This document shows, in pieces, positions 1-34,410 of a stretch of DNA of 34,410 nucleotides. Origin of the DNA: Promethearchaeota archaeon (GTDB lineage: Archaea; Asgardarchaeota; Lokiarchaeia; Sigyniarchaeales; SOKP01); the NCBI GenBank assembly GCA_048941285.1, contig JBHLNS010000027.1, forward strand, positions 12,211 through 46,620, in the 5' to 3' direction. A model generated the notes under the pieces. That model was not told the origin of the DNA. It saw nothing but the letters and a program-made list of their open reading frames with translations, and searched no databases. The translations under genes were made by a program, and so were the position numbers. Positions within the stretch are counted from its first letter, which is position 1; the number at the start of each line of letters is the position of its first letter.

Positions 1-776
1 ATATTGCCACCCATACACATTGCTATCATCGTTGTTCTGAGACAATATCGCCCAATAGTCACAACCTGCCATGTAGAACCTTTTGGAAGTAAATCAATCA
101 TATTTAACAGATTTTTAACTGAAGCTGGAGCTCCACCTTTAATCCCTAAAACAATACTAAAGTGTAGTTTTTCATGTGGATCAAATACTCCCATATCAAT
201 CAATTCCATTATATTTGCCATGTGGCTTGTATCATAAACTTCAATTTCAATACCAGCCCCAATCCTCTTACACCCCTCTACATATTTTTTGTTAAATCCT
301 ATAGGATTATTAAAAATTGAGGATGTTTCCATTCCTCTCATATTAGTTCTAAACTCAAAAGTACCAGCGTTTATAGTGAACATCTCGGGTTGAGGAACTA
401 TATTTAACAAATTTAGTCTCTCTTCTAAAGTTGCCATTTTAAGAGCTTGGCCATATCTTTTTCCTGATTTACTTACTTTAACTCCATATTCCAGCCGAGC
501 ACCGATTCCATTACCAATTTGAGTTATTATTGGACATCTTTCTTTGATTAGCCGCACAGTTTTGTTATAAACATTAAGATCTGCTGTTGCTAAGCCATCT
601 TCACCTCGAACATGAATATGACATACTGTAGCGCCAGCATTATAACATTCTAATGCATCTTTGGCTTGTTCTTCGGGTGTAATAGGAAGGTTAGGATTTG
701 ACCACTTTCCGTGAGCTCCTCCTGTAATAGCAGCGGTTATTATTACTTTATCTTCAGATAATAAATTTGGCTTCAT
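1..776 (-). CDS. 3-keto-5-aminohexanoate cleavage enzyme family protein (BKACE/DUF849), 3' end outside window
   Basis: Absent from the ORF track because its stop lies beyond the window. Manual translation from ATG 776: MKPNLLSEDKVIITAAITGGAHGKWSNPNLPITPEEQAKDALECYNAGATVCHIHVR...PEMFTINAGT...IEIEVYD...HFSIVLGIKGG...LPKGSTWQV...MGGNI. The HxH Zn motif and the PITPEE and GGN motifs are typical of BKACE. Confidence 0.92.
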   Translation of the reverse strand, partial: MKPNLLSEDKVIITAAITGGAHGKWSNPNLPITPEEQAKDALECYNAGATVCHIHVRGEDGLATADLNVYNKTVRLIKERCPIITQIGNGIGARLEYGVKVSKSGKRYGQALKMATLEERLNLLNIVPQPEMFTINAGTFEFRTNMRGMETSSIFNNPIGFNKKYVEGCKRIGAGIEIEVYDTSHMANIMELIDMGVFDPHEKLHFSIVLGIKGGAPASVKNLLNMIDLLPKGSTWQVVTIGRYCLRTTMIAMCMGGN

Positions 777-932
777 AATTATCTTAATCTATTTAAATTA
801 TTTAGTTTTAAATTGTAAAATGTTTTTATTATGATTTTATAATTTTTTTTTTCATATAACCCTCATGTATTAATTTATTACTAATTTGTCGAATATTAGG
901 GATTGAAAAATCAGGTTTTTCTAATTTTAATG

Positions 933-1781
933 TCATTTTTTTTTTTCTTTTTTCCATACGTAAAACCCTTTGCCAGATTTCATTCCTAGATCTCCATTCT
1001 CAACCATCTCTTTCAGAGCCTCAGGAGGTTTATCTCTAGGATCCCCACTTTCATTGTAATAACTCATTTGAACTGAGTAGACTGTATCTAACCCAATACC
1101 ATCCATAAGATTGAAAGGTCCCATTTTCATTCCTGTAAAAATTTTCCATGCTAAATCTATAGTTTCGATATCAGCGTAACCTCCTGCCCAAAGATTTAAT
1201 GCCTCTCGTCTTGCAGCATGCCACATTCTATTAAATACAAATCCATGAGATTCTCTTTTCAATATGATAGGGTGACAACCAATACTTTTTACCCATTTTA
1301 TTCCATTTTCAAATGTTTCATCGCTTGTTTTAGTACCTCGCATAATGTCCGCCATTGGGCGTGTAGGAATTGGGGGATAGAAGTGAATATTTAAGATATT
1401 TTCTTTTTTATCTACAGCTTCTTCAATTTTAGAAACTGGAATTGAGGAGCTATTTGTAGCAATTATAGCATTTTTTGGAGCACTCTGCTCAATCTGGGAA
1501 AAAATTTTTTTTTTTAATTGAATATTCTCAGGTATTGCTTCAATAACTAAATTAGCTTCTTTAACTGCATCTTCAATTTTATTGTAATAATGAACATTAT
1601 TAATTAGTTCAGGCTTTTTATTTCTTTTTAACACTCCGTTTATGTACTTTTTCGCTTCTTCCAATATTTCCAAATTTATATCAAAAATATTTATTTTATA
1701 ATTGTATAAAGCTGTGGTTGCTGCTATTTGTTTTCCCGTGAATCCAGCACCGATTACCGAAACAAATTTAATTTCTGTCAT
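933..1781 (-). CDS. 3-hydroxyacyl-CoA dehydrogenase family protein
   Basis: VIGAGFTG Rossmann motif, VIEAIPE, ATNSSS, catalytic His in HFYPP, GFVFNR, MGPF..MD.IGLD, G.LGMKSGKGFY. Confidence 0.9.
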   Translation of the reverse strand: MTEIKFVSVIGAGFTGKQIAATTALYNYKINIFDINLEILEEAKKYINGVLKRNKKPELINNVHYYNKIEDAVKEANLVIEAIPENIQLKKKIFSQIEQSAPKNAIIATNSSSIPVSKIEEAVDKKENILNIHFYPPIPTRPMADIMRGTKTSDETFENGIKWVKSIGCHPIILKRESHGFVFNRMWHAARREALNLWAGGYADIETIDLAWKIFTGMKMGPFNLMDGIGLDTVYSVQMSYYNESGDPRDKPPEALKEMVENGDLGMKSGKGFYVWKKEKKK

Positions 1782-1882
1782 TTTATCATGTTTTCACAAT
1801 TATTACCTTAATGTAGAGATATTATCAATAAAATAAGAATATTCATAAATACTATTTAAACAGTGAAATATTTCAAATAATC

Positions 1883-2569
1883 ATGAAATTAAAGATTTCT
1901 AGAGAAATTCTTGATTTCCTTATAATCCATTTGATTTTTGTAGTAATATGTGTTGCCATCTTATTGATTCCTATTTCTAATTATATAGGAATTAAATTAT
2001 TCATCTTGATTTTAATCTATAATATATTATTACCTACTTATGGCTATTTACGAGGTTATTCTGAATGGATAAATATTTGGTTATTTGCCCTTCTAGTTAG
2101 CTTATTTCAAATATGGCCAGATTGGTTTTTATCTTCTGAACTTAACATATTGGTATTCCCGGAAGATGGTTTTATCAAGATTGGAACAGTATCTTTATAT
2201 ATGACTGGTTTATGGACCATACCCTTATTTCTGATTATTTTTACAGGATTAAAAATTCAAGAACGATATTCAAAAACTATAACTTATTCTATTGTTGGAA
2301 TTATATCACTTCTAATTTTTGGACTCGCTGAACAGACTTTGTGGATTCTACAATCTTGGTATGCTCAAAATGTATTTATGATAGGGCATCTAGCATTATA
2401 TATTATAATTCCAGAGATTATGCTAGGTATTTCAACATATTATAGTTTTTTATTAATTCGAGAGAAAAAGCACTTATTCAAGATTCCAGTTACTTTCGTA
2501 ATAATGATATTATATCTAGGAAACGCTGTATTTTTCTACTTTTTATTTGATCAGATTTTACTCCCTTAA
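1883..2569 (+). CDS. Multi-pass membrane protein, hypothetical
   Basis: 228 aa ORF with about 7 hydrophobic segments and conserved-looking PDWFLS and GLWTIP motifs. Confidence 0.75.
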   Translation: MKLKISREILDFLIIHLIFVVICVAILLIPISNYIGIKLFILILIYNILLPTYGYLRGYSEWINIWLFALLVSLFQIWPDWFLSSELNILVFPEDGFIKIGTVSLYMTGLWTIPLFLIIFTGLKIQERYSKTITYSIVGIISLLIFGLAEQTLWILQSWYAQNVFMIGHLALYIIIPEIMLGISTYYSFLLIREKKHLFKIPVTFVIMILYLGNAVFFYFLFDQILLP

Positions 2570-2670
2570 CGAAAATATATTTCTTCGGCGTAAAAGCATT
2601 AAAATATAACCTTTTTAAAGTTAGAAGATAATAATTAATTATATATATTTTAATTAGGAGATGTAAAAAT

Positions 2671-2904
2671 TTGACTATATGCTTTGTTTTAATGAACACT
2701 CAAGCAGGGTTTGTTGAATCTGTTGTTCATGGTTTACAAAAAATAGAAGAAGTTAAGGAAGTTTACCCTGTTACAGGTGGTATTGATATAATTATAAAAG
2801 TAGAAGGACAAGATGTTGAAACCATTGCCAAAACAATTCTAGCGAAGATTCACAGTATTGAAGGAGTTTCTCGTACAGAAACTCATATTGTTGTCCCCCT
2901 CTAA
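2671..2904 (+). CDS. Stand-alone Lrp/AsnC ligand-binding (RAM) domain protein
   Basis: FVLMN...V.EVYPVTGGIDIIIKVE...I.SIEGVSRTETHIV pattern; TTG start preceded by AGGAG. Confidence 0.88.
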   Translation: MTICFVLMNTQAGFVESVVHGLQKIEEVKEVYPVTGGIDIIIKVEGQDVETIAKTILAKIHSIEGVSRTETHIVVPL

Positions 2905-2906
2905 AT

Positions 2907-3482
2907 TTAAAAAATTTTAAGGATAATACTATCTATAGCACGTTTTGGTACGTGCATTTGACCATAATTGTCTTTCCAATAGTTAAAGGAATCTTTATAA
3001 GTTTCTATTACTGATTCTTCATCTGGATATCCTAAACTAATAACATGTTTAATATCATAATATTTAGGTATTTCTAGCAACTTTCTAATTTTTTCTCTTT
3101 TAATAGAGCCCATCCAACAACTTCCTATGCCAAAATTAACAGCGCCCAATAAAATATTTTCAACAGCAGCACCAACATCAAAATCTACATATGAATTTTT
3201 TATTTTAGTGTTTATTAAGACAATAATATAAGCAGTGGGTTCTCTTCCTTTTTCAGGAGCTCTTTGATCTTCTGGAAGCGAGCTTGCCCAATTTACCAAA
3301 GGAAATAACTTTTCTCTAATTTCTGAATTATGAACGATTATAAACTCGAGCGCTTGAACATTTCTAGCCATAGGAGCTACTCTAGCAAAATCTATCAATT
3401 TTTTTAAAGTTTCTAGAGCAATAGAATCCTTTTTGAACCTTCTAATTGTTCTTCTTCTATATATTATTTCCTCAAAATCCAT
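2907..3482 (-). CDS. Nitroreductase family protein
   Basis: RRRTIRRF, AP.A.N.Q..EFIIV, DVGAAVENILLGA...GIGSCW, ISLGYP, PKR. Confidence 0.92.
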   Translation of the reverse strand: MDFEEIIYRRRTIRRFKKDSIALETLKKLIDFARVAPMARNVQALEFIIVHNSEIREKLFPLVNWASSLPEDQRAPEKGREPTAYIIVLINTKIKNSYVDFDVGAAVENILLGAVNFGIGSCWMGSIKREKIRKLLEIPKYYDIKHVISLGYPDEESVIETYKDSFNYWKDNYGQMHVPKRAIDSIILKIF

Positions 3483-3502
3483 TTTCCAAATATTATATTT
3501 AA

Positions 3503-4543
3503 TTATTGTCTAGATCTAACTAATGTTTCAGTTAATTTAAAGAAAATTTCTTCAACATTTTTTCCCGTTACAGCTGATGTTTCTACATATTCCAAATTAA
3601 GTTGTCGTGCAACTGAGGTTGATTCTCCAAAATCAATCTTTCTTTTATTAACTAAATCTTCTTTATTCCCTAAAATAAAGCCAATTAATTCATCTTTACC
3701 TGAAACTATATTTCTTTTAATATCTTTATGCCAATTCGCAATACTTTCAAATGATTTACGATTTGTTAGGTCGAATATTAAAATTACCGCTTCTGCTCCT
3801 TTATAGAAGTGTCGACGCATAGCTTGAAATTTTATTTGGCCGGCAATGTCCCACAGGATAAGTTTAATTTTCAATTTATCTATTTCAATATTTTTTTCAG
3901 AAATATTAACACCTAGAGTAGGAATATATGTCCTTGTAAATGCATCATCAGTAAATCTCAAAATAGTTGAAGTTTTCCCTACTCCAGGATCTCCACAAAC
4001 CACTATTTTAAAGTTGTAGACAATTTTTTCTCCTTCTTGAACATCTTCTTGAGGAAAAGCTTCCAAATCTAATAATTTTTCTTCTTTTTTTAAATCATTT
4101 AATATTTCTGAGAGATTAAGATGAAGTTTATTAATTTCGTAAAAAATTTCATCAGTACTTGCTAAATTAAGTTTTAATTCTATAATTTTTTTTGCACTCT
4201 CATCAAAAGCTGTCTCAAGATAGTCTATATATTTATAAAAAATAAGATCATCTGCTTCATTGAATAATATAGTTATTGTTGATAATGCCATCCCTCCTTT
4301 AAACCTATCTGCTTCTCGTTCTATATATTTTACAATTCCTTTTAAATTAAATGAAGGAAAGGGCAATATTATAGCAGATTTAGGTACAATACCCTGATCT
4401 GTCGTTAATATAGTAATCGATTTAATAGCAACTGACATCCGAAGTTTCTCTGGCAAATCAAGAGGATTCCAAAGCACTGGATTTGGTCCAGATCCTTCGT
4501 TGAGTTCTGTGTAAACAATGGCTTTAATTATCTCATCAGACAT
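3503..4543 (-). CDS. uDENN/longin domain fused to Rab-like small GTPase (paralog A)
   Basis: C-terminal GTPase: GDPGVGKTS, YIPTLG, WDIAGQ, FYKGA, GNKED, ETSA. The N-terminal ~150 aa has the 'GPNP..W.P' and 'ILPFP' motifs shared with three other ORFs here. No C-terminal Cys prenylation motif. Confidence 0.9.
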   Translation of the reverse strand: MSDEIIKAIVYTELNEGSGPNPVLWNPLDLPEKLRMSVAIKSITILTTDQGIVPKSAIILPFPSFNLKGIVKYIEREADRFKGGMALSTITILFNEADDLIFYKYIDYLETAFDESAKKIIELKLNLASTDEIFYEINKLHLNLSEILNDLKKEEKLLDLEAFPQEDVQEGEKIVYNFKIVVCGDPGVGKTSTILRFTDDAFTRTYIPTLGVNISEKNIEIDKLKIKLILWDIAGQIKFQAMRRHFYKGAEAVILIFDLTNRKSFESIANWHKDIKRNIVSGKDELIGFILGNKEDLVNKRKIDFGESTSVARQLNLEYVETSAVTGKNVEEIFFKLTETLVRSRQ

Positions 4544-4651
4544 TATATTAAAAAAATTATCTATTTAATACGACAACTCCTTACTAAATAAATAAAGTTA
4601 AAATTATTAAAAATTTGTAAATTTAATTGTTTTCATACTTATAATATTAAA

Positions 4652-4675
4652 TTCGTGAAACTGAACTTTCACGAA
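4652..4675. promoter_or_regulatory. Perfect 9-bp inverted repeat, candidate operator or hairpin
   Basis: TTCGTGAAA-ctgaac-TTTCACGAA in the 417-bp gap between the two Rab-like genes, about 110 bp upstream of the ATG at 4543. Confidence 0.4.
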
Positions 4676-4960
4676 GATAATACTTCTTTAATTATATTTT
4701 TGAGTTTATAAATTTTGCTCGATCCTCTTGATTTGAAATTATAAGTATTTACGGGTATTTTAGCTATCTTATCATTGAAAAATATATAATTGGACAAATT
4801 CTTGCAATAAATCATTTATCTCTTCTCAAAGAAATGACATTTAGAATTTTTACATAAATATCTCTTAATAATTATATAATTTTATTATTAATTACCGTAC
4901 ACAGAATAGAAGTAGTTATATAAAAAAATAATTTATATTTTAAAATAGAAGCATAGAACA

Positions 4961-6016
4961 TTACATTCGAGACTTATATAATAGATTAGCAATGGTGGTG
5001 AATGCTTCATCGACGTTTTCACCAAGTAACGCGGAAGTTTCAATAAATCCTAATTCTAATTCACTAGCTAATTTATCAATACTATCAATTGATATTTTTC
5101 TGTCTTCTGTTAAATCCTTTTTATTTCCAATAATATAACCCAGCAATTCTTCTCTACGGTCTTTTAACTGTTCTATCACGTCTGAGTACCACTTCGGAAT
5201 ATTATTAAACGTCTCAGTTCTAGTGAGATCACAAACTAAAAATACCGCATCAGAACCTCTATAAAATTGTTGCCTCATTGTTTGAAATTTTTGCTGACCT
5301 CCAATATCCCATAGAGTTAATTGGATAACTATATCGTCGATCTTGAAAATTTTATCGCTCACCATTACTCCTAAGGTAGGTACGTAATTTCTCCTAAATG
5401 CATTATCAGTATATCTTAAAATTAATGAAGTCTTGCCGACATTTGGATCTCCAACAATTATAATTTTAAATTGATAGTCTATTAAACTTCTATCTTTTAT
5501 TTTTTGCGCAGGAAATGCTTCACTTTCCTGTTGAGTAATTTCTTGCTGTTTTAACTCTTCTAAAAGAGTTTGTACATTAAATTCAAGGTGCTCTATTACT
5601 CCAATAAATTCTTCCCTAGATGCTTTTGACTTTTCTAAATTTATAATTGTTGGAGAAAGATTATTAAAAGGAATAGAAAGTTCATTGATGTATTTATAGA
5701 AAATTACATCATCATTTTCTTGAAATAACAAAACGAGAGCAGATTGACCAATTCCACCGCGCCTAGATTCATCATTCCATTTGATATATTTAATTAATCC
5801 CTTTAAATTCATTGAAGTAAATGGAAGTATTACTAATGACTCTGGAATAAGACCCTGCTCTCCAGTTAAAACAGTTAAGGCTTTTATGCATATATGCATG
5901 AGTTCCATTTGAGATAGCTTAGAAGGTAGCCATGCGACTGGATTTGGTCCAATTTCATCATTCATTTCGATGTAGGCAATACCCTTTATAATCTGTTGCT
6001 TCATAATCGCAGACAA
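4961..6016 (-). CDS. uDENN/longin domain fused to Rab-like small GTPase (paralog B)
   Basis: GDPNVGKTS, YVPTLG, WDIGGQ, FYRGS, GNKKD, ETSA. Collinear with 3503..4543 over its whole length. TTG start at 6016 or ATG at 6004. Confidence 0.9.
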   Translation of the reverse strand: MSAIMKQQIIKGIAYIEMNDEIGPNPVAWLPSKLSQMELMHICIKALTVLTGEQGLIPESLVILPFTSMNLKGLIKYIKWNDESRRGGIGQSALVLLFQENDDVIFYKYINELSIPFNNLSPTIINLEKSKASREEFIGVIEHLEFNVQTLLEELKQQEITQQESEAFPAQKIKDRSLIDYQFKIIIVGDPNVGKTSLILRYTDNAFRRNYVPTLGVMVSDKIFKIDDIVIQLTLWDIGGQQKFQTMRQQFYRGSDAVFLVCDLTRTETFNNIPKWYSDVIEQLKDRREELLGYIIGNKKDLTEDRKISIDSIDKLASELELGFIETSALLGENVDEAFTTIANLLYKSRM

Positions 6017-6107
6017 TTTTACTTGATGAAGATATAATATGTTAATAAACTCTAAATTATTCGCTTTTAACTAATAATATAATCTTTATATATAAAAATA
6101 ATTACTG

Positions 6108-6118
6108 AAAAAAAAAAA
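6108..6118 (-). terminator. Oligo-T tract, candidate archaeal terminator
   Basis: T11 on the minus strand, 6 nt after the stop of the 7TM gene. Confidence 0.4.
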
Positions 6119-6124
6119 TTTAGG

Positions 6125-6835
6125 TTATGTTTTTAATCCTAAATACATTAACCAGAAACTACTTAAGTAACCAATTCTCACGATAATTACTGTTAAACCA
6201 GGAACAGTTAATCCCTCTAATAATCCAAAAACACAAAAACATAGAGAACCAGCCGAAAGGTATAGAAAATTCTTACGTATGGCACCAGAAGATTGAAAAG
6301 CTTTATATATAAATCCTATTCCTAAGAAAATTATAACTGATACTAATAACCCTCCCATTAAGTATCCTGCTAGAGTGAATAGATTTACATTATAATCGAT
6401 TAAATTTTCTGTAATGGGTGTAAGTGCGGGGGGGTTGAAATTAAAAGACTCTAAGGGATTTAGAAAAACAATAACCTCAAAGAAAATTGAGATAACTATG
6501 AAAATAATAACAATGTATATTTTTATTTTAGGTGTTAATAATTCTGCGCCTATAAACATTGCAGTTACTATTACTGGAGCAAACCAAATATATGATAATA
6601 TAGCTACGATCCCATTATTAGGCATATTTTGTTGCAGTATAAGAACAGAAAGAAAATCTAAAAAAACACCTAAAAACATTAAACCAGCAAGCATGTTTGC
6701 TAAACCTAAATAAGCAAGTAGCTTGGCATCCGTTTTTCTTGATCTATATAAAAAAAAAGAGCCAAATATTATACCAAATATCACCACTCCCGAAGCAGTA
6801 ATTCCATCAATCCAACCATTTATATGTGTAATCAA
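6125..6835 (-). CDS. Seven-transmembrane protein without output domain (Asgard 7TM / HisKA_7TM-like)
   Basis: Seven hydrophobic helices with basic short loops (RSRK, RKNF) and an extended loop between TM4 and TM5; TTG start. Confidence 0.72.
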   Translation of the reverse strand: MITHINGWIDGITASGVVIFGIIFGSFFLYRSRKTDAKLLAYLGLANMLAGLMFLGVFLDFLSVLILQQNMPNNGIVAILSYIWFAPVIVTAMFIGAELLTPKIKIYIVIIFIVISIFFEVIVFLNPLESFNFNPPALTPITENLIDYNVNLFTLAGYLMGGLLVSVIIFLGIGFIYKAFQSSGAIRKNFLYLSAGSLCFCVFGLLEGLTVPGLTVIIVRIGYLSSFWLMYLGLKT

Positions 6836-6932
6836 TTTTAAATTTCATCCCATTTTTTTTAATATACCCAAAATTGATTTATTATTTTTAAGATATAATA
6901 TAGTGATTTATTTTAATAAATCCTAGTGATAA

Positions 6933-7006
6933 TGGGAAAAGGGGGATTTGAACCCCCGACCTCTTGGTCCCGGACCAAGAATCATACCAAGCTAGACTAT
7001 CTTCCC
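6933..7006 (-). tRNA. tRNA-Pro(CGG), intronless, no encoded CCA
   Basis: GGGAAGA-TA-GTCTAGCTTGGTATGAT-T-CTTGG-TCCGGGA-CCAAG-AGGTC-GGGGG-TTCAAAT-CCCCC-TTTTCCC-A folds as a complete cloverleaf. Anticodon CGG at 6972-6970, G37, discriminator A. Confidence 0.93.
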
Positions 7007-7093
7007 TTCTTAAGTAAAATAAAAGATAGAAGAAATTTTGCCTTTTTCAAGGACAGGTAAATGTATAACATTCAAATATTTAAAATATTAAAT

Positions 7094-7369
7094 TTAATCT
7101 TTAACTTTCTCAAGTATAGACATAATTCTGTAGACAGTAGTGCGGCAATGAAAGGGGACGTTTGGATCTTGAGAAACATCATCAATAAAGTACATCACAT
7201 TGCTGGCAAGGACTCCCGGAGTTTCATCTTCCCTGTGTAATTCATTGATGCCTCTTTGCGCTATCCTTTTGATATTACGGGGCACACTACGGTCATTTAT
7301 CATTCCATTTAAAAGATATTCAACATTTTCAAAGGCTTGTTTTTCTTCATCAGTTAGTGCCCTTGGCAT
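7094..7369 (-). CDS. UPF0147 family protein
   Basis: I.NDRSVPRNIKR.A and D.VSQDPNVPFHCRT.VY.IMS.LE motifs. Start reassigned to ATG 7369 (MPRALT), which is preceded by GGTGA. Confidence 0.9.
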   Translation of the reverse strand: MPRALTDEEKQAFENVEYLLNGMINDRSVPRNIKRIAQRGINELHREDETPGVLASNVMYFIDDVSQDPNVPFHCRTTVYRIMSILEKVKD

Positions 7370-7463
7370 TAATAGTTTCACCAAAAGAAGTGTATGTGAT
7401 AAATAAGAAATATAAGAGGTAAAATTTTTTTTAAAATATAATTTTTTTGATTTTAACAAACAC

Positions 7464-10376
7464 TTAGTAAATTCCAAATTCACGAATTTGTCGAATTAAG
7501 TTTTGAATCTTTTCATCAAATTCTATTATTTGGTTTTGATATTCATTAAAAAATATATTAAATTTCTGAATTTTATCTTGATCAATTACTTTCACAAAAT
7601 CATATGAGAGTCTCTGAATAGTATTGAATATTTGGTCAAATTGCTCAGTTGAGGTTTGAAGATTTTGATTTACATTTTTGCCCCGCTTTCTCACCATATT
7701 ATGGAGTTTACCACGTGGAATTCGAATTCTATCGATCAATCTATCACATTCATTAAGGAACTTATAAGACTCCGTTTTATATTCATCGTCAAGTTTAGTT
7801 TCGATAATCTCAGTTCTCCAAGTATTCATCCTTCCTCTAGCAAAAGTATCGAAATTTAATGATATTGAGTCAATTCCTTCTCTTACTAAAAATCTAAGAA
7901 AATCGGGATCATCGCTAGGAGCTTGACCACAAATTCCAACTTTTTTATTAAATTGATGTGCTATTTTTATTAGCTGACTTAAAGATCTTCGAATTGCTTC
8001 GCTGTTTGTTGTATAAGAATATGATTTTGCCAATGGTATTAATTTTGCTTCATCTCTATCAACCCCATATACCAACTGAGTCAAATCATTTGAGCCAATT
8101 GAAAATCCATCAAAATATTTACAAAATAAATCTGCGCATATGATATTGGAAGGGATTTCTGCCATAACATAGATTTTCAAATCATTCTCACCCTTATTTA
8201 ACCCCTCACTCTCCATTATTTGAATTATTTCATGACCTTCTTCAGGAGACCTACAAAATGGAACCATCGGAACTATATTTGTTAATCCCCACTCTCGAGC
8301 TCGCTTGATAGCTCTTAATTCTAAGATAAATGCGTTCTGAAAATCATTAGAAACATATCGAGAAGCACCTCTGAACCCCATCATGGGATTATGCTCCTCT
8401 TCTTCATATATCCATCCACCAATTAAATTTGCATATTCATTTGTTTTAAAATCTGAAAGACGAACAACACATTCAGCAATACTACCATCACTTAATTCCT
8501 TCCAAACTCCTGCTGCTATAGTAGCAATTCCTTCTGCTATTTTTTGTACATAAAATTCTTCTTTATCAGGATAATTAACGGTTAATTGTCTGATCTTGTC
8601 TAAAGTATTCTTTAACATCAAAATTTCCTGGCTGAAAGGATCTTTATGATACAAATCACTTTTTTTTATATTTTCAATCTTTTTTCTTTGTTCTAGAAGT
8701 ATATCATATCTCATTACTAATGCTTCAAAATCAATCAGAGCATTTGGATGTATCTGAATTTCATCGTTTATTATGAACTCCAACCTTGCTAGTCCTGTTC
8801 CATCGGGGTATTTACCAGAGGACAAAGCACCTTTAGGGATTCCCAAATTGACCAATACTTTAGTTCTCGTAGAGGGGAGCTCAGCAAATTCTATTGTGTC
8901 AAAATCATATTCTACATCCTTCAACCATATTCTTGGTTCTCCTTCACTGCAATCTATGGTTATATATTCTAATCCATAACGTTGCTTTTCTTTCATAATT
9001 TGAACAATATTATCTGCCCCTACTATTGAAGCTATATTTAATTCCCTTGAAACGATTGCTGCATGACAAGTGGGGCCTCCTCTTTCGGTAATTACACCTC
9101 CTAGATTTTGCATATAAGAAGTCCAATCAGGGTTAGTTTCTTCAGTAATTAAAATATCTCCTTCTCGCAACATGTGAGCATCGTTTATTGATTCTATTAT
9201 TTTAATTTTTCCATATCCAATTCTTCTCCCTATGGCAATACCAGTGTTTTCAACAAATAATCCTTCTCCTTTTAATTTATCTGGATCTTCTAAAAGATAA
9301 AATATTTCTTCAACATCTCCTTTAATACTATGAACCGTTTCAGGGCGTGCTTGAACAATGTAAATTTTACTATTATTACCAACTGCCCATTCAATATCCA
9401 TCCTTCTGCCATAATGATCTCTAATTTTTTGTGCGTATTCAGCTAGGATTAATACCTCATTTTCAGTTAGACAGTATCGCAATTGTTTTTCTTGAGGAAC
9501 ATTAACTATTTCTGTGCCAATTTTTTCTCTACCTTTAGAAAAAATCATCATTTTTTCTTTTTTTACTAATTCACGGCGAATTATTCTAAGTTGCTTAGGA
9601 TCATGCTTAAAAACAATGAATTCATCACCTTTTTCAACACCTTGTACTATTAATTCACCCAAACCCCATGTTCCTCTTATAACAACAACATTTGGATTAC
9701 CTGAATCTGGATCTTCAGTAAACATAACACCAGATGCTTTTACACCTCCTCGTCCACCAGCCATCTCTTGGACTCCAACAGATAATTTGACAGCAAAATG
9801 GTCAAATCCTGCGCGCTCTCGGTACATAGTCGCTCTTGTGGTAAAAACAGAAGCCATATCCTTTAAAATATATTCTAAGATTTCTTTTTCTCCGGATATA
9901 TTCAAATGTGTATCTTGCTGTCCAGCAAACGATGCATCAGGTAGATCTTCAGCTGTGGCAGAACTTCTTACAGCAAAGGTAGAATCTTCTCCAATTTTTT
10001 CATTCAATTTTTTGTAAGCATTTAATATCTCATCTGCCAAAGAATCTGGGATTTTTGATTGCTCAATAACATATCTAATATTTGCGCAAATTTTATCTAC
10101 TTTTTCAACTGCCTTGATATCTTCTGATTTCAATTCATCTGATATTCTATTAATATCTCTCGCAATTAGGTCTCGAAGTGAAATTTCCTCTTCTTTAATT
10201 GTAAAGTAATTATTATCAAGCACGTAATCAAATGCCTTTGAGGTTACAGCAAAACCAAGTGGGACCGAAACACCAAAACTTAATAGCTCTCCCAATGAGG
10301 CATTTTTTCCTCCTACAAGAGGAATATCACTTACTCTAACATTTTCAAAGAATTTAATATATATATAATCATTCAT
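7464..10376 (-). CDS. ppsA: Phosphoenolpyruvate synthase (pyruvate, water dikinase)
   Basis: VGGKNASLGE, AVRSSATAEDLPDASFAGQQDT, DIEWA, VQARPETV, phospho-His motif GGPTCHAAIVSRE, RLSDFKTNEY, NPMMGFRG, FSIGSNDLTQ, GICGQ. Confidence 0.96.
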   Translation of the reverse strand: MNDYIYIKFFENVRVSDIPLVGGKNASLGELLSFGVSVPLGFAVTSKAFDYVLDNNYFTIKEEEISLRDLIARDINRISDELKSEDIKAVEKVDKICANIRYVIEQSKIPDSLADEILNAYKKLNEKIGEDSTFAVRSSATAEDLPDASFAGQQDTHLNISGEKEILEYILKDMASVFTTRATMYRERAGFDHFAVKLSVGVQEMAGGRGGVKASGVMFTEDPDSGNPNVVVIRGTWGLGELIVQGVEKGDEFIVFKHDPKQLRIIRRELVKKEKMMIFSKGREKIGTEIVNVPQEKQLRYCLTENEVLILAEYAQKIRDHYGRRMDIEWAVGNNSKIYIVQARPETVHSIKGDVEEIFYLLEDPDKLKGEGLFVENTGIAIGRRIGYGKIKIIESINDAHMLREGDILITEETNPDWTSYMQNLGGVITERGGPTCHAAIVSRELNIASIVGADNIVQIMKEKQRYGLEYITIDCSEGEPRIWLKDVEYDFDTIEFAELPSTRTKVLVNLGIPKGALSSGKYPDGTGLARLEFIINDEIQIHPNALIDFEALVMRYDILLEQRKKIENIKKSDLYHKDPFSQEILMLKNTLDKIRQLTVNYPDKEEFYVQKIAEGIATIAAGVWKELSDGSIAECVVRLSDFKTNEYANLIGGWIYEEEEHNPMMGFRGASRYVSNDFQNAFILELRAIKRAREWGLTNIVPMVPFCRSPEEGHEIIQIMESEGLNKGENDLKIYVMAEIPSNIICADLFCKYFDGFSIGSNDLTQLVYGVDRDEAKLIPLAKSYSYTTNSEAIRRSLSQLIKIAHQFNKKVGICGQAPSDDPDFLRFLVREGIDSISLNFDTFARGRMNTWRTEIIETKLDDEYKTESYKFLNECDRLIDRIRIPRGKLHNMVRKRGKNVNQNLQTSTEQFDQIFNTIQRLSYDFVKVIDQDKIQKFNIFFNEYQNQIIEFDEKIQNLIRQIREFGIY

Positions 10377-10487
10377 ATTAATGAGAAACTCCTAAGCGTT
10401 GGAATAATGCGAAATTCCCTAAATAATAATAATTATTCTTCTGATTATAAATTAAACGTTAATAAAAAAAGTAACGTCAAAACTTGA

Positions 10488-11006
10488 TTAATTTAACTCC
10501 TTTTCAAAAACCTCATAGTCAGAAGCAGTAAATAAACAAAAGATAACTTTTTCAATTTGAGTATTCCCCAATAAATACTCTTTTGTTGTTCTAATCATAA
10601 TTTGAGCACATCGATTAATGGGGTATCCAAAGATTCCCGTAGAAATAGCTGGAAATGCAATTGTTTTAAGTTTATTCTCGTCCATTAATTTTAAACTATT
10701 AATTGTTGCATTTTTTAGTTTAAGATCCTCATTTCCCTCGCCCATTCGTGGTCCTACAGCATGAATAACATACCTAGCTTTGAGATTTCCTCCAGTTGTA
10801 ATAACGGCTCCTCCTACAAAAGTGCCACCTATTTTATAACATTCCTGCTGAATTTTTGGACCTCCTTTTCTATTAATGGCACCAGCTACACCTCCTCCTA
10901 ATATAAGTTGTGCATTAGCTGCGTTTACAATGGCATCGGTATCTAATTCTGTAATATCTCCTTGAACTAAATTTATTAGCGAATTATTTATTTTTAATTC
11001 TTTCAT
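10488..11006 (-). CDS. Macro domain protein (MacroD/YmdB-type ADP-ribose hydrolase)
   Basis: GDIT, DAIVNAAN, GGGVAGAI, VIHAVGP, AFPAISTGIFGYP. Confidence 0.95.
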   Translation of the reverse strand: MKELKINNSLINLVQGDITELDTDAIVNAANAQLILGGGVAGAINRKGGPKIQQECYKIGGTFVGGAVITTGGNLKARYVIHAVGPRMGEGNEDLKLKNATINSLKLMDENKLKTIAFPAISTGIFGYPINRCAQIMIRTTKEYLLGNTQIEKVIFCLFTASDYEVFEKELN

Positions 11007-11060
11007 GATAAGAAACTTTTTAATTATAGATATAAAAATAAAGAAAAAGAAAAAATTAAT

Positions 11061-11771
11061 TTATTCTTCTTCACGGCTTTTTTTGAAGATTTCATCTAGT
11101 TTAGCTTTATCTTCATCAGACATTTTACTCATCGCTTCTATATTTTGCCGCATTAAATCCATCATTATTTTTTGAGAGATCATTTGATTTAATACTGGTA
11201 AAGCGATTCTCATTCGAGTTAATTCATAATGCATTATTTTTGCCGTTTCTCGCATTTCCTTTAACTCTTCAGGAGTCATTCCTTCCTCGCCAACTCCGGG
11301 ACAATCAGCATCAACAACAATATAATTTTTTCCATCAAATTCTAGGGGATACGTACGACAACTTAAAGGGCGATTATCATAGACTAAACACTTTTTATCA
11401 TCTTTATTATATAAAGGGCATTTAACAGTTAGCAAATCTTCTATAGGAACTGTCCCAAATGGATCTTTTGTATCAGTTTCTTCTTCATTTTCCTTTCGAG
11501 GTGGAGGTAGAGGTTTTAAGATTAAATCAATTCCACCATCAGGTTTGTTGTATACATCTAAATAGGGTAAAAAGTTTGCTACAACACCATTTCGGGCCCA
11601 CATCTCTAAATCCCAGAATGTTATAGGAATTGGACCACGAGAAAGACAACACGCATCACATTTTGTGCATTTAAAAGTAAATTTGGCTTTAGGTTTTTCT
11701 TTTTCACTTTCTTCTTTTATTTCAACTTCACTAACATCTGAATTTTGCTGTTCTTTTTCTTCATCAACCAT
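11061..11771 (-). CDS. YkgJ family CxxCxxCC cysteine-cluster protein
   Basis: CTKCDACC, CPLY, CLVY..RPLSCRTYP, CPG. ATG 11771 preferred because the GTG at 11783 is part of an AGGTGAG Shine-Dalgarno. Confidence 0.88.
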   Translation of the reverse strand: MVDEEKEQQNSDVSEVEIKEESEKEKPKAKFTFKCTKCDACCLSRGPIPITFWDLEMWARNGVVANFLPYLDVYNKPDGGIDLILKPLPPPRKENEEETDTKDPFGTVPIEDLLTVKCPLYNKDDKKCLVYDNRPLSCRTYPLEFDGKNYIVVDADCPGVGEEGMTPEELKEMRETAKIMHYELTRMRIALPVLNQMISQKIMMDLMRQNIEAMSKMSDEDKAKLDEIFKKSREEE

Positions 11772-11887
11772 TAGAAAACTCACCTATAATTTAGTAACAA
11801 AGATATGATATATTGAAATCAATTTGAGAAAGAAGAATTCAAACTAGAAAAAAAATTTTATTTTTATCATTAAAAAATTGGTACAAG

Positions 11888-12490
11888 TTATGTTGATTTT
11901 CGGAATAGTTTTTTTTCATTTAAAACGCGTCCGAGATTAATTAAAGCAGGTTCAATTACTTCTTTTTCATTTACTCCTGTAAAAACCACTTTACCAGTAC
12001 TAAATATTAGAAAAACCGATTTTACTGGAATAATCGAGCGAAAAATCAAGCCAGGGAAAACTTCTGGTTCATATATTGAATTTTCAAGTTTTACTGCTGC
12101 GCGATCCAAATTAATTTGAATATTAAAATTAGCCGTTATTACAATGTTTACTACTTTCGGATGAATTAAATTTTTGTTGATATTCTTTTCAAGAATTTTA
12201 TTAAGTTTTAAAATCAATCGGTTTAAAGCTAGTTTTATGTGATTAAAGGATTTTAATCCCGTTAAAATTATTTTTCCATTTTTAAAAAGGATTATTACAC
12301 ATTTTGGGTGGGAAAATCTAGCAAATAGCCCTGGGAAGCGTTCTGAATTATATTCTGTGTTTTGTACGGCTTGTGAGACTTTTTGTAAATCAATATTTTC
12401 CTCTAGATTTAGAGAAGTTTTGACAACTATATTTTGAATTGTATAAGTCAGACTTTTCATATTTTCTTCTGGGATTATTTCAGCATCCAT
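11888..12490 (-). CDS. tbp: TATA-box binding protein
   Basis: Two direct repeats: IQNIVV..YNSERFPGL..ILFKNGKIILTG and VVNIVIT..YEPEVFPGL..LIFSTGKVVFTG. All four DNA-intercalating Phe positions are present. Confidence 0.93.
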   Translation of the reverse strand: MDAEIIPEENMKSLTYTIQNIVVKTSLNLEENIDLQKVSQAVQNTEYNSERFPGLFARFSHPKCVIILFKNGKIILTGLKSFNHIKLALNRLILKLNKILEKNINKNLIHPKVVNIVITANFNIQINLDRAAVKLENSIYEPEVFPGLIFRSIIPVKSVFLIFSTGKVVFTGVNEKEVIEPALINLGRVLNEKKLFRKST

Positions 12491-12571
12491 TTATGGACTC
12501 CTAAAATCTTCTTACTCCTAAATTATTACACTTAGATATTAAGTTGACATTCTATTTAATTCTACTTTTTC

Positions 12572-12637
12572 AATTTACCTCAATCACAAATTCATAGATA
12601 GGTAAATTATTCTGTTTTAACTAATAATTCAGGTAAA
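12572..12637. promoter_or_regulatory. AGGTAAA motif cluster / 9-bp inverted repeat upstream of tbp
   Basis: AATTTACCT (12572-12580) and AGGTAAATT (12600-12608) form an inverted repeat with a 19-bp spacer; a third AGGTAAA lies at 12631-12637. Confidence 0.3.
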
Positions 12638-12803
12638 ATTTATAAACAACTTAACAAAGGAACGAATAATTGCTTTTTTATACTACTTTCAAAAATCAGA
12701 TAACAAATAATATTAAATAGATTAAGAACATAACCTTCCTAATAAAAACTTTTAATACTGTACAATTTTTACCTTTATATACGAGTTTTAATAAACAACT
12801 ATT

Positions 12804-13037
12804 ATGAAGAAATTTATTTTAAAAAAAATAGTTATCTGGGGATTCTTAACAATCAACCTACTATTTGCTTTTTTTATTGGTCTAACAATTCCTTTATTGC
12901 AATCAGCGAGCTATTTGAATCTTGGGTATATTATGATTCCATTATTAATTATCCTTAATTATATAATCTTAGATCGATTCCACTATTATTTAAGACACAC
13001 GAACGATGAAGAGGAGAATAAAAATGCAGAAGCTTAA
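12804..13037 (+). CDS. Small two-TM membrane protein, hypothetical
   Basis: 77 aa, two hydrophobic segments and an acidic tail; overlaps the start of the archaeosortase gene. Confidence 0.6.
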   Translation: MKKFILKKIVIWGFLTINLLFAFFIGLTIPLLQSASYLNLGYIMIPLLIILNYIILDRFHYYLRHTNDEEENKNAEA

Positions 13038-13893
13038 GGGATGGCCTCAAATAAAGAAACCTATTATTGAATATAATAAAAGAAAATACATTTTTTCAAT
13101 TAGGTCTATACTCCTATTTGCTTTTGGTGCACCAATTTCGGCCTATCTTATATATTTATTCTTTGATTTAAGAATTAATTATTGGCTTCATGAAATAGTG
13201 GTAAAACAGACTGTATTTTTTTTAAATTCATTTTTTAATATGGGTGCAGAAGCTCAATTTGCTCCAAGCGGAGTATATGATTGGAGATTTTTTATTCCTG
13301 GCAAGGATCCAATCTATTTTGAGACCTTTTGTACTGGAATTCAAGCGATCTGTATTTTTGCAGGAATTATCATATTTACACCTCATAGCCAAGATTTAAA
13401 TGCAAAAGAGGATATTATATGGAGAAAAACAAAAGCACTTATCGTTTCTTCAGTAATTTTTTATGTTGTTAACATTATAAGAATGTTAATTCAAATCGAT
13501 TTATACTATATTGGTTATGAATGGAACGATATTCATGTATCAATAAGCGCAGCTTCTTCATTTATCGCGGCAATCATTGTCTTATTGATGCATAAATGGA
13601 TTCCAGAATTTATTATATCAATAATTTATACTGGAACTCTCATCAGTGAGCCAATAAAACAGAATAGGAAAAGAAGAGTAAAACAATTAGTTGAAAAAGT
13701 GAATAAAGTTGAACTAAGAACAATGCGTAAGATTTTAAAAATGGATAAAAAGAACTTCTCAAATGATATTACTGCTTGGTCAGAGGACTTTGGTTATATC
13801 ATTGAAGGAGATTATTTGGTTATTTCACCTGAAAAGGTACCAAATTTTGTTATATTATTAATGCAGGATAAACCTTTCAAAAAAGAATCATAG
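13024..13893 (+). CDS. Archaeosortase/exosortase family protein with cytoplasmic C-terminal domain
   Basis: Membrane protein with the Cys-Arg-His triad motifs FCTGI, VNIIRM and DIH. ATG 13024 follows GAGGAG. Confidence 0.85.
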   Translation: MQKLKGWPQIKKPIIEYNKRKYIFSIRSILLFAFGAPISAYLIYLFFDLRINYWLHEIVVKQTVFFLNSFFNMGAEAQFAPSGVYDWRFFIPGKDPIYFETFCTGIQAICIFAGIIIFTPHSQDLNAKEDIIWRKTKALIVSSVIFYVVNIIRMLIQIDLYYIGYEWNDIHVSISAASSFIAAIIVLLMHKWIPEFIISIIYTGTLISEPIKQNRKRRVKQLVEKVNKVELRTMRKILKMDKKNFSNDITAWSEDFGYIIEGDYLVISPEKVPNFVILLMQDKPFKKES

Positions 13894-13951
13894 TAAATTT
13901 TATCTTCTTTTTAGCATAGTTTTTTACTATTAATTATCATTTTATTTAATT

Positions 13952-14854
13952 ATGTTAAATCTAGAAATTGAACAAAAAGAAATCCAAGTAGCTAGTGTAA
14001 CTTTTGGTGGACAGCCAGGAAAAAATCCAATTGTAATGATAGCAACAGTATTTTATGCAAAACATGCTGCCTTATTAGATGAAAGAACAGGAAAATTTGA
14101 TAAAGTTATTCTTGAAAAGGAATTAAATGATTTTACAGAAGTTATTGAAGATACGAGCTTACAAGGAGTAATAGATATCGTTGGGGCATATCCAGATGCA
14201 CTTCTAAAAGAGTGTGAATATATTGCGGATAACGTGGAATACCCATTTTTAGTAGATGGTTTGAACGATATGTCTCGAATTCCTGCTATGAAGGGATTGG
14301 GAGAAATGGGTTTATTAGATAGAGCAATATTAAATAGTATTGATGAAAACACAACTAATGAAAATTTGGAAAAACTGAAAGAGATTGGTGTAAAGAATGC
14401 CGTACTATTAACATTTGGAAATAAATATATTTTTCCACAACAAAAATTAAACTTCTTAAACGAAACATTAATTCCTAAAGCTGAGAAGGCAAATATCGAA
14501 AATTACATTGTTGATACTGCTGTTTTAGATTTACCTTCGATTTCTATCAATTTTGAGACAACAGGGCTCATTAAAAAAGAATTAGGATTACCAACTGGCT
14601 TTGCTCCTGCCAACGCGATATATGGATGGAATTTTATTAAAAAATATGGTGAAGTTGCTCGATGTGGAGCAATTGCTTCTATAATGACTTATTGCGCTGC
14701 TGCTCCGAGTGATTTTATTTTGTTTGGGCCAATAAAATTTGCAAAATGTGTGGTACCTGCAATATCTTTAATTTCAGGGGTAAATTCTTATTACCAGAAA
14801 AGAGTTAAAAGAAATATAATATCTGAAAAAAATCCCTTACAAGTTATTTTTTAA
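13952..14854 (+). CDS. mtrH: MtrH-like (tetrahydromethanopterin/corrinoid methyltransferase subunit H family) protein, stand-alone
   Basis: FGGQPGKNP.VMIATVFY..H, GKFDK, PFLVDG, DRAILNSI, IVDTAVLD, GLPTGFAPANA, DFILFGPI. No other mtr subunits in the window. Confidence 0.85.
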   Translation: MLNLEIEQKEIQVASVTFGGQPGKNPIVMIATVFYAKHAALLDERTGKFDKVILEKELNDFTEVIEDTSLQGVIDIVGAYPDALLKECEYIADNVEYPFLVDGLNDMSRIPAMKGLGEMGLLDRAILNSIDENTTNENLEKLKEIGVKNAVLLTFGNKYIFPQQKLNFLNETLIPKAEKANIENYIVDTAVLDLPSISINFETTGLIKKELGLPTGFAPANAIYGWNFIKKYGEVARCGAIASIMTYCAAAPSDFILFGPIKFAKCVVPAISLISGVNSYYQKRVKRNIISEKNPLQVIF

Positions 14855-16353
14855 GCGATATACCTTAATAATAAATCTTGAGTGTAATTTATAAAGTTTG
14901 ATAATTCCTTCTTGATTTTTTCTTTTTTATTTTCATTATCCACTAAAAATAAAAAGAACATAATATTGTCTTCTAATTGAATTCTTTGAAAAATTATTAT
15001 TGAATTAGCTACCTTAAATACGGCTTCATCTTGCTTTAATGCTTTGAATTTTGCAAAGATTTTAAATAACACGGCAAATTGAGGTGCTGAAACTTCAAAA
15101 ACATTAATAACATCTGATTTTGGAATCTTTGTTAATTCCATTGCTTGATTATTGTAATAATCAGCAAGAACTAACCCATCAACACTTAATAATTGTGTCA
15201 AATAGGTACCTGTTATTAATGAAAAGTTTTTCAAATTATGATTTATCAGATCTCTATTTGGACTTAATTTTGAGATCCCTGAAGAAAATGCGCGTAAAAT
15301 AGTAAAAATCTCAAAAATTGTTGTTATATAAATTTCAATAGGTCGATTTTGGTTAATCTCTTTCAACTTATTTTCAATATATTGAATGTTATCTCGAATT
15401 TCTTTTGAATTTAAGATATCTGAATCTCCTTTTGATAAAATGTAGATAATGGGTGTATTTTGATTGAATTCTTTTATAACACTATTTAAATTTTGAAGAT
15501 AATCAATGCTTTCATCAAATCTAGATTTATTTTTAATATCTATAAAGTAAAACATTAAATCAGCTTCGTATAAATAAATTTCTGCTTTATCTATATATTT
15601 CTCTCTAAATTTTTTTTGTCCGCCTAAATCCCATAGAAATATTGTTGCTCCCAATGCCTCGATAGACTTAATGCTTGCTCCTGCTGTTGGTTTGAGTCCA
15701 ATTAATTTACTATATTTACGATCTACTGAAAGTAGAAAACTAGTTTTACCTGAATCATCCAATCCTGCAAATAAGATTTTCATCTTTCTATGTGTTGTAA
15801 TCGGTGTAGAAGGGTTTTGTTCAATTTCAATTATTTTAGAGAGAAGATCTTTGAAGAATTTTTCAACATCTTCACGTGGAGGATATAATTTACTTATTTC
15901 TTCATCAAATTTTGTAAAAAATTCTAAAACAACAGGTTTAATTCGATTTATGTTATTATATAAAAAGCTACGTTTATTTTCTTCTACTAGTATTGAAAAA
16001 GCTGTCGCGACAGCATTTTTTTCAGAATTTGTTCGAATAAAATGGAAATAAGTAAGAGAGGTTGTGTTAAAATCAGGATAAGGTAATATTGCAAAATATT
16101 GGATTTTTTTAAGATCTTTTTCTTCACTGATTATTTTATCACTGATAAACAGACTTAAGTTTTTAATGGAAATCTGAGTTATATCTCTATATGATAAAAT
16201 TAGTTCATCTTGTTTCTTTTGATCTATAGGAAGCTCCTTTAACTCTTTCTCGCTAATATAATTCGGAAAGCAGTAGATTGGCGTTGGGCCAAGCTCACCA
16301 TATACACTAAAAACAAAACCCTTAACAATTGAAGATTTTAGTAATTCTTCCAT
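14851..16353 (-). CDS. uDENN/longin + Arf/Rag-like small GTPase + roadblock-like domain protein
   Basis: N-terminal GELGPTP and ILPYP; GTPase GLDDSGKTS, KPTAG, WDLGGQ, SKGD, TTIFE; C-terminal LSPNRDLI..L..F..LLSVDGLVLA roadblock pattern. Collinear with 24363..25826. Confidence 0.88.
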   Translation of the reverse strand: MEELLKSSIVKGFVFSVYGELGPTPIYCFPNYISEKELKELPIDQKKQDELILSYRDITQISIKNLSLFISDKIISEEKDLKKIQYFAILPYPDFNTTSLTYFHFIRTNSEKNAVATAFSILVEENKRSFLYNNINRIKPVVLEFFTKFDEEISKLYPPREDVEKFFKDLLSKIIEIEQNPSTPITTHRKMKILFAGLDDSGKTSFLLSVDRKYSKLIGLKPTAGASIKSIEALGATIFLWDLGGQKKFREKYIDKAEIYLYEADLMFYFIDIKNKSRFDESIDYLQNLNSVIKEFNQNTPIIYILSKGDSDILNSKEIRDNIQYIENKLKEINQNRPIEIYITTIFEIFTILRAFSSGISKLSPNRDLINHNLKNFSLITGTYLTQLLSVDGLVLADYYNNQAMELTKIPKSDVINVFEVSAPQFAVLFKIFAKFKALKQDEAVFKVANSIIIFQRIQLEDNIMFFLFLVDNENKKEKIKKELSNFINYTQDLLLRYIA

Positions 16354-16446
16354 GCTAGTAATTTGCTAATTATGAATTTTCACTAATAAATATCTTAATT
16401 TAATTTAAGTAAAGTTAATTATTAATAGCTTTATATTTAAATATAG

Positions 16447-17409
16447 ATGTTTCTTAAAAAAATCGCTGAAAGCATTAGGAATAACCATTATATCATAGAA
16501 AAGAAAGAAATTAACCCTATTGTTCAATTTATTGCTAAAAATTCATTTAAAAGTACTAAAATATTCACTGATATTGGTGAAGATTCAGCGTCCATAGAAA
16601 ATAATAATAAGTTAATTTTGATTACAACTGATAGGATACGTACGTCATTTATCGAGAATTTTCCTTTTGGAGCAGGTTTTAGTTCTATTCTAGTAAGTGT
16701 TGATGATATTTATGCATGCGGTGGAACTCCCTTAGCTGCCAGCATAATCATTTCTGTTAAGGATCCTAAAACTTGTAACGAAATTTTAAAGGGCATATGT
16801 GAAGGTTCCCATAAATTTCAGGTTCCAATTATAAGAGGTCATACAAATGTTCATAGTAAATGCTTCGAACTAAGTTCTACAATGATTGGGGAAATAAGTA
16901 AAGGAGACTATATATCAGCAGGAAATGCTCAAGTGGATGATAACATAATATTAGTTGTTGATTTCGACGGAAAAGTAGGAAAAGCTAGTAAACTATATTA
17001 TGATACAACTACATTTAAATCATCAGAGGAGATCCTCACCAAAAGAAAAGCTATGAATGTTATAGCAAAAGAACATTTATTAAATGCGTCAAAAGATATC
17101 TCAAATGGTGGTATCTTTGGAACATTATTACAAATGACTAAATATTCAGGAGTGGGGGCAGATATCAATATCAAGAGAATTACGATTCCTCCTATTTTGA
17201 TTGAAAATGAATATAATTTAGAAGATTATATTAAAATGTATTTAACTACTTCTTATATAGTAACTGCGACAGAAAGTAATTCGGATAAAGCAATTGAAGT
17301 CTTTAAGGAACATAAAATGAAAGCAGAAGTAATAGGAAAAATTATTGTCGAGAAAAATCTTTTAAAAATAAATAACGGAATAAAATCTCTCGATGTTATT
17401 AGATATTAG
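16447..17409 (+). CDS. AIR synthase-related (PurM-like superfamily) protein, methanogenesis marker 2 / sll0787-like
   Basis: IGEDSA, LITTD, VSVDDIYACGGTP, VPIIRGHT, SKDISNGG.FGTL. Confidence 0.8.
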   Translation: MFLKKIAESIRNNHYIIEKKEINPIVQFIAKNSFKSTKIFTDIGEDSASIENNNKLILITTDRIRTSFIENFPFGAGFSSILVSVDDIYACGGTPLAASIIISVKDPKTCNEILKGICEGSHKFQVPIIRGHTNVHSKCFELSSTMIGEISKGDYISAGNAQVDDNIILVVDFDGKVGKASKLYYDTTTFKSSEEILTKRKAMNVIAKEHLLNASKDISNGGIFGTLLQMTKYSGVGADINIKRITIPPILIENEYNLEDYIKMYLTTSYIVTATESNSDKAIEVFKEHKMKAEVIGKIIVEKNLLKINNGIKSLDVIRY

Positions 17410-17487
17410 TTATTTTTAATAAAAATATTATCATAATTCTTAGCTAAAATTATTTTAAAATAATTAATAAAAAGGAGTCAGAATCTT

Positions 17488-18027
17488 ATGAGTGCTGATT
17501 TTAAAAAAAAAATTAATGGTGTAGTTAGTGTAATAGGGGCAAGTGAAATTGATAAAGACATGAGAAATAAAAGTATTGAAATTGGACGATTAATCGCAAA
17601 AAATAATTATGCGATTGCATGTGGAGGTCTTTCAGGAGTAATGGAAGCAGTATGTAAAGGAGCAAAAGAAGAGGGAGGCTTTACTATAGGCATAATTCCT
17701 TTTGTAGAAAAATCAGCCGCAAATAAATATATAGATCTAGTTATTCCTTGCCCATTTTCTCAAGCGAGAAATATTGTTGTTGTTTTAGCAGGAGATGTGT
17801 GTTTAGCTATAGGAGGTAAAGCTGGTACTTTATCTGAGATTTCATTTGCCTGGATTTACCAAAAACCCATTATCGCATTAACAGATGTTGATGGATGGTC
17901 TTCTAAAATTGCTAACCAAAAACTAGATGATCGAAGACAAGATATGATTTATGGGGTGAAAACTCCAAAAGAAGCAATCGAAAAAATAATGGAACTGCAA
18001 AAAAAATTATCAAATTTGAAAAAGTGA
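17488..18027 (+). CDS. LOG family (TIGR00725-type Rossmann-fold) protein
   Basis: CGGLSGVMEAVCKGA..GG.TIGIIP, ARNIVVV, AIGGKAGTLSEI. Confidence 0.9.
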   Translation: MSADFKKKINGVVSVIGASEIDKDMRNKSIEIGRLIAKNNYAIACGGLSGVMEAVCKGAKEEGGFTIGIIPFVEKSAANKYIDLVIPCPFSQARNIVVVLAGDVCLAIGGKAGTLSEISFAWIYQKPIIALTDVDGWSSKIANQKLDDRRQDMIYGVKTPKEAIEKIMELQKKLSNLKK

Positions 18028-18178
18028 AATTAAAGGATGGTTAAACAACTAATTAAAGGTATGAAAAACGACAAATTATGATTCATCGAGTGAAAATTAC
18101 TTAAGATTTAATGAATCTAATAAACCTATTTTTTAAAAATCCAGTAGAAACTAAAAATGTGAGTTTTACAAATTGCTA

Positions 18179-18934
18179 CTAGATTTTCTTTAATCTTAAG
18201 AAGAAATATTCTTCCTCTAATTTTTGGTCAATAATCTTAAAGCCTATATCTTTTATTAATTCAATGAAATATGAGACATCCTGCTCCTTATTCCAGCGTG
18301 TTCCATAACCAGCCACTACTTCCTTATCTTTAATTTGAACTTTATTCAAAATTACATATAATTCTTTTTCTTTATCAATATTTTTTGGAATAATTGGATC
18401 CCAAATTATAAATTCGCCTTTTTTTCTTAAGACCCTGTAAATCTCTTTAAATATTTTTTTATGATCACTTTTAGGCATATACATAATTGAGAAGAATGCT
18501 GTTATAGTATCAAAAGTGTTATCAAGGAATTTTAAATCCTTGGCATCCATAATTATTTTAAGACTTTCAGAATCACCTGCCTCAAGAGCCTCTTCAAGTT
18601 CACTTTTTCTTAAATCTATTGATATAACAGAGTCTCCTTTCAATTGACCTATTATTCCTTCTCCCCCGCCACCTATGTCTAGAATTCTCCCATCTAACTT
18701 TATATTATTTAGATTAATTCCTTGAGGATGTGTAAAAAAAATATTTATCCCTTTTTTCTTGCTAACAAATGCTTCAATTTCAACCTTAGTTGCATGCCAC
18801 ACTTCCTCAATTTTTTTACCATTTAATTCTCCGGTCTCTAAATGATTTCTTATGGTATCTTCAGTTTCTCCACTTGTGAAGATTTCTACAATTTCTACAA
18901 TATCATAATATCTGACATTGTTTATTTCTCTCAT
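18179..18934 (-). CDS. Class I SAM-dependent methyltransferase with N-terminal HTH-like domain
   Basis: ILDIGGGGEG, IDL, MDA.DL.F.D.TFD, EIYRVL...G.F. The N-terminal 60 aa resembles an excisionase/HTH_17 domain. Confidence 0.85.
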   Translation of the reverse strand: MREINNVRYYDIVEIVEIFTSGETEDTIRNHLETGELNGKKIEEVWHATKVEIEAFVSKKKGINIFFTHPQGINLNNIKLDGRILDIGGGGEGIIGQLKGDSVISIDLRKSELEEALEAGDSESLKIIMDAKDLKFLDNTFDTITAFFSIMYMPKSDHKKIFKEIYRVLRKKGEFIIWDPIIPKNIDKEKELYVILNKVQIKDKEVVAGYGTRWNKEQDVSYFIELIKDIGFKIIDQKLEEEYFFLRLKKI

Positions 18935-19088
18935 ATTGAACCTAAAATAAAGTAATTATTTAATTTTTTTATTTACTAACACTTTAATGTATAATGCAAA
19001 ATCTAAATAAATGATGCTATAATTTTTTATCTTACAAAAAGAATATATTTATATACCAATTACTTTTATAACTTTAAATAGGTGAAAT

Positions 19089-20063
19089 TTGACTTTGGAA
19101 AAGGATCTTAAACAATCAATTTTGTATTTGAAAAAGAAAGAACCAGAGGTAGAGGTAGCTCCAAATAAGCTACTTTTCACAGGACTTGATGATGCAGGTA
19201 AAACAAGCATTATTTTAGCACTTCAAAGAGAATTTTCCAAAATTGCTATTTTGTCTCCAACAAGAGGTGCTCAAAGAAGGATATTCGACTTTTTGGGTAA
19301 AGAGATCTCCGAATGGGATTTAGGTGGACAATTAGCTTATCGAATAGCTTATTTGAAAAACCCGGGAAAATATTTTGAAGGAACAGAAATTGCTATATAT
19401 GTAATTGATGTTCAAAATAAACCAAGAATCGCTGAGGCGGTTAGTTATTTTAAAGATGTTATAGACCAATTTAAAAAGTTAGAGATTGAACCACCAATTT
19501 ATGTATTTCTCCATAAATACGATCCTGCTCTTAGGCGGAGCGCTCAAAATGAGATGGAATCTATAGTAATAGATTTAAAAGATCAACTTAGAGCCACTAA
19601 ATATAAAGAAATTTATTATTATGAGACATCTATATATGATTTTGGTTCAATTATTAGTGCTATGTCTGAAATTCTGTTAAGTTTATATCCAAAATCAGAA
19701 TTAATAGAAAAAACTATTGTGGAATTTGCAAAAAAAGTAGATTCAGAAGGAGTTGTTATAATTGATGACAATTCCCTAATAATTGGATCTTACTACAAGG
19801 ATGATGAAACAAAGCACCTCCTGACGGCTAGTACTCCTTATTTTCTCACGCTGAATGATTCATTTCAATATACTGGCGTAGAAGAAAGATATGAGAATAG
19901 AATGATTGTTCAAAGATTTGGGAAAAATTTTATATTTAAACAAATTACGTTAAGGAGAGAATCATCTCCATATTATCTACTGCTTCTTAAAGAGGATCCC
20001 GTCTTTCATAAAGAAGATCTTGAATCTTTTGCAAATCTATTAAAAGAGATTCTTTATAAATAA
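19089..20063 (+). CDS. Rag/Arf-like small GTPase with C-terminal roadblock-like domain
   Basis: GLDDAGKTS, SPTRG, WDLGGQ, HKYD, ETSIYD, then LYPKSELIE..I.EFAKK...GVVIIDDNSLII. TTG start after AGGTGA. Confidence 0.9.
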   Translation: MTLEKDLKQSILYLKKKEPEVEVAPNKLLFTGLDDAGKTSIILALQREFSKIAILSPTRGAQRRIFDFLGKEISEWDLGGQLAYRIAYLKNPGKYFEGTEIAIYVIDVQNKPRIAEAVSYFKDVIDQFKKLEIEPPIYVFLHKYDPALRRSAQNEMESIVIDLKDQLRATKYKEIYYYETSIYDFGSIISAMSEILLSLYPKSELIEKTIVEFAKKVDSEGVVIIDDNSLIIGSYYKDDETKHLLTASTPYFLTLNDSFQYTGVEERYENRMIVQRFGKNFIFKQITLRRESSPYYLLLLKEDPVFHKEDLESFANLLKEILYK

Positions 20064-20255
20064 GATGATTGAATGCTTTTTAAACTTGTTTTAATACGTA
20101 GTATCTTAGTTTTCTTAATACTAACATTATTAAAATTGGATTTTTACTTATATTTTGTGAAATAAAAACGAAATTATATGGTTTTAAAATATATATAATA
20201 AAATAAAACTGAATGAAGAGATCAACCAAAATACTCAAATATTGGAGAAAATAGA

Positions 20256-21320
20256 TTGATTATTTGTCAGAATTGTGGGACTACTAATAATGAAGCAGTA
20301 ACCAATACTTGTAGAACATGTGGAGCATTGTTACCAGTATCTTCTAAGAGTACAAGATCAAGAAGATTAAAAACAGATAAAAAAAAGAAAGAAATCCAAA
20401 AACCGGTTCAACAATCACAATATAACTCTAGTGAATCGGAAGATTTTGGAAAACATAAATTGGAACTACAAGAAATTCCTAAAGAAGATGAGTTAATAAA
20501 TGATAGCGCTGAATTACATGAGATCCCTAAATTATTAGATGAAAAACAAGGAACTAAAGCGTCTTCAGTAAAAGAAGAAGTATCTGTGAAAGTTAAAACG
20601 GAAATCTTACAAGAAATTCCCGCTCAACCCTTTAGAGGAACCATTATGGACTCCCGTAATAGCTTTCAACCTCTATCTCACTCAACAAACTCTATTTCAG
20701 ATGCTTTTATGGAACTTAAAAGTTCAGTTCTAAAGGATCAAGAGAAGAGACAATCTGTTTCATTACCACCCATTTCCTCGGAGAAAACCGAAACTGATGA
20801 TTCTGTTTTAAGACAGAAACAATTAGAAAAAGATATGACTAAAGTATTAAGTTTTCTTTCAAAAAAGATTTCGGTAAAAAAATTAGAAATTCCTGAGCTT
20901 GAGGAAACTGAGAAATTAAAGCAAAAAGAAGATATACCTCCTTCTAGCATGAATGAAATTTTAAAAAGATTGATCTCAATAGATTTGAATATCGAAGCTT
21001 CAGCAATTATTAAAACGGATGGGACAATACTAGCTTCAGCAATATCAAGTAGGATTTCAGATTCCTTATTTGCAACAATAGCTATGAATCTATCAATGAT
21101 GGGTTCAGATATAATTGAAGGGTTAGATGCAGGTAAATTAAAATCAATTTGCGTTCGTGGTTCTGAAGGAATTTTAGACCTCGCCCCTATAGATAAAGAA
21201 AACCCAATTGCTAAAGATATGATTTTAGTAATACTCAGTCATCCAAAAACTAAGAGTGGAATTATATCATTTGCAGTTAACATCGTCAAAAAACAATTAA
21301 AAGAATATTTTGGTTCATAA
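20256..21320 (+). CDS. Zinc-ribbon + disordered linker + Roadblock/LC7 domain protein
   Basis: CQNC...CRTC at the N-terminus; C-terminal IEASAIIKTDGTILASAI...I.VRGSEG..GII roadblock signature. TTG start after GGAG. Confidence 0.88.
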   Translation: MIICQNCGTTNNEAVTNTCRTCGALLPVSSKSTRSRRLKTDKKKKEIQKPVQQSQYNSSESEDFGKHKLELQEIPKEDELINDSAELHEIPKLLDEKQGTKASSVKEEVSVKVKTEILQEIPAQPFRGTIMDSRNSFQPLSHSTNSISDAFMELKSSVLKDQEKRQSVSLPPISSEKTETDDSVLRQKQLEKDMTKVLSFLSKKISVKKLEIPELEETEKLKQKEDIPPSSMNEILKRLISIDLNIEASAIIKTDGTILASAISSRISDSLFATIAMNLSMMGSDIIEGLDAGKLKSICVRGSEGILDLAPIDKENPIAKDMILVILSHPKTKSGIISFAVNIVKKQLKEYFGS

Positions 21321-21347
21321 AAATAAAGACTTTAGCAAAAAAAAGTT

Positions 21348-22142
21348 TTATAATATTTTTTTTTGCATGCTTACTTTATTAATTTTAATAAATCTGAAAT
21401 ATGCTAAATTATTGTGTAATTCTTGTAAAAATGAATTCAATTCATATATAGAAACCAAAGGAATTTGATTATTATTAATTTTAGAGCTATTGTCTTCAAA
21501 AGTGACAATTGCTGGGATTAAAAAAAATGGTAATCGTTTTTTTATATCACTTTTTATGCCTATTGAATCTTGAATCATTCTTGAAAAGACTTCAGGATTT
21601 TTTTTCAACGCAACAGCTCTTCTATACTGCAAATCTGCTGCTTTATTGATAGAACTAAAAGAATCTTTGCGTTTCCACTGTTTTGCATCAATAAGTAGCA
21701 CATACTTTAAATCAATCCCAATAATATCAATTTCATATTTTTTTTGAGTAGTTTTGGATTTAAAATTGGATTTATCTGAGAATCTGAAATTTTTTAAGGT
21801 TTTGTAATTATTTATTGAAAGAATTTCTTGTATTAAGGCTTCAAACCCATCATAATTTAATAATTCAGAAAGATATCTGATATCCCGTTTTAAAACATTG
21901 ATACTGTTTATTATAAAAAGTATTTTATTAATTACAATATAGTTTTGATAATTGCCTTTCTGAAGTGATATAAAGTTAAATTCGTCTAAGAAATTTCTTA
22001 ACTCAATACCACTAAATTGATTAAAGAAGGGAATTTCTGAGATCTCCCACCATACTTCGGTAATGTTCGTCTCAGTTTCTCTTAAGATATAATAGATTTC
22101 ATTATAAAATTGCTTTACAGATAACTGAGTTTTGATCTTCAT
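21348..22142 (-). CDS. PD-(D/E)xK restriction-endonuclease-like protein (Mrr/NERD-like)
   Basis: FEALIQEIL, EIDIIG, IDAKQWK catalytic pattern. Confidence 0.75.
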   Translation of the reverse strand: MKIKTQLSVKQFYNEIYYILRETETNITEVWWEISEIPFFNQFSGIELRNFLDEFNFISLQKGNYQNYIVINKILFIINSINVLKRDIRYLSELLNYDGFEALIQEILSINNYKTLKNFRFSDKSNFKSKTTQKKYEIDIIGIDLKYVLLIDAKQWKRKDSFSSINKAADLQYRRAVALKKNPEVFSRMIQDSIGIKSDIKKRLPFFLIPAIVTFEDNSSKINNNQIPLVSIYELNSFLQELHNNLAYFRFIKINKVSMQKKIL

Positions 22143-22401
22143 AATTATAACTAAATATTGATGTTAAAATAAAATAGTGAGACTAATAGAATTCTGAAGA
22201 ATTTTTAAAAAATAAAAATAGGGCATTTTTTAATGATAATTAACACCCTAAGCTTTAGTGATAAACAACAAATTTAGGGTATTTTACTAGTTATAAATGC
22301 TATCTTTATTTTTTATGATATTTTACGATGTAATCAGTTAATAATTTTGTTTTTTAACTTTTAGAAATATTATTACTCAAGTTTAATCAAAAAAAAAGTA
22401 A

Positions 22402-24216
22402 ATGAAAACTTTCATGGATTTATTACCAAAAGTATTTAGAACTGAAGGGACTATAGCAGATTTTGATCCTAATAAAATTTACGTAAGTATTTTAAAAGAA
22501 ACAGGAATGAGTGAAGAAGATGCTAAGAGTATAACAGAAATTGTAGTCAGAAGAATAATAAGCTCGGGGATCAAATTTTTATCTGGTCCTCATATAAGAG
22601 AAATAGTTTGTTCTATTCTTTCAGAAGAGCATTTTGAAAATGAACGTAAATTGTATACAAGAATAGGAATGCCATTAATGGATTATGAAGAAATTCTTGA
22701 AAAAAGTCCAATAGAAGACCTTTATAAGTTGGTAAATCCAGAAAAAATACATCATTGGGCTGGGAATAAAATCGCTGAGGAATACGCACATTTAAGAATA
22801 TTAAATAATGAAGAATCTAAAGCTCATCTTGCCGGTGATATTCATATTAATGGTTTAAATTATTTTGTTCTACGACCATTTATTCAAATATGGGATCCTC
22901 GACTTATTTTGAAAAATGGACTACCACCAATGAAAACACTGAAAGGATATTATAAATATAGTCCTGCAAAAAATCTTAAATCAGCTTTATATCAATTAGC
23001 TAAATGGTTAGAGATGATTCAAGCAGAATTTTATGGATACCAAGGTTTTAATTTTATTAATACATTCTTAGCGCCATATTTATCCGAATTAAATGAAAAT
23101 GAGATATCAAAAGATATTAAGAGTTTTATTTATGAAAACAATTTATTATCTCTTTCAATCGGGCGCGAAGTACCCCCAATATCGATAATATCAACAATAA
23201 CTGTTCCTAAAGAACTTATAAATACTCCAGCAGTAACTCTGAGTGGTAAAACTAAAAATATTTATGGAAATTTTCAAAACCAATGCACTCAATTTTTCAA
23301 AACTATATTCCTAATCTTTAAAAGTATTTATGAGAAAAATCCTCTTCTTTCTTTACCAAAACATTACATCTTATTGAATCCCGAGTTTTTCGATTTAATT
23401 GAAGGTTTAATTCCCAAATTCTGGGACGATATTGAGTTGCTATCTTCCGCTTACTTTATGAATCTTAATCCCAATTCCTATAAATTTAAAGCCTTAGCAG
23501 ATTTAAATAAAGAAACGTATCAAAATTTTGGTATACTTCAAAATATCAGTCTAAATTTACCCAGATATGCGTTCTCTACTAAGGATGAAGACAAGTTTTT
23601 AGAATTATTAGGATTAAAATTAGATTTATGCTCCAATATTTTGCTTAAGAAATATGACATAATAAAGAAAAGAATTGATTCAAAACATTTACCACTTTGT
23701 GGTACAATTGTTGAAGGAGAACAATTATTTAAATTGCATAATCAAGGTTTATCTGTAAGTTTAGTAGGGTTAAATGAAGCAATTAAATATATAACAGATT
23801 ATGATCTGCATGAAAGCATAGATATAATTAATTTTGGTAGGAAAATATTAAATGAAATTAATCAATTGTGCTTAGAATATTCCAATAATAATAATAAAAT
23901 CTTTTTACTTAGTGAAAACCTTTCAGAAAAAGCTATTAACAGATTTACTAATTCAGATTTAAAACAATTTCCAGATAAAGTAAGATATGTCGCCAATAAT
24001 AGAAATTATACCAACTCTGTTAATCTTCGTGAAGGTTTATCTATAGATGTATTAGAAAGAGTTAAAATTCAGGAGAATTTTCATGAATTCATACATGAGG
24101 GAGCAACTATTAATATTTCTTTGACGGAATTAAAAAGAAACGGCCTAACTATTAAAGATTTTTTAACAAAAATTTCTAAGGAATCAAGGATATCAAATTT
24201 AAAATTTTATTCTTAA
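22402..24216 (+). CDS. ATP-cone + degenerate class III ribonucleotide reductase (NrdD)-like protein
   Basis: ATP-cone VFRTEG...FDPNKI...L.GPHIREIV; AH.AGDIHI.GL; GQG-like YGYQGF..NTFLAPY; SLNLPR; VGLNEA; YTNS; HEG. Lacks catalytic cysteines and the C-terminal glycyl-radical domain. Confidence 0.82.
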   Translation: MKTFMDLLPKVFRTEGTIADFDPNKIYVSILKETGMSEEDAKSITEIVVRRIISSGIKFLSGPHIREIVCSILSEEHFENERKLYTRIGMPLMDYEEILEKSPIEDLYKLVNPEKIHHWAGNKIAEEYAHLRILNNEESKAHLAGDIHINGLNYFVLRPFIQIWDPRLILKNGLPPMKTLKGYYKYSPAKNLKSALYQLAKWLEMIQAEFYGYQGFNFINTFLAPYLSELNENEISKDIKSFIYENNLLSLSIGREVPPISIISTITVPKELINTPAVTLSGKTKNIYGNFQNQCTQFFKTIFLIFKSIYEKNPLLSLPKHYILLNPEFFDLIEGLIPKFWDDIELLSSAYFMNLNPNSYKFKALADLNKETYQNFGILQNISLNLPRYAFSTKDEDKFLELLGLKLDLCSNILLKKYDIIKKRIDSKHLPLCGTIVEGEQLFKLHNQGLSVSLVGLNEAIKYITDYDLHESIDIINFGRKILNEINQLCLEYSNNNNKIFLLSENLSEKAINRFTNSDLKQFPDKVRYVANNRNYTNSVNLREGLSIDVLERVKIQENFHEFIHEGATINISLTELKRNGLTIKDFLTKISKESRISNLKFYS

Positions 24217-24362
24217 ATGAAATAAATGCTATAGTAAAAAAAGTATTTAATAAGAATGACTTTTTTGAATATAGTAATACTAGGATTTTATAATATTTTA
24301 AAATTAAAAAGCTATTTAACTTTAATTAGATAAGAATTTCCTAAAAATTTAATGGGGATTGC

Positions 24363-25826
24363 TTGACAAAAAAAAAAGAAAAGCAAAATAAAGAAAAGCC
24401 ACCAACGGAAGAAACAACAGAGAGCAAAATGAATATTATTAGTGCAGTAGTTTTAAGCATATTCGATGAAAATGGCCCAACACCAAAAATTTTTTGGCCT
24501 GATGATTTAGATGAACAAGCTGGGCTTTTAATTGCTATGAAAACCATTAGTTTATTAATGGGAGATGCAACTTACCAAGATGGAATAGGAACAGAAGGAG
24601 TTAACTATTTTGGAATATTACCTTTCCCTGATTTAAAGTTAAATGGATTGACTTACTTCTTCTTAATTCCTGATGATAGTGCGCGTGGAAAAGCTTTAGC
24701 GGCTACAATAACAGTATTAATTGATGAAAACAACAAGGTGTTCTTCTATGAAAACATGAAGTATTTAAGAGTTATAATGGATAAAGCAGCTACTCAAATT
24801 CAATATAATAAAGATAATGATGAAAGAGAAATCATTATTGATGAACTTCGTGGAGAACTCATGGAGTTTACCAAAGAATTAAAAGATCCTTTCTCTACAA
24901 AAAGACAATTGAAGATCTTGCTAACTGGACTGGATAAAGCAGGAAAGACGAGTTTTATGTTGGGAATAAAACGAAAATATTCAGAAATTATAAAATCTAT
25001 GCCAACTAAAGGGGTTGATAGAACAGAAGAGAATATTTTCGATGAACAAAATTCACAAATTTCTGTATGGGATTTAGGAGGCCAAGAAAAATATAGAGAA
25101 AGATATCTCGAGCAAAGTGAAGTGTATTTATACAATATAGATTTAATGTTTTTTTTCATTGATATTCAAGATATAGAAAGAATTGAGGAAGCACTTGGCT
25201 TATTTAGAAGGCTTTTGAAAATTTTGGTAGAATTAGATGAATTTCCTCCAATCGTTGTTTGTCTTAATAAATTCGATCCGGATCTTAAGGGTTCTGAGGA
25301 AATCTTTAAAAATCTAGAAGTAATAGCAGATACGATAAAGGAGAAAGCTGATAGATTCTTTATTAAAATTTTCCAAACAACGATTTTTGATCATTGGAGT
25401 CTTATTTCCGCATATTCATTCGGTTTATCTCAATTAAGCCCTAACCGCGAGTTATTTAGAAATCAATTGAAAAAATTCGCGAAAAAAACCAATTCAGATG
25501 CAATTTTACTACTTAATGAGAACGGTCTAATCTTATCTAATTTTTCAAAGACTGATATTTCTGGAAAACTATTTGAGATAATTGCCCCATATTACAAAAA
25601 TCTCTATAAAACATTCGAGGAATTCAAATTATTAGAACAAGATTTCATTGTGTCTTCTGGAATTGCAGATGAGTCTAAAAAAGTGATTTTTAAGAAAATT
25701 ACTGTCGAAAAATATAATCTATACCTACTTTTATTTTTAGAAAAGTCGTTGGAAATTGAAAAAATTGAAAAAAATTTACCTGAATTTTCAAAAAACATTG
25801 TTGATTTAATTCATACCTATATTTAA
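24363..25826 (+). CDS. uDENN/longin + Arf/Rag-like small GTPase + roadblock-like domain protein
   Basis: SIFDENGPTP..FWP, ILPFP, DDSARG; GTPase GLDKAGKTS, MPTKG, WDLGGQ, NKFD, TTIFD; C-terminal LSPNRELF..LKKFAKK..AILLLNENGLILS. Confidence 0.9.
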   Translation: MTKKKEKQNKEKPPTEETTESKMNIISAVVLSIFDENGPTPKIFWPDDLDEQAGLLIAMKTISLLMGDATYQDGIGTEGVNYFGILPFPDLKLNGLTYFFLIPDDSARGKALAATITVLIDENNKVFFYENMKYLRVIMDKAATQIQYNKDNDEREIIIDELRGELMEFTKELKDPFSTKRQLKILLTGLDKAGKTSFMLGIKRKYSEIIKSMPTKGVDRTEENIFDEQNSQISVWDLGGQEKYRERYLEQSEVYLYNIDLMFFFIDIQDIERIEEALGLFRRLLKILVELDEFPPIVVCLNKFDPDLKGSEEIFKNLEVIADTIKEKADRFFIKIFQTTIFDHWSLISAYSFGLSQLSPNRELFRNQLKKFAKKTNSDAILLLNENGLILSNFSKTDISGKLFEIIAPYYKNLYKTFEEFKLLEQDFIVSSGIADESKKVIFKKITVEKYNLYLLLFLEKSLEIEKIEKNLPEFSKNIVDLIHTYI

Positions 25827-25844
25827 GAAAGAAAAAAAAGAATT

Positions 25845-27134
25845 TTATTTATCGTAATACGGTATTAACTTTTTACCCCCTCTCCGTCGTAATAAAAACA
25901 TCAATGTGGTTATAGCAGCGACTCCTATTATGGTAAAAATAATAAAATAAATCGCTGAGTCAGATAGAGGTCTAAGATCTGTTTCAATAACTGTTATTTC
26001 AATTGAATACTGAAAATCATAAGCAGTATGATCACTACATACAGCAGATGGAACAATAGGAAATTCAGAGACATAATTAAAAGGAGGGGTCGCTCCAGGC
26101 AAATAAAACCATGCACCAACATTTAAATTAAATCTTAAAAAGTCTATTCCATTGAAATATCCTTTTTTCCATGTTGGATCGCAGGCTATCCATCCAATAT
26201 CCGGGACATAATATTCGACCCATGCATGCCCTAAAATTTGATTTGTACTTGATTGGGTTTGAGTTGCTCCTATATAATTAAGGTCAAAGAAATATTTATT
26301 ACCTTCTGCTGGACGATGAGCGGGAATATTTGTAATTAGAAAACCAGTTACTTTTCTTGCGGGAATACTTTGAATTCTTAAGAGAGTAATCATTAGATCA
26401 GAAATATCCGAGCAATCACCTTTTCTTTGAACATATGCTTCATATGCACCTATTTCTTGATTTTGTACCTCATAGTCGATATTTAATGCAATCCAATTGA
26501 ATATTGCCTCTGCTTTATCGACTGGATTGGTTCTAGATCCTACAATGCTATTAGAGAGTGCTCTTAATGTTGGGTGGCTACTATTATAAAAAACTTCAGT
26601 CACATTATATAAAGAATGTATAATGTCCCCAGGATTATAAATTCCATAATCTCCATCATTAATTTCAGTAAAATAGATGTCATTAAGAGTTATATTATAT
26701 TTATAATAAATTGTTATTTTCTCAGAATTACCCAAGGTCACATTAAATAAATCATAAGTGTTATTGAATTTATCTACAAATCCCTCTTTAATTTCATCTC
26801 CATCCCATCTGGAAATATTACTTTCAATACTTTCAAGTTCTTGATAAGGAGGACAGAGAGGAGTTAATGGTGAATTTGGCTGCCGATCAATTAATCTAGC
26901 CACTTTGAAAATATAATTCTGAGGTGGAACTTTAGTGTGCGTAAGACTATAATTCATTTCTACTTGATATTTTACACTCTGGGAAATATTATAATGAGAA
27001 ACTCCATAATCAGGAGCAGATTCTCGGGGAAATAGAGCTATAGTATTAGAAGAAGTGTATGAATATACTCCAATTGAATTAATTGCGGGAAAAAAAAGCA
27101 AAAATAAAAACACGAAAGTTAGTTTAGGTTTCAT
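25845..27134 (-). CDS. Secreted, membrane-anchored transglutaminase-like domain protein
   Basis: Signal peptide; triad motifs GDCSD, HAWVEYY and DPTW; C-terminal TM helix followed by RRR; several NxS/T sequons. Confidence 0.88.
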   Translation of the reverse strand: MKPKLTFVFLFLLFFPAINSIGVYSYTSSNTIALFPRESAPDYGVSHYNISQSVKYQVEMNYSLTHTKVPPQNYIFKVARLIDRQPNSPLTPLCPPYQELESIESNISRWDGDEIKEGFVDKFNNTYDLFNVTLGNSEKITIYYKYNITLNDIYFTEINDGDYGIYNPGDIIHSLYNVTEVFYNSSHPTLRALSNSIVGSRTNPVDKAEAIFNWIALNIDYEVQNQEIGAYEAYVQRKGDCSDISDLMITLLRIQSIPARKVTGFLITNIPAHRPAEGNKYFFDLNYIGATQTQSSTNQILGHAWVEYYVPDIGWIACDPTWKKGYFNGIDFLRFNLNVGAWFYLPGATPPFNYVSEFPIVPSAVCSDHTAYDFQYSIEITVIETDLRPLSDSAIYFIIFTIIGVAAITTLMFLLRRRGGKKLIPYYDK

Positions 27135-27280
27135 TTTAAATTCTTAGAACTTAGAAATTTATTATATTAGAAATAATATTAGCTATTTTTATTTTTAACC
27201 ATTAGAAAATTGTAAAATAAGAATAAAAGAGTGAATTTTTATATTTTTAATATACTTAAAAAATTCTAGTTTCTTGAGCT

Positions 27281-27916
27281 TTGATTTATAAGATATATTT
27301 AATTGATGCTGATAATGGAATATCATTAGTTGAATCCACCTTTAAAGAGTTAAAGAAAGTTCAAGACGACATAATAACAGGATTTTTCAATGCTATTAAT
27401 ACTACAATCGATGTGATTCAAGAGGCTATGGTGAAAGGGAGAAGAGTAAATGAAATGAATAGAGTTCTCCAATCTGAGGATTCAATAGTTTTTATTTATT
27501 ATCATCCTTTATCAAGAATATTATTTTGTTCAATTTCAGATAAAGATGATGACGTTGAAAGAATAGAAAATGTAGTTCATAAAATAGCAAATCGTTTCTG
27601 GAAAAAACATCAATCTGATTTAAAGAATTTTAGAACTACAACAGATAAAAGTAGATTCCAAACGTTAATTGCAGATATCGAAAATCTAACAATAGGAGGA
27701 CGTATAGCAGAAGTTTTTCCAAAATTATTGATTGTTAAAGGCGTTCTGGAAAAGGTTCTTTCTATGGGAATGATCGATGAATTTGATTTACAAGTAGCTT
27801 TACAATGTACTGGAAGCAATTCCCCATTGAAGATTTCAAGGATCTTGAATAAAAAGCAATCAGAAGTAATTACTATATTGAAAAAACTAGAGCAATTTGA
27901 AATTATAAAAATATAA
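27281..27916 (+). CDS. Longin-like domain + winged-helix protein
   Basis: IYLID..NGISL...F...DDIITGFFNAI longin pattern; C-terminal wHTH ..CTG..S..KISRIL......ILKKLEQ..II. TTG start. Confidence 0.75.
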   Translation: MIYKIYLIDADNGISLVESTFKELKKVQDDIITGFFNAINTTIDVIQEAMVKGRRVNEMNRVLQSEDSIVFIYYHPLSRILFCSISDKDDDVERIENVVHKIANRFWKKHQSDLKNFRTTTDKSRFQTLIADIENLTIGGRIAEVFPKLLIVKGVLEKVLSMGMIDEFDLQVALQCTGSNSPLKISRILNKKQSEVITILKKLEQFEIIKI

Positions 27917-28020
27917 ACTTTATTTAATAAATAAGATATCCCAACTACTTCTGAATCGAAAAAAATAAATGTTTTAAACATTTTTCAAAATTGCATATAA
28001 AATATTTAGATGATGATATC

Positions 28021-28605
28021 ATGGAGATTAAACAAAAGGTTATCGCTCATGTTAAAAGCCCTTCAAAAGAATCTCATTTAAGAGATGGTAATGGCTTTTC
28101 TTTAAATGAAATTAAACAAGCAGATGTATCAATTAATATATTGAGAGAATTGAATATTAAAGTAGACTATTTTAGAAAATCAGCGCATCAAGATAATACT
28201 GATAAACTTAAATCAATAGAGCTCCCAAAACAGGAAAGAAAAAGAAGGCAGCCATTTGTTAAAAGAGAGAAAAAGATAACACCGTTTAAACCTAAAACGG
28301 AAAAGCGTATAGTAAAGAAACCAGTAAAGCCTAAAACACCTCCTGTAAAACCTACTTCTAAACCGAAAAAGAAAGAAAAAGAAATTCCTATAAAATTAGA
28401 AAAAATTCCAAAACCTACAGGTATACCCTTGACAGAATTAGCTGGATTAGGGGCTACTACTGCAAAAAAATTAATTGAGCTTGGTGTTAATAGTGTTGAA
28501 GATTTATTAAAAGAAAATGCTGATGAATTAGCTACATTAATCAAAGGTGTGTCCGTAGATAGAATTATAAAATGGATCGAAGAAGGTAAGCAGTTGATAA
28601 AATAA
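28021..28605 (+). CDS. Ribosomal protein eL13-like domain fused to K/P-rich linker and helix-hairpin-helix domain
   Basis: VKSP...RDGNGFSLNEI..A.......LNIKVD.FRKSAH.DN..KLK matches archaeal L13e; LTELAGLG..TAKKL..LGV.SVEDL is an HhH. ATG 28021 preferred over TTG 27991. Confidence 0.78.
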   Translation: MEIKQKVIAHVKSPSKESHLRDGNGFSLNEIKQADVSINILRELNIKVDYFRKSAHQDNTDKLKSIELPKQERKRRQPFVKREKKITPFKPKTEKRIVKKPVKPKTPPVKPTSKPKKKEKEIPIKLEKIPKPTGIPLTELAGLGATTAKKLIELGVNSVEDLLKENADELATLIKGVSVDRIIKWIEEGKQLIK

Positions 28606-28749
28606 TTTTATACTTTTTTATATTACATTACTATTTTAATAAAAATTATAATGGTTGTGTTATCATCTATTACAGAAATTTTATAAATTTTAAATTCATT
28701 TTAGAAATAATTTTCTCTTATAAATTAATGAAAAATAGTCGGGAAGGAT

Positions 28750-29247
28750 ATGGAATATAACTATTATGTATATAATAAGCCAGAATGTGATGTTACAATA
28801 AATAAAATGCCAAAATGGTATCAAGAAATTGAATATGAGGGTAATCAGCATCAAGGTTTTATCTTATTGAATTCTCAGAATGAATATGATGAGATTTGGG
28901 GTCCCGAATCCAAAATGGAGATAAATTGGGAGAAAAAGGAAAGATTAAATTTTTTTTATTATAAAGAAGTACAAAACTCAATAGATGTATACAACGCAAT
29001 TGGTCTTGTTGTCACAGAAAAAAATAGAGATTGGCTATTGAGTCATGAAATTACATTTTGGCTTGGACATCGAAATAAGCTGATTAGAAAAAGACTTTAT
29101 CATGAAAAAGCAATACATTGTATTTTTTACTGTGAAACAACTGAGAGACTATTTAATATTCATACCTCAGTGATAGGGGATAGATTTGAAAATTTTAAAC
29201 CTTTTATATTAAATTCCTATAATTCAGTAGTTTGTCATGGGTCTTAG
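28750..29247 (+). CDS. Hypothetical protein
   Basis: 165 aa soluble ORF preceded by GGGAAGGA; ends in S..CH. Confidence 0.7.
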   Translation: MEYNYYVYNKPECDVTINKMPKWYQEIEYEGNQHQGFILLNSQNEYDEIWGPESKMEINWEKKERLNFFYYKEVQNSIDVYNAIGLVVTEKNRDWLLSHEITFWLGHRNKLIRKRLYHEKAIHCIFYCETTERLFNIHTSVIGDRFENFKPFILNSYNSVVCHGS

Positions 29248-29984
29248 TTTTTTTGAGCGAATACAAAAAAGTTATCCCTATTAGTAGGACCCCCCGTTAT
29301 CTTAAATTCTACAATCCTGAAGATTTTCATTAATTTTTTAAGTTCATGTTTAGAAAAAAAATGATAAAATCGATCATAAACTTCATTTTCTTTTGACAAT
29401 TTCCAAGATACATATTTATCCCCATATTCTTCACATCCAATCACTTTTTGTTGGTTTTTATAATCAAAAGAAAAATTTCTTTTAAGCCATTCCCAAATAA
29501 AATATGTCCTAAACTCTTTTTGCCATTTACGCCATACTGTTAAAATCAAGTTACCATTTTCTTTTAATGATCCATGCATTCGAACTAATGCAGATTTTCT
29601 TTTAGATCTTTTTTTTAGATGATGTATCGTAGCAATTGAAAAGATTGTATTAACTGAATTCTCTCGAATGGGAAGATATACAATATCTGCATGAATAAGC
29701 TGAAAAAAGTTTTTTTCATTGGGGGAAAAGTGATTAATATCACTCAAAGTTGATTTTGCGATTTTAAGTAAATTAAAAGAAACATCCACCCCTATTAATT
29801 TATTTGGAGGGTTACTCATTATCTTAAAATTTCTACCATTTGCACATCCTAAATCCAGAATTATTCCATGAAAGTGATGTCCTTTGGTTTTCAAAAATTT
29901 TATGAAAAACTCAAGTGGTCTCCATGGTTTTTTTCGTTTCGAATGATAATCTTTTGCAATATTATTAAAACTTGAACTCTCCAT
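29244..29984 (-). CDS. Class I SAM methyltransferase, Trm9/ALKBH8-like (tRNA wobble uridine methyltransferase family)
   Basis: FNNIA.DY..KR.KPW, LDLGCANGRN, SIATIHHL, G.LILTVW, RFYHFF...EL. Start moved to ATG 29984 (or 29993); the longer ORF runs through AT-rich promoter DNA. Confidence 0.78.
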   Translation of the reverse strand: MESSSFNNIAKDYHSKRKKPWRPLEFFIKFLKTKGHHFHGIILDLGCANGRNFKIMSNPPNKLIGVDVSFNLLKIAKSTLSDINHFSPNEKNFFQLIHADIVYLPIRENSVNTIFSIATIHHLKKRSKRKSALVRMHGSLKENGNLILTVWRKWQKEFRTYFIWEWLKRNFSFDYKNQQKVIGCEEYGDKYVSWKLSKENEVYDRFYHFFSKHELKKLMKIFRIVEFKITGGPTNRDNFFVFAQKN

Positions 29985-30090
29985 GAAATACATACACACG
30001 ATACTTCTTTTTAAAACATAAATGATAATATGATAATATTGATATATAATTTTCAATATATAATATTGAATGAAATAAGAATATTGGGAC

Positions 30091-31743
30091 ATGAAAGAAA
30101 TTACTGATACTCTATCTGTTTTTTTTAATATATTCAGGAATGATGTGCTCGAATTCTTTCAAAAGAGCTATTCTTATTTAAGAGATTTAATTGTATATAA
30201 AAAGATTGATTTAAATGAGAAGATTGAAACAGATAATGAATCTCAGGTAAAGAATAATATCGAAAAAATGTTAAAAGCCATTAAAACAGGTTTAAATACA
30301 ATTGGTATACCTATAGAACAGTTAAACAAAGATCAAAAGAATTTCTTAGAAAAATTTAGTATAGAGAAAGTACAAATCTCTAACTATAATTCTTATTTTG
30401 AGATTTATCTGCAAAACCATGTAAATATTCTATTATTCGAAATATTATTTGATTATCTACTTAATATTGATGAAAAAAAACTAGAGAATGTAAATTTATT
30501 TGATCTATTACCCCCATATTTCCTTTCTAAATTAAATGAATTTAAGAGGAGCCATTTCAGCAATAAAAAAACAGTTGAACTCTTCAAAAAACAAAATTAT
30601 AAGAGTTATATTAATTTCACTGATTTAACAATAATTAAACCCATGTGGGTAGCAGAAGATAATATCTTAGAACAATTAAGGGAAGCAAAAGAGGGTTCTA
30701 TTGAAACTTTAAAAACTAATAAGAGAGAGGGGATAAAACAATCATTTGGAACAATAAGAGAGAAGGAAAATATAGATAAGAAAGCTGTTCAGGTTAATAT
30801 CGGCACAGTTATCACCCAAATTGAACATAATTTAAATATTGTGTTAAACACTAACACTTTCCTTGATTATATTGGAAATTGTGTGCCAATACATCCTAAA
30901 ATAATTAATAAGATTACTATCGATAAATTAAATCTTATAAATTTAAAAGTAGTAAATCGCGATTTTTTTGATTTAGAGAGCCTATTTTATTATATCTCTA
31001 TTCTTAAAATGTTAAATCTTGAATCCCCCTTTAGTCCTACAGAAATTTTAGAAATATTAAAAAATTTTGTACATAGATGGGTATTTAGCTCTTCAATTGA
31101 TAGTGTACCGGATTCGATCAATAATTTTTATGGTCTAGCAATTTTTAATGAAATGGACTTGCTAAACAAAACAAATGTCATTGATCTTCAAGAAATCGAA
31201 AATTTTATAATAAAAGATTTAGAGACGGTTATACCTGAGAAATTAGAATTAAATCTATATTCTCTTTTATGCATGAAATTAATAATAAAAATGCAAAAAA
31301 AAAAATTAGAGAGAAAATTAAATCTGGAACCAATTACTCATCTCAATTTACTTGAGAGGCTAAATTTAAAGCCTACTTTAGACATTTTTAATCATTTATC
31401 ATCTTTAAAGTTATTAGGTAAAGAAGATAACATCAATAATTTAAAAATAACATATACCTATGAGATAAAGAAATTGATTACCTCAAATGGATCCATTAGA
31501 GATTTAGTTACTGAATCAGCAATAGCATTATTGATTTTTGATCTACTCAATTTGAAACAAAATGAACAAGAGCTGTGTAACGATTTATTCAATTTTATTC
31601 TAACTAAAACAAGTTTCTTTAATACCGAAAATCTTAATCCAAAATTTAATTGGCGTAGTGACCTATTAGCTTTTAAAATAGAATTGCAAATGTTATATTG
31701 GGCATTAATGGCGAGTGCTGCATTTATATCTGAAAGTAGTTAG
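30091..31743 (+). CDS. Hypothetical helical protein; C-terminal half weakly resembles prenyltransferase/squalene-cyclase-type alpha-alpha repeats
   Basis: 550 aa ORF with recurring helical motifs (LFYYISILKML, NFYGLAIFNEM, NLYSLLCMKLI, LYWALMA). Confidence 0.6.
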   Translation: MKEITDTLSVFFNIFRNDVLEFFQKSYSYLRDLIVYKKIDLNEKIETDNESQVKNNIEKMLKAIKTGLNTIGIPIEQLNKDQKNFLEKFSIEKVQISNYNSYFEIYLQNHVNILLFEILFDYLLNIDEKKLENVNLFDLLPPYFLSKLNEFKRSHFSNKKTVELFKKQNYKSYINFTDLTIIKPMWVAEDNILEQLREAKEGSIETLKTNKREGIKQSFGTIREKENIDKKAVQVNIGTVITQIEHNLNIVLNTNTFLDYIGNCVPIHPKIINKITIDKLNLINLKVVNRDFFDLESLFYYISILKMLNLESPFSPTEILEILKNFVHRWVFSSSIDSVPDSINNFYGLAIFNEMDLLNKTNVIDLQEIENFIIKDLETVIPEKLELNLYSLLCMKLIIKMQKKKLERKLNLEPITHLNLLERLNLKPTLDIFNHLSSLKLLGKEDNINNLKITYTYEIKKLITSNGSIRDLVTESAIALLIFDLLNLKQNEQELCNDLFNFILTKTSFFNTENLNPKFNWRSDLLAFKIELQMLYWALMASAAFISESS

Positions 31744-31825
31744 ACTTAGTTGTATTTTCTAATCACAATCATTCTTTACTATTAAGATAAATTATTGAGT
31801 TTTAAATATTTTAGAGATTTAAATA

Positions 31826-32443
31826 TTAAGAATCACTTAATTTAAGAATATTAAGAAGAAATTTCTTAACGGTAGGGATAATTTTCCCTTTTTTGACCAT
31901 TTTATTCCAGTCCTTTATTAACTTATAATTCTTTTCTAATTCCTTCAAAGTTTTTTCCCCTATTTTTATCCAATTCTCATAGTTTATCAAGGGTGACTCA
32001 TCACTAATGCCTGGACAATATTTTTTACCCTTTTCAGTATAAATTATGTTAATATTCTTCTTCTTCTCTTCATTGTTTTCATCTAATATTTCAAATGAAA
32101 ATGGGAATGTTCGACAGAACATCGGTCTTAAGTTATAGATTAAACATTTTTTTTGTGTAGAATTATAAAAATAACAACCACCTAAGCTATTTTTGCGAAG
32201 AGCTACAAATGCTAATCCCTTTTCCGTTTCAATAGGTGAAATTACCATTTTTTTTTTATTTTCATCAGCCATTTTTTCAAATATATAAAATCCTAGAAGA
32301 TTAAGTACCTCTTTTAGCTCTAATTTCAAACCATTTTTAATTCTTAATATATCTAAATAGGTAAGATTCACTAAAGTATCTTTATCAGTACAACAATTAC
32401 CACACCTAGTACAGATAAATCTTAAATTCATTAGATCTTTCAT
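31826..32443 (-). CDS. YkgJ family CxxCxxCC cysteine-cluster protein (second paralog)
   Basis: CTRCGNCC, CYFY, CLIY..RPMFCRTFPF, CPG. Confidence 0.88.
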   Translation of the reverse strand: MKDLMNLRFICTRCGNCCTDKDTLVNLTYLDILRIKNGLKLELKEVLNLLGFYIFEKMADENKKKMVISPIETEKGLAFVALRKNSLGGCYFYNSTQKKCLIYNLRPMFCRTFPFSFEILDENNEEKKKNINIIYTEKGKKYCPGISDESPLINYENWIKIGEKTLKELEKNYKLIKDWNKMVKKGKIIPTVKKFLLNILKLSDS

Positions 32444-32445
32444 GG

Positions 32446-32464
32446 AAAAAAAAAGAAAAAAAAA
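32446..32464 (-). terminator. Oligo-T tract, candidate terminator
   Basis: T9-C-T9 on the minus strand, 17 nt after the stop at 32482. Confidence 0.35.
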
Positions 32465-32481
32465 GATATTCTTTAAGAATC

Positions 32482-34410
32482 TTAATTATTTAAAGGTATT
32501 ATTATTTTTTGTTTTATTAAACTCTCTATTGCTTCTATAATTAAATCTTTATTTTCTTCATGAACTAATTCTACGATGTTATTTATATCAGCACTTAAAT
32601 TATCTCTTGACATTGATTGGAGGACATTAACTACTCGCATTTCCATTTTTGTTAAGCGCTTTTCTTTTTTCATTGTAATAAGGTTGACATCACTCGAAAG
32701 GGTAAATGCATCCTTGTAATAGAGTTCAAAATATTCATTTATTATCTGAGGGACTGTTATCTCAAAATCATCCAATGAACCGTCCCAATCTTCTAACTCC
32801 TTAGAAAGTTTTAGGTTAAGAGCCAGAATTAAATTTGAAATTTGATTTTTCATTCTTTCGGAGGATTTTGTTTTTAAAATGAAAACAGTACGAATCTCCC
32901 CAATATCCGCGATTAAGCAATAGAATTGTTTGAAGTCCAATTCAATCATTTTTTCGATACCATAAGCTTTTTCAGAACCAGTTGCTCCTTTTTCTACGAA
33001 TTCTTCACCAATCATTGTGATTGCTTGAATGAATCCCGAAAAGAGTTCTTTCTTATGTTTTTCTAGAATTGAATAACTTTTTGAAAAAAGAGGAATACCA
33101 CTCAACTTATGGATTATAACAACAGCTTGAATATTTTTAAGGTCTTTAAATCTTTGAGTTTTTGCTAATAATTCTGCTTCTTTTTTCCTTCGTATAGGTA
33201 ATAATACATATGATCTTAAGCTTAATGCTGCAAATATCGCTCCGACTCCTATAGATGCAAATAATATAATTAATAACCATAAATTAGGTCCACCTGGATT
33301 TACAGGAGGATTTATTATCTCAAATTGATAAATATGTATTTGTGGTTCATATCCTATAGCAGTAAATTCAAAGATTAATCGATATACACCTGTGTGGCTA
33401 CAAAATACAGTACTGAATTCAATAGCATAAATTCCTTCGGTTAAATCTTGAATTGTATAATAAATAGGATTAGTAATATTTACAGTTACTTGCGCATCAG
33501 GAATTCCCTCATCATCGAATTCTGAATAATATAAAAAACGGATAGTACTATTCTCATTAATTACTATTTTTGAATCAGAGTCTAATCTTTGCAGATTTGT
33601 ATTTTCACCTAAATTTATCAGTAATGTCAAATTACTATCAATAAACCCTATTTTACTTGAGCGAATTATAATATTATATAATCCATAACCTCCTAAATCC
33701 GATGTATCAAGAATACCTTCATATATTCCCAACGCTGCATCTGTTAAATAATTTGTTTCTCCAGTCCAATTATATGATATTATCGCATCTGGGATAGATT
33801 GACCCGTCTCAGCATCCCTAAAATAAACTCTTAATGGAATTATATCTCCAATAGTAGCTCCTGTCTGATTATCTGATTTTGCATCATCTGGTTTTAAAAT
33901 GGTTAAATAACTATCGTGAACAACTATAAAATTAGATCTTAGCCCACCAATAGCAGTTCCGTTGCTCCAAAATATCGTGTAATTATAAATACCCCCTACT
34001 GAATTTTCTGCTGTAAAAATTATATCTGAGAAAACAACGGTTCCGTTTGAAAATGGTGTCTTGGATTCTTGAAGCCAAGTAGTACCATTTGGAAAATAGA
34101 CTGTTAAATCAGCAGTAGTAAAATCTAAATTAGCAGGAATTTCATTTGAATTATTTATTTGTGTTTTGATTTTTGTAAAATCCCCCGTCCTAAATGATGT
34201 TTTTACCCATTTTCCGTCTTTAAACATTTTAGTATTTCTCTCGTCAATATAATTCGGAGATGTGGCTCTAAATGTCCACCATCCGGGAAAAATAGCATTT
34301 GTTTTATTTATTCTCAAATAGGAATCACCAATATCTCCACCTTCAAATGTTATAGATCTAAATGTAGGATCTAAGGCAGAAATGAATTTCCAATTTATGG
34401 GTTTATTTAT
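32482..34410 (-). CDS. Large single-pass membrane protein: beta-rich ectodomain, TM helix, cytoplasmic longin-like + wHTH domains; 5' end outside window
   Basis: The frame stays open from 34317 to the window edge (INKPINWKFISALDPTFRSITFEGGDIGDSYL). Ig-like repeats with G.Y motifs and NxS/T sequons; TM LWLLIILF...; cytoplasmic VVIIHKLSGIPLFSKSY..LFSGFIQAI longin pattern. Confidence 0.85.
   Translation of the reverse strand: MNKPINWKFISALDPTFRSITFEGGDIGDSYLRINKTNAIFPGWWTFRATSPNYIDERNTKMFKDGKWVKTSFRTGDFTKIKTQINNSNEIPANLDFTTADLTVYFPNGTTWLQESKTPFSNGTVVFSDIIFTAENSVGGIYNYTIFWSNGTAIGGLRSNFIVVHDSYLTILKPDDAKSDNQTGATIGDIIPLRVYFRDAETGQSIPDAIISYNWTGETNYLTDAALGIYEGILDTSDLGGYGLYNIIIRSSKIGFIDSNLTLLINLGENTNLQRLDSDSKIVINENSTIRFLYYSEFDDEGIPDAQVTVNITNPIYYTIQDLTEGIYAIEFSTVFCSHTGVYRLIFEFTAIGYEPQIHIYQFEIINPPVNPGGPNLWLLIILFASIGVGAIFAALSLRSYVLLPIRRKKEAELLAKTQRFKDLKNIQAVVIIHKLSGIPLFSKSYSILEKHKKELFSGFIQAITMIGEEFVEKGATGSEKAYGIEKMIELDFKQFYCLIADIGEIRTVFILKTKSSERMKNQISNLILALNLKLSKELEDWDGSLDDFEITVPQIINEYFELYYKDAFTLSSDVNLITMKKEKRLTKMEMRVVNVLQSMSRDNLSADINNIVELVHEENKDLIIEAIESLIKQKIIIPLNN

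Follow-up and report, generated by a model that had tools for sequence, protein, structure and literature searches.

Do archaeal GTPases that carry a longin domain at their N terminus act in asymmetric pairs, with one partner supplying a catalytic arginine finger and the other lacking it? This question is raised by a 34,410-nucleotide stretch of DNA from a Promethearchaeota archaeon (the whole of which is referred to here as the window), where four GTPases share the same N-terminal domain. The original prediction arranged them as a Rab-like and a Rag-like pair, each with one arginine-bearing and one lysine-substituted longin, and proposed that the resulting asymmetry was repeated in two GTPase classes. 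The four open reading frames lie where that prediction had placed them, and their translations agree with the loops and residue numbers it quoted (Table 1).

Table 1. Positions in the window of the four longin GTPases (P0001 to P0004), their motifs, and genes of the conserved block
Feature	Position	Strand	Identity	Motifs or evidence
P0001	3503..4543	-	Longin, Ras/Rab-like GTPase; tandem paralog of P0002	GP 4484-4489; loop EADRFKGG; finger column K82 4298-4300 (AAA), preceded by F81; R80 4304-4306
P0002	4961..6016	-	Longin, Ras/Rab-like GTPase of W..D..RRGG type	GP 5945-5950; loop NDESRRGG; R85 and R86 5759-5764
P0003	14851..16353	-	Longin, Rag-like GTPase, roadblock; clade B, fingerless	GP 16285-16290; loop RTNSEKNA; E111 16021-16023; K112 16018-16020; P-loop GLDDSGKT; G4 SKGD
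AIR-synthase-related gene	16447-17409	+	Adjoins P0003 in the block	Pfam
SLOG cluster-4 gene	17488-18027	+	Next to P0003 in the block	Pfam
Third Rag-like GTPase	19089-20063	+	Rag-like GTPase with roadblock tail, no longin	Pfam Gtr1_RagA, E 6e-26
Zinc-ribbon protein	20256-21320	+	Zinc ribbon and roadblock-like	Pfam Robl_LC7, E 0.007 (weak)
NERD-like gene	21348..22142	-		Pfam NERD, E 0.004 (8e-6 in genome G036)
P0004	24363..25826	+	Longin, Rag-like GTPase, roadblock; clade A, finger-bearing	GP (G38-P39) 24474-24479; loop PDDSARGK; A-R-G 24681-24689; R108 24684-24686; P-loop GLDKAGKT; G4 NKFD

The shared N-terminal domain is specific to these proteins. A hidden Markov model built from the four sequences retrieved P0001 to P0004 from the 5,415 open reading frames of the 3.55-Mb genome, each with an E value of 3e-55 or less, and no further frame in that set fell below E 0.036. 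Pfam assigns P0001 and P0002 to the Ras family (E 2e-48 and 2e-45) and P0003 and P0004 to Gtr1_RagA (E 1e-20 and 6e-25; bit scores 74.4 and 88.6, cut-off 22). As the C termini of P0001 (...LVRSRQ) and P0002 (...LYKSRM) contain no cysteine, the prenylation motif of Rab GTPases is absent, and "Rab-like" should here be taken as Ras-like. P0002 probably starts at the ATG at 6002-6004, four codons 3' of the TTG, because its database twin is 347 amino acids (aa) long; R86 would then be numbered R82.

By its motifs, the domain in all four proteins appears to be a "GAP longin" of the folliculin/SMCR8 type, which is characterized by a GP motif and an Arg-Gly in the loop between strands 4 and 5, a strand assignment that derives from the alignment. 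GP is invariant across P0001 to P0004. In a diverse alignment of 27 finger-bearing Asgard longins, both fused and stand-alone and drawn from several families, the only invariant positions were G19, P68, R89, and G90, with P20 nearly so. Arginine occupies the finger column in all 120 homologs listed for P0002 and likewise in all 120 listed for P0004. The longin with an Arg finger that was originally predicted is thus found in P0002 and P0004; P0001 has K82 in its place, and P0003 has no conserved residue there. A recent survey (Traffic 2025, PMC12290439) characterizes eukaryotic GAP longins, along with 15 longins from Asgard archaea, by a GP motif and an Arg finger, and SMCR8 R147 and FLCN R164 are located in the strand 4-5 loop of their longins (bioRxiv 10.1101/2020.04.16.045708). 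The arginines of P0002 and P0004 would therefore occupy the expected position, that of R147 and R164. Since the FLCN, NPRL2, and SMCR8 chains in the PDB were not matched by our longin profiles A3 and A5 at E <= 10, the equivalence to R164 is based on loop position and motif rather than on alignment. In addition, the GTPase domain directly follows the longin in all four proteins, with no DENN or family-specific C-terminal domain found by Pfam, so they are not members of the eukaryotic FLCN, SMCR8, or NPRL2 families, although their domain is of that type.

It could be argued that the longin is not a GAP and serves instead as a platform, an exchange factor, or an effector-binding module, with the Arg-Gly and GP motifs needed for folding, dimerization, or ligand binding. 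Most longin and roadblock dimers are exchange factors or scaffolds, according to Tran et al. 2024 (PMC10933270), and the eukaryotic GAP longins escaped our profile search of the PDB. Moreover, the closest solved relative, PDB entry 8yqg ("Longin domain"; E 2e-17 with profile A5), has a proline at the finger column. We nevertheless consider this explanation distinctly unlikely, as the positions that stay invariant over 27 divergent sequences are precisely the two motifs of eukaryotic GAP longins (PMC12290439), and as the arginine sits between hypervariable positions, as is usual for a residue in a catalytic loop rather than one in the core. Our literature search found no publication for 8yqg or for entries 8yl2, 8zla, and 9m28. 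Stand-alone longins with GP and RGG were found in other Asgard families. A neighbor cluster in the Atlas carries the NPR2 label on 19% of its members, which we note as a lead only.

A MAFFT alignment places K82, R86, K112, and R108 in a single column. Profile-profile alignment pairs R108 with E111 and G109 with K112, the P0003 loop being one residue shorter, and the caution about alignment register that accompanied the original prediction was justified for this protein.

The Ras-like tandem pair stems from a family-level duplication, and both copies normally keep the arginine. The P0002 clade has arginine at the finger column in 22/22 sequences. The P0001 ortholog clade contains 18 sequences, and the 6 with lysine form one clade nested among 12 of R type. 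Both tandem copies have arginine in a sister genus (6/6 pairs), and several genera possess a single longin-Ras-like copy; the asymmetry is therefore not built into this class, and the claim that it recurs in two GTPase classes was not supported. Instead, K82 of P0001 is a single recent R-to-K change that became fixed in a six-species subclade. Nor does the nearby R80 provide an alternative finger, as it occurs in this genome only among the 22 closest K-type sequences.

What became of the P0001 longin after this change is a separate matter. Lysine stands at the finger column in 23 of the best 120 database relatives of P0001 and is strictly retained in 22/22 of its closest K-type group, the longin part evolves under purifying selection (omega ~0.12), and the Gly-Gly that follows the finger column is kept. 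These features would fit a working "lysine finger," with the tandem pair functionally symmetric. However, the preceding residue changed together with the finger in the K clade, from RR to F, Y, or S followed by K (FK in P0001), and the stem branch of this clade is long (0.15; in the P0002 clade the value for these six species is 0.019). Lysine in place of the finger also greatly weakens classical GAPs. We thus regard a lysine finger as highly unlikely.

The Rag-like pair behaves differently. In a tree, the full set of 70 longin-Rag-roadblock sequences split into two clades, each with SH-aLRT support of 100. Clade A, which includes P0004, comprises 38 sequences from four families, with A-R-G in 38/38. 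Clade B, which includes P0003, comprises 32 sequences from two families, and its loop is one residue shorter, hypervariable, and without a conserved finger residue, the finger column being occupied by K, N, S, D, H, E, T, Q, or R. Entropy was 0 bits over the A-R-G of clade A, flanked by positions of ~2.7 bits, and 2 to 3 bits across the clade B loop. Conservation of the clade A arginine is far from chance. In contrast, K112 is confined to this genome within its genus; clade B is therefore fingerless, and the lysine of P0003 is there by chance. It follows that lysine is not a property of the class, as had been supposed: one member of each pair does lack the arginine, but "Lys-substituted" describes neither pair correctly, and the relevant contrast is between arginine and no finger rather than between arginine and lysine.

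The rest of the clade B protein is well preserved. Outside the loop its longin is strongly conserved, and the GP before the second strand is kept in clades A and B alike, except in one or two sequences. The switch-II Gln is present in 37/38 clade A sequences versus 27/32 of clade B, where its loss affects part of a sister family. The G4 motif of clade B reads S/TKxD, and the degenerate SKGD reported for P0003 was confirmed; clade A in families f2 to f4 has HKxD, as Rag GTPases do. Other arginines were considered as substitute fingers in clade B and rejected. R107, which had been pointed out in P0003, is found in 12/24 sequences of the genus and in none of family f2, and no other residue of the clade B loop is conserved. 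R128 is invariant in clade B; it follows strand 5 and, reasoning from longin topology, should lie at the opposite end of the sheet to GP and the finger.

Weak similarity to folliculin divides the two clades as well. The Pfam Folliculin model (PF11704) matched 17/17 clade A longins and 0/21 from clade B, with a best E value of 2.2e-5; the scores of the scanned members do not reach, or lie close to, the gathering threshold of 23.3 bits (P0004, 18.2 bits). Beyond the longin, in profiles of the two clades, the G domain and C-terminal part of P0004 align to residues 7-278 of the 313 in RagA (profile E 4.5e-23), and P0003 matches RagA (E 1.7e-18) and, over residues 63-366 of 399, RagC. As these profile alignments run on past the G domain, a roadblock domain appears to be contiguous with it in both proteins.

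Clades A and B occur together in 23/25 genomes of the genus, which are not independent samples, in 6/6 further genomes of family f1 for which the whole interval was retrieved, and, both at full length, in 8/11 genomes of family f2. Clade A was not detectable in one genome that has clade B (G006), which is scaffolded and contains N gaps. The original prediction had proposed an alignment and phylogeny to see whether R-type and K-type clades co-occur, and for the Rag-like pair the split is indeed old, stable, and co-occurring. Families f3 and f4 (5 genomes) have clade A without clade B, and A therefore does not need B.

The explanation that we find best as a whole, and hold with slightly less than even confidence, is that A and B form a Rag-type heterodimer with one catalytic arginine and that K82 in the Ras-like pair is a local attenuation. 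Clade A would bring the invariant A-R-G, a folliculin-like signature, and an intact switch-II Gln, and clade B a longin that has kept its fold and GP, lost its finger, and been left with a short loop that is free to vary. The two would most likely join via their C-terminal roadblock domains, and their longins may pair in the manner of FLCN-FNIP2 or SMCR8-C9orf72. Such a complex, with a single catalytic Arg, would accelerate GTP hydrolysis by just one of the two G domains, A's own being the likelier one because A keeps the Gln (37/38). P0001 lost its finger once, with RR becoming FK, in the six-species subclade and remained under purifying selection, which points to local attenuation and not to an ancestral design. 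A one-finger heterodimer is thus plausible for the Rag-like pair, and the motifs and trees argue against it as a general design for the Ras-like one. The analysis shows domain identity, motifs, clade structure, co-occurrence, and synteny; GAP activity, dimerization, and the choice of substrate G domain are inferred.

Alternatively, each protein may be a self-contained switch with no pairing of A and B, in which the longin is a built-in GAP for the G domain of the same chain or of the second copy in a homodimer; P0003 and P0001 would then have lost self-GAP activity and be slow GTPases or otherwise regulated. The genera with a single longin-Ras-like gene and the families with A but not B are consistent with this, as is the recurrent loss of the finger from individual paralogs, where genus g13 has Pro and copies from f4 have Pro or Met, and homodimers have been modeled for such architectures (Tran et al. 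2024, PMC10933270). Also, there are 29 Gtr1_RagA-type matches in the genome and, between A and B, a Rag-like gene that lacks a longin, so other roadblock partners are available. We consider self-contained switches somewhat unlikely all the same. Known longin GAPs require two longins; C9orf72 is inactive by itself, as is the SMCR8 longin (10.1101/2020.04.16.045708). Conservation of the clade B longin outside its loop, GP included, suggests a retained role as a partner rather than decay, and A and B co-occur in fixed places within one block in two families.

The proposed A-B heterodimer resembles known systems in several respects. Like FLCN-FNIP2 (the GAP for RagC/D), NPRL2-NPRL3 of GATOR1 (RagA/B), and SMCR8-C9orf72 (Arf/Rab), it would join a longin that has a finger to one that does not; shared features are a GP motif and an arginine in the strand 4-5 loop that is catalytic in those complexes and predicted to be so here. 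C9orf72 has GP without the arginine, as clade B does, and a Rag-type GTPase is the client of FLCN-FNIP2 and NPRL2-NPRL3 as it would be of the Rag-like pair. Unlike the eukaryotic longin GAPs, these proteins carry the longin in cis with the GTPase and lack a DENN or any other C-terminal domain of the GAP complexes; their sequence similarity to eukaryotic GAP longins is subthreshold (best Folliculin E 2e-5). Like RagA/B-RagC/D and Gtr1-Gtr2, the pair has a roadblock domain C-terminal to the G domain, consists of two old, co-occurring paralogs, and matches RagA and RagC profiles over both domains. It differs from these heterodimers in its additional N-terminal longin and in the many more Rag-like paralogs of the same genome. 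Bacterial MglA-MglB likewise places a prokaryotic small GTPase under the control of a dimer of the roadblock/longin superfamily, although MglB is a separate protein, a homodimer, and is not known to supply an Arg finger.

Both the domain architecture and the motifs have been published. Earlier reports describe the same architectures in the same archaeal class: Tran et al. 2024 (PMC10933270) as longin-GTPase and longin-GTPase-roadblock proteins in Ca. Prometheoarchaeum MK-D1, and Liu et al. 2020/2021 as "Rag GTPases fused to longin"; the main texts of these papers mention neither the GP and Arg motifs of the fused longin nor a pair of finger-bearing and fingerless paralogs. The Asgard "FLCN/SMCR8-type" stand-alone longins (Traffic 2025, PMC12290439) and 8yqg belong to the same domain family and are not fused to GTPases. 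A search of the published literature, covering the main text of articles, did not find the pairing of finger-bearing and fingerless paralogs, which mirrors FLCN-FNIP, NPRL2-NPRL3, and SMCR8-C9orf72 and also RagA-RagC. As described, the 2025 survey leaves as a question which GTPases are the targets of Asgard GP/Arg-finger longins, and fusion of such longins to Rag-like and Ras-like GTPases directly names candidates. If the pair binds, a compact system from a prokaryote, with two proteins instead of about ten, could be used to study asymmetric Rag regulation, and its logic would be dated to before eukaryogenesis.

The genes for A and B lie head-to-head, 4 to 20 kb apart, and those between them keep the same order in 8/8 genomes from two families. 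The AIR-synthase-related and SLOG genes retain order and orientation in 8/8 further genomes of two families; the longin-less Rag-like GTPase is in place in 8/8 genomes, as is the NERD-like gene between it and P0004, and conservation of the zinc-ribbon protein is restricted to family f1 (6 genomes). It is possible that the longin-less GTPase and the zinc-ribbon protein are alternative roadblock partners. Because the block, of about 12 genes around A and B, includes apparently unrelated genes and reaches at least 5 genes past A, linkage of A and B is weak evidence of joint function. A bolder reading, which we consider unlikely, is that A, B, the longin-less Rag-like GTPase, and the zinc-ribbon/roadblock protein together represent an archaeal precursor of the Rag-Ragulator-FLCN/GATOR system, with GAP and GTPase still joined in a single chain. 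In that case, the asymmetry of one finger and two GTPases that controls nutrient signaling in eukaryotes would predate them, and the adjoining SLOG and AIR-synthase-like genes might provide or detect a small-molecule signal. As a side observation on gene neighborhoods, family f4 encodes small fingerless longins two genes away from its clade A gene, with a DUF1464 gene between; they are equally similar to A and B, which is suggestive only.

Four open reading frames spanning 22.3 kb of the window, which has a G+C content of ~29% and is part of contig C35 in a 101-contig genome of 3.55 Mb, encode GTPases P0001 to P0004. Source names attached to the nearest database relatives assign the window to the Promethearchaeota/Lokiarchaeia. 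All four ORFs were present with the sequences quoted in the original prediction, and the N-terminal domain said to be common to them is homologous by MAFFT and hhalign. The longins of the two Rag-like clades, represented by P0004 (clade A) and P0003 (clade B), aligned with a probability of 99.9% (E 1.5e-32). A hidden Markov model of the four N termini retrieved the same four proteins alone from 5,415 genome ORFs (E ≤ 3e-55; next match, E 0.036). Profiles of the G domain plus tail of the Rag-like proteins matched human RagA residues 7 to 278 (E 4.5e-23 for the clade of P0004 and 1.7e-18 for that of P0003) and RagC residues 63 to 366. Because these matches run past the G domain, the C-terminal tail is probably a Rag-type roadblock domain. 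The genome has 29 matches to the Gtr1_RagA model (E ≤ 1e-5), ~12 of them of Rag-like length (300 to 430 aa), and its Rag-like paralog family is large.

Features of the window discussed in the text
Feature	Position	Strand	Description
P0001	3503-4543	minus	Ras-family G domain at residues ~180-345
P0002	4961-6016	minus	Ras-family G domain at residues ~180-345
tRNA-Pro (CGG)	6933-7006	minus	between membrane protein gene 6125-6835 and UPF0147 gene
Conserved block	13006-32443		TM protein, P0003, AIRS-like, SLOG, Rag-like, NERD, P0004, transglutaminase-like, orf211, orf at 28750, methyltransferase, CxxCxxCC protein
P0003	14851-16353	minus	Gtr1/RagA G domain ~185-395, then ~100 more residues
AIR-synthase-related and SLOG cluster-4 genes	16447-18027		L104 counterpart at 4038-5539
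P0004	24363-25826	plus	Gtr1/RagA G domain ~185-395, then ~100 more residues
orf211	27281-27916
Membrane protein	32482-34317		611 aa

All four proteins have a GP motif near the domain start, and we refer to an Arg at the loop position of K82 (P0001), R86 (P0002), K112 (P0003), and R108 (P0004) as the finger. In an alignment of 27 finger-bearing relatives (fused Rag-like proteins, one fused Ras-like protein, and stand-alone proteins of several Asgard families), invariance was limited to four columns: the G in GP, a single Pro in the ILPFP strand, and both the R and the G in the loop; the P in GP was almost invariant. These motifs are the same two marks that characterize eukaryotic GAP longins: FLCN, NPRL2, and SMCR8 have GP and an Arg finger, C9orf72 has GP only, and GP plus Arg was reported in 15 Asgard "FLCN/SMCR8-type" longins in a 2025 survey (PMC12290439). 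The loop between longin strands 4 and 5 holds SMCR8 R147 and FLCN R164 (10.1101/2020.04.16.045708). Here, the finger is flanked by two hydrophobic strand-like stretches (...GLTYFFLIP / ALAATITVLI...), a position that appears compatible with that loop. Pfam Folliculin was weakly matched by 17 of 17 scanned clade A longins (best E 2.2e-5; P0004 scored 18.2 bits, under the cutoff of 23.3) and by 0 of 21 scanned clade B longins.

No FLCN, NPRL2, or SMCR8 entry was retrieved when the longin sequence profiles were searched against the PDB; they matched 8yqg, "Longin domain" (E 2e-17), which has Pro at the finger column. Among solved structures, 8yqg, 8yl2, and 8zla/9m28, titled "Longin domain" and "GTP-binding protein," come closest to the longin (E 2e-17) and to the Rag-like part (E 2e-60 and 5e-40); a literature search found no paper citing them. 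Longin-GTPase and longin-GTPase-roadblock architectures have been published (PMC10933270; 10.1101/2020.10.19.343400), as have the GP/Arg motifs of Asgard longins (PMC12290439). A literature search of main texts yielded no description of a fused longin of the GP/Arg type or of a finger/fingerless paralog pair.

The longin domain was present in all 41 genomes searched (the window's own, 24 congeners, and 16 others of the same order). A tree of 70 longin-Rag-roadblock sequences, from a quick search without bootstrap that printed long-branch warnings, contained two clades with SH-aLRT support of 100 each: clade A, with 38 sequences from families f1 to f4 of the order, and clade B, with 32 from f2 and the window's family, f1. 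A-R-G occurred in every clade A sequence and in no clade B sequence. Entropy was compared between sets divided by this motif, which would be circular alone, and the division is that of the two tree clades. In clade A, entropy was 0 bits at A, R, and G and ~2.7 bits at the positions on either side. In clade B, the domain varied most in the loop (P0003 residues R107 to N113), at 2 to 3 bits. The finger column there read K, N, S, D, H, or E within the genus, T, Q, R, or K in f2, and E (five), I (one), or Q (one) in seven sequences of five other f1 genera. Elsewhere in the domain, clade B longins were well conserved and retained GP. P0003 had been classed as Lys-substituted, but within the genus K is found at this column in this genome alone. 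Moreover, because clade B has one residue fewer in the loop, K112 pairs with R108 or G109 depending on the aligner (MAFFT versus hhalign), so the caveat about register raised at the time applies. Judging from sequence, the clade B longin is best described as a functional fingerless longin rather than a Lys variant.

Co-occurrence of the two Rag-like types, expected from the original prediction, held in the genus, where 24 of 25 genomes had clade A, 24 had clade B, and 23 had both, and in f2, where 8 of 11 genomes had full-length A and B; it broke down in f3 and f4 (5 genomes), which had clade A only. The two genus misses concerned a scaffold with N gaps, where the search yielded only a second B-type fragment beside a gap (G006), and a genome in 460 contigs (G001). 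In a phylum sample, 48 of 151 genomes had a domain match; strong fused forms were confined to the window's order, and elsewhere the domain occurred in proteins without a G domain.

Where both were on one contig, A and B lay head to head, 4 to 20 kb apart. The intervening genes had identical order and orientation in 8 of 8 further genomes from which the interval was fetched (two f2, and six f1 from five other genera): B, AIR-synthase-related, SLOG, a longin-less Rag-like GTPase, NERD, and A, with a zinc-ribbon/roadblock gene and an NrdD-like gene additionally in f1. Conserved order between f1 and f2 extends five more genes past A and one past B, so the linkage supports a shared context and not an A-B complex specifically.

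For the Ras/Rab-like tandem pair, the proposal that R/K asymmetry reflects a catalytic/scaffold design was not borne out as a general rule. P0002 relatives had R at the finger column, within the motif W.D..RRG, in 120 of 120 listed. Among the nearest 120 relatives listed for P0001, the column was R in 97 and K in 23; 22 of the latter, P0001 among them, constitute the nearest group (identity of at least 72.6%) and read F/Y/S-K-G-G, and the other, separate, reads S-R-K-G-G. The K-type sequences formed a single clade of six species (support 100), nested among 12 R-type orthologs, in a tree of 61 longin-Ras-like proteins; the same six species also grouped together in the P0002 clade. The duplication is older than the split from the sister genus, where tandem pairs are R/R in 6 of 6. 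R80, suggested as an alternative finger, is found in this genome only among the 22 closest K-type sequences. K82 is encoded by AAA, which a single transition separates from AGA. Pairwise dN/dS was ~0.12 for the K-type longin and 0.10 to 0.17 for comparison sets, rough values as dS is ~1, near saturation. Several longin-Ras-like paralogs have independently lost the finger Arg: the gene is single-copy in four other genera, in one of which (g13; L124 and L125) the finger is Pro in 2 of 2 genomes, and some copies in f4 (L073, L084, and L093) have Pro or Met.

In the Rag-like G domains, the switch-II Gln was kept in 37 of 38 clade A sequences and missing in 5 of 32 clade B sequences, all f2 (K in three, S in one, and one not matched by the motif search). 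The four substituted proteins (L068, L080, L095, and L109) read WDIPGK/S, and their G domains may not hydrolyze GTP in the usual way. The G4 motif was NKxD in most f1 and HKxD in f2 to f4 sequences of clade A, and SKxD in f1 (24/24) and TKxD in f2 for clade B.

We favor, and for all of its steps infer, a mechanism in which Rag-like A and B form a heterodimer joined by their roadblock tails like RagA-RagC, with longins paired like FLCN-FNIP2 or SMCR8-C9orf72, giving one Arg finger per complex. The stimulated G domain would more likely be that of A, because the catalytic Gln is kept less well in B (27/32). The ancestral Asgard state may have been a stand-alone longin that carried the finger and acted in trans (PMC12290439), and fusion to a G domain would identify the longin's client. 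Alternatively, and as the main rival, each protein might regulate itself, alone or as a homodimer, the fingerless forms being paralogs that have lost this self-regulation; in its favor are the f3 and f4 genomes, where clade A was found alone, the single-copy longin-Ras-like genes, and the 29 Rag-like matches in the genome.

Stand-alone longins with GP and (A)RGG were seen in other Asgard families (L152 in G077, L139/L148 in G138, and L144/L147 in G171), and one genome has a tandem array of three stand-alone longins, of 372, 375, and 166 aa. Genomes of another family contain both an Arg-type protein of ~245 aa and an Arg-less protein of ~365 aa; these two resemble a finger/fingerless pair as separate proteins, the matches of the non-Arg partner being weak (~E 1e-7).

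Gene order and orientation in the conserved block of at least 12 genes (loci L104, L109, and L157 to L167) are shared by two families, with 29 to 47% protein identity, and unrelated insertions break up the block in some genomes. At its N terminus, orf211 shows weak similarity (E 0.005; 29% identity across 38 residues) to the cytosolic region of the 611-aa membrane protein, and neither has a Pfam family. The AIR-synthase-related and SLOG genes are always neighbors adjoining the fingerless Rag-like gene, overlap by 4 nt in G036 and G038, and could provide a small-molecule input for the GTPases.

Follow-up and report, generated by a model that had tools for sequence, protein, structure and literature searches.

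Protein A, encoded in a 34,410-nucleotide window from a Promethearchaeota archaeon (the window being the whole stretch of DNA that was analyzed), is a Rag-family small GTPase of an Asgard (Lokiarchaeial-type) archaeon. It is made of three domains in a single chain, namely a longin, a Rag-type GTPase whose G motifs are intact, and a roadblock. We propose that protein A is a Rag-family switch with a built-in longin of the GAP class, and that R108 of this longin might serve as an arginine finger in a Rag-like pocket. To this proposal we give an even chance. The features of the window on which it rests are collected in Table 1.

Table 1. Features of the window discussed in the text (positions counted from the first nucleotide of the window)
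Feature	Position	Strand	Basis
Gene A (longin + Rag-like GTPase + roadblock)	24363..25826	+	ORF and translation, 487 aa
Lys-rich N-terminal tail, residues 1-22	24363..24428	+	Predicted disordered, pLDDT < 50
Longin domain, GAP-longin type (supported), residues ~24-171	24432..24875	+	AF2 model, VIA Z scores
GP hairpin F34-D-E-N-G38-P39, between strands 1 and 2	24462..24479	+	Alignment, AF2 model
Loop D104-D-S-A-R108-G109, between strands 4 and 5	24672..24689	+	Alignment, AF2 model
RagA/Gtr1-type GTPase domain, residues ~181-356	24903..25430	+	Pfam, PDB sequence matches, Foldseek
C-terminal roadblock domain, residues ~362-486	25446..25820	+	Modelled secondary structure, RagA/Gtr1 alignment
Paralog B (longin + Rag-like GTPase + roadblock), 500 aa	14851..16353	-	Pfam, longin family HMM
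Rag-like GTPase-roadblock protein without longin, 324 aa	19089..20063	+	Pfam Gtr1_RagA E 6.2e-26

Gene A begins with a TTG codon. This start is supported both by a GGGGA lying 4 nt upstream and by the M (MTK...) found at the aligned position in most orthologs. A total of 558 homologs of protein A were found, and the best 120 of these 558 were 71-94% identical to it. The N-terminal tail was kept in orthologs, with a poorly conserved sequence. Incidentally, RNA-library contigs from one study (X10, X20) matched positions 25021-25489 at 99% or more, a weak hint that gene A is transcribed. Within the region 14000-27200, such contigs covered neither the genes for paralog B and the 324-aa Rag-like protein nor the remainder of gene A, and contigs of this kind cannot prove absence.

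The GTPase domain was readily assigned to the Rag family. The Pfam model Gtr1_RagA (PF04670) matched protein A with 88.6 bits (cutoff 22, E 5.6e-25), residues 184-396 lying on profile positions 1-214 of 232; the Arf model also matched, with a lower score of 69.7 bits. A PDB sequence search with protein A retrieved 8yl2 (E 7.9e-36) and Gtr1/RagA chains (E ~1e-11), and Foldseek with the full model retrieved 8yl2 (8.7e-20) and RagA 6s6a_A (9.6e-16). In the Foldseek alignments, 300-315 columns of protein A were aligned to RagA, Gtr1 and LokiRagO chains of 284-301 residues, and the C-terminal domains of the RagA/Gtr1 chains were included. The modelled residues 362-486 follow the order helix-strand-strand-helix-strand-strand-strand-helix. 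Pfam, the AF2 models and Foldseek thus agreed on the single-chain longin, Rag-like GTPase and roadblock layout that an earlier, sequence-only reading of this DNA had put forward.

The G motifs of protein A are GLDKAGKT (P-loop, 189-196), T215, DLGGQ (237-241) and NKFD (302-305). We aligned protein A with 42 of the 120 listed homologs (43 sequences, mean column identity 83%), and G189, G194, K195, T215, D237, G240, Q241, K303 and D305 were invariant in 43/43. According to the general rule for GAPs of the Ras superfamily, G domains that carry a catalytic Gln work with an Arg supplied from outside. The invariance of Q241 therefore places the G domain of protein A among them.

We then considered to which class of longins the N-terminal domain belongs. 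It was modelled by AF2 with a pLDDT of 90.3 and a pTM of 0.87, and the successive elements (E4-13, E16-23, H29-44, E60-66, E71-81, E89-99, then helices) run strand-strand-helix-strand-strand-strand-helix-helix, which is the longin fold that the sequence-only reading had expected. The nearest solved fold was the Loki longin 8yqg, with a Z of 18.9 and an rmsd of 1.9 Å over 136 residues. Next came, by VIA Z score and with chains ascribed to named subunits from residue ranges rather than from tool labels, Lst4 (13.9), the FLCN-complex chain 8dhb_J (13.5), C9orf72 (13.2), GATOR1 chains (12.2-12.3) and SMCR8 (10.6), as compared with 9.9 for Sec22/Ykt6/VAMP7 and 10.2 at most for TRAPP, so that the GAP longins lead the other longins by only 1-4 units. 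In a second-look alignment, ranks 2-18 were all held by Lst4, FLCN-complex, C9orf72, GATOR1/SEA or DENND1 chains (Z 10.4-13.9), and SNARE longins began below them, at 9.9. The same order of folds was obtained in a Foldseek-independent search and in Foldseek.

The Pfam searches pointed in the same direction. Folliculin (PF11704) was the only longin-type Pfam family to match, be it protein A or the 116 clusters of the longin family. Its match to protein A covers residues 96-154, a region that includes the Arg loop, and scored 16.7 bits (E 0.0064), which is below the cutoff of 23.3. Over the 116 clusters, 11 matched at E <= 1e-3 and three exceeded the Pfam cutoff (P0184, 27.1; P0202, 24.5; P0221, 28.7). 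Taken with the fold ranking, this evidence supports the FLCN/SMCR8-type assignment of the sequence-only reading: the longin of protein A falls with the FLCN/NPRL2/SMCR8 group, and not with the SNARE, TRAPP or AP-sigma longins.

At the level of sequence, the relationship fades. In PDB sequence searches with the profiles A4, A5 and A6 and with protein P0221, only 8yqg was significant (E 1.7e-23). With A4, SMCR8 reached E 0.29-0.51, and with A6 E 8.1, and FLCN and NPRL2 were absent at E <= 10; a further profile that included GTPase columns (A8) was swamped by Rab matches. As these profile searches gave no significant alignment to FLCN, NPRL2 or SMCR8, we dropped a residue-level sequence link between these proteins and the longin of protein A. 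That the Folliculin score of protein A lies below the cutoff and that the family profiles do not reach FLCN or NPRL2 weigh against the arginine-finger explanation. In the ESM Atlas, residues 23-170 gave a best named match of 0.90, without a common Pfam family, and a lead to a cluster scoring 0.84, in which 19% of the members carry Pfam NPR2.

A different function was conceivable for such a domain. The longin might be a docking platform, a GEF or a dimerization module, the Arg-Gly pair being structural or partner-binding with no role in hydrolysis. Indeed, most longins serve as GEF platforms or as scaffolds, and most roadblock domains have roles of this type as well; the model is also matched, with Z of 8-11, by longins of TRAPP, Mon1-Ccz1, DENND1 and SNAREs; and 8yqg, the nearest relative of known structure, forms a longin dimer devoid of the Arg-Gly. 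The prevalence of such longins and the lack of Arg-Gly in 8yqg both count against an arginine finger. On the other hand, the best eukaryotic fold matches are GAP longins rather than GEF longins, and the conservation of the two motifs described below argues against a mere platform. We consider this alternative somewhat unlikely.

The motifs themselves were examined in the alignments. The stretches quoted in the sequence-only reading, VVLSIFDENGPTP..WP and TYFFLIPDDSARGKALAATITVL, are both present, and R108, the candidate arginine finger, is encoded by CGT at 24684-24686. In the 43-sequence alignment, F34, D35, G38, P39, A107, R108 and G109 were invariant (43/43), and position 104 was D or E in most orthologs. 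Of the D-x-x-A-R-G loop that was expected to be conserved, the A-R-G part held and the leading D turned out to vary. Judging from the topology of the longin sheet in the model, the GP and Arg loops would be neighbors.

Beyond the close orthologs, GP was found in 89 of the 96 family clusters covering its column. R was present in 77 of the 106 clusters covering the Arg column and RG in 69, and in a 27-sequence alignment of distant family members this column was among only six that were at least 90% conserved, a degree of conservation that fits poorly with the platform or GEF alternative. This alternative gains, in turn, from the 29 of 106 clusters without Arg, among which are all 13 B-like Rag-fused ones, a figure that weighs against the arginine finger too. 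RG was found in 12/12 A-like clusters, down to 32% identity, and in 0/13 B-like clusters. The GP hairpin, which the sequence-only reading had treated as a general hallmark of uDENN/longin domains, is described in a 2025 paper (Traffic, PMC12290439) as specific to the GAP longins FLCN, NPRL2, SMCR8 and C9orf72 and as absent from DENND-family proteins. That a motif so restricted is invariant in the A orthologs is a further point against the platform or GEF alternative.

One may also ask whether the likeness to the folliculin arginine loop is a coincidence, the motif having no particular role. The subthreshold Folliculin match of protein A would agree with this. However, the invariance of the motif in the orthologs and in every A-like cluster, its retention in Rab-fused and standalone relatives, and the three relatives above the Folliculin cutoff all speak against it, and we disfavor it as highly improbable.

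A pointer to the target of the longin is its fusion to GTPases. Among the 116 clusters of the family, 60 were GTPase-fused, 30 to Rag/Arf-type and 30 to Ras/Rab-type domains, and R was kept in 28 of the 30 Ras/Rab-fused clusters. Such covalent fusions are most simply read as joining each longin to its own partner GTPase. In another scheme, R108 would be an arginine finger for a separate small GTPase outside the dimer, perhaps another Rag-, Arf- or Rab-like protein of the genome, and the fused Rag-like domain would regulate or localize the GAP. Candidate substrates abound, since the source genome has 17 matches to protein A, many being GTPases that stand alone or carry a roadblock. Moreover, R was present in 33 of the 49 clusters that had no GTPase match and covered the Arg column; such standalone Arg-bearing longins must act in trans. 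Set against the fusion of about half of the family, we find a separate substrate quite unlikely.

The window encodes two relatives of protein A that may be relevant to its function. Paralog B is 35% identical to protein A over residues 56-487 and matched both Pfam Gtr1_RagA (E 1.2e-20) and the longin family HMM (E 4.5e-40). It kept the GP hairpin, and its loop was variable and without Arg in 21/21 sequences. Paralog B is linked to protein A in many genomes, and we regard it as a candidate dimer partner. The 324-aa Rag-like protein is 35% identical to protein A over residues 174-463. In the window, as in 10 further genomes of this genus, its gene lies between those of B and A; it is a further candidate partner or substrate. 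Two neighboring ORFs, 20256-21320 (354 aa) and 27281-27916 (211 aa), resembled roadblock or longin proteins on visual inspection and were rejected as members of the longin family (HMM E 0.12-0.32, hhalign probability < 1%).

A dimer prediction for A and B with GTP gave an ipSAE of 0.47, as compared with 0.00 for the best control; it returned no contacts and was graded as weak support. Among 31 related genomes, six that were 63-97% complete contained protein A without detectable B (G001, G020, G021, G023, G025, G027), and one single-contig genome (G006) contained B without A. This makes an obligate A-B pair unlikely. A bolder version is that A and B form an asymmetric heterodimer, that is, a roadblock-held Rag pair capped by a catalytic longin (GP and Arg) and a non-catalytic one (GP only), in which one built-in arginine finger would act on one of the two G domains. 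Such a dimer would represent an ancestor-like, fused version of FLCN-FNIP:RagA-RagC or SMCR8-C9orf72. We hold it to be unlikely; if true, the RG split between A-like and B-like clusters would record a pre-eukaryotic origin of the division into catalytic and non-catalytic longins.

The built-in GAP that we favor could operate as follows. Protein A would dimerize via its roadblock domain, as Rags do, and its longin would rest on the layer of G domains. R108 might then enter a Rag-like nucleotide pocket, its own or that of the dimer partner, as an arginine finger. Hydrolysis of GTP would be built into the switch and gated by docking of the longin, with no separate GAP. The role of partner could fall to another molecule of protein A, to paralog B with its Arg-less loop, or to the 324-aa Rag-like protein encoded between the two; pairing with B would mimic the asymmetry of SMCR8-C9orf72 or FLCN-FNIP. 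A permanently tethered GAP would, however, require a gating mechanism, and this counts against the explanation.

Rag GTPases and longin GAPs such as folliculin and GATOR1 form the eukaryotic nutrient-sensing switch upstream of TORC1. Our analysis adds to this picture that about half of the longin family (60/116 clusters) carries a fused Rag- or Rab-like GTPase, and that protein A has a linked paralog with GP and without Arg, with a clean split of the RG motif between A-like and B-like clusters. Should R108 be catalytic, protein A would represent a plausible early stage of FLCN-Rag regulation and, being 487 residues long and free of accessory subunits, would offer a compact, tractable system in which to study Rag-GAP chemistry. 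Should R108 not be catalytic, the conserved GP and Arg-Gly would need another explanation, with consequences for the interpretation of the eukaryotic motifs.

Among solved structures, the closest relatives of the GTPase-roadblock part of protein A are LokiRagO and LokiRagM of Lokiarchaeota (8yl2; 8zla, 9m28), with E values of 7.9e-36 and 5.8e-27. Their chains have 342 and 385 aa and match protein A from residues 170-180 onward, and thus have no N-terminal longin. The closest relative of the longin is the Lokiarchaeal Roadblock-Longin protein 8yqg, which keeps the GP as protein A does. It differs in its loop (...ENLKEPEK...), where protein A has Arg-Gly, and in its layout: the longin of 8yqg is preceded by a roadblock and followed by no GTPase, whereas that of protein A precedes a GTPase. 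In the literature searched, no papers on 8yl2, 8zla, 9m28 or 8yqg were found by code or by the terms "LokiRag" and "Roadblock-Longin".

The longin-GTPase-roadblock architecture as such is already known from Asgard archaea, having been described in the main texts of Liu 2020 (10.1101/2020.10.19.343400) and Tran 2024 (Commun Biol, PMC10933270). The Rag-like GTPases described there have the same domain order and GTPase class as protein A. Supplements aside, neither text names a longin type, a GP hairpin or an arginine finger (the latter term occurs 0 times in Tran 2024), whereas protein A has both the GP and the Arg.

FLCN/SMCR8-type GP and arginine-finger motifs in Asgard longins are likewise known, from the main text of PMC12290439, whose reference set comprises 15 proteins (Data S1). 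These longins share with protein A the GP before strand 2 and the conserved Arg. The claim that an arginine-finger loop in cis would be new is thereby largely pre-empted; fusion to a GTPase, however, is not mentioned in the main text of that paper ("fused" and "GTPase domain" each occurring 0 times). The paper asks which archaeal GTPases such longins served and leaves the partner open in its main text, whereas the longin of protein A is covalently joined to a Rag-like GTPase. The gene fusion suggests an answer: Arg-bearing longins are joined to GTPases of the Rag-like type and, in sister families, of the Rab-like type.

With the eukaryotic longin GAP complexes, protein A has in common the longin fold class (Z 10.6-13.9), the GP motif and a conserved Arg located in a longin loop. 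In eukaryotes, FLCN-FNIP2 acts on RagC, GATOR1 (NPRL2-NPRL3) on RagA and SMCR8-C9orf72 on Arf1, the catalytic Arg being R164 in FLCN, R78 in NPRL2 and R147 in SMCR8. The coexistence of an Arg-bearing (A) and an Arg-less (B) paralog recalls each of these pairs. Sequence similarity between protein A and the eukaryotic longin GAPs is at or below detection, and in protein A a GTPase and a roadblock come after the longin, with neither the DENN/cDENN of FLCN and SMCR8 nor the C-terminal domain specific to NPRL2. At most, then, protein A acts in the manner of a GAP longin; it is no orthologue of FLCN or NPRL2. Finally, GAP and substrate are separate in eukaryotes, whereas in protein A the family to which their substrates belong, a Rag-type GTPase with its roadblock, sits in the same molecule as the candidate GAP longin.

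Gene A is real and conserved. The sequence stretches quoted in the sequence-only reading were found in its open reading frame, and the codon of R108, the candidate arginine finger, was as reported. The TTG start, judged from sequence, is plausible because a Met is aligned at this position in most orthologs and GGGGA lies 4 nt upstream. Residues 1-22 form a Lys-rich tail, predicted to be disordered in the AlphaFold2 model. The coding sequence of this tail opens with a run of ten A at 24367-24378 (ACA AAA AAA AAA GAA), and a homopolymer of this sort is liable to length errors or slippage. Contigs from RNA libraries (two runs, one study) covered 25021-25489 of the gene at ≥99% identity, a weak hint of expression since such libraries can contain DNA.

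Features of the window considered in the analysis of gene A
Feature	Position	Strand	Remarks
Longin-Rab-like gene	3503-4543	-	346 aa; Pfam Ras E 2.4e-48; longin family E 1.5e-41
Longin-Rab-like gene	4961-6016	-	351 aa; Pfam Ras E 1.5e-45; longin family E 6.2e-41
Paralog B	14851-16353	-	500 aa; 35% identity with A (residues 56-487)
Longin-less Rag-like GTPase-roadblock protein	19089-20063	+	324 aa; Gtr1_RagA E 6.2e-26
ORF	20256-21320	+	354 aa; single Pfam match, weak Roadblock/LC7, E 0.0071, below cutoff
Anaerobic ribonucleotide reductase-like protein	22402-24216	+	604 aa; NRDD E 6.4e-58
Gene A	24363-25826	+	ORF, TTG start; 487 aa
Codon of R108	24684-24686	+	CGT
ORF	27281-27916	+	211 aa; no significant Pfam or NCBIfam match
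ORF	30091-31743	+	550 aa; no Pfam match at E <= 1e-3
ORF	32482-34317	-	611 aa; no Pfam match at E <= 1e-3

The gene had been described as encoding a longin domain, a Rag-like GTPase and a roadblock domain. This description is correct, as Pfam Gtr1_RagA, AlphaFold2 models and fold alignments agreed. Gtr1_RagA matched residues 184-396 of protein A (E 5.6e-25, 88.6 bits against a cutoff of 22), ahead of Arf (E 2.7e-19). GLDKAGKT, T215, DLGGQ and NKFD are present, and the key residues were invariant in 43/43 aligned sequences, as was the catalytic Gln of the Rag-family G domain. By sequence, the nearest solved chains were the Lokiarchaeal Rag-like GTPases 8yl2 (E 7.9e-36) and 8zla (E 5.8e-27), followed by Gtr1 and RagA at ~1e-11, and none of these matches began before residue 165. 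The full-length AlphaFold2 model (pLDDT 74.6, pTM 0.74) aligned with 8yl2, RagA and Gtr1 over 300-315 columns, spanning the G domain and the C-terminal domain, which in the model has the roadblock order of secondary-structure elements.

Modelled alone from a 22-row alignment, the N-terminal domain was confidently predicted (pLDDT 90.3, pTM 0.87) and showed the longin order strand-strand-helix-strand-strand-strand-helix-helix. Foldseek placed the Lokiarchaeal longin 8yqg, from a Roadblock-Longin protein, on top, followed by GATOR1, Lst4, FLCN-FNIP2, SMCR8-C9orf72 and DENND1 entries. VIA, independent of Foldseek and run against 48,161 chains, also ranked 8yqg first (Z 18.9), then Lst4 (13.7), C9orf72 (13.2), a chain of the FLCN complex (12.8, with an rmsd of 2.5 Å over 132 residues), a GATOR1 chain (11.7), DENND1A (11.2) and SMCR8 (10.6), with TRAPP (10.2) and VAMP7 (9.9) lower; subunits were named from residue ranges of the matched chains, not by the tool. 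A second look with VIA again gave 8yqg at Z 18.9, with ranks 2-18 all from the GAP/DENN group (Z 10.4-13.9) and SNARE longins starting at Z 9.9. All three comparisons thus gave one ranking, and the proposed kinship with longins of the FLCN, SMCR8 and NPRL2 type was borne out by the position of the GAP/DENN group directly below 8yqg, by a modest margin of 1-4 Z units. In the model, the GP motif (G38-P39) sits at the hairpin of strands 1 and 2 and R108 in the loop between strands 4 and 5; the two loops are presumably neighbours, because the longin sheet is antiparallel in its topology.

At the sequence level, Pfam Folliculin matched residues 96-154, from the strand before the Arg loop onward, at E 0.0064, its 16.7 bits falling short of the 23.3 cutoff. 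When PDB sequences were searched five times with profiles or single sequences of the longin family, no eukaryotic GAP longin was significant: SMCR8 appeared at E 0.29-8.1, not significant, and FLCN and NPRL2 were absent from the matches listed. The longin of protein A is of the GAP class, and its GP and Arg-Gly are invariant. From the class of the fold, where the motif lies and how well it is conserved, we infer that R108 may be an FLCN-type arginine finger, like R164, the catalytic arginine of folliculin. A may reasonably be read as a single-chain 'folliculin-Rag', a reading that turns on the putative catalytic role of the Arg. The main rival, which we consider unlikely, takes the longin as a platform or GEF-like module whose Arg is not catalytic.

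Conservation was assessed in the wider longin family. Residues 23-170, searched exhaustively at E <= 1e-3, yielded 118 clusters at 50% identity, of which 116 were scanned with Pfam, two giant proteins being omitted. By Pfam-based classing, 30/116 were fused to Rag/Arf-type GTPases and 30/116 to Ras/Rab-type GTPases, one of these also with a TIR domain; the 56/116 without a GTPase match included standalone proteins and fragments, a ~287-aa class whose longin is C-terminal, and one TrmB fusion. The TIR fusion is a 525-aa protein (P0153) joining the longin to a Ras-like GTPase and a TIR domain (TIR_2 E 7.3e-19), and the TrmB fusion a 518-aa protein (P0147) with a TrmB-type DNA-binding domain (E 1e-12). 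Folliculin was the sole longin-type Pfam family in the scan, matching 11/116 clusters at E <= 1e-3, 3 of them exceeding the cutoff. Motifs were counted on an HMM alignment of the 116 clusters, among those covering each column. GP was found in 89/96 (Rag/Arf-fused 19/19, Ras/Rab-fused 27/30, no GTPase match 43/47), Arg at the R108 column in 77/106 (16/27, 28/30 and 33/49, in the same order) and Arg-Gly in 69/106 (12/27, 26/30 and 31/49). The expected conservation of the Arg held for the A-type longin: Arg-Gly and GP were invariant, and x-R-G was present in 12/12 A-like clusters. In an alignment of 27 distant members, the Arg was one of only six columns conserved at ≥90%.

Protein A had 17 matches in its own genome (3.55 Mb, 101 contigs), five of them within the window. 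Paralog B shares the three-domain build, with an N-terminus that scores E 4.5e-40 against the HMM of the longin family, and has the GP hairpin without Arg-Gly. In 21/21 sequences of B orthologs GP was invariant and the loop variable and Arg-less. Among the 30 Rag/Arf-fused clusters, x-R-G occurred in 12/12 nearer A, 0/13 nearer B and 0/5 ambiguous ones. The split between Arg-bearing and Arg-less Rag-fused longins is old and clean. The tandem longin-Rab-like genes echo it: one keeps Arg-Gly (…NDESRRGG…) and the other has Lys at the Arg column (…EADRFKGG…). All B sequences have S/T-K-x-D in place of the N-K-x-D of A, and the three most distant (L030-L032) have a G3 motif WDIPGQ or WDIPGK, one being without the catalytic Gln.

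Among 31 related genomes, the window's own included, A-type orthologs (≥41% identity, nearly full length) were present in 28 and B-type orthologs at separate loci in 23; 22 had both, 6 A without B, 2 neither, and one, the single-contig genome G006, B without A. G006, which belongs to the same genus and is ~90% complete, has a B at 80% identity as well as the Rag-like gene lacking a longin, and an A-type ortholog was not found in it with A as query. Among 151 genomes sampled across the phylum, matches to A at E <= 1e-60 occurred only in the window's own genome, its family (24/25) and one sister family (2/2), with 0/124 in genomes of 25 other families. Within the window's genus, A and B lay on one contig, 5.6-13.5 kb apart, in 12/19 genomes, and the longin-less Rag-like gene lay between them in 11 of these 12 (the window and 10 others). 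The pair was on one contig, 6-20 kb apart, in 12 further genomes from other genera of the family; in another family of the order, the distance was 4 kb in one genome and 80 kb in another. This linkage is only suggestive, because related genomes have a common gene order anyway. The intervening 324-aa Rag-like protein is a candidate that could be a substrate or partner of A. That the Arg of A acts on a separate GTPase is the next rival, which we hold to be quite improbable.

Prediction with A (23-487), B and one GTP gave an ipSAE of 0.47, against 0.00 for the best of 3 controls, with ≥89% of contacts agreeing between runs and a partner pLDDT of ≥76. The mark it passed was reached by 58/80 solved complexes and 2/110 mismatched pairs; just 7/80 solved complexes and both passing mismatches reached it with a score <=0.60, and the A-B job, with custom alignments and a ligand, was unlike the calibration. 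The model thus lends weak support to A-B dimerisation. The pass may be owed to likeness with Rag heterodimers, since these are already solved, and the prediction does not separate A-B from A-A, because close cousins of a true partner pass too. We give about even chances to the following scheme: protein A would dimerise via its roadblock domains, like the Rags, its longin would dock onto the G-domain layer, and R108 would complete a Rag-like active site, its own or its partner's. GTP hydrolysis would therefore be intrinsic to the switch, with longin docking as its gate.

The remaining window holds housekeeping genes, including those for a PEP-utilising enzyme, TBP, a macro-domain protein, MtrH and the NrdD-like reductase. 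The last lies directly upstream of A on the same strand, across a 146 bp gap, and its ATP-cone match is sub-threshold (24.8 bits; cutoff 25.8). The 354-aa ORF was rejected as a longin-family member by comparison with the family HMM, and the 211-aa ORF was likewise rejected as a longin relative.

Longin-GTPase fusions have already been published (Liu et al., 10.1101/2020.10.19.343400; Tran et al. 2024, PMC10933270), as have the GP and Arg motifs of Asgard longins (Traffic 2025, PMC12290439). A literature search on Asgard longins and 'arginine finger' found the subject treated only in the last paper. Two points were not found stated in the main texts, and supplements may contain them: that fusion to Rag- and Rab-like GTPases involves the GAP-type longin with the Arg, and that Arg-bearing and Arg-less Rag-fused lineages are genomically linked. 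Protein A extends the known longin-Rag fusions to a moderate degree.
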